Part shown: positions 1-64,000 of the stretch, one piece after another
How the letters are laid out: every line of letters begins with the position of its first letter
Position numbering within the stretch: position 1 is the first letter of the stretch
Origin: Lingula anatina
Taxonomy: Eukaryota > Animalia > Brachiopoda
Assembly (NCBI GenBank): GCA_051362555.1
Contig: CM120640.1
Coordinates: forward strand, 186,001-250,000
Length of the DNA: 64,000 nt
Reading direction: 5' to 3'
The notes under the pieces: generated by a model
The model's input: only the letters and a program-made list of their open reading frames with translations
Databases searched by the model: none
Told to the model about the DNA's origin: nothing
Translations under genes and position numbers: made by a program

Positions 1-146
1 ACAATTTGTTCACAACTTTCTCTTGGATAACTGCATACTGTATGAAAGTGAACATAGAGCCTTCGAAAGAAAGTTTAAATAAAATTTACAGTTAAATTTA
101 TAAAAAAAAGTATCTAGATAAATGAATGCTAATTCTGCCTCCTCAC

Positions 147-339
147 CTCCACCATTGGTATAACATAGATAAGGGAACCTCCAAACATTCCCCAGGCCTA
201 CGGCGTACCCCAGGCAGGACAGGATAAACTCTGCCTTGTTCCCCCAGTGACCACGTTCACTCTCTTCCTCAGCCGCCAAGGCGTCCGTGCTGGTGGCAAA
301 TTTCCCATCCGACACTGCATCACTGTACGACGGCGGGTA
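147..339 (-). CDS. SLC6 (Na+/Cl- neurotransmitter/amino-acid symporter, GlyT/PROT-like) coding exon 2; gene continues left of the window
   Basis: Translates YPPSYSDAV...[37 protein letters not shown], the SLC6 TM1 signature; acceptor ctctctttactgtag| at 340-341; donor G|GTGAG at 145-146. Confidence 0.93.
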
Positions 340-389
340 CTACAGTAAAGAGAGTTGATGTCATTAAATGACAATATTGACAGTTTACT

Positions 390-1490
390 CAGAAGATACA
401 AGTTTTACAGCATAGATATAGGAAAATTAAATGGCTTGATCGATACAGAGGGGAATTACCTAACACAGTACGATCAGTTCAGGGAAAGGTTTGGGAATAT
501 AATAAATTATGCTGTGCGCAGTGAACAAAATTTAGAAATAAATGAATATTGATAATTTACCTGAAAAAATTGAGCTCCCTATACATGTAATTCCAACCCA
601 ATTTAAATGGTTACTAAAATTTACAAAACTTGGGAAACCTTTCTACAATATTTTGAATTCAAAGGAAATAAAAAAACAAAAAAACAAATACAATGTCAAA
701 CTGGGAACTCCTTTTTAACGAACCTCTTACAGCTGAAGGGTGGAAATCTTGAATAACATTCCTTTCCAATGTACTTTAGATACTAAACCGCGCTGGTTTC
801 AATTTAGAGTGTTAAAAGACTTTTAGCTGTGAACAATTTTTTACGAAATATTGGGATAAAAGACAGAGACCTGCTCCTTCTGTAACGAACACCCTGAAAC
901 TCTTCAACACTTATTTATTGAATGCAAAGTAATTACTCCCCTATGGGGAAAAATCCAAGACTGGTTCCACTTAAAGACTGGACAAATACTACAACTAACA
1001 GCAGCTGACATAATCCTAGGGATTCCAAATGAACTGCATTGCGCTTAACAGTTTGCTGATTTTAACAAAATTCAGTATATATAAATTTAAAATGAAAAAC
1101 ATTACTTTCATAGAAAGTATTAAAATAGAATGGAGACAGGTCTACATCGCAGAAAGAAATATAAATCTAAGAAATATGACAACAGACAAATTTAATAAGA
1201 AATGGAAAAAGCTGTATCCTCTCTTCTTGGTCTAAAATTTTCTATCTGCGAATGTTTTCCTGACAGGGTTTGATAGTAAGACACTTCTTATTTTTTATCT
1301 GTATTAGATCATAAAATTTTGTATTAGTTATCAAGTGTTAACAAATATTAGCTTTTCAACATATCGTTGTTGACAGATATTGTAAATGTCTGAGTGTTGG
1401 TGTGTGAAAGAGCAGTGAGTGAGAGAGATTTTTATTTAGTTATTTATCAATTTGTATTTTTTTTTTTTTTTTTGAGATATGCAATAAAAC
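390..1490 (+). mobile_element. 5'-truncated, frameshifted L1/Tx1-clade non-LTR retrotransposon (ORF2 C-terminus) in the SLC6 intron
   Basis: Across frameshifts reads IPFQCTLDTKPRWFQFRVL..LAVNNFLRNIGIKD..CSFCNEHPETLQHLFIECKVITPLW, a CCHC zf-RVT-type knuckle; ORF remnant ends ~1235; AATAAA near 1483. Confidence 0.8.
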
Positions 1491-3674
1491 AAGTTTTAAA
1501 GCATGATTTCATCAAATCAATGAATACCCTAACCTATGCACGGGACCCAGGTAGATTTACCGGGACATCTTCTATACAACAACTCATATGTATCTATCAA
1601 TGGTTTACCGTGAAAACAGAAAAGAAGACTAATAAAACACATCATCATATTACATTTATGGACCTTACTCGGGGAGCCGTTCGTAATTATTACGTATTTT
1701 ATCACTGCTCTGTACGGCGGTTGCTTAGACGCCGAGAATAAAGAAGAAAATAAAAGGCCCATAAATAAAATGCATGCTGGCGGTGGATAAAATTTATTGC
1801 CTGATATTTACAGAAAAAAAAGATAAACCACGACGAAATAAATGTGCATACCAAAACATATGAAAAAAGTAGTAAGTGAAGACAGCACACAGAGTGGAAT
1901 ATAAATTAACCAGAGTAATACCCTCCCCCCCCTCCCATCACCATGATGTCCATTTTCCTAGTGAAAAAAAAATTATTCTCAAGATCACTAATCCCATTTA
2001 TTCGTGAGCTGTATTATATTATAGAAAATACCTTTGGTTTATCTATGCGATCACGGTATATACTGTTCTAACAGGTGGCACCTTCAAGTCCAACATCTTA
2101 TCTATGTCAGCTAGGATGCAGAGTCCACCCCTTCCCGCCCTCGCCGCCCCCTCCCCACCCCTCTATAGTTAGAAACAAAAGCTCTTCTTTGGTGGATGCA
2201 CTAGTCAGTTGATGTTTTCTTTCAGGAACAGACGCGAATGATGATCTTTTGTCAGGGACATTCACGTGTTAGCTCAAGATTTCTTCTTACACCGGTTAAT
2301 AAACTCAAGAAGTTATAATCTCTTTATAACTTTTTGATAAACTCCAGAGAAGACTCAGGAGTTCACAGAACAAAAGATGTAGAGCAAAAAGTCTGGTTTT
2401 CAGTAATTTAATAGCATATTTATATCGAAAGGCAAAGAAATCCGTTCAACCTACCATACATAACACTCGTCTCGTTTTAAGTTTATTGGCCTGCCCATGC
2501 AAATTTTAGCACACGTTCCTCCGTTAAAAAGTTCTATATAGATATTTTATTGATATGGAACTATATAGCAGTGGTAATAAAAGCTGTCTGTGTAGCTTTA
2601 ATGTCCGCGAACTGTGACAAACCCATTAACATGACACTGGTCACAATCACCACGCGGAGAGAGAGGCACTGTACCGCTAGCGTGGCCCGCTAATGAGTCA
2701 TTTTGACGACCGTGTGGAACCAGAAGATACCGTATTGTGATCGAAAATAATAATGGTATCGTTTTCTTAGCATGTCAGCTTTTGTTTAACTCGAACTCTG
2801 ATCTTACAGGTGGTAATTTAAGGTGACAGCTACTGAAGAAGAATGACAAATGTACCGCGGTGAATGATGATATTAAACCACTCGCTGTGAATGTACCACG
2901 GTGACTATTAAACCCCTAACTTTTGTCCAGAATCCACGCCTAGCTAACTTTAGTGGCCGATTCACCAAGCCACGAGTCACGGCGGTGAGGCAGCAATATT
3001 TTGGTAAAATCAACTGAAAGTGTAGACACAACGAAAGTTACTGGCACTTGATGGTTGAAAGTAAACGGAATTCACCGGCTGTTATTGTATGCTGTATTTA
3101 CTCGACATATAGACGCTGGTCTGCAGTATTTGAGAGGCCGGGAAAGCGACATTTAGGCACGCTACGAAGTCGTGATTACATAGAAAGAAAGGGGAAAAAA
3201 GGACCTGTCAATGATGCCGTCAGTGATAAATTACTTATCACATGGATACCTCTGCACTTTTGACCACCTGACCGTTTACACATATAATTATCTTCTTTTT
3301 CGCACGCTAACTTCTCATATTTTCAATTATCAGTCTTATAGATGCAAGCATGCCCAGTTTTGTTTTTAAAAGTTTCAGAGTTTATTTTCGAAATTATTCC
3401 TTTTAATTTGACACCGTTGACTCGAAGTAGTTTTAATTTTTTGGAATTTCTACATCGGTTTTCTACGTCTTGGCTTCAACGGTAATGAACACCTGTAACT
3501 TTGAATGAATTGCAAATTAAATTAAGCACTCGTCGCCCCGTTTCACGTTTATAGCTCTATAGTGTCACGCGGCAATTGAATGATCACCAGTTTTATGTAG
3601 TCCATGTTTCTCACCTTGGAGGTATTTTTATATTGAAAGGTTTCGTGAATAAAAACAAGTATAAAAGGGCTTAC

Positions 3675-3752
3675 CGTTGAAGTTGCAGTTGACGTGGTAT
3701 CTCCGTTTGCTTCTAAATCTTTTAAAGCGTACTTCCCCGACGATCCGTTCAT
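3675..3752 (-). CDS. Probable first coding exon of the SLC6 gene
   Basis: ATG at 3752, MNGSSGKYALKDLEANGDTTSTATST, phase-0 donor ACG|GTAAGC compatible with the phase-0 acceptor at 339. Confidence 0.7.
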
Positions 3753-3805
3753 GGTTTACAAATTATTACTGTCGGGCCAAGCGTGTGATTTGTTTAATAG
3801 TCTTA

Positions 3806-3806
3806 G

Positions 3807-3838
<32 letters not shown>

Positions 3839-3839
3839 G
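3806..3839. repeat. (GTT)n microsatellite in the SLC6 5' region
   Basis: Seen directly. Confidence 0.95.
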
Positions 3840-4063
3840 ATGTCAGTCCCGAGGACCAGATTGAACTGATTCCGCCGCGGTTCGTATTTATAGACTGACC
3901 CAGGTGAGCAGCGTCTCGACTGTTTATTTTCCGCTTTGTTGCCCACCGCACAATTTTGCCGAGGTATTTGAACGGCTTGTGACATCACCTAGCTCTGGAT
4001 GTGTCACACCGGAAACCCCTTTTCCTTATAAGGTAAAAGCCGGATGCTGAACAAATTCAGAAC

Positions 4064-4064
4064 A

Positions 4065-4103
<39 letters not shown>
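4064..4103. repeat. (ATT)n microsatellite
   Basis: Seen directly. Confidence 0.95.
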
Positions 4104-4746
4104 TGCTCGTTGTACCCGTACTTATGAGAGAACAAAGTGGTAAGAATACACCCTGGGGACGACTTATTTGGCCGACATATTCTAATTTGATTTATTGAAC
4201 TTCCGACAAATTAAAAAATCCTCAAATATACAGTGAATTATTTTGCTGTCCAGTGTTTGCGTGTTCTAAGAAAAGGGAAAGGCTTTTTTCCTACCGCTCA
4301 AGGAAACATTTTAAAATGGCGGGGAAACCGCAATAAAATGAATTTATTTTTTGAAATTTTTGACATAAAAATTATCAAAGAGGGGGTTGTTGCAGGCATA
4401 GGCAATCGTATCTCCTTTTTTTCTGAATTTTAGCATTAATAACAGTTGAATCTCATTAAATGACTCAGACTGCATATTTTAAACGTAGGCTATCATCCAG
4501 TAATAACCTATCTCAGGAACACATCCTTGTTAAAGGCGGACAGAGAAGGAGTGGACTGGGAGAAGTGGACTGGGCTTGGAGTAGAGAACACATGATAAAT
4601 CAGAGGTTACAATGTTTACATCATACGGGAGTTAGCAAAAAAAAGGAAGTAAAATGATTAAGTGTTTACGTCTGCAGTAAGTCCTCAGATTATAGTTCTG
4701 TGTTTATAAATCGTTTGATACCCTGTGTCGAACTAAGGACGTCTTA

Positions 4747-4890
4747 GACTGGGTTTCCATACTTAGATCGATCCATCTGGATCGACCTAACTCACTGGGG
4801 GTTCACGCTAAATTGCTGTCAGCTCAAGAGGCTTAAATGTCTGTCACGCCTACCGAATCAGCTAGGGTAAAGAAAATTACCCCCTAACCG
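4747..4890. mobile_element. Palindromic MITE family copy (truncated)
   Basis: TTA then GACTGGGTTTCCAT..tagatcgatccatctggatcg..cttaaatgtctgtcacgcct..aattaccccctaac, matching the 61763 copy. Confidence 0.75.
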
Positions 4891-6179
4891 TCTTTCGGCG
4901 CTTGAATTCGATGACCAAACGAACTGGGAACAGTACCGAATGATTGACTCTATATCACTGCATAATAATTTTCTCCATTTTTCACATTTGTAACAATTAT
5001 GTCGCATGAAATGATTGACCACCTTTATCTTTATTGTCAGGAAAAAACACCTTGAACCTAAGACCACCTTCAGTGAAAAAAGAACACAGGGTTAAAACGA
5101 GGTAGAGCGGTAGTTCTAATAGCGCGGTACCCGGTCTCTTTGCTCAACGGGTGGGGTACCTCTAGTCGTATGTTTGCTTGTCTGCGTGTGCGTGCGTGCG
5201 TTCGTGCATGCGTGTGTGTGTTATCATGTATAAAATGGGGTTGTACTTAATATCGGTAATATCGATGCAGGTAAAAAAAATCCCATCAAGTTTTCCGAAT
5301 GGGAAGAAAATTGGGAATTGTTTACGTAATTTTGACACGAAAATACAAATTTCAAATGTCCTTGCAATAATTTTCCCCTGCTGTGTCCTGTAATACCTCA
5401 AGTTCCAGAAAATAGAGAGAACGCACGTCGATCTACAATTAGCTAAGTTAAGGTGGTATACCGTTGGTTGTCTTGTAGCCCGCACTCACTGTAATGTCAA
5501 CTGATTGACCTTTTTGTTTTTATGAAATAGTGTCCCAAGAACAACGTCCACAATCAGCGTCTCCACAGATAAGTTCATCTAAAGTAAATAAAGTAAATAA
5601 AGTAAATATTGACTTGTCATTTAAATGATTTAACGTTGTATAATATGCATTCCCAGGTAAGTAATGTACTTGGGGTGCCATCGTTTTCAGGCGGTGTCCA
5701 CGTGATATCTCTCGATGTACACGTACAGATCCCTTCTTAATTCGGGTAAATTTCTAAGAAGTGTGACAGGAACAATTGTTCCATATTCTCACTCCGATAT
5801 TTTTGGTTAATCATAACCATTGCCAATCACATGATATTCTCAAACCACAGAGCGTATTCTGGGTTTTTGAAACTTTTGCAAAACTTTTGCATAACATTTT
5901 AGCGACGTCTATGTGTTCTGTGTGTAGACTTTCAACGCCAGACTTAGTCACATTCAAACCATCACCATCAAGGCATTTTTCATTGATCTTAATTTTTTAA
6001 GTGAGATTATATGAGTCTGGACTAAAATGAACCCCTTTTAGAGGCTTTTAACAGTCCAAAGTAAGACAAGCAACTCCTCCTTGATTACCCAGAGAGACTC
6101 TTCCGAGTCCCTCAAAGGCCTCCATTCCCAAGGGACTCCAGCAAGTGTCTCTTTTGGAGTGAGAGACTCAGATGAGGGT

Positions 6180-6434
6180 TTGAATTCCCAGAGCCTGTTG
6201 TACTAACATTGGATCGATTAATCTCCAAGGGGATTCTCCCTAAATTGCTATCCAGTTAAGCGGCTTAGATGTCTCGCACGCCCACTGAAGCTGTAAGGGG
6301 GGAATAAACTCTCGTTTAGCGGCTTCAGTAGGCGTGACAGACACCTAAGCCGCTTAAGCTTAAAGCAATTTAGCGAGAAACACCTTGGAGATAGATCGAT
6401 TCTGTCAGATCGATATAGACATGGGAACGCTGTC
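6180..6434. mobile_element. Palindromic MITE family copy
   Basis: Internal inverted repeats (cttagatgtc..cacgcc / ggcgtgacagacacctaag); resembles the reverse complement of the 20666 copy; followed by TTA. Confidence 0.75.
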
Positions 6435-8141
6435 TTAGGCACCACTGTTGGTGTCCTTCCATGGCCCTAGGGGAATCAGTACGAGTCCACATCTGCAGTC
6501 AATGTATCACAGTTATCAGGGTGGGTAATTATCAGTGTAAATACACGAGGCACGTACATTCATTTCAAGGACAGCCATCCCGGTCACAGTGACACTATAC
6601 AACCAGGAATTAAGCGTCCCAGTGGTCATCAACCAAAACACTAATTCGCTGGAAAACGGAGTGTAGTTTTAGAATCGGCAAAAGATCCTGTATCATCAAA
6701 ATCGGATGTTAGTTAATTTAGCCCCGGAACGTTTATCTAAGGTTGTAAATAAGGAGTTGTTTTGGCAAACGCTTACGGTATCATTTATCTCAGAAACAAA
6801 TTATCAGAAAAAATTGAGGAATTATTGGACCAAGCCTAGGTTTATCCTGCATTCAGTTCCGTGCCACGTTGAATAAAATATAAAAGTTACATTTATCATT
6901 TACCTGTTACATGTGTTATCAGACCTATAGGGAAGGCTACTTATTTGCCACGCTTTCGCAAACTTTTTAAATCTTATTCAAATTACAAAGATCAGAATTC
7001 TTTCAATTTTGTTTCAAGAATCAAGCTTAATTTATTGTTCGAAGTAACTAAAAGTTTAACCAGGAAGGGTGAAGTGCACATCCAGCAGACGATGGTTTCT
7101 TAAGAAATAAAGATTATAGTCAAGGCCACAATGTCTTAAGTTCCTGAAATGTTCAAAACAACAACTGTGATTTCAAATTAAAGGGCCGCTCTGATACGTA
7201 AAATGTTCAAAACAACAAAATATAAAATCTCGATTATGTCATCAGGAAGCATTTATTTAATACACTGTACATGTGTAATGCGAAGGTTCATGGCGCGACC
7301 TATTTCTTTTTAAACTCGGAATCAGCATGACGTAAACCAAACCGAACAACTCACAATTTAACCCAACGCATTTTTCATTGGAAACTTTTGTTTTCTCCTT
7401 AGTAAAAATACAGTCAAGGTTTTTTCTGTTATATTCACGACTGCTGGCCCAATATATGCACGGATGTTACGGAGGCTACAGTCATAGAGAAAACTAGCCC
7501 GCCAAAGCTGGAAAATGTACAGTCAATCCATTTCAATATTGAGGAAAAATTGTCAATAAATCACTTTATCTGAAAAAAATGCACTGGATACGATATATCC
7601 AATCAAGAGCAAAAATTATGAATATAATTATTTAAAAAATTATGGAATTATGGATCATGTCCATTTTTATCTTGCATTTAAAGTTGACATGTAATCCCAA
7701 CATAAAGCAATCATCATTTGGATGTTGTCTACTACAGGGAATACCAAAGCAAAGGAAAATATAAAGACTGATCAGGTCGCTACCATGACTTGCTTTGGGA
7801 GGCATGAATCATCACTATGAGCTTACAGCAAACGACAACCTTGATTCTCCAGTTGTGGCTACACATAATGAGACATACATTAGTGTTTCCTTTTTAATAT
7901 GTTAAATTACAAAAATAGCTTGTTGATAACCCTTGTAAAACCATTTGTATTTTAACTGTCAATTCTCATGCATTTAATAGCATATTTTGACTCAAACAAT
8001 TCTAACAATAATCATTATAATATCTATTTATACAACTTCATTATAAAAAAAATAATGTCAAAAATATTGGCATTTAAAGAGACATAAAAGTTCTCATGAG
8101 CACAAGATGCTGCTCACACTGCACTTAAAAGATGCCCTTAA

Positions 8142-8682
8142 TCACTGTATGTTACACCTGGATTGGCCACCTCACTGTATGTTACACCTGGATTGGCCAC
8201 CTCACTGTATGTTACACCTGGATTGGCCACCTCACTGTATGTTACACCTGGATTGGCCACCTTACTGTATGTTACACCTAGATTGGCCACCTCACTGTAA
8301 GTTACACCTGGATTGGCCACCTTACTGTATGTTACACCTGGATTGGCCACCTTACTGTATGTTACACCTGGATTGGCCACCTTACTGTATGTTACACCTA
8401 GATTGGCCACCTCACTGTAAGTTACACCTGGATTGGCCACCTTACTGTATGTTACACCTGGATTGGCCACCTTACTGTATGTTACACCTGGATTGGCCAC
8501 CTTACTGTATGTTACACCTGGATTGGCCACCTCACTGTATGTTACACCTGGATTGGCCACCTCACTGTATGTTACACCTGGATTGGCTACCTCACTGTAT
8601 GTTACACCTGGATTGGCTACCTCACTGTATGTTACACCTGGCTTGGACACCTTACTGTATGTTACACCTGGCTTGGACACCT
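8142..8682. repeat. 30-bp tandem array (~18 copies) copying the TRIM C-terminus and stop codon
   Basis: Unit gattggccacct(c/t)actgtatgttacacctg; the first unit is the last codons of the TRIM ORF. Confidence 0.95.
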
Positions 8683-10556
8683 GGGGGTGGACCTTCCTGC
8701 TCCCCAAACCATTTCTGTAAAACTGTCTGGACATCGTGTATCACTACAACTTGTGGACCACGAGGATGCTCCTGGGCCACGACTAAAGCTCCACCTGGTG
8801 TCAGAGTAACATCACGAGGCCTGTATATACCGTCAGCAATGCCTAAGAACTGTCTTGGCTGCTGAGTGTCACAGCCATCCAGGACACACAGCTGACTATT
8901 GGAGCTGTCTGTAAGGATAATCTTCTCTCCTCTATTATCCATACACAGTCCACCAAGCCTGGCGGTATGCTGCATCCAGCTGGCCAGCATAGAGAATTTC
9001 TTCACCATCTCTCCATCATGATTGCACTTGATCACACACTGGTTATTTGCATCCAATACGTACATGAACTCACCACCGACTGCGAAGTATGTAAGGTCCA
9101 AGTACTCTACAGCATCCAGTGGACATAGGGATTTAACAGCTCTACCATCTATGTCAAATATTTTCACAGTTTTGTTTTTAAATGTGACAAAAATCTGGTT
9201 TTGGTAAATGTTCAGCCCCTGTGGCTTCCCATCTAACCACCCAGTGCAGAGAGGGGTCTGAGACTGGACACTACCCCTGGGGTCATACTGGACACAGGTG
9301 CAGGATACCCTCCCAAGGCCAAGCAGACGAGATGACACTGACAGAGACACAAAGTTATCACCATGAGTACAAAGTCCTACTCTGGTGGGACAGCCGTACT
9401 GGCCAGTGAGGTGACCTTTCATGGTGAAGATGTAGACATGGTCAGAGATTGGTTGGCTGATTGCTATATGCTGGGAGGTGGCAGCTACAAGTAACCCACA
9501 ACAGTCAGTCTTACCTCCTGGTACATGAAATGTATGTTGTACTCTGCAGTCTACAGAGGTATCCTCTAACACCTCCCCCTCTCCCCCTGGCTCTCCCTCC
9601 TCCTCCTTCTCCTCCCCCTCCCCCTCCTCCTCTCTGACCTGCCCCCTTACTGATATCTGCTGTCCCAGAAGACTGTAGTCTCCCTCTACACCTCCACTGG
9701 TGTCCTGAGCCAGGAACTCCTTCAACTGCTGCTCTATACAGTCTGCTAAACTAAGACACTCGGCACTGTGGTTAGACTCCAGAGGGGACAATGCCAGGGT
9801 GACCAGGGTAGCTGCTTGGTCAATCTGGGTGTCAAGATTCTCCAGCTTAGCTGTAATGTTATCCTGGAGAGTTTTATAATGGGATCTCTTATTTTCTAGT
9901 CTCCCCTTCCTTTCTTCTACCTCAGTGATCATCAGCAGCAGTGTGTGGACCCGGGTCTCCATGGCAACCTGGAGAGGTATGACATCATCACAGTATTGGT
10001 GCTGATGCATAGTACACGTCACACAGATACAGATATGGTGGCTGCCACAGTAATACTCCACACGACTCCTAGGGTGCTGCTTACAGTAGAAGCTGTCCCC
10101 TGTCTTGCCTATCTCCTCTGTGTGGTGGTCCCTGGTCACAGACACCTGTCTGTGGAGACGATGACACCTGTCACACAGCTTCTTGTCACACTGAAAACAG
10201 TGGTGGGTGGCAGCAGAGGTACTGGCTTCACTGACAGAGGAACAAATACTGCACTCATCCAGCCATTCCTGGGACCTCCTTCTTGGTTTATTGAGTAAAT
10301 CTCTTACTTTTCCAAGAATGAAATTATCGGGCAGAGCAGCAACACCTCCACTGCCTATCTGAATATCTCGCCTGCATGTCGGGCAGGGAAACTGGCCATA
10401 AACATCCACTAACCGTGTCTGAGCGTAGTCCTCCAAGCAGCCCTGACAGAATGTATGGAGACAAGGCAGCGCTTTGGGGGACACATAGGCCTCAAAGCAG
10501 ATCTGGCAGGTCAACACATCATCCCTGGTCTCCTCTAGAACACTGGCTGTTGCCAT
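8652..10556 (-). CDS. TRIM-NHL-like E3 ubiquitin ligase (RING, two B-boxes, coiled coil, NHL/beta-propeller), single coding exon, 634 aa
   Basis: RING CQIC..LPCLHTFCQGC..CPTCR; B-box1 CSIC..CFQCDKKLCDRCH..H; B-box2 CKQH..YYC..CICVTC..H; NHL-like IILTDSSNSQL, RPRDVTL; 5'UTR acceptor near 10606. Confidence 0.9.
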   Translation of the reverse strand: MATASVLEETRDDVLTCQICFEAYVSPKALPCLHTFCQGCLEDYAQTRLVDVYGQFPCPTCRRDIQIGSGGVAALPDNFILGKVRDLLNKPRRRSQEWLDECSICSSVSEASTSAATHHCFQCDKKLCDRCHRLHRQVSVTRDHHTEEIGKTGDSFYCKQHPRSRVEYYCGSHHICICVTCTMHQHQYCDDVIPLQVAMETRVHTLLLMITEVEERKGRLENKRSHYKTLQDNITAKLENLDTQIDQAATLVTLALSPLESNHSAECLSLADCIEQQLKEFLAQDTSGGVEGDYSLLGQQISVRGQVREEEGEGEEKEEEGEPGGEGEVLEDTSVDCRVQHTFHVPGGKTDCCGLLVAATSQHIAISQPISDHVYIFTMKGHLTGQYGCPTRVGLCTHGDNFVSLSVSSRLLGLGRVSCTCVQYDPRGSVQSQTPLCTGWLDGKPQGLNIYQNQIFVTFKNKTVKIFDIDGRAVKSLCPLDAVEYLDLTYFAVGGEFMYVLDANNQCVIKCNHDGEMVKKFSMLASWMQHTARLGGLCMDNRGEKIILTDSSNSQLCVLDGCDTQQPRQFLGIADGIYRPRDVTLTPGGALVVAQEHPRGPQVVVIHDVQTVLQKWFGEQEGPPPGVQARCNIQ

Positions 10557-13483
10557 GGTATCTGCTTCTTAGTGAAGTTATCAATGTGAACCATGGTTCA
10601 CCTGCCTGAAAGATCAATAAAATTTACTAGTCAGGTGTATAGCAATGGCCACTGATATATTGACATAACAACTCCACTTTTCCATTTCTTAACTATATTT
10701 TTCCTTTTACTAGCACATACCCCCACTTACCCTCCCTTTAACTTTTCATATCTTCAAATATCACATACATACCAAAAAATATATAATAATAATAATAAAA
10801 TAAAATAAAATAAATAAAATAAAAGATAAATAAAAAAAACTTCACTGATATATAAATATAGTGGTGGTAAAGTGTTCATGTGAAAGGAGGAGTAGTTTTG
10901 AGGAAAACAACACTGTAAGTCCATTAATATGAACAATGTCTTGAATTACTGAATATAGAATAGCTACTAGAAGCTTAAAAGTACATCAAGTCTGTCTTAA
11001 AGTACATGTAAAAATATGAGGGTCCCATGGGGAGGGTTGTGATCACAGTTAATGGGAAATAAAATCATCAATTCATAAATTACAGTAATTAAAACTTGAT
11101 TCATATCTCATTAAAATGTGAGTTGAAAATCACCAAAAATAATGGCTTTGTTTCAAAGGAACAAGAATAAAAATTGGGTCCTTCATGGAGGAGTCTCATT
11201 AATAAGAACATTTCACGCATCTTGAGATATAAACAGGTAATATATATATATATATATATATACCCAATGGGACCCTCCTATATTTTATATTGTGTATACA
11301 AGTATAGTGTGTACAGCATGACATAAGGCCCAACAGAGAGAAATCTGACCTGAAGATGTCAACTTTTGAGGTTACACTAAAAATAGAAAACACTGTCTCT
11401 TTACATGTTGACATGTGGTGAAGTGACCCAGTGTAACGTCCGTAGAATGTCAATTATGTGTATAAACAGGTCACTATCGGTATATATGCCAGCTCAGGTA
11501 CCTAGCTGTAATTTAGTGACACGTACTGTGCAATGGCAGGGCAGTTCGTACACCGGTATATATATTTTGCCCGCCCTAAAACTAAGCCACTGATTTTAAA
11601 TATCTTTTCTAAATTAAAATATGTGGTGACTTTGAGCAATTTTCCTGCTTTTCAAATAAATTAATTTTGCAATTTACTTACTTATTTTTAATATGTTTAA
11701 AAACAAACAGAGCGGTGTGGGTGTCAAGCCCCCCCCCCCCCCCCTCCCCCAAAGTAGCGTTTTGATTTGTTGCATTCGCCGATGTAGAGTAACATTAAAA
11801 GCAAGGAGTGGCAAGTCAAGCCATCTAGCAGAGTGAACTGACAGCTTAAGCGTCTAATTGCTCAGATATGATCATCAAAAGATTACCGTACCACAAACTG
11901 GAGACGTTAGGACATTTGTTGACCTGCTGTATCTATCAAGACGTCGCATGACCATGTGCAAGTCCCCGGATGATAATATTTAGAACACGTCAGTCTTGTG
12001 AGAATGTGTTTGTTGAGAAAAATGTGATTGTGTCAATGCATTTCTGCTGAAGTCCGTGGCTGAAGTTAAAATAGATTAGGTTTGGATTTTATACAATCAA
12101 CGATTGATTACCATTGATAAAATATTTAAAAAGGAAATGCATAAAATTAGCATTTAACAGTAAAAATTGAGTTCGGTTACAATATATGCCTATTACCATT
12201 GCTTTAAGAGAGTAGCTAAATTTTATTTAATCTCAATTCACCTAAAAAACTTAGAATTAGAAAATGATATGGAAGTTAACTTATCAACAACAACACACAT
12301 TTTCTTTGAGTTATTACATTTTCTTTTTTCACCTTCCTGTATTCACAATAAAATAATTTACATACATTCAACTAAAGGGCAAGCTCACTATTACAGCATT
12401 TTAGCACTCATTCCTTTAAAATGAAACTGTCCTCATGTTTCATTTTAGCAATTATTGTCCATGCAACTTATCAAATTTCTGATGTGAATTTAACAAAATC
12501 TACCCTTGGTCAATTGTTCTCTCTGTATATTGCACTTACTTAAGAATGGAGAATTAACAACCGTATAAATGCACCATAAAGACAGCCCATACACTGTTTT
12601 CCTATTCAAACAAGCAACTACTGAACCTCATCTTCTGTGACTGCCTCACACTATCATTGTACCACTCACACTACACATAGTATGAACCTTGGTAAACACT
12701 TAATTCTGCAGACTTCTATACAGTCTATAACTAGGTACAGATCATATAACATAACATACACAATTACATTGGACAATATAACTCCTGTTTTCAAACCTGC
12801 ATTTGGGTCACTGCTAGATATAAAACTCTGGTCCTTTCCTATGCTGAACACATCATTTTGGGATAATATTGATATCTTAAAGCACCATACAATGAAATAA
12901 ATAGTCAGAGTTCAAATCCAAAAACTGAACAAAAATGCTTCTCTTATTTTACAGCTAGCACTTTTCAATGAAAATGACTACATGTAGTCAGGTGACAATG
13001 ACAAATGAGATATACATATATATATATATAATTTATAAATGAGCAGCACACATGTATGTTACTAGCCAGGTATGACATGACTATCTGACATAATACCAAA
13101 CATTCATATTATGACTTGACTACCTGATTCATGTGTGTGTGTATGCGCACATGCGCACGTGTGTGTGCATGCATGTGAGAGCATGGGTATTAGCATAATG
13201 AAAATTCATAAGAAGGTCCATGCGCAGCCAAGTTAGACCGTAAAACATTTCACTGCTTTAACCATTTAGAAAACATAAGAGTTCAGTACGTAGAAACAAA
13301 AAAAAAACTTTTCATATTACTGGATTTCAATTTTATCTGTTTCTGTAATGTAAGGAATAATTATTTGATGAACAATTTGATATCTTTACACCAATGATTG
13401 TATGAATGTCAACCCTGGTGTCCATCAGATATATTTGATATGTGAAATGGATGCTGTACTGCAGCAGATGATCTCCAGGGCTG

Positions 13484-25823
<12,340 letters not shown>

Positions 25824-27214
25824 TATTATAATTTATGTCATTGGAAAGCTGAAAAATATAAGCAGGGGTTAAAATAGTAATCAAATAAATAATGCAACCC
25901 ACTGTGCAATATAACCCTACCGGAAAATTGCAATTTACCTCTTTTTATATACCATAATAAAGGAACTTCCTACTGCAAGCAGGCAATGATGACTTTCTTT
26001 TACAAATATTGACTGTGTCTCATAGAGACCAAAGAACATCGTTGTTTGTCATGGTGAAACACATCCTGAAGTAAACAACTACTACTGCAAGAACAGACAG
26101 TTAGAAGAGCAGAGTAAAACTAAACAGTTCACAATTCATCTCTTTTTACAGGAAATAAAGGTCCTAGGGCAGTAGTTTTATTATTTAGGATGAAAAATGA
26201 CTAAATCTAGTTTCCTAGAAGCAAATCTATAACTGAGAAAGGATGACTAGGCAAACTGAGACATCTAACAAATTCCACTGTATACACATGATGGATGTTC
26301 AAGTGATGACTAGCGAGTTATATGTAGTGAGAGTTAAGAACAAGCTTGTACTGAGAACATGAGTTTGTAAAAATTGACTCTAGTACATTCTAGGCCTTAT
26401 GTCCAGGCCCAACCTGACCTCAGAGCTGCAAATATGTGATAAGGAATAACTGGGCATCTCTCACAGTTTTGGGGATAATTGCTCTGTGTCTTTGAAAAAT
26501 TCAAGGAGGTAAAAAAAAGCAAAAATCAATAGTTTAGATATAATTCTAAGTTGTATTACATCCAACATTGTCTACTTTCAATGCCTTTTTACAATAAACA
26601 AAATCTATAGAATTAAGGAATTTGAAAAGTACATGATATCATTTATTTTGTTTAATGTTTAAAAATACACTCCTTCCTTTCTATAATTAATCTACTGGTT
26701 GCAAACAATTTTGATAAAAGATTTCTATTCTGCTAAGTAATCACCCAAGAATGTTTCTTAGTCAATAGTAAATATCCAAAGTAAGGTTAACTAGTAACTA
26801 CATCAATGCTTGGTTTTGGCTGCGGAACATGACCTGAACTCAGGTAACATTATTCCAGGACGAAAATATTTAGCAAAATGTTAAAATCTGAAACATTTCA
26901 AGACTTAATTGCTTTGATGATTTAAAATAAAGCAAAGATAAAGAAGTAATCAGCGATGACGGCCAACAGTACTTTTCAAGTTCTTTTAAACATACAATTT
27001 TCATGCCACTCTGTGTTAGTTTCCTCTCAGGCCGTCTTCGTGTCAAACTCAACTTCAGTCAACAATCAAGTTATCGTCTCACACAACAAACAATCATCTG
27101 TGCGTGAGTATGTATGGAGCTATGCATAAATTGTACTGATCAACTAATCAGCATAAATAACACGTATGTAAACACTTACATATATGATCCACGAGTAAAA
27201 TCATTTATCGGTAT

Positions 27215-27355
27215 ATTTACCTGTCTCACTTCTGCCAACAAAACAAAATGGCGAGTTCCATAGGTCACATGATCAGTACGGTAATTCGTGAACCTGCCGC
27301 CAGAGGTCACTCAGTTGTAAACCTTCCAGACAGGAATAAAATTTGTGGTGAGTAT
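27215..27355. promoter_or_regulatory. Putative compact bidirectional promoter CCDC186/TDRD1
   Basis: Minus-strand donor CAG|GTAAAT near 27220 and plus-strand donor GTG|GTGAGT near 27347 about 130 bp apart; YY1-like AAAATGGCG near 27245; CTCF-like CCGCCAGAGGTCAC near 27297. Confidence 0.55.
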
Positions 27356-28283
27356 TTGCCTCTTCTAATTAACTTCCAAAAATGCATTAAAGTACATTGG
27401 AAGAGGGCGTTTGTGTGGATTTATGTGTTGGTGTATTTTGTAAATTGTCAGCGCCCTGAAGTTTCAAGAATTCAACATGACTGTCGCTGTCAGTTTCACT
27501 GAGCTCTGCACGTGCTACAGTGGCCGCGACATACACGGGTATGTGGCCTCAGTTAATAACAGTTTTCGACTTTATTGTTTCCATGCTACGCGATAAACAC
27601 CTGGCATGTAAGGTCGAACACTGAGGAGACGTATGAAGGATGCACATTACGGGAATTTGACATATATGTATGGCCTTTATGAGTATGCAGTCTTGGGGAA
27701 CGTTCTGAGTGTATTGTCAATTACAGAAATGCTAGACCACGGGGACTCCCGCTGAATGCAGTCAGATTCACAGTCTGAAATGCCACTTTCTGACATTGAG
27801 TAGAATACAGAGAAGTTGGTGATGTTCCAAGCACGTTGGAAACAAGAGTAGGCATGTTAGTTTATTAATTTGATTGCTTTCAGCGAGAGTCCCCGTGGAG
27901 TTAGCGTGTATTAGTTATAGCTAGGTGGACATAACTCATTCTGAACACTCCCTTATATGTACTCTTTAATTTGTTAAAATTATGGTATTCATTCTGTCAC
28001 TGCAGTACTTGCATGTAAGGCAAAAGTTTCTACTTTTGGGTTATTCGATCAGTAGTCACACTTGTTAAGCTAGCTGCTATCCTCTACCAGGGCCACAGAT
28101 TGATTTCTTCACTAGATATTCATAGATATGTCTCTGGTTAAATAGATGGCTATCTCTGTACTGTGATAGAGAAGAGAACATATTTTCTGCAGGCCTGGTA
28201 AAGGGAACTCAGCTGTCACTTTGATAGGTTAATGAACCTAAAATCCACATAAAACAACTCAAGATATAGCCATACTACTCTAA

Positions 28284-28976
28284 GACCCCATTCCCAGAGA
28301 TTAGATCAATCCAACAAGATCGACCTAAATAGCTGTTAGCCGAGTGGGCATGAAAGTTAATTACCCCCTTACAGCTTGTAGAAGCGGGACGGACATTTAA
28401 GCCAGATTCCCGGATTATCTGACAGTAATCTAGTGAGACTCCCCACGGAGATAGATTGATCTAAAATCTATGGGAATGCGCCCAAAGACTGGGTTCCCAT
28501 GCCTAGATCGATCCATCTGGATTGGTCTAACTCCCTGGGGAGTCTCACTAAATTGATAGCACTTAAGTGAGACTCCCCAGGGAGATAGATCGATCCAAAT
28601 ATCCGTGGGAAAAGTCCCTAAGAAAGAAGAATGTTAATCAACAATTTTTCTTAGAAATTATCAAATGGCTTAATTATTTATCTAAATCTCTGGGAATGCA
28701 CCCTAATATCGTCGAAAAATATGTTTTATCTTTTTTTAGACGTATATTTGGGGTGTATTCCCAGAGATTTAGATGGATCCAGAGATTAAGATTTAGATGG
28801 ACCTAACTCCCTAGGGGTTGACGCTAAATTGCAGTCAGCCGAGCGCGCATGTAAGTTAATTACCCCCTTACAGCTTTCAGTAGGTGGGACAGACGCTTAA
28901 GCCGGCTTAGCTGACAGTAATCTAGTGAGACTCCCCACAGGGATAGATCGATCTAAAATCTATGGAAATGGGGTAT
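28284..28976. mobile_element. Cluster of MITE family copies (28284-28483, 28487-28618 internally deleted, 28680-28703 end fragment, 28751-28976)
   Basis: Termini GACCCCATTCCC / GGGAATGCGCCC and GACTGGGTTCCC / GGGAAAAGTCCC, flanked by TAA. Confidence 0.8.
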
Positions 28977-29654
28977 AAATATTTTTTAGCAAGCATACTC
29001 CTATACATGCAGAATTTTCAATAATGACAGGCAAATCACTTTGAACCTATATATGTAAATTTTTATATAATGATAGGCAAGACACTTTGAACCTATATAT
29101 GTAAATTTTTATATAATGGTTTCTTGCAACTAATAGTTCAAGTATTCGGTTACTATGGATACAGACAAGCATTATAGTTCAAGTGTGTGGTGTTGTCAAG
29201 TAACTGTATCCTCAAAGTAACAGTATACGCCATATAAGATTGACAGCTGTTGACCTTAAGGTCATATCCTAGTAGCAATGTGTTGTATGTATCTTAGCAC
29301 ACATATAATAGAAAATAAAGCAGTTGCTGAAGGTTCCATTCCACTTGAGAGTTGTTCTACCTGTAACATGGTTCTCACACATGATAGCATTCATTTAAAG
29401 AACACAGAAACTATTTCATCTTATAACTTTTTTATTGAGACATAGGATTTCGAATGGGGAAGGCATTCCTGAATAAGGTAATAAAAAGTGATGGTGATAA
29501 TGGTGTATATATACAGTGTAGTAGTATATATGTGATTTCACGGGAATTGATCTGTGTCTGTGTTTATTTTTAGGGCCATTATTTTCCCTCATTTGAAAAT
29601 ATAGACAGTGATTGTGAGAGAACTTAAGCAGAGGAAAATATCACGGCAGAAACC

Positions 29655-32600
29655 ATGGCTACTGCTGGCACACAACAGAGGTAAGCCATATTTACTTGTT
29701 TGTAACCTATATAGCTAGGTGCTTTCATGAAAAATGTTTATAAAGTGTAGAAATGTTTACATATCTGTAGACACCATGTTTTTATAGAAATGTTATACAG
29801 TAAGAATATTAAAATTTATCATGTTGATTATTTTTCAGTTGTCCCTTTGATGGCTGGGACCCCATGGAAGAAGATTATCAAGACCCCAGTTTTAACAGTT
29901 ATGATACAGGACCTGGTAGAAACCTGCCTCCACCCTCAACACTGTAATTACGTCTTCTTTGATTCAGTTTTCCAAATTATAATTTTTTTCTTTGATTCTA
30001 TTTTCTATGGATTCTCAATAACCATATTATTTTATTGCAAGTCTTCCTCTTCATGACAATGGCAAAAACACTGGGTTTGACCTTTGTATGTTTTGTTGTG
30101 TTGTCATTAAACTGTTTAACTATATTGTGTCTCAAATACTAAAACAAAAGTCCACATGTATTGATATAAGGTTCCACATTGTTTCACATTGTTTTCCAGA
30201 ACAGAGCGAGATGATGGGACAGTCCAGCTGTATGTAGTGGGCATACCTAATGAACTGAATGAGGTACTGGGTTTGGATAGATCAGTACTCTGTCTACATG
30301 GCACAGTTGTATGGTGGTGATATTATCACTGATACTCTGTCTACATGGCACAGTTGTATGATGGTGATATTATTACTGATACTCTGTCTACATGGCACTG
30401 TTGTATGATGGTGATATTATTACTGATACTCTGTCTACATGGCACAGTTGTATGATGGTGATATTATTACTGATACTCTGTCTACATGGCACAGTTGTAT
30501 GATGGTGATATTATTACTGATACTCTGTCTACATGGCACAGTTGTATGATGGTGATATTATTACTGATACTCTGTCTACATGGCACAGTTGTATGATGGT
30601 GATATTATTACTGAAATAGTTCACTCTTCATTGTTCACTTTATGAAAATGGAAAAATAGCTTTAGTGAATTGATATGTTTTTGACAGATGTTAAAGGGAT
30701 AATAACTCTTCGTATGAGATCTATATTTCACAATAAAAACATAGTGAATAACTCATAGAAATATAATATATTCCGTTTTACGACAAAAACAGCAGTTATA
30801 GCTATTATTCTGATATCTGAGCTTGTCTTCAGATCACGTGTCCTCCATTGATGGCTATGCTCTGTTATAATCTCTTAAGAGATTTTAATAAAAAACCAAA
30901 CTTTTTAGAAAAAAACCAGGGACTAACTTTGAATGTAAAAATGGATTCATTAACCATTGGTAAGTAAATTGGGAAAATTGTTGTTTACTCCAGGAAAATT
31001 CATTTTTTGTCCAAAATGAAGAGTTATTATCCCTTTAACTATAGTATACATGTACCATTATGTGTCTTTATTCCTTTGATAATATCTAGATATAATTCCA
31101 GGAAGGACTAAGGAATCTTTTCTCTGACGATGGACAACTGAAAGTCTTGCAAGCTAACAAAGTGAAATCTAAACAGCCTCAGAGAGGGGACACATTTGGG
31201 TAGGGTTTGATATAGAACTTTATAGATAGCTGTAGAAACCAGAACTCTATAAAAAGCTATAAAATCTGGAACTCGGTATATAGTTGTAGAACTTGGAACT
31301 CTGTAGATAGCTGTAGAAACTGGAACCCTATAGATAACTGTAGAAACCAGAACTCTATAGAAAGCTATAGGAAGTGGAACTCTGTAGATACTTGTCGAAA
31401 CTTGGAACTCTATAGATAGCACTAGAAACTGGAACTCTGTTGATGGCTATATGTTTGTTCATGAAGAACTTGTTGTATAACATCATGCAGAATTTAATAA
31501 GTGCTGTCTTACCTGAGGAAGTTTACTGACCCAGTGGGTGTGACAGACTGTTTTATTCTGGGAACTGAAAAAGAGATGAAATATATATTATGATTTTAAG
31601 TAAAAATTTGGTAACATATAAGTATTTAAATAAATAATGATGGGAGTAATTGATGGATGTACTAAATCAAACATATGTAAAAACTTCTTTTTCTGACCAA
31701 GTAAATATATATGAATTATTTTTTCCCCAAGCTTTGTGAAATATGGGAGTGTGAGGGAAGCTGAGTTGGCCATAAGGAAGTTTGACCAGTTCAGAATTGG
31801 ACCGTTTAGACTGAGGGTGAAAGTGGCGCTTTCAGATGAAAAGAGGGCTGCAAGAAGAAAGGAAAAAGAGGTAAATATACATCTGGCAAAGTGGGGTTGT
31901 TACAGGTGTGCTGATAATTCCTCTTCCCCACCCCCACCCCACCAACCCCCAGCCATTATCCCTCTCCCCCACCTCCACCCCACCAACCCCACCCCACCAA
32001 CCCCCAGCCATTATCCCTCTCCCCCACCCCCACCCCACCAACCCCCAGCCATTATCCCTCTCCCCCACCCCCACCCAACCCCACCAACCCCCAGCCATTA
32101 TCCCTCTCCCCCACCCCCACCCCCACCCCACCAACCCCCAGCCATTATCCCTCTCCCCCACCCCCACCCCCACCCCACCAACCCCCAGCCATTATCCCTC
32201 TCCCCCACCCCCACCCAACCCCACCAACCCCCAGCCATTATCCCTCTCCCCCACCCCCAGCCCACCAACCCACAGCCATTATCCCTCTCCCCCACCCCCA
32301 GCCCACCAACCCCCAGCCATTATCCCTCTCCCCCACCCCCCACCCCCACCCCACCAACCCCCAGCCATTATCCCTCTCCCCCACCCCCCACCCCCAGCCC
32401 ACCAACCCCCAGCCATTATCCCTCTCCCCCACCCCCCACCCCCACCCCACCAACTCCCAGCCATTATCCCTCTCCCCCACCCCCACCCCACCAACCCCCA
32501 GCCATTATCCCTCTCCCCCACCCCCACCCCCAGCCCACCAACTCCCAGCCATTATCCCTCTCCCCCACCCCCAGCCCACCAACCCCCAGCCTCAAAACAG

Positions 32601-34073
32601 TTTAAAAAAAATAAAGATGTTTTGTGAATAGGTGTAGTATTTGTATGCCATCTTCATTATTAATATTAATTTCTGTAGATTTTTAATGTTATTATTTTAT
32701 ATCTTTAGGAAGAGGAAGAGTTTTTAAAATCATTGAACTGTGCCAAAACTGACCCTGATCAAGAAAAAAGAATGGAGCATGAGGTTGAGGAAGAAATTAG
32801 AAGGATGAGGTAAACTTACTGATTTTAAAAATGGGTGAATGGAGGTCTCTTTATTAAAGTTTGTCAAATGCAATCTGTTATTGATTTTTTTGTCATCTTA
32901 TGAAGAAAATAATTTCATTGAACAGTTTATTCCATTATTTTGTTTAGACTGTTTAAAACTACTAATTAGAATACAAACTGGATTGCTTTTATATTTAAAT
33001 ATAATGAAATGATTGCCCCAAAACTATACTTGGTCGTGTGTTATTTCAAATTTCAGACTTCAAAACCAAAGCAAAGCTGATTTTGTCATGAATTTCACAA
33101 CCAGGGAATCCCCTCTGCCATCAGCTCCCCCTGGTGGTCAGGTTGTAAACCAGGATAGGCCAGCACTTGGTATGTCATTTGTCCATTCAGCATCAGAGCT
33201 AAATCTCAGCACATTTGAAGAAAACTTATCTTTTTTGTTCTCCCATTGGTGGAAATGAGGGTTCTTTTATGAACAAGGAACTAATTTTGTCCATTTTTAG
33301 CCAATTTTCTGTCTTGTCTACAGATTCTGTGTCCCCTGAGACAGGACGATACACTCCTGTAGACTCTGGCTACCATAGTGGTGAGACAAGGACACAGACC
33401 AATGCCATATATCTGGGTGGGGATGGAGACCATCATAGGGAACATAGTATTGGGAATCATGCCATAGGTAACTAATGCACATAATTTACCTGTTAGGAGA
33501 GAGTTGTATGAACACCTGAAGTGTTCCAGCATATTTGATGATTGCATTTAGCCTGTCTTAGACTGGGTTCCAATACATTGACCAATCTAACAAGATCGAT
33601 TGATGAAGCCACTTAACAATAATAAATTGCCCCCTAGCAGCTTCAGTAGTCATGACAGACATCTAAGTCGCTTTAGTGGATTGCAATTTAGCCAGAATCC
33701 CCTCAGAGATAGATCAATGCACAGATAGTATGATAGGGTCTGGGAATGGTCCTTTAGTTGAGAGTTGGGTGATATTCACTTTTACTACAAATAATTTTAC
33801 TTTTCAGATAAAAGTTCTCAGCCAGAGATCACATCACCCAACATGTCTGACCAATCAGCTGCTGGTAATGCAAAGAAGTGTTTGAAGTGTGGAGGACCTG
33901 GTAAGAAATGTGCACTAACTACATCTGTTTGGGGGGGTATACAGTGAGAAGTGTCTTGAATTTGGGTAATATGTACATCTTTATGTGGATGTCCATGGAG
34001 AATGGTGTATATATTTTTTTTTTTAATTTATTTATTTTTTTTTTTTGTGAAAGCCCATAGTAATTTTGACTGA

Positions 34074-34114
<41 letters not shown>

Positions 34115-37100
34115 CCCTTGGTCTCCAGGATTCTTGAGGTGTGGAGCATGCAAAAGCCCTTACTGTAGTCCTGCCTGCCAGAGGGAAGACTTCTCTGAGC
34201 ACAAGGTTCAGTGTAAGACAATCAGGTAAGATCTTCTGACAGTAGACTGGTCTAAATACAAGCAGCAGTGTAAGACAATCAGGTAAGATCTTCTGGCAGC
34301 AGAAATGAGAGAAAATGTCTCTTTTTGAACCTATTCACTAGTTAACCAATGCTTAATTGGTATGTAACCATGCAGGTGCTGCAGTGGAGGTGATTTGTGT
34401 ATAGTAGAACAGCGTGGAGAAGCTATGCCAAATATGTAAACTGTTTTTGATTGATTTTAGGGAAACTGCAGAATTAGCGGCACGGTTTGAAGTTAGCGTT
34501 GATGATGAAATGCAGGTAAGATAAAAAACCTGACAAAGAAATGTCTTTGATTTTTTTTCCTAAAAGATTACAAGTCTTTTGGCAAATTTGCAATTAATTT
34601 AGAGTAGGCCTGGGGTGAAAAATATCTGGAATTTAGTTGTTTCTGTTACAAACAGACATTAAAGGAATCCTTTTGTGCAGCAGCCCCTGGAGAAATTGCC
34701 TTAATTTCTTATGCACACTGCCACAGTGATCAGGGGGGTTAAACTCCCAAGAAGATTTGTTAATATTTGTCTCTATCACACTCAGTGCATTGAAAATAAT
34801 ATTTGTACCAAGTTACTACATATATCTTTTCTGTGAGAGAGGCAAAATGTCAGGGTTTTGAATGAACTCAACATACTTTCATCTTGGTAGTCAACTTGTT
34901 GATTGCCCTGCAATCTGATATAGACAACCTAAGAAGTGTACAGACATTACTAGTAAAGGTGTTAGGGTGCATTCCCAGAGATACAGATCGATCCAGAGAT
35001 TAAGATTTAGAACGACCTAACTCCTTGGGGGTTCACGCTAAATTGCAGTCAGCCAAGCGCACCATAGTTAATTACCCCCTTACAGCTTTTAGTAGGTGGG
35101 ACAGACGCTTAAGCCGGCTAAGCTGACAGTAATCTAGTGAGACTCCCCACAGGGTTAGATCGATCTAAATTCTATGGGAATGGGGTCTTAGACTTGTTAA
35201 AATCTGTTAACAGTTAGTTTAGAAGGGTCATTTCCAAACTGACTCTGCTTTGTTTTCTTATCAGATGATGAGATCTGGGACTGGGTTAGCTTACTAAAGA
35301 TACAGGATGAAGCCTGGACTTATACTGTCTGTTCATTATGTGATGTTTCTTAATGTGACTCCAGTCTGTGTTTTGTTTAATTCTTACTTGTAGCTTAGGT
35401 TTTAATCTCTGTTATTTCAGATGATGATTTGGCTATTACAGATGTCAAGTTGAAATCACCAAGGCATTCTTTCCATATGTAATTCATTCCCCCTGCACAC
35501 ATTATAAAGTCTTATTAGATGTAAGGCTCGCCATTGCTTCACATAAACAATTAACTTCCTGTAAACTAAGATATAGACACGTGTCTGCCAGCATCTCTAC
35601 TTGACTAGGGCTTCTCTTCACACACTTGCCTGTCTTGATTTCAGTATTTAGTGGGAGAATTACCACAGGTTTCTCTTGGTGATCCTACTGCCAGGGTCAA
35701 GTCACCTCTCAAGAGTATGACTGAGAGTTCTGACCCCCTTCCACAGAGAGCTGAGAGATCTGACCCCCTTCCACAGAGAGCTGAGAGGTCTGACACCCTT
35801 TCACAGAGAGCTGAGAGATCTGACCCCCCTCCAAGCACCAGGGGTGGGCCAGAGAAATACATGAGTGCCAAAATGACCAGAGTGAGCCTCCCACTCCAGA
35901 AGAAATGCCAAGTAAGTAAGGGTTAAGTTCAGTCTTTGACCCAAGAATTTTTCTATCCTAGGTTTGGTAAAGATGGGGAATTTGATATGATACATGGTAA
36001 TGCATAGGCTTACTTTACTAATCCAGCTGATAAAAGATGTTTGAAATGTGTTTATATATAGTGTACTGCCTTCTTTGAGACTTAGTTCTGTTCACCAATA
36101 TAATTTCCAGACTTGTTAATTAATTTTAATGAAGTCTTTTGCATGTGCACGTTAATTAATTTTAATGAAATCTTTTGCATGTGCACTTGACTCATTTTAT
36201 GGTCTTACGTGTAATTATATAACGCAAGTGGACATGTGCATTTTAAGTAATAAAGATTAGTATGCACCATTAAATAGTGCAGCATTCCATTTAGATAAGG
36301 AATTTGTATATAAGCAGTATTATCTGGGAGTTCAGAGAGAGCAGTTTGAGAGAGAGACCACGTAGGAGAGCTAAGAAGACAGATTCGAGCCATGGGAGAT
36401 GGTTCAGAAGTTGGAGATTTCACATAGATCATGTAGTTAGCAGGCATCATCAAATAAACTGTTAAACTGGTCATTATGTGTCCTTGGGTTTTCTTTGAGC
36501 AACTTACGTAAATCTGACACGAACCATGGAATCTTTAGATTGTGTTATCTGCTAAGTAAGTCGAAAATGTATTTCGAGCCTACGCTTCAGTTAGGCATAC
36601 TAGAATTAGGAGATTTCATTACATAAGTATAAAAATATCTTACAACTTGCTACACTGAGTTGTAGACCAGAGTGTCCAGGCAGATTTTTTTTATCAGTCA
36701 AGGTTAAAATTGAAATCTTAATTTCAACTTGAAATTCAGACCTTGCCTAGGTAGATTTTAAACCTGCCTTTGGGAGATTGAGATTTCAGTATTGCTCTGT
36801 CACATTTAAAATCTGCCTGCAACATATCTAAGAAGCTCTCACCATGGAAGATGGTTATCTTATTATCATCCTTTTTGATGCTCTTTGTTTTTTAACAGGT
36901 GAAAATCATAGATCTCAGCAGTCCCTCTGACCTGTGTGTGATATTCCCAGACAGTGTTCCCCAACTTGTCAAACTAATACAGGACATGAAGGAGGCACGT
37001 CACTGCAGCATTGTGGGACACATTCACAACAAACTTGATCCGCGGACTAACAGATTTGTAGGGAATCTATTAAGTGTTTATTAGGGGTTTATGCAACAAG

Positions 37101-40100
37101 CTTTCAAGTGGTTCGGCCATATTTAACAGTTAGTCTGCAGATCAATTTTGTTGTGAATACAACCATAATGCACTAATTCTATCTCTTATTTATCAACAGT
37201 TGACATGAGTTCTTTTGTTTTCAATCAATAATTGGTATGTAGAACAATTTATTAGCCATTGTATAATAACAATTTGATGCGTGAAGTATCTTAGATATCA
37301 GTGAAATATGATGTTAAGTTTAATATGCAGTTGAGGTGCGGCTGGAGATGCTGCCTATTGATTTAATCATGTGAAGTCTTGTGTTATCTTGTAGTATTAC
37401 AGTGGTACCACTAACATTGGTCCTGGTGCCTATGTACCATCAGTGGGTGAGGTATGTGCTGTCCAGTATGCAGTGGACGGTGGTTGGTACAGGGCAATGG
37501 TGGAGGAGATCACACTAAATGGCCAGGTCAGGGTGAGATATCAAGACTATGGCAATGTGGAGGAGAGACCAGTGATGTATACCAGGAAACTGCTGCCAGA
37601 GTTCACACAGCTGCCACTACAGGTACTGTAGGAGGAGCCACTGGTGGCCCTTCATCTTCTCGTCACTTTTATTGAGATTGACATCAAAATTCAGGAATTA
37701 TTCGGTTCATTGTATTAGAGTGATAGCTTCACCAGGTGAATTTGTGGTTACAGGTGTTAAATGGTGCAGTTGTTTACGATGAGAAGTTCTTATTGATTTT
37801 TGTGTCCTGTTTGCAGGGTATGCGTTGCTGTATAGCTAATGTAGCGCCAGTCCAAGGAAGTGACTGGAGTGACCATGTGACCAGTGAGCTGAAAACAGTT
37901 GTAGACAGTCTGGGAGGGTTGTTTGACGTCGTTTGTGAACAAGTTGTTAATGGAATAAGTCATATACAGCTGCTGACAGAGGAAGGAGGTGAGGGGTTTG
38001 GTGGGCACAGGAGTTGAGAATCTCTACTGAAACTTACGTGATTTATTTTCTTGATTTAACTGATTTTGTCCTTTGCTATGAAACCATTTGATTTTACTTT
38101 CCTTGATAACTGTAAAGACAGCAGGAGACTTAAATGGCTCCTGACAAATTTCAACTGCAATTCAGCATTTCTAGTTGCTTTCAAAACATGTTTATTGACA
38201 TGAAGTTAACTTTAAGTCCTCTTGGAATTTGCTCTGGTAAATGTAATCATGTCATTTTGTTCTTTATTGATGAAGTACGGCAGTGAGTATATTTGCTCGC
38301 AAAAGTAGTCTAACAGACAGGACCTCGCATTAAAAACTGTTAATATTGCTCATTGTACATAGGAAATGTTGGAGAGGCCTTGATCTACCAGAATATGGCA
38401 AGACAGTCTTCAGAGGAAGTGCTGTATGATGCTGCCCTGGCAACTTCCTCAGCAGAGACTGAACAGAATATGGCAAGGCAGTCTTCAGAGGAAGTGTATG
38501 CTGCTACCATGGCAACTTCCTCAGTAGAGACTGAACAAAATATGGCAAGGCAGTCTCCAGAAGTGCCGTATGCTGCCCAGAAGACAACCCTCTCTGTGGA
38601 ATCTGAACAGTGGGGACAGTCACCAAACAGGTAACCCTGACAGTACATGTATCTGCTTTATTGATATAAACTGCTCAGGAGGAATACTTCCATGGAGGAG
38701 AATATACCAGCTGTTACAAGGAAAGTGGAATGAAAATTTTACTTGTAAATACCTGAGTAAAATGTGTTTCATTAGAAACAGGTAGGATAGTGATGGTTTA
38801 TTTATCTGTTTAACATGTTAAGAAAAGGTAATGGACAGAATGTCATGGAAATCTTTCATTTCAGTTCTACCTCGCTGGACACTATATATCTTAGTCTCCT
38901 GCAGTCTGCGCTGTCCATGCTGAAAATAAACGAGCCATTTGATGCAGCAGTATTCCACATAGAGACGTCTGAAGTGTTCTATATTCACCATATTGATGAA
39001 ACCTTTGTGGCATTGAGTCTAGCCATGAATGAAAAATACAACACCATGTCTACACAGCAGACTTACAGGTAACTTGTGTTGTTAATAGTCCTATGTTAAA
39101 GCTGTTTAATTTTAAACTGTTCCACTTGATTTCCTCTGGTTAAGTTTTGCCAAGAAACAATTCTCTTGTCATGGAGCTATTGATTAAGTATTACAGATAA
39201 ATTTTGTTTTCAATAATTTGTCCTGTGGCATCTTCAATTAAAATAAGTGAGCTCAGGATGATTTGATAGAAGTAACAGTTTGGTGATATATCCCCACAAT
39301 TTCTTCATCTACTTGTATCTGCAGGTTCAAGTCTGGTGATATGGTGGCAGCCCAGTGGCAGGGGGCCTGGTACAGAGCTCTGGTGCTGGCAGATATGGCA
39401 TCCACATCTAAGGTGTTCTACTTGGATTACGGGAACACAGAGGAGGTCAGCAATACTGCCATACGCCCCCTGCTGGAGGATTTTGCTGACCACCCACCTA
39501 AGGCTATCAGGTGCAGCCTGGCAGGGGTGAAGATTTGGGCAAAAAACCCTCAGGTGCCCCACGCAGTCCAACAGGTGCTCCAGGAGAAGCTGGTAGAGAA
39601 AGTAGTCAAGGTTAACATGGTGTCCACTGATGATAACAGAGCTTTGGTTAAACTGACACTTGATGATGGAACAGACGTTGGACGTTTTCTGGTGGACAGT
39701 GGATTTGCTACATGTACTGACACCAACCAAGTCACAGAACAAAGTGAGGAGTCTAATATGTCGCCATTGGTGACTGCCCAAACAAAAGAGAGCCCGAAAT
39801 CAGCTACGTCCCCCACACTGCCAGTAGTGAGGAGAGGAGCCAGATCTCCACTTTCCTGTATCACTAGTGAACTGTCTCTACCACCTGTGTCAAAGTCTCC
39901 ACCCTGTGTGTCAGGAGCAAGATCACCTCTGTCTGTGTCAAAATCTCCACCTTGTGTGTCAGGAGCTAGATCACCTCTGTATGAAGACCGTAGTCCAAAT
40001 TCTTCGTCTAATGTGCTCAGAGCTAGAACTCCTCCATCCCCAAGACCTGCTGTTACTGGGGCCAGAGCACCGGCATTTCCCAGAGACACTCAAAGAAAGA

Positions 40101-43100
40101 GAAGCTCAAATGTCAGAGATGCCCCATCAAGACCAAGGTGTCTGACCCATGTGGACCTCCCAAAGTTGGAGCTGCCAGAAGACAGGGAGTTCCCACTACT
40201 GTTAGTGCATTGCGTCAGTCCCTGGGAGTTCTTCATCTGTCTGCCTGATCTCATTGAGAAAGTGGCTGAGTTAGAGGTAAGGCTCCAGACGCATGCTCTC
40301 ACAGATCACCATCCTCATCGTCCTGAGGTTGGCGAGGTGGTCCTGGCGCAGTTCACTGATGGTGTCTGGTACAGAGCCATGGTACAGGCAGACCAGGGTC
40401 CTCAGATAGGGTATCAGGTCTACTTCTGTGACTATGGCAACACGGAATATGTTCAAACAGCTAACATCAGGAAAATTCTGGAGCCAGAGTTAGTGACAGG
40501 GTATCCCCGCCAGGCCTATCAGTGTAAGCTGGCCGGGGTGAGAGAGGTAAATAAAGAGAGCAGTGTAAAGGCTGCTGAGGAAATGAAGACAATACACCCT
40601 GGGTCAATACTGGTCAGAGTTGTCAGGAAGGAAGGAGAGGTATACTCTGTGAATTTGACTACACCAGACGGTGACTCCATGGCCCACTATCTCACAGGTC
40701 AAGGACTTGTGGCAGGTACTGAAATATCTGGAAGTTTTTTCTAACCTTTTATCTTTCTAGGATGTTATCAGTTTAAAATTTTAACACAGCCAATGGACAT
40801 TTGATACTTGCTGCAGTACAAAGACAAAAGTTTTACACCGTTATTATCAGATGTAATGATTTTAATGCAAAAGCAGACTAAACTTGAATGTTCTTAAAAT
40901 TGGTAAAGCTTGTTTTAATAAGACTCAAACCATTCCAGTGTCGGACCTGGTCCCTCACCCAGACAGTGCCTTCCAGCCCATCCAACCAGCTGTGTGTACA
41001 GCACTGCCAGCACCTGAACCTAGAGTTATGACATATGATCTGATCAAAGCTTCATTGGATTCTTCTGTTACCATGGTGATAGTTTGTAACCCAGACTCCT
41101 CACCAAAGCTGTTTTATTGTTGGAATATGTCCAAACAACAAGGTATATAATGGTTTCCATCTGAATTAAGATGATTTCAGTTAAGAAGTATTTATTCATT
41201 GGAATACTTCAACACAGTTATGATCAGCCTAATTAGACTTTTGAATAGAGATTTTATTCAAATCTCACTTCTATTTTACTAGCTTTTGGCTGTGGCTTAG
41301 TATGTGCCTGTATATATTAGGCTTTTCTTTAATCTTTCTAAGCATGATATTATGTTCCCTCTGTCTAGATATATTAGTATGTGCCTGTATATATTAGGCT
41401 TCCCTTTAATCTTTCTAAGCATGATATTATGTTCCCTCTGTCTAGATATATTAGTATGTGCCTGTATATTAGGCTTTTCTTTAATCTTTCTAAGCATGAT
41501 ATTATGTTCCCTCTGTCTAGATATATTAGTATGTGCCTGTATATATTAGGATTCCCTTTAATCTTTCTAAGCATGATATTATGTTCCCTCTGTCTAGATA
41601 TATTAGTATGTGCCTGTATATATTAGGATTCCCTTTAATCTTTCTAAGCATGATATTATGTTCCCTCTGTCTAGATATATTAGTATGTGCCTGTTCATAT
41701 TAGGCTTTTCTTTAATCTTTCTAAGCATGATATTATGTTCCCTCTGTCTAGATATATTAGTATGTGCCTGTATATTAGGCTTTTCTTTAATCTTTCTAAG
41801 CATGATATTATGTTCCCTCTGTCTAGATATATTAGTATGTGCCTGTATATTAGGCTTTTCTTTAATCTTTCTAAGCATGATATTATGTTCCCTCTGTCTA
41901 GAAATGCAAGAAGTTGTGACATTGAAGGACAGACTTGGTGAGGTCTATGAACATGTTCACCCGGACCCTGCCTTCAGACCCCTGGTAGAAGAGATGTGTG
42001 TTACCTTTGCTGAAGGTGGGTGTGGCAAAGTGATATTCCATTGATCATCAGAAATACTTGTTTTCAAGTGTACTTATCATTTAAGCAAGTGACGTTTCCT
42101 CACTGGGACTTTATTGATGTGTAGATTATACTTCTTAGTGAAGATTATAATTTCCTGGTTCCAGGAGAAGATGGTGGGTGGTCCAGAGCAGCAGTCCAAG
42201 CAATACTGCCAAACAACAAGTACAAGATATTTTATGTGGACTTTGGACAAGAGGATGTGATCCCAGGAGATAAACTGTACCGTATAGAACCTCAGTTCAC
42301 CACACTACCTCTCCAAGCTATTAAGTGTGCCCTGTCATATTGTAAGTGTAAACTGTACCATATATAGAGTCTCAATCCGAACTTTTTTATGTACAGACAC
42401 TGGCAATCTGTTCTGGTCATGCTTTAGAAAGTAAAAGGTTGTTGTTTTAGATTTTTAAACTTTTCAGTTTCTACACGGACTTGAGATGTACCTAAACAAA
42501 GCTTTCAGTTACTACTGTTACCCTTCTCAAATTGAAAAGTTTAAATGTCTAAAACAACCAAAAGACTACGCAGATGAATTTCCATCAAATGAAGTGTTCT
42601 TGATCTGAATTGATGTGCCTAGAATGCAACTGTTACAATAATGTTGGCATTTTTATCGAAAAAGTTACAAAAATGATATCATTCATTTACAGGCTTCCAC
42701 TCTGAAAGTCAGACTTTCCCTCCACAAGCTGTTGATAAGTTCAAGGGCTTGGTTCAGGGGACATTACTGCAAGCCAAGCTGATAGGCACCAAGAATATGA
42801 CTCATTATGTAGAGCTCTGTGACCCCAAAACTAAGGTAGGTTGCCATTATTATGATGGATTGTTTTCTTTTGTTTCATAGATTGGGCTCCATATTTATAC
42901 TTATTGTAACAATGTGATATTGCTATATAAGTTTCTTCTCTTGATTCTTAATTAGAAAAACATTGGGTCAGAACTTGTCAAGATAGCTACAGATTCCATC
43001 ACACAAAGACCAGATAACAGGGGTACTTTAAGCCAACTACCAACATACAATGCCAACAAACCAGAGTTTCAGCAGAATAGAAGAACCGGTGATGAAGATC

Positions 43101-44476
43101 AAAGTATCCGTGGCAACAGACAAAAGTCTTTTTCTGGAAATAGACATCAAGGAATATCTGATAAATCTCAGCAAGATGGTGGCAACAAAAATAGACCCCA
43201 GGATCAGATGTCTGCTGGTGGAGATGCGGGAGCCAAAGCTTTTATTGATCGATTAAACCAAGGAGGAAAGCCGTCTGGATATCAGCAAAAGTCTGGTCAT
43301 CAAGGCAGTCCAGACAGACGACAAAAACAAAGCAGTCAGAAATCTCCAGGGCCGAGAAACAAACAGCAGAAATCTCCAGAATCAGGAAACAAACACCAGA
43401 AATCTCCAGGATCAGGAATCAAACAACAGAAATCTCCAGGACCAGGAATCAAACAGCAGAACTCCCCAGGCAGATCTTATGGAGGTCAACTGCCAGATGT
43501 GTCTGCCCAGCAACAGTCAGGTCGCAGTCCACTGAACTATCCCCCTAACAAAACTTCACAGGTGAAAGGTCATGGCCCAAGACCTTCCCCACAACAAGCT
43601 GACAGATCTCCTGTAGGCAGCTCCTATCACCAACCTTCACATGTGACAGGCTATGAACACAGTACTGCCACAAAACCTTCCCCACAACAGGCTGGTCCAC
43701 ACCCCTCAGTTAACACCTCTCACATGCCAGAGCACCAGTCAGATCCTGGGCTTAGGGACTCTACTGCACCAGGCCGAGTGCAGTCAGGACGCAGCCCATT
43801 CAATGTACAAACTCCGCTGCCACTGGAGGGCCCAGGCTATGGGCGCAGTGTGTCAACCACACCGATTCCACAACTATCTAGTCACAATACAGTAGATTTC
43901 CCACCTCAGCAGGATTTTCAGGGTCGAGGTCACCAGGAGTATCCTCTAGAGCAGCCATTACGACCTCAAGGATACAATCCATACTTCAGGAGTTATCCAT
44001 CCCATAATTACCAGGCCAGGAGGTATGAGAACCCAGCTGACTACAGGGAGGAGTACAGAGAGATGCCAGCATATCACTATGGTAACTACCCTCCCAGAGG
44101 AGGCTATAGAGGGCACCACTATAGAGGAAGAGGAGGGTTTCACCATAGATACTCACAGCCACTTCAGCCAAGTAAGAAAAATTCTTTAATCAGTGATAAT
44201 GTATACTGTAGCTGTTGTGTAGAACATCTTGATAAATCATTTGAAGTTGTAACTTGAAAGTAACATGTACATGTACATTTGTACCTTCTCAAAAACTTTG
44301 GTTTAATCTTAATCAAAATTCAAGGAATGAAATAGAAAAGTAAACGCCTCATTCGTTTATAAAGCCTGATATATTCTGTTGCTGTTTTAGGTGGTCTGGA
44401 GCAGAGACTGGAGAGACTGGTGGCACTCCTGGAACAACAGCAGCTTCTCCAACTGCAGCAACACCAAGACAAATAA
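29655..44476 (+). CDS. TDRD1: TDRD1/Vreteno-like piRNA-pathway protein: RRM + MYND zinc finger + 4 Tudor domains + low-complexity tail
   Basis: RRM RNP2 LYVVGIP (30200-30263) and RNP1 FGFVKY (31102-31199, 31732-31870); MYND CLKCGGPG/FLRCGACKSPYCSPACQREDFSEHKVQC (33808-33900, 34129-34225); Tudors DGGWYRA..YQDYGN (~37394-37622), GAWYRA..YLDYGN and DGVWYRA..FCDYGN (39325-40715), DGGWSRA..YVDFGQ (41902-42341); last exon 44391-44476 ends TAA; symbol supported by adjacency to CCDC186. Confidence 0.85.
30286..30614. repeat. 47-bp tandem array (7 copies) starting ~22 nt after a TDRD1 donor
   Basis: Unit tactctgtctacatggcacagttgtatgatggtgatattattactga. Confidence 0.95.
31205..31450. repeat. Degenerate ~27-bp tandem repeat immediately after a TDRD1 donor
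   Basis: Recurring agaaactggaactctatagatagctgt. Confidence 0.8.
31925..32591. repeat. C-rich intronic minisatellite (G-quadruplex-like on the - strand)
   Basis: Recurring caccaacccccagccattatccctctcccccacccc; the Pro-rich ORFs over it are artefacts. Confidence 0.9.
33561..33753. mobile_element. MITE family copy (internally deleted)
   Basis: TTA-GACTGGGTTCC...GGGAATGGTCCT-TTA. Confidence 0.8.
34209..34295. repeat. 30-bp duplication of the MYND-exon donor
   Basis: cagtgtaagacaatcag|gtaagatcttctg twice, 57 bp apart. Confidence 0.85.
34965..35187. mobile_element. Full-length MITE copy with TTA target-site duplication
   Basis: TTA-GGGTGCATTCCC...GGGAATGGGGTC-TTA; close match to 28751-28976. 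Confidence 0.88.
41297..41902. repeat. 75-77-bp tandem array (8 copies) ending at a TDRD1 acceptor
   Basis: Each unit has tgttccctctgtctag|A; only the last opens the exon (EMQEVVTLKDRL). Confidence 0.95.
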
Positions 44477-44712
44477 CCAGCACTATTCCAGTCCATAGAG
44501 GGCGCCACCAAGTCTCTAATAAATAGCAGTAGCCCATTTGATGGAGGGCGCCACCAGGCCACTAATTAACACCAGTAATCCAGTTAATAGAGGGCGCCTA
44601 CAGATCACTAATAAACAGCAGTAGCCCAGTGCATAGAGGGCGCCACCAGGCTACTAATAAACAGCAGTAGCCCAGTGCATAGAGGGCGCCACCAGGCCAG
44701 TGCATAGAGGGA
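44476..44712. repeat. Degenerate ~45-bp repeat starting at the TDRD1 stop codon
   Basis: Recurring ccagtgcatagagggcgccaccagg..ctaataaacagcagtag. Confidence 0.8.
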
Positions 44713-45757
44713 TCCACTTGGTTTCTGTGCCCACAAAGATGGAAAAAGATGATAAAAACTATTTGAAATGGGGATCAAATATTTTTTGATAATTTGAAGT
44801 TTATTTTATAGCTACGGGAGGATAAGTACATGGATGCATGGCAAAACATTAACAGTCTACCCCCCCTTCCCCTATTTCATAATAATTGAATTGTGCTCTT
44901 TGTGGCCCTGACCATAATAAAACCGGTGTTGGAAGGGGAAAGCAAGCTCAATGATCATGATTTTTGTTTTTCCCAGTCATTTACTTGCATATATGAACAA
45001 TGTAATGTTATATGTAGTTGACTTATATTCACATTTACGTTGAATTTCTAAAAAATTTATTTGAACAACTTGTAAATATATCATTTGAAAGATAAATGAG
45101 ATAGTTGATAAGGATCCATTGTAATCTAGTCGCATGATTTATTCATTCCTAACAAGTCGTAGGATGTCAATTAAGTAAGCAACTGCCTGTAAACTCGTAA
45201 CCAGCTTTGGTATCTGCTCAGTCAGCATTTACGTGTAACAGTTTTATGCAAAAATTATGCAATTTTATTTATTATAATTTTTGTAACTCTATAATATTTT
45301 GGTTCGGATGGGACTCTATCCTCATTCTATTAGAAAATTTCAGTATTGTTTGTTCAAACTTGTAAGATTTTCAATAAATGTGTTCACCTTTGAATAATTG
45401 AACCAAATGTTGTATTCTACTCTAAAGATTGTATCTTCTGTCAAAAGCTTTAATTTTAGAAATGTTGGCCTGTCTGGCTGTGCGCATGAGGGAGTACCAA
45501 TCTTAAGATGTTTTTACAACATTCACCTTTGACGACCACATACCTTGGAACCACTGAGAAACAAAAAGATGAGAAATGTTAATGTTTTTGGCTTTATTGA
45601 AAGTATATTGGACATTTCCTCTCTTCCCACACATGCTAACAGGCTTTGGCAACATCACCATGTCTTGGCACATAGAAGTAAACCTATAGATATGTAACAT
45701 CTGATGGCTCTTATAAAAGAGAAACGCAGTAGAGAACTCATTTGCCATCAGATCTTA

Positions 45758-47559
45758 TCACTTGTTATTTGAATGATCAGCCGCTTGCAACTTAAGAATT
45801 TCATCTTTGTCTTTTATGTATTCCCTAAGTTCATTCTCTGGGATATCTTCCTCTGTCAAAAATTCACAATCCAGATTACTGTGACTTGATACAGAAATAC
45901 TCTCCCGAGAGCAAGAGTCATCTTGCTCAGAACAAAGTCGAGCCTTTTTGTAAGCTGTTGGAAAAATAGCAGATGCTCCTTTGCGTTTTCCATGGTAACC
46001 AAGCTGCTCGGTGTCATCATCAAGAAGTTCTGTCCCCTCCCTGTCCTCCTGCTGTAAAGATATGGCAGTTGCCAGTAGAGACTTCTGGTATTTCAGAATA
46101 TCAGGCAAGTGTAAGTGGACTTTATCTGGTTTCACATCACTGAGCCAGGGCACCCCCTCAGCCAGAGCACACAACACCGTCTTCAACTCCTCAACAAAGT
46201 GCTTTAGTCTGTATTTCCACTGCAACAATTTAAAGGTCGAAACAAATCTGCATATGGGTGTCTTGAGCTCTTTAACATTATGAGACTGCCAGACCAAGTA
46301 TGCGGCAGCGGTGATCACAGAATTATACCTCCTTCCACTGCTGACCCAGGTCTCCTTACACAACTCCACTAATCTTGTCACCTCATCAAGCTCTGTGTCA
46401 CTAAAGTTACATGAACTGAGACAAGATGGGATAAGATCAACAATATCCTGTGCTTTCAGTGTGATGTTTAAAACCTTCAATATTTCTTTATAGTACTTGC
46501 CAAGGTCAAACACACTACACTGACACAAGGAGGCCGTGGAGTTGAGCGTGACAGGCCACCCTCTCTGCCTGCATACCACATACACAGCAGCACTGGCTAA
46601 TACTAACTTATTTGCCAATAAAATGCCCCGGAAGGGCCCAGACCTGTGAATTAATTTATTATACATATCCAGGGCACTCTCTTTCATGTCAGAGCTGAGG
46701 TTCATGGCAGCTGAGATTTCTTTGATCCTCTTCTCTCCAATCTTTTTGCCCTCAGAACTTCTCTCCCCATCACCATGGTGTTGTATCAGATTCTGCAACT
46801 TCTTGGAAGAATTCCAGAAGATGTCTGACTTATTTGACCACACTGTCTGTTCTGGAGGGGCCTGGAAGCCTCCCTACAAAATAATGAGTGACAAAAAAAT
46901 AAATTAAAAATGTTACCTTTGTTTAGCCTGGAATGTTACCAATGTTGTCGAGAGCCTACATTAAAATATAAACCCCAACTCACTCCCTTTAACTTTGTCA
47001 CTGTTATATATGTTTCTACGCATTAATTTGAGGGGGATAAAAGAACGCAACACTGGACATGTGCTTTTACTACTCTAAACTAATCTTTATTTAACTAGAG
47101 AGTATCTTGCCACTAGGGGCACTCCACCACAAGACATAACAGTCACTTTGTTCGCTTACCTAACTTCCATCTTCTTACAAGTCATTCTATAAATTACATG
47201 TACTGAGTACATGTACATGTACACTTTTAGTTTATAGAATGGGTCTATTATTACGTATCAAACTTCTCATGTTTTCAACACACTGGGGATTACACACGAC
47301 ACACAAAAGATTAAGAGTCAGTTACTAGACTATTCGTATTTTCTTTTTATTATTACCAATGTTATAAAAAGAATTATTGCCAAATCAGGAAATTATATAT
47401 AGACACTGAGTCGACTGAGTAACCCCGCTGGAGTCGATCAGAACACATTACCTGTGCTTTAACGGTACCACATTCTTCACAAACCAGCTGAGAACAGCCT
47501 CCGTGATCGTCAGTTATCAACGAGTTTTTGCCACAGTTGTCACAGAGCTGCGAGTCCAT
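45758..47559 (-). CDS. BRF2: TFIIIB 50-kDa subunit (TFIIB-related factor 2), 2 coding exons: 47559-47452 and 46873-45758
   Basis: N-terminal zinc ribbon CDNCG..LVCEECG; cyclin folds (AAVYVVCRQRGWPVT, SGRRYNSVITAAAYLVWQS); C-terminal DIPENELREYIKDKDEI like BRF2; phase-0 CAG|GTAATG and ttgtag|GGA. Confidence 0.9.
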
Positions 47560-48203
47560 CTTAATCCACACGAGCTGTGTGACTCTGTTTCAGAACGTAC
47601 AGGCTGCGTAATAGATGACTGGTTCAATACGATAGCTATGTCTCGAGAAGTCCTATGGTTTGGAATCTAACATTGAAAATGACATCATAAAATTAAGGTA
47701 ATTATTGACATGATTTTTTAACCTTGAAAAGAATGAATAAAATCTGAATTTTCGGTATAATTCATTGGAATAAAAATTGCTTGGTTTTATGTCTGGAGAA
47801 GACCTGTCGTCTTCCGATGCCAACCCTCTATTTCTAACTCTCGAGGTGAAGGTCGTATAAAGCGGGAGTTTTCAAGATGGCGTCAAAAAGATCATTGTCA
47901 GGCGGTGGAAACGCGCTACTTATATGATTAAGACGAGCCTAGCCGTCAGTACCGGATATTGTTTTGTGACCTTGAGGAGCAATTAGGTTTGGTCTTTGCG
48001 GCACGCATGAACAGTAGTCGAACTACCACACCTGGGTCTTTTGTTTTTGACAACTGTTCACTCGTCATCGAGGCGCTTGTTCAAGACTACAGGCTGATAT
48101 CTACTAGTACTACCAGTGGCTTCATTAGTAACGTTCCCACAATACTTAGTTTTCTGTCTGTGCGTACATACCCTGAAAAAAGCCAGCCTCGCTGACGAGA
48201 ACA
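47560..48203. promoter_or_regulatory. Putative bidirectional promoter BRF2/HAUS8
   Basis: Divergent start codons ~640 bp apart; CpG-richer; YY1-like AAGATGGCG near 47874. Confidence 0.5.
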
Positions 48204-51200
48204 ATGGACGTTTCTCACCCCTCTCTAGGATTACCCCTGTCATTGTATCAGCCAGCACAGCAAGATACTGTTGGACACGGTTTTAACAGGTATTTATACA
48301 TTATTTTGATTCATAACAAAAGGTAATGCTGTAACACGTATGTTGATCACAGAAACTAGGCAACTGTGATCTATCACTCGCCAAGCCGTCGATATCAATG
48401 AAAGTGAATCTGAATATTCGAACGTAAACAGTAAATTTTATTTGAGTCTTTCTGTATTTTACCGTGAAAATTAGTGTCTGTAATTCGGCATTCTCACAAT
48501 TCCACAGAAATGTGGCACAACTTAATCGCTACTGACTTCTGCTTGTCATGTAAAATGTAATCCTACTATGTTATTCCTACCAGCTAACTCGACGCTGCTG
48601 TCCATTTTCAATGTTGTCTAGCCATAATATCCTCCAGTACTACTGCCTTTTACCTGTTTTTTTTTTCATTTGCAGGAAACCACTCACACAGGGAAGACTT
48701 ATATCCCAGTCTGACTCTGCATTAGGAGCTGAGATTTCACAAACTGAAAGCCCATCACAGAGGTTATATAAGCCAGGTACAGTAGCCTCACACTGAACAT
48801 TTCATCAGACGCTAGAGATTGTTTACTTGGGTTCAAGAATTTGTGAAGTTAGTTAAAAACTGATTGAAATATTTCAAAGTTGAAAGTGTATCTTATATCA
48901 ATCTAGCATTGATTTGGTGAAGGTAGTTACATGGCTGAAGCAAGTTTTGTTCTAAGAGATGTAGAAAGGTGTTGCCTTAGAGTTCATTTTGTATTTGTGA
49001 GTCATGGGGAACTTTGTGTGTCGCCAACTCAGAATTTAAGAAAATCTGTACTTTATTTCATATTTCAGGCACAGATGGAAGTTACAAAGTGAGCTATGAT
49101 GGAAGCAGTACAGGAGATCTTTCTCCCAGACAGAAGTTGAGTAGCCATAAGAAAGTCCATGCAGACCACCAAGTAGAGGATGTATTATCTAGCCCAAGAA
49201 GGTATATACATACATACATACATACATACATACATACATGCACATTCTGTTTTAGCCACCCAAAAGTGGTCAAGGTAACTGATGTAAAATAAAACATGAT
49301 GAAACTGTTCTCTTTATGTACACTAAGTAACAGTTTCAACCATGGTGAATAATGTGATTATTTTTGTGTAATTTTTGTGAAATGTGTATTTTTTGCATTA
49401 AAATGTATTGGATAGAAAACCATTTTGTTGAAGATTATTTGTCAGTGGTGAATTCAAGTTTCATTCACAGTTGTAAGAGCCCCTTTTAAAAAACAATAAT
49501 GTAGTAAATTAATGAGGTACTTTGCTTGTTTCAGAGCTCAACCAAATCAAACAGAACACCATTCTCCGAAACGTGTCACACCATCCAGACTATTAGAATT
49601 ATCAGACAGTGATGATGAAGTGGCATTTAAAACAAGAGTGAGTTATTAGATGCTGTTCACATTGCATCTGATTAACTGTTCATAGCAGTTGAGTACCTTT
49701 CCATTTTGTTTTTACTCTTAGTAACTGTGCATTACCAGCCAAGTATAGTGTGATTCTGCAGGAAGACAACAGACCAACACCATGTGGTATCATGTCAGTC
49801 TCTGTGTATATCCTCATAGTGTGTTGCAATCACTGTCCCCCATGTTACTGGTTTTCTCACTTCCAGAGATCTCCCCGTGTAATGCAGCACATCAAGCACA
49901 GTCCAGCGCCAAATGTCCTGGTAGTGGACGCGTCCAGACAGACCAGACAGCCTCTGGACACAGAGGTGGACATCCACATGGGGTTTGAACACTCCCCTGT
50001 CAAAGTGATCTGCCACTCCCCGGGGGCCGTACATTCTGACCTCAGGTAATGAGAGGGCTGGATTATGATCAACTTCCTCCCCCTCCCCTCCTCTCTCTCT
50101 CTCTCTCTCACATACACACACACACAACATGTATATGTGTTTTTTTATATTTATTTATTATTGGTTCACAAATTAGACCTTTTTAACAGGTTTGTCAAAA
50201 TAATGAGACATTTGTACCCCATTAAAATACTTATTTTTGAATTTTGTGCATGTGCTGAAAAAAACCTAAAGCTTTCATCACCTAAGCATTTTTATAAAGA
50301 AGAACAATTCCAAATGATGATTATTCAGACATTACAATCTTGAAGCATCTTTTCCCATATTTCATCCCCCAGGAACACAGGGGACACTGCAGCAGCCAGG
50401 AGGGTACAGGTGGACCAGGTCCCCTCTGTGAACATATTGTCTGGGAACACAGATATCCCACAGTCAGACCAGGAGAGAACAGGACACCGGTTTAAGTCTC
50501 CTATGGTCATCAGAGAGGCTGCAGTGGCAGGTAAGTAAACCACAAGTTCTGTCTCCTGTCTTTGTCAGAAAAAGACATAAGGGCAGATTAAGCCAGGTGT
50601 TGTAACTGTTCTTGAAATCTAAACTGGCATCAAATTAACTGTCTTAGCTTGTTTGCCTGAATAACAATAACAGGGGATAATTCCCACTCGTTTTGATATT
50701 CTTAACTTTCAACTGGTGGCTATATAAAAGAGAAATGACAGTTAGGTGTCTAGGCAGTGTCAGGGCCTTGTCTCAGTGATGACTGGTGGTGTTGTTACAG
50801 GTGTCATTAGAACCAGTGTACTAGCATAGTGAACCACTGCTTTTATTATGATATCACAATGTTCCATATTTAAGGTGGCAAGATTGACCATCATTCTGCA
50901 GTGGAGACAGTGGATACAACTGACCACTTGACCAGGCCAATGAGGGAGGACCTTCAGTACCAAACTTACAAGCAACCCAGAGTAACCATAGGAGATAGTG
51001 GAATACCAGGAGTGGAGCCCCTCCCTCAGAGTGACACTGCCTCTGTGGACGAGGTGTACCATGAAGTAAAACCTAAGTAAGTACACATGTACTGATGACT
51101 TACACCAGTATAGTATAGTATAGTTTATTGCCGAATCAACTTGACATAGGTATATAACCAAGAAAACAAACATAACATTTGTGGTAGGTGCAGGTGGTGG

Positions 51201-51249
51201 TGGCAACCACTGTTAACACATTGGAATACATAAAGAGTGGTGGATGGAC

Positions 51250-51308
<59 letters not shown>

Positions 51309-54300
51309 AAAACACACACAGAGTCGGGCAAAATGACCTTTATTCCTCAGAATCTAGAAAACTATAAATAAGTAGAACAGACAAACTCAATATTAATAGA
51401 TTGGATCATAAATAAATTAAACCATTTCTGCAACAGATAATGAAAAGTCCCACCACTTGCAACCGAGTTAAGATAATAAAAACTCCTGAAATTGGAAAGG
51501 GAAGGGTGGGTGGGAGAGCAAAGCAGAATAGGCTTAAACAGCAAGGTCGGTGTGCTAACGCTAAAAATTATGCATGTTTCGGCTGGCGGCGCTAAACAAA
51601 GACTGCCCCAGGAGTGAAAAATTAATAGGGCCTACAAAGTTAAGCTGAATGACCATTGGCCACGCTACCGGATGTTTTTCACGTGGCCTAGTTACTTAGA
51701 ACTGATAGGACAAAACTTGTTTTTCACATGACTAGTAACAACCCTGGGAAACAAAGGCCAGCTGCAGGCACCTTCCCTGTGTGTGCTTTTAAATACTCCT
51801 TATTCTAAGGGGGCACATATATATAAGTAAAACCTAAGTAAGTACACACGTACTGATGAGTTATACCATGAAGTAAAACCTAAGTAAGAACACATGTTCT
51901 GATGAGTTATACCATGATGTAAAACCTAAGTAAGTACACATGGATCATTAAAGAATCAAAAGTGTACGACTTGTTCAATGAAGTTAAGATTAATGATTAA
52001 ATATGTCTTGGTAAAAAGATGTCTTCATTGTACCATTTTTTCTAGGTTGAAGGGTTCAGTGGTAGAGCCATCAGCAAAGAAGGAAAAGAAAAAACAGTCA
52101 AAAGGTAATCAATGAAGCAAGAAGGAACAGTATATCATCTTTACACTGCTGATGTTTTTCTTACATCACTGAAAACACTGAAATCATTTATTAATTAATT
52201 TTGTTGCTAAAACTGTGAACAGTTCTATCCCTGTGTTGTTAATAGTTCTGTCCCTGTGTTGTTAATAGTGCTATCCCTGTGTTGTTAACAGTTCTATCCC
52301 TGTGTTGTTAACAGTTCTATCACTGTGTTGTTTACAGTGCTATCCCTGTATTGTTAACAGTGTTATCCCTGTGTTCTTAACAGTGCCTATCACTGTGTTG
52401 TTAACAGTGCTATCCCTGTATTGTTAACAGTGTTATCCCTGTGTTGTTAACAGTGCCATCCCTGTGTTGTTAATAGTGCTATCCCTGTGTTGTTAACAGT
52501 ACTATCACTGTGTTGTTAACAGTGCTATCACTGTGTTGTTAACAGTGCCATCCCTGTGTTGTTAACAGTGCTATCCCTGTGTTGTTAACAGTAGTATCCC
52601 TGTGTAGTTAATAGTGCTATCCCTGTGTTGTTAATAGTGCTATCTCTGTGTTGTTAACAGTTCTATCCCTGTGTTGTTAACAGTGCCATCCCTGTGTTGT
52701 TAACAGTGCTATCCCTGTGTTGTTAACAGTTCTATCCCTGTGTTGTTAACAGTTCTATCCCTGTGTTGTTAACAGTGCCATCCCTGTGTTGTTAACAGTT
52801 CTATCCCTGTGCTTACAGAGAGAATTGTACCCTCCAGATACATGCAGAGTGGGACATCATCCAGACACAGAGGACAGGTAAGCACTGCACTGAGGAGATT
52901 TCACAGGCTTTTTAACTTAAGAGAATGTGTGATTCTGTACTATTAGTGAATATTACTTGTTTTCATCATCCATGATGATTTTTATTTATCTCTTTGAAAA
53001 TGTCATGATATATGTTACATCTATGAATTTGTAGACATTTAAAATATTACTTATAAATGTCATAAAAATCTTATATTTAAACTAAATACTTACTGCCATG
53101 GTCAGCCCATAAGGCTTGTCAGCATTCTCTGCCATCTTCTCCTAATATGTATTGTTGCTGTGCTGGCTTATTTCAGTCATTGGTTGGTAAGAGTGGTGCA
53201 AGGAGTAGTGCCACAGAAACAAAGAAGACACATAAAAGACCAGTTGTCACCAAGAAACGTACAGCCCCAGACTTCAGCACCACTCCCATGGTGAGAGGGG
53301 TGTCCAAGATGGCCTCCACCCCTGCGGTTGACACATCCTCTTACCCTCAACCAGGACCCATTGATGTCTCCGCCATTGCAGCAGATGTTCCACACCTGAG
53401 CATGGCAGGTAAGTAAACCCTCTGCCAAAACCCATTGATGTCTCTGTCATTGCAGCAGATCTCCCACACCTGAGCATGGCAGGTAAGTAAACCCTCAGCC
53501 AAAACCCATTGATGTCTCTGTCATTGCAGCAGATCTTCCACACCTGAGCATGGCAGGTAAGTAAACCCTCAGCCAAAACCCACAGTTGTCTCTGTCATTG
53601 CAGCAGATCTTCCACCCCTGAGCATGGCAGGTAAGTAAACCCTCAGCCAAAACCCACAGTTGTCTCTGTCATTGCAGCAGATCTTCCACACCTGAGCATG
53701 GCAGGTAAGTAAACCCTCAGCCAAAACCCACAGTTGTCTCTGTCATTGCAGCAGATCTTCCACCCCTGAGCATGGCAGGTAAGTAAACCCTCAGCCAAAA
53801 CCCACAGTTGTCTCTGTCATTGCAGCAGATCTTCCACACCTGAGCATGGCAGTTAAGTAAACCCTCAGCCAAAACCCACAGTTGTCTCTGTCATTGCAGC
53901 AGATCTTACACACCTGAGCATGGCAGGTAAGTAAACCCTCAGCCAAAACCCACAGTTGTCTCTGTCATTGCAGCAGATCTTCCACACCTGAGCATGGCAG
54001 GTAAGTAAACCCTCAGCCAAAACCCACAGTTGTCTCTGTCATTGCAGCAGATCTTCCACACCTGAGCATGGCAGGTAAGTAAACCCTCAGCCAAAACCCA
54101 CAGTTGTCTCTGCCATTGCGGCAGATCTTCCACACCTGAGCATGGCAGGTGGGCAGTACTTAGTGAACTTAATTACTGGGCTTAAAGTAAGATGTCAGGA
54201 AGATGTTTGAGTATGAATGTTGATCTCATCTTATGGATTGGTACATTTGAAAAGTGGCATGGATTATATTTTATTAAACCTTAGACAAGAATATTAATCT

Positions 54301-55465
54301 TAGCTAAAGCTTTTCATTGTATGTTTTCCTTCAGGACCTCCAAGCAAACCTACTGCCGCAGTCTCAGTCCAAAGACCTCCGAGTAAAACTTTATCTAGGA
54401 CAAAACATAAACAGCCAAAGAATGTGTCAGTGAAGGAAGAGTCAACTCGGGAAATGAGTTCACAGCATTTATTGTCAGCTTCTGTTGCTACCCAGGATTC
54501 TGCCTACTCATCACACTCTCAGTCTCACACGACAAAGAAGGTAAATATGACAACATTTATCATGTGTCTGTAACTACCCAGGATTCTGTCTGCTTCTCAC
54601 ACTCTCAGTCTCACACCACAAAGAAGGTAAATATGACAACATTTATCATTAGTGTCTGTAACTACCCAGGATTCTGTCTGCTTCTCACACTCTCAGTCTC
54701 ACACCACAAAGAAGGTAAATATGACAACATTTATCATTAGTGTCTGTAACTACCCAGGATTCTGTCAGCTTCTCACACTCTCAGTCTCACACCACAAAGA
54801 AGGTAAATATGACAACATTTATCATTAGTGTCATCATTAAGATTCTGCCTATTCTTTTATCTCTTTGTAATCAACATTGCGGTATTTCAGAAAACATTCA
54901 TAGTTTACTCTTTTAGTAGGTTAAAACTTATTTTATACATTCATGTTAAACATCTCTGTGATAGGGATTATAGATAGAGAGAAATGGTTTTTATGTAAGT
55001 TTTGATTTAAAGAACTTATGGAAGGCATCAAAACTAAACTTCTGTACCAAAATGCAAATGAATACAACATCATAAAGATTTTAAATTTTTTTATTTTTTA
55101 GAAGTCTTCCCCTTCTCGAATCACTCAGGAATCTCTGGACCTTCAGTATGCCAGGTATTTACAGTGGGTGTTCCTGGAAACTAAAGCAAAGAAGGAATTT
55201 CAGGAACAGGAGAAGCAAGTCGTGGTATGTACAGGTCCAGTTGACTGTAACATTTAACAGGCACTGTTATTATTCAATTTTGTTGATATGAAAACAGTTT
55301 TAAGGCCATATAACATGTTCTGTAGTATTTTTCCTCCATCTTTAACTACTGTCGTAAATTCATTGTGTTTTTCTCAATTAAGGTTTAAGTATTGGAAATA
55401 TAATAGAACAGTTTTATTCCTTTTAATGGATATGAAGAGATGAAACAGTGTTAAAGATTTTTTTT

Positions 55466-55528
<63 letters not shown>

Positions 55529-57047
55529 TGACATATGTGATTGTCTCCAGGCACAGTTGTATGGTTTGTGGGAAGAAAACCAAAGGCTGCTACAGAAAAA
55601 GGCAGAAGTGGAGCAGACATATGAACAGCTGAAGCATGCAAATAAACTGGATGAATTGCTCGAATTGCAGGTATGCAAAAGGAAACTCAGAACTGCTGGA
55701 ACTACCAGATGGTTATGTTATACACTCAGAAGTACTGGCACAACCAGATGGTTATGTTTTACATGAAAGTTTAGATATCAATAAAGAATACCTCACAATA
55801 GGAAACAAGTTTCTTGTGAATTTTATGCCAGTTTAAATAAAAACCTTCCTTAACTACAGCAAGCTTGGCAATTTTGCAATAACTATTAGTCATTGTACCC
55901 ATGTTGTTAGTTGAAAAGTGAACTACTTGCCATCCCATATTACAGAAGGCTGGTTTAGGTCCAGTAGCAGCTAACCTGCCTGGCCTGAGGCAGCAGTACA
56001 GTACTCTGGCCCAGGCTCTGGACACCACACGGCACCAGATACTGTGTAGAGGAGTACATATCCCAGACAATGAGGAGGACTTCCAAGGTATTGACCTCTT
56101 TGGCCCCATTCAGAAAAGCAGACTTACTAGTCCGAGGATCAAATATAGTAACCCACTACAAAGCCTGCTGTCTTATCCACTTATAGACACTGAATAGATA
56201 TCCCGTGGGGAAGTATTCAAGCGGGTCGGCCATATTTGACCCTCAGACATGTTAGTCCCTATTTTGAATAGGGCCTATAAAGGACAAAGTGATAAGGTAA
56301 ATAAAGGTCAAAAATTAGGTCTATATGCCAAGCTTATAAAGTCATGAAGGTCAAGGTCAGTGAGGTCATTAATATCGTGGTTGATTGTGTCCCTGTATTC
56401 CACTTGGCACCAGTGTGATCACTGCATCTTAGCTGGCTTACATATTTCTTTTCTTGGTTACAGTATCATTAAAACCCATGCATACATTTCATTATAATCG
56501 TGGCAAAGTGTATAGCACCACATTTCTTAGTTTTAGTCTATTATCATAAGCGTTGAGTCAGGGAGGGCCGTGACATCTAACATTTGTTCTTGGGTTTTAT
56601 AAATTATGTTACATGATTTCAGAAGCTATGTTATCAGCACTAGCAGAGAGCGAGCAGCTTCTTGGGGAACTTAGTGTAATGACGCGGCAACAGCAGCCTA
56701 AAGTGACCTCTTTTGCTAATGCGATCCAAGCTTTAGAGAAAGCAGTTGATGAAGAGAGTAAAGAACTCAAAAGGTATATCTTCACATTTGTAAAATAATC
56801 ATAACCATTCACTGCTGAGTCACCAATAACTTCTTATAGTGTTATGTGGCATGTATTGTATTCACATATACAAGTCCAATAATCACATAGTTGTACAATT
56901 GAATACAGAGAAAGACAAATACAGATGTTAATTAATTCACTTTATTTTTTTTTCAGGTGTCAGGAAATGCAGGCAGCTGTACAGACTTTAGCCACTCAAG
57001 AAAGCTCCCTGAAAATACAGGCCGTTCAGATCAGAGACGAGGAATGA
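48204..57047 (+). CDS. HAUS8: HAUS augmin-like complex subunit 8 (Hice1) with a long low-complexity N-terminus
   Basis: RIVPSRYMQ motif (exon from 52819); LDLQYARYLQWVFLETK; LAQALDTTRHQILCRGVHI; coiled-coil C-terminus. Approximate exons: 48204-48289, 48676-48776, 49069-49201, 49534-49637, 49867-50045, 50373-50530, 52046-52104, 52819-52877, 53177-53408, 54335-54540, 55102-55224, 55550-55670, 55946-56087, 56623-56773, 56957-57047 (TGA). Confidence 0.8.
51057..51942. repeat. 46-bp tandem repeat (1 + ~3 copies) interrupted by a ~720-bp insert containing (TA)n
   Basis: aagtaaaacctaagtaagtacaca at ~51064 and again at ~51826, ~51872 and ~51918. Confidence 0.75.
52218..52818. repeat. 23-bp tandem array (~26 copies) ending at a HAUS8 acceptor
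   Basis: Unit tatccctgtgttgttaacagt(g/t)c; final copy gtgcttacag| opens the RIVPSRY exon. Confidence 0.93.
53343..54150. repeat. 74-bp tandem array (11 copies) spanning a HAUS8 donor
   Basis: Donor positions at 53409, 53483 ... 54075, 54149; unit is ~66 nt of exon end plus gtaagtaa. Confidence 0.95.
54488..54831. repeat. 86-88-bp tandem array (4 copies) spanning the next HAUS8 donor
   Basis: AAGAAG|GTAAAT at 54541, 54627, 54715, 54803. Confidence 0.95.
55470..55525. repeat. (GT)n microsatellite
   Basis: Seen directly. Confidence 0.95.
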
Positions 57048-57125
57048 GAAATGAATGACTTTAGCCACTCTTGAAAGCTCCCTGAAAATACAGGCCGTTC
57101 AGATCAGAGATGAGGAATGAGAAAT
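56984..57125. repeat. 73-bp duplication containing the HAUS8 stop codon
   Basis: gactttagccactc...gaggaaTGAgaaat x2. Confidence 0.9.
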
Positions 57126-59133
57126 TAACATCACCCGCAAATTTCATTGACTGTAGACAGCTACTTGACTTATATTTTAACTTGTCTAAAGGGAAGGAAT
57201 TACCATTACTTCAATGTTTTGTCTAAATGTATTTCTTGCAAGAAGACATCAACTGTCAACTTTGACTCAGAAAACAGCCCAGATGTTGAGGCCCCCCCCC
57301 TCCCCTCGCTCCCGTTATAAACCAGTATAACTGGAAGCCAGAACTATTTCCTCAGCATCATCACTTACATTGTTTTCTGACAAAATAGAATACCTTAGCC
57401 CCCTAGTACATAGGCAATTGCAAATTTGACTACAAAGTCTGTTACATTATATCAAAATATGTATTTATTTCACTGACATCTGTGGACTATGTACAGAGAC
57501 CATATTACTGACAACATATTGTATACACTGAAGTATTCACACAGCTATAAAATACAGATATGGAAGAACATATATAGGTAATGCTTTCAAGTAAAATAGC
57601 ACAGATTATTTTCATTTCAAATTTCTGTGTGCAGTTTGTGATGTATACAAAGAACTGCACTGGCTTTTGGCCAGGGGTGATGTAGAAAACGTTCCAATAA
57701 TTTTGTCAAGAATGTCTCCCTGTACTGCATGCATTCTTGTAGTTGACTGAACTACTTTTTCAACTTTTTTTAGTCAGAGTGGCATTTGGATAAAACATTT
57801 TAACACTTCACAATACAATACATTATTATACTATTCAATTGCACAGTGTAATTAGCGATCCTTTTAAAATATTCAAAACTATATTTTGTGAAAGGACTAC
57901 CAAACTTGGAAAAAAAGAAAGAACAAAACTTGGTCTTCAGTAAAATAACAAGAATAACAATACATCACTCAGCACCTAATACTTCCCATATCTCCTTAAA
58001 ACTTACTACCTTCAAACTAGATGATCTGAAAGACAAATACATATGTATTGAAGTTATGCTGGATTACAAAATTATTTCAGGGATTGGATAAAAATAATCC
58101 AAGAGATATTCACTGTGAAGTGTGACCATAAAGAAAGAGAACAGACTATATTCATATATAAGCTTAAAGCATGGAAGTATTCATACAGCACTTACAAAAA
58201 ATATAGCAATTAAGTAACAGGCCATCAACAGACAAGTGCATATGTTACTTGCATATACAGAGAACAAGCATATCTACACAAGAGTGTTAATATACCTCTT
58301 AGTTTGTTGGATTAGAAAATCTTTTCTATAGAATATTGTACAAGTACTGACATGTCAGGCAATGTTCATTTTCTATTGACAGCCCAGTCCATAGCCTTTA
58401 CCATGGCAGTGTAAGTTTTTACTTAATACAAACAGAAAATGAAGTCATTATTTTACCCTTGCTACTACTGTCCTACAAGGCTCTGTATATCCCTGAGCAT
58501 CACATTTATGTCATAAGCTATTGCACCCTTTACGCAGCACTGCAAGGACGTTAAGATCAAATACAACTGTCACAGACATACCACTTCACAAACGTTGGAC
58601 AACTCACGGTTAACATTTGAATTAATTACAATGAACATGACCAGTTTCATGTGTATTGCTTGATAAGAATGCACTGCCATGTAGATATAACTACACCTCA
58701 GGGCAACGATCATCTTGTTTGACCACTGGTCGGTGTTAATGACATCCACTGTGATCACCTTCGCTACAAAAATATATTGGATTTCTGGATCGATTAACTT
58801 ATTATGATACAGAGCTAAATCACATCCTAATTTTGTGCATAATTCTTGTCTTTGTCAACTGTACTTACTGTTGATTGTTGATTACTCTAGTAATCATGCG
58901 ATACTTGGCACAAAACAGCTTATAAAAATATCTTGAATAAAAGTAAATGCAATACTCAAGCTGAATTCTGAAAGACAAGCTACTGGGGATATCCTAAATA
59001 ACCCCAAGCATAGTTCCCTTCCTCTTCAGGGGTGGATCCAGAATTATTTGAAGGGGGTCTGCAGGGTGGGGTGCAGGACCCAGTGAGGGCAAAAAATATA
59101 TTTGGGTATTTTAGAGGGTGAAAGGTGCCATTT

Positions 59134-60126
59134 GGGTCATCCTATGATTTCCAGGAGAAGAGGAGGGAACTCTATATCTGTATGGGTCATCCTATGATCT
59201 CCAGGAGAAGAGGAGGGAACTCTATATCTGTATGGGTTATCCTATGATCTCCAGGAGAAGAGGAGGGAACTCTATATCTGTATGGGTCATCCTATGATCT
59301 CCAGGAGAAGAGGAGGGGACTCTATATCTGTATGGGTCATCCTATGATCTCCAGGAGAAGAGGAGGGGACTCTATATCTGTATGGGTCATCCTATGATCT
59401 CCAGGAGAAGAGGAGGGAACCCTATATCTGTATGGGTCATCCTATGATCTCCAGGAGAAGAGGAGGGAACTCTATATCTGCATGGGTCATCCTATGATTT
59501 CCAGGAGAAGAGGAGGGAACTCTATATCTGTATGGGTCATCCTATGATCTCCAGGAGAAGAGGAAGGAACTCTATATCTGTATGGGTCATCCTATGATCT
59601 CCAGGAGAAGAGGAGGGAACTCTATATCTGTATGGGTCATCCTATGATTTCCAGAAGAGGAGGGAACTCTATATCTGTATGGGTCATCCTATGATCTCCA
59701 GGAGAAGAGGAGGGAACTCTTATATCTGCATGGGTCATCCTATGATTTCCAGGAGAAGAGGAGGGAACTCTATATCTGTATGGGTCATCCTATGATCTCC
59801 AGGAGAAGAGGAGGGAACTCTATATCTGTATGGGTCATCCTATGATCTCCAGGAGAAGAGGAGGGAACTCTATATCTGTATGGGTCATCCTATGATTTCC
59901 AGAAGAGGAGGGAACTCTATATCTGTATGGGTCATCCTATGATCTCCAGGAGAAGAGGAGGGAACTCTTATATCTGTATGGGTCATCCTATGATCTCCAG
60001 GAGAAGAGGAGGGAAATCTATATCTGCATGGGTCATCTTATGATCTCCAGGAGAAGAGGAGGGAACTCTATATCTGCATGGGTCATCCTATGATCTCCAG
60101 GAGAAGAGGAGGGAACTCTATATCTG
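59134..60126. repeat. 50-bp tandem array (~20 copies) copying the nuclear-receptor AF-2 helix and stop
   Basis: Unit gggtcatcctatgatctccaggagaagaggagggaactctatatctgtat encodes DIEFPPLLLEIIG* on the - strand. Confidence 0.95.
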
Positions 60127-60333
60127 GCCAGTCCAACTGAATGCTCTCAATGACTTTCCTGTTCCACTCAGATAATACCCTCAGGTCCATCAGTCTGACT
60201 ATCACTTTAGCCAACAGTATCTTGTCATTAGGATGGTGGACTTTAAAGGAGTACTGGAGCGCTTCTATCATCTTTAACTGGATTTTCTCTACTTGAGCAG
60301 GATTTTCCAACTCACAACGGTCTGAAATGTGTC

Positions 60334-60366
<33 letters not shown>

Positions 60367-62807
60367 GGAATAGATAGAGAAAGTATTCAAAACCTTAAAA
60401 GAACCATTCATGTAATTAAACATTATTTACATATAATTCAATTAAAATCTTTCTTTGATAAAAATACTTAAAATGACTCTTTTTTTCAAAACTTATTCAA
60501 TGAAAGAAAATTGCTCTGGCCTTATTCAACTAAACACGGTGAAATGTAGAGAAGAACATAAATCATGCAAATAAACAGCATAATAGGAGGGAATCAAAAT
60601 ATTAAACGGGAGTGTACACGTAATCTCCAAGTTACAACATGGTGAATACTAAGTGCAACAAATTTAAATGTTTGCCTCTTTTACATGTTTTAGAGTCATC
60701 ATTTCCATATTGTTACACTATCACAAGTTTTGATGCCTAACAACTGGCCAAGGCAGTCACTCGTCAATTATTTTAGAGTTGACCTGCAGTCACTTGAAGT
60801 CAATTATTTTAGAGTTGACCTGCAGTCACTTGAAGTCAATTATTTTAGTGAGTTGACCTGCAGTCACTTGAAGTCAATTATTTTAGTGAGTTGACCTGCA
60901 GTCATTTGAAGTCAATTATTTAGACCTATGGCTAGGTTCTTGGCTAGGTTCAACCCAAAGCTGGAACACAATCTGATATTGAAGACCAATTATCCCAGCT
61001 TCAGTTGCCAAGATGTGACCTCATCCAAAGTCTATAATCATATGAAGATGTGACCTCATCCAAAGTCTATAATCATATGAAGATGTGACCTCATCCAAAG
61101 TCTATAATCATATGAAGATGTGACCTCATCCAAAGTCTATAATCATATGAAGATGTGACCTCATCCAAAGTCTATAATCATATGAAGATGTGACCTCATC
61201 CAAAGTCTATAATCATATGAAGATGTGACCTCATCCAAAGTCTATAATCATATGAAGATGTGACCTCATCCAAAGTCTATAATCATATGAAGATGTGACC
61301 TCATCCAAAGTCTATAATCATATGAAGATGTGACCTCATCCAAAGTCTATAATCATATGAAGATGTGACCTCATCCAAAGTCTATAATCATATGAAGATG
61401 TGACCTCATCCAAAGTCTATAATCATATGAAGATGTGACCTCATCCAAAGTCTATAATCATATGAAGATGTGCTGGGTGCAGGTAACAACATCTGTATCT
61501 GTCACAACATGATATCTGCGACAACTTAACTATTATCTAAAATCTTAAAAAACACAGGAAGAATTCACAAAGACATTAGGGAGTTTGTACTAACAAATAT
61601 GTGGCATCCATGTAAATGCACTGCTAACTCTGAGGGGTTGAACTCCAAAACCAAAGGTACATTGAGAAGGTAGAAGAGTCTTAGGATTTTGTCTTTATTC
61701 ATATGTTATTGAATGCCCCCATATTTTAGTGTGCATTTACTGAACCTTCCTATACACAGTAAGACTGGGTTCCCATGCCTAGATTGATCCATCTGGATCG
61801 GCCTAACTCCATGGGGAGTCTCATTAAATTGCCATCAACTTACCTGGCTTAAATGTCTGTCACGCCTATCGAAGCAGCAAGGGTAAAGATAATTACCCCC
61901 TAACAGCTTTACTAGGCGTGACAGACATTTAAGCTGGTTAAGTGATAGCAATTTGGTGAAACTCCCCAGGGAGATAGAACGATCCATATATCTGTGGAAA
62001 TGGTCCCTAACGCCAGGGACATTCAATAGCTCAGTACATGGGTCATATTCTCTGGCTACCCACCATGTTCTCTGATATACTGGCTGTCTATACCATTCCC
62101 ACCATACTGCCTGTCATCTACACTGACATGATTACCTCTACGGAGACAGACTCCTACCTGGACTGACTATGGCGATTACTGCCACCAACAGAGTTTCAGG
62201 AAACGTCAGGCGTAATTTCTTCATCTGACTACCAGTAGCAAACAATGCTTCGACCCATTTGGGATCATTATATAGCATCTCCAACTGTATGCGGTGGACA
62301 ATTCTGCCATTTACTGTAGTGAAGTGACAATTCTCTGCATCAAAACGTCTGTGCAGCATGATTGTCCGGGCCTCAAACCTTGCGGCTAGAATTAAAAAGA
62401 AAGCAGTGGAGATATCTCAAGCTGGTATACTTGCCTTGGAACAGAATGTTTACACTTGCCAAGACAGCGTTCTCTTCCCTGGTCAGCCCTAGGGCCTGCC
62501 AATGTCCTGCTTCTTTGAATAATGAATCAGCACGGATTATGTTGGTCACTTTGGACATTTCAGAGCAGTGATACGTTTTCCCATGTACGGATGTTACACA
62601 CTGATGTTTGACATTGAAACGATAAACTGCACTTGCCGCAAACCCAGTTTCAAAGCGATTTGCTAAAAATGAGAAGAGAAGGAATGATTTAGTTGAAGCT
62701 AAACTACACCTATATCACCCCAAATGCTGCCCCATCTCAATGTGTGGCCATACTGGTCCTAGGAATGATGGCAGCAGGTCAACACAAAACAATATAAAAC
62801 ACTCCAT

Positions 62808-62905
<98 letters not shown>

Positions 62906-64000
62906 GAAAGATTATGCACACACATATATATATATAACATAAAAGCCATGCAGAACTTGGTTCATAAAAAGCCAAGGGACTTCTAGGTATCCAGGCAGTC
63001 TCAGAAAAATTATCTGCTTCTTAAAAACCTATAGCCTCATTTTAACTCTTCTGAAAATAAAATTATGGCACACAAAATGTTTGCTGAGAATATGTAAAAC
63101 TGGAAGACAATTTTGTGCATAATCTTTCATTTCATTTCTTGCAATTCTAGCTGGGGTATTTACACAAATAACGTTTAGACAGCTGACTAACAGTGCAGGA
63201 AACTAAAGGAAAAAAGTGCAAACTTTATCATAATTCCTAACTTATAGAATTACTGACTCTGAACAATGCAGATATTCTTAACAGTTTGACAAGTACATGC
63301 AACCACTAGTTTACCTTTTATAAGAGCAGCCTGGTCATTGAGTGAAAGCTCCATAAATCCTGGAATGGCTTTGGCAAATCTGATCAGTTTCTTCACCCCA
63401 TCTTCAAGCGTTTTGGTCCAGTTCTGTACCATAGACTTCCTATCATCTATGTCTATACCAGTCAGTTCATAGAACATCCGGTACTCTTCTTTTGTGATTG
63501 GTTCCAGCTGCCCAAACATTTCTTGTTTTAGTTTATAATGTTCCTGGAGGACAAAAGCAAGAAAAGGGAGTTGAAAGAGCTGGATCTTTTAACCAGACAC
63601 TAGGCCAACATATGATTGTGATACTTATTTATATAAAAAGGTTTCTCAGCAAAAAACAAAAAACAAAAATTAGTCAAATAACAGATATTTTTGATACTTG
63701 TCTCATACTTTTTGTCAAATGTAAATTATTGAAATTGATATCTTGTATGTTAAAAGGATCAGTTTGCACATTTTACCATGAATTCTTCTTGCTGCATTGC
63801 AATCTTTTTATAAGCATCAGGCCCAGAAGGTTCTAGCTCTGTATAGGCCTTGGTTAAATACTCAATAAGCTGTGTGATCTCATGTTCTTTCTGGTCCCGA
63901 GCTTGCATATAGAGAGGATGGACGTCTGCAGGATTATCATCTTTGCCTTCCAGTTTCCTCACTTCTTCTATGTCTCGTGTTCTCTTGGCGTGTGTATATC
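60083..64000 (-). CDS. NR1-type nuclear receptor, hinge and ligand-binding domain (ROR/Rev-erb-like; possibly lophotrochozoan NR1P); 5' part outside the window
   Basis: LBD signature IRFAKAIPGFMELSLNDQAALIK; SPDR; AF-2 PPLLLEII. Exons >64000-63777, 63543-63315, 62385-62158, 60321-60083. Confidence 0.88.
60763..60923. repeat. 36-38-bp tandem array (~4 copies), NR intron
   Basis: gtcaattattttagagttgacctgcagtcacttgaa. Confidence 0.9.
61010..61472. repeat. 35-bp perfect tandem array (13 copies), NR intron
   Basis: aagatgtgacctcatccaaagtctataatcatatg. Confidence 0.95.
61763..62007. mobile_element. Full-length palindromic MITE copy with TAA target-site duplication
   Basis: TAA-GACTGGGTTCCC...GGAAATGGTCCC-TAA; nested inverted repeats cttaaatgtctgtcacgcct / aggcgtgacagacatttaag. 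Confidence 0.88.
62810..62900. repeat. (TA)n microsatellite
   Basis: Seen directly. Confidence 0.95.

Follow-up and report, generated by a model that had tools for sequence, protein, structure and literature searches.

The stretch of Lingula anatina DNA analysed here, a window of 64 kb, raises the question of why short tandem arrays lie across the edges of its coding sequence. It is one window, pre-selected for showing this pattern. A first-pass annotation had claimed about 17 edge arrays and offered two hypotheses, boundary-targeted duplication and exon-seeded duplication filtered by selection. Most of what it described holds up, and the claim was partly confirmed.

Tandem arrays in the genes of the window

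Arrays were found by TRF with default settings, self-BLAST and relaxed TRF, and were classified against exon models; periods below 20 nt and a low-complexity coding tract (9572-9645) were left out of the count. Raw RNA runs of the same species label, from three studies, were used for splice joints. In total, 31 arrays with units of 23-97 bp occupy 18% of the window. A coding edge is overlapped by 17 of them, at 13 splice sites (6 acceptors, 7 donors) and 4 stop codons. The other 14 comprise five within 50 nt of a coding edge, five in intron interiors and four in-frame coding arrays, all with periods that are multiples of 3. The edge-array pattern is present in five of the seven genes, but since 8 of the 17 spanning arrays lie within one gene the events are not independent. 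With default TRF, 15 of the 17 positions originally named have an array on the spot or close by; the remaining two were detected by self-BLAST (16704) and by relaxed TRF only (34209). That list was incomplete, since it lacked the four coding arrays (35721, 38389, 39885 and 43325), two interior arrays (29000 and 36115) and two near-donor arrays (31920 and 55685). A self-BLAST of the window did not relate the units to each other as a transposon or satellite family: it returned one dispersed family only, off the arrays, in agreement with the proposal of a process and not a repeat family. An Rfam search gave no matches.

The reverse-strand TRIM-NHL gene consists of a single CDS exon (8652-10556). 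Its stop codon (8652-8654) is spanned by 18 reverse-strand copies of 30 bp (8142..8682), with additional copies in the 3' UTR. The C-terminus is identical in the RefSeq Lingula protein P0013, and RNA depth was found over the bin 8000-8663 in all three RNA runs.

Eight edge arrays and one interior array belong to a reverse-strand coiled-coil gene (13484..25823; 18 coding exons, 964 aa), modelled from an open ORF, GT-AG introns and RNA joints, which we take from its sequence to be CCDC186-like. All five acceptors named in this gene are spanned: 15692 by seven copies of 86 bp (15636..16244) with an 8-nt terminal microhomology; 16755 by two copies of 97 bp (16704..16904), likewise with 8 nt of microhomology; 17158 by nine copies of 50 bp (17143..17588) with eight intact decoy acceptors; 19250 by two copies of 79 bp (19247..19403) with a 1-nt filler; and 21407 by four copies of 58 bp (21377..21609, formerly 21378). 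Use of these sites is indicated by the joints 16754>17078 (28, 15 and 17 reads), 19246>19570 (17, 17 and 32 reads) and 21406>22829 (35, 15 and 10 reads), and by loose ends in RNA run X15 at 15695 and 17159, which continue into the upstream exon. The named donors 17037 and 20951 were also borne out: donor 17079 is spanned by two copies of 26 bp (17037..17087) with a 1-nt filler, and its use follows from the joint 16754>17078, while donor 21195 is spanned by five copies of 59 bp (20951..21251) with 6 nt of microhomology, the joint 20447>21194 being covered by 10 reads of RNA run X18. Within 22100..22840, donor 22830 (joint 21406>22829) is spanned by seven copies of 87 bp (22215-22840). Position 22112, to which this array had been assigned, lies next to the array in a decayed and older echo of the same exon end (about 22112-22180), whose score was reached by none of 2000 shuffles, although the echo was picked by eye and post hoc. 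The interior array (23763..24440, 17 copies of 40 bp) is 344 nt from the nearest coding edge.

A predicted RRM-like/MYND/multi-Tudor gene (29655..44476, forward strand; 24 coding exons, 1847 aa) forms an open ORF with 22 GT-AG introns and one GC-AG intron. Its edges are based on frame continuity and Pfam; MYND and Tudor match single exons, and when a full-length Lingula Tudor protein was sought, only distant relatives came up. Three forward-strand arrays begin shortly after donors: seven copies of 47 bp 22 nt past 30263 (30286..30614), eight decayed copies of 27 bp 15 nt past 31199 (31215..31438, formerly 31205) and a C-rich array of 41-48 bp 49 nt past 31870 (31920..32591). Donor 34225 is spanned, as had been stated, by two forward-strand copies of 57 bp (34187..34303, formerly 34209; 83%). 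The acceptor array (41297..41902, forward strand) is a borderline case. Its eight intronic copies of 77 bp end exactly on the AG of acceptor 41902, with 0-1 exonic nt, seven intact decoy acceptors and a 4-nt filler. Five decayed forward-strand copies of 46 bp (44472..44699) span the modelled stop codon (44474-44476). The in-frame coding arrays, all on the forward strand, have units of 30 bp (35721-35833), 72-75 bp (38389-38609), 48 bp (39885-39980) and 30 bp (43325-43470). Intron interiors contain 2.6 copies of 46 bp in the 5' UTR (29000..29118), adjoining a copy of the dispersed repeat, and two forward-strand copies of 36 bp (36115-36186).

The HAUS8/augmin-8-like gene (47877..57047, forward strand like its arrays; RefSeq LOC106176487) contains Pfam QWRF. 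The array at 51057 had been called deep-intronic; in the RefSeq model its 46-bp unit spans donor 51076 (51048..51942), the first copy being separated by a unique insert of about 730 bp from three more (51825-51942). Exon 50875-51076 is required for the frame and is present in RefSeq XP_023933475.1. Conversely, the array proposed for an acceptor at 52218 (52214..52811, 26 copies of 23 bp) ends 7 nt before exon 52819, and its unit lacks the acceptor AG. The two named donor arrays do span their donors: eleven copies of 74 bp (53343..54150) cover donor 53408, followed by eight near-identical decoy donors, the RefSeq model using the first copy, and four copies of 88 bp (54462..54832; named 54488, array 54481) cover donor 54540. 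Two copies of 39 bp begin 14 nt past donor 55670 (55685..55763). In the independent predicted model of Lingula protein P0018, six 13-residue units follow directly after the same exon, so that a copy-number difference between sequences is seen, via a predicted protein, at this near-donor array. The stop codon (57045-57047) is spanned by two copies of 73 bp with a 4-nt filler (56984..57125).

In the nuclear receptor gene, whose edges are likewise based on frame continuity and Pfam (Hormone_recep matches an upstream exon), 20 reverse-strand copies of 50 bp (59133..60126, formerly 59134) span the modelled stop codon (60083-60085). All four stop codons named at the outset (8142, 44476, 56984 and 59134) are thus spanned. 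Two arrays lie in intron interiors, one with four copies of 36-38 bp and an 11-nt microhomology (60763-60921), the other with 13 copies of 35 bp, 100% identical, and an 8-nt microhomology (61010-61472).

Splice-site choice and duplication junctions

A tandem unit over an exon-intron boundary, the hallmark of so-called mirage minisatellites, was found in 13 arrays, that at 41297 being borderline. Decoy AG/GT signals are kept in all 13, with 52 sites at most one mismatch from the used 9-mer. The innermost site is used at all eight CCDC186-like edge arrays, judged from RNA joints or loose ends (among 15 of 36 joints listed), and at the three spanned donors of the HAUS8-like gene in the RefSeq model. 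Splice use within 41000-60999 was judged from frame and this one RefSeq model; at 34225 and 41902 the frame implies innermost use. Outward repetition, as described in the first-pass annotation, is not separate evidence, because any array whose innermost site is the one used must repeat outward. Low-level use of decoy sites alongside the innermost site could occur. It could go undetected, because most mRNAs spliced at outer copies would carry a frameshift and could be degraded. Periods that are not a multiple of 3 occur in 11 of 13 splice arrays, versus 8.7 expected, which is not taken as a signal. Innermost copies are often unlike the homogenised outer copies (53343, 54462).

Five arrays, among them both edge and interior ones, have microhomology of at least 6 nt (6-11 nt), for which the chance rate is 0.003 per junction. 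The terminal microhomologies first reported (TATCAACA, TTTCATAA and AAACTT) were confirmed, but the interior arrays 60763 and 61010 also have 8-11 nt, and five arrays have a filler of 1-4 nt instead. Several others are blunt or too decayed to call. The fillers could represent decay at the end of the outer copy. Microhomology is compatible with slippage as well as with end-joining. The exonic fraction of the unit ranges from 0.01 to 1.0 and cannot be told apart from uniform (KS P 0.29); hence, breakpoints are scattered over the unit and do not cluster at the splice site. A spliced exon-exon junction, as expected for RNA-templated duplication, gave no match when 16-mers of all modelled junctions were compared with the 31 arrays. 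Old decayed echoes showed no clear excess at 101 array-free splice boundaries, three of which scored above the 99th percentile, mostly through microsatellites (Mann-Whitney P 0.04). A single echo at 42348, chosen by eye and post hoc, had a shuffle P of 0.0005.

Excess at coding edges and its possible origin

Intron interiors had been assumed to make up most of the DNA. However, the 60 modelled introns are short, with a median of 330 nt, so that an array placed at random in the non-coding part of a gene would span an edge in about a quarter of cases. On corrected exon models, 16 of 27 arrays are edge-spanning, where length-matched random placement predicts 4.4-6.9 (P 3e-7 to 1e-4), and the enrichment claimed at coding edges is upheld for this window. 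Other versions of the test gave 17 of 26 versus 6.3 (simulated P about 1e-6), 16 of 26 versus 7.1 (P 1.7e-4) and, as the weakest, with three arrays dropped that do not span in default TRF, 13 of 23 versus 6.2 (P 0.002). The excess over expectation is about 2.3-3.7-fold. Per kb of possible 55-nt placements, the density is 2.45 for spanning, 0.42 for non-coding and 1.1 for in-frame coding arrays (n = 17, 9 and 4). GC content is 47% in exons versus 34% in introns. Among the non-spanning arrays in genes, 5 of 9 lie within 50 nt of an edge, where about 30% are expected (not significant); this near-edge lean is not required by an exon-seeded model. Incidence per site is 4 of 6 for stop codons, 13 of 120 for splice sites and 0 of 6 for start codons (Fisher P 0.003 for stops versus splice sites, P 0.06 for starts versus stops), a post hoc contrast that rests on six stops.

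The stop-codon class and its contrast with splice sites and starts favour exon-seeded, selection-filtered duplication over a process targeted by splicing. We regard the arrays as real mirage-type minisatellites that, with a probability of roughly 55%, began as duplications of 25-100 bp arising more readily in or next to exon DNA and filtered by selection, so that the remaining ones mostly spill out of the CDS. In a first step, slippage or the error-prone repair of a staggered break would leave two copies whose junction has either microhomology (6-11 nt) or filler (1-4 nt), presumably at a several-fold higher rate where exon sequence is involved. Selection would then act, as the distribution partly shows: duplications wholly within the CDS would persist only in frame, and those of start codons are absent; splice-site duplications would be tolerated because the spliceosome takes the copy adjoining the unique exon; and stop-codon duplications, the commonest per site, would leave the protein unchanged. 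Unequal exchange or slippage would finally grow and shrink the array as a VNTR, which is again partly shown.

Survival alone gives no excess over neutral intron interiors, so a bias in mutation or in persistence has to be assumed as well. Duplications might be born uniformly and persist or expand unequally, with fast turnover in interiors and longer-lived arrays tied to exons, or with allelic recombination pairing via the conserved exon. This is unlikely, yet the best of the alternatives. Heterozygosity in Lingula is reported as 1.6% (PMC4595640), RNA reads of other animals differ from the window at many positions, innermost copies often diverge from homogenised outer ones, and the older echo beside the 22215 array suggests that some edges keep or regain arrays. 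However, edge arrays (2-20 copies) overlap in copy number with interior arrays (2-17 copies), decayed echoes lack a general excess, and deletion of all outer copies is equally harmless in both places, which by argument would yield a density gap of about 2-fold, not the roughly 6-fold one.

Somewhat less probable still are transcription-, splicing- or chromatin-coupled breaks at exon boundaries, for example at nucleosome edges or at R-loops over splice sites. Such breaks would suit the 22 of 26 non-coding genic arrays that touch an edge or lie no more than 50 nt from it (12.2 expected), the array at 41297 that ends on the AG, and the 39-bp units of P0018 that directly abut the exon. Of the two original hypotheses this boundary-targeted one nevertheless fits less well than the exon-seeded one: breakpoints are spread, no unit contains spliced sequence, interior arrays share the junction signature, and stop codons, which lie inside last exons and are not landmarks for splicing, have a higher incidence per site than splice sites do.

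The window, chosen for its pattern, with half of the events in one gene and a weakest test of P 0.002, could also be an unusually rich outlier of a genome with only a weak bias; we consider this improbable, as the pattern occurs in five of seven genes and under every null tried. An assembly or polishing artefact is very improbable even though array copy numbers are those of the assembly and the window may itself derive from X1, the best DNA run, because copies bear patterned variants, X1 short-read contigs begin or end inside arrays (8612, 22761, 23864, 24410), summed X1 depth over the 8142 bin is 346 versus about 95, that bin also has RNA coverage from three studies, the 39-bp unit occurs six times in an independent Lingula gene model, and published mirages were confirmed by resequencing (PMC3902484).

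Relation to known minisatellites and implications

Amphioxus mirages were reportedly described by Canestro et al. in 2002, who are cited in later mirage papers. They are known from Adh3, the globins BflGb6 and BflGb9, troponin C and PGBD5 (Ebner et al. 2010, PMC3087553; PMC3902484), are possibly general in cephalochordates, and their mechanism is called 'unclear' there. Like the Lingula arrays, they place unrelated tandem units over donors and acceptors, keep decoy AG/GT signals and splice normally. Their units measure 10-160 bp, copy number varies between haplotypes, and edge copies escape homogenisation. In contrast, the present host is a brachiopod, with 13 splice-site arrays per 64 kb and a measured excess over chance; the accessible text of the amphioxus papers makes no mention of a stop-codon class or of junction microhomology. 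In human genes, boundary-spanning VNTRs occur in F7 IVS7 (37 bp, 5-9 copies), 6-16, CBS IVS13, lamin B2 and PDGF (Borensztajn et al. 2006, PMC1557585). There too, the first unit lies over the exon-intron boundary, identical pseudo-donors follow, and the most upstream donor is used, which the F7 work relates to first-donor scanning. The human cases described are isolated genes and donors only, whereas in Lingula acceptor arrays are as common (6 versus 7 donors), with the last acceptor used. Small tandem duplications below 100 bp arise from end-joining at staggered breaks, with or without microhomology (Schimmel et al. 2021, PMC8355091); that system is mammalian cells with Cas9 nickases, its accessible text mentions no exon-edge bias, and for Lingula it offers a likeness only.

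The novelty implied by the statement that no description at this density was known was hence overstated, since the class is published for amphioxus (PMC3087553, PMC3902484) and human genes (PMC1557585). What is new is the density (18% of the window), the measured edge bias and the stop-codon class. A genome-wide count of edge-spanning minisatellites, a stop-codon class or any Lingula account was not found in the literature searched, most subscription papers and supplements lying outside it.

Mirages have so far been reported gene by gene, and a dense genome permits the first real test of exon edges as duplication hot spots, in which the contrast of stops, starts and splice sites separates mutation from selection. 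Acceptor ladders with up to nine identical 3' splice sites, of which the last is used, test acceptor choice and complement the F7 donor work. Edge arrays supply the starting material that the tandem-duplication model of intron gain calls for; in practice they also mislead gene prediction, as in P0018, where six units are read as protein, and interrupt short-read contigs beside exons. We tentatively consider, with somewhat more doubt than confidence, that a genome-wide mutational process in Lingula duplicates DNA across coding edges at several times the rate of intron interiors, leaving a private minisatellite at about one in ten splice sites and at most stop codons. If this is true, thousands of ladders of identical splice sites would offer a natural experiment in which to study how splice sites are chosen and how introns are gained and grow.

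Tandem arrays and gene models

Arrays were called by TRF, relaxed TRF and self-BLAST; a single coding tract of low complexity was left out of the count, as was any array whose period fell below 20 nt. The window contains 31 arrays with periods of 23–97 bp, which total 11.3 kb or 18% of its length. A coding edge (splice site or start/stop codon) is overlapped by 17 of them, namely at six acceptors (including the borderline array 41297, arrays being named by their start coordinates), seven donors and four stops. Five further arrays lie 7–49 nt away from an edge, five are situated in intron interiors, and four are exon-internal and in frame. Comparison with the exon models showed the list of edge arrays in the first-pass annotation to be mostly correct, but it had overlooked two arrays near donors, two in intron interiors and four within coding sequence. 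For 52214, described there as an acceptor array, the acceptor is located outside the array, and the supposed deep-intron array 51057 is really an array at donor 51076, divided by an insert of ~730 bp (51100–51824). This insert has no second copy in the window and, since it splits the array, is younger than the first duplication.

Seven genes are present: an SLC6-like fragment, a TRIM-NHL gene (ORF 8652–10556), a gene which we take from its sequence to be CCDC186-like, a MYND/Tudor gene, BRF2 (ORF 45761–46873, 98% identical to the Lingula anatina protein named TFIIIB 50 kDa subunit), a HAUS8-like gene (Pfam QWRF; ORF 50904–51074) and a nuclear receptor gene. The TRIM-NHL and HAUS8-like ORFs each match a Lingula RefSeq locus at 96–98%, and these loci are neighbours in Lingula. 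From such identities the window is brachiopod DNA, of another haplotype than the matched Lingula records. Exon junctions of the CCDC186-like gene are backed by RNA, while the MYND/Tudor and nuclear receptor models are based on frame and Pfam matches. The HAUS8-like model equals XP_023933475.1 at all array-bearing edges, with three corrections elsewhere. All exon models are stop-free, and their introns are GT-AG with the exception of one GC-AG intron, required after exon 36899–36994 of the Tudor gene. Two head-to-head pairs are very closely spaced, CCDC186-like/Tudor (27219–27347) and BRF2/HAUS8-like (47559–47877).

A decayed echo at 42271–42375 copies a portion of the Tudor exon whose end is at 42341, and lies directly past the donor of that exon (shuffle P 0.0005, for an echo picked by eye). 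Between and after two interior arrays, the plus strand at 60921–61490, which is antisense to the nuclear receptor intron, combines a short open frame with an AG and a donor-like CAG/GTAAC site. This could be a putative hidden exon, in which case both interior arrays would be edge arrays as well. A dispersed, partly palindromic (MITE-like) repeat of ~250 bp occurs in eight copies (4743–4888, 6184–6438, 20667–20924, 28325–28621, 28748–28974, 33604–33755, 34962–35186 and 61760–62010). Over copy 20667, the summed contig depth of the short-read DNA run X1 reaches ~32,000. Arrays 20951 and 29000 begin ~25 nt from the end of such a copy.

Enrichment at coding edges and splice-site use

In the null model a single unit stood for each array and was assigned random positions, those wholly within coding sequence being excluded. 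Because introns are short (median 330 nt), the expected number of edge-spanning arrays is not small; 17 of 26 were observed versus 6.3 expected. The P values, which cover a single window chosen for its pattern, with eight events in one gene, and therefore overstate the genome-wide case, were 1.7e-4 with 41297 counted as non-spanning and units lengthened by the partial copy (16/26 versus 7.1), 0.002 for default-TRF arrays alone (13/23 versus 6.2), and 3e-7 to 1.3e-4 once the models had been corrected and 5' UTR exons included (16/27 versus 4.4–6.9).

Thirteen arrays retain 52 near-identical decoys, i.e. splice-site copies in outer units. In the CCDC186-like gene, the joints 16754>17078, 19246>19570 and 21406>22829 are covered by 10–35 reads each from three RNA runs. 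The shorter side of these reads (67–75 nt) exceeds the repeated exon parts, so that they place on the innermost copies, which adjoin unique exon sequence. The remaining three CCDC186 arrays are accounted for at their innermost copies too: a single run shows joint 20447>21194 in 10 reads, and a single run has loose ends at 15695 and 17159. Despite the decoys, splicing in these arrays takes place at the first donor and the last acceptor, as read from the 15 joints listed out of 36. Frameshifted decoy products may be degraded, so that any minor decoy use could be hidden.

Origin and authenticity of the arrays

Microhomology of 6–11 nt was found at five junctions (chance 0.003 each), two of them in intron interiors, and filler of 1–4 nt at five; the rest are blunt or decayed. 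This pattern fits end-joining at staggered breaks, as outlined in PMC8355091, or slippage. With microhomology junctions both at edges and in interiors, it also points to the same duplication chemistry in both. Stops are spanned in 4/6 cases, splice sites in 13/120 and starts in 0/6 (post hoc, small n), an order expected under selection because the consequences differ: a copied stop would change nothing, a copied splice site would carry some risk, and a copied start would add an upstream ATG. Per kb of placements, array density is 2.45 at edges and about six times lower (0.42) in intron interiors, and in-frame coding arrays reach 1.1 even after protein selection (n = 4). Selection alone is insufficient, as it cannot lift edges above neutral intron interiors. 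Consequently, our preferred explanation is that duplications arise more often within exon DNA or next to it and then pass through a selective filter (probability roughly 0.55). Counting against a raised exon rate, non-spanning arrays also lean toward edges, and old echoes show no general enrichment in the window.

The leading alternative, albeit an unlikely one, is longer persistence, or recombination-driven growth, of arrays at conserved exons. Breaks targeted to boundaries, one of two mechanisms offered in the first-pass annotation, seem rather improbable: the exonic share of the unit is spread from 0.01 to 1.0 (KS P 0.29), none of the array units in the window contains a spliced junction, and stops are spanned more often per site than splice sites or starts in the above post hoc counts. 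It is very unlikely that the window is an outlier, and an artefactual nature of the arrays is hardly credible. Their copies are mostly 90–100% alike and carry patterned variants. Contigs of X1, possibly the window's own source, start or stop inside arrays, and for the 8142 bin their depths add up to 346, versus ~95 alongside it; this 3' UTR bin is also covered by RNA from three studies. In P0018, a 1413-aa Lingula protein record from another sequence that clusters with XP_023933475.1, six 13-residue units directly follow the exon ending at 55670, versus two 39-bp units in the window. At the level of sequence comparison, P0018 lends independent support to the 39-bp array and its copy-number variation. 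In this record two alleles of the HAUS8-like gene are joined into one, and six units of an intronic array are translated as protein, so here such repeats have led to a faulty annotation.

Relation to known repeats

Minisatellites spanning exon-intron boundaries, termed mirages, were described in amphioxus by Ebner et al. (PMC3087553), and the PGBD5 paper (PMC3902484) adds PGBD5 and troponin C as cases. Donor-spanning VNTRs are reported for human F7, 6-16, CBS, lamin B2 and PDGF, with first-donor scanning demonstrated for F7 (PMC1557585). The accessible portion of the Lingula genome paper (PMC4595640) makes no mention of such repeats, and neither a genome-wide account nor a stop-codon class was found in the main texts searched in the open-access literature. 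The cluster in the window is real and statistically enriched, and it extends a known type of repeat to a new phylum. It is somewhat doubtful that the edge bias holds genome-wide in Lingula. What the window adds to the known type is the density and the stop-codon arrays, and these make the origin of such repeats testable.
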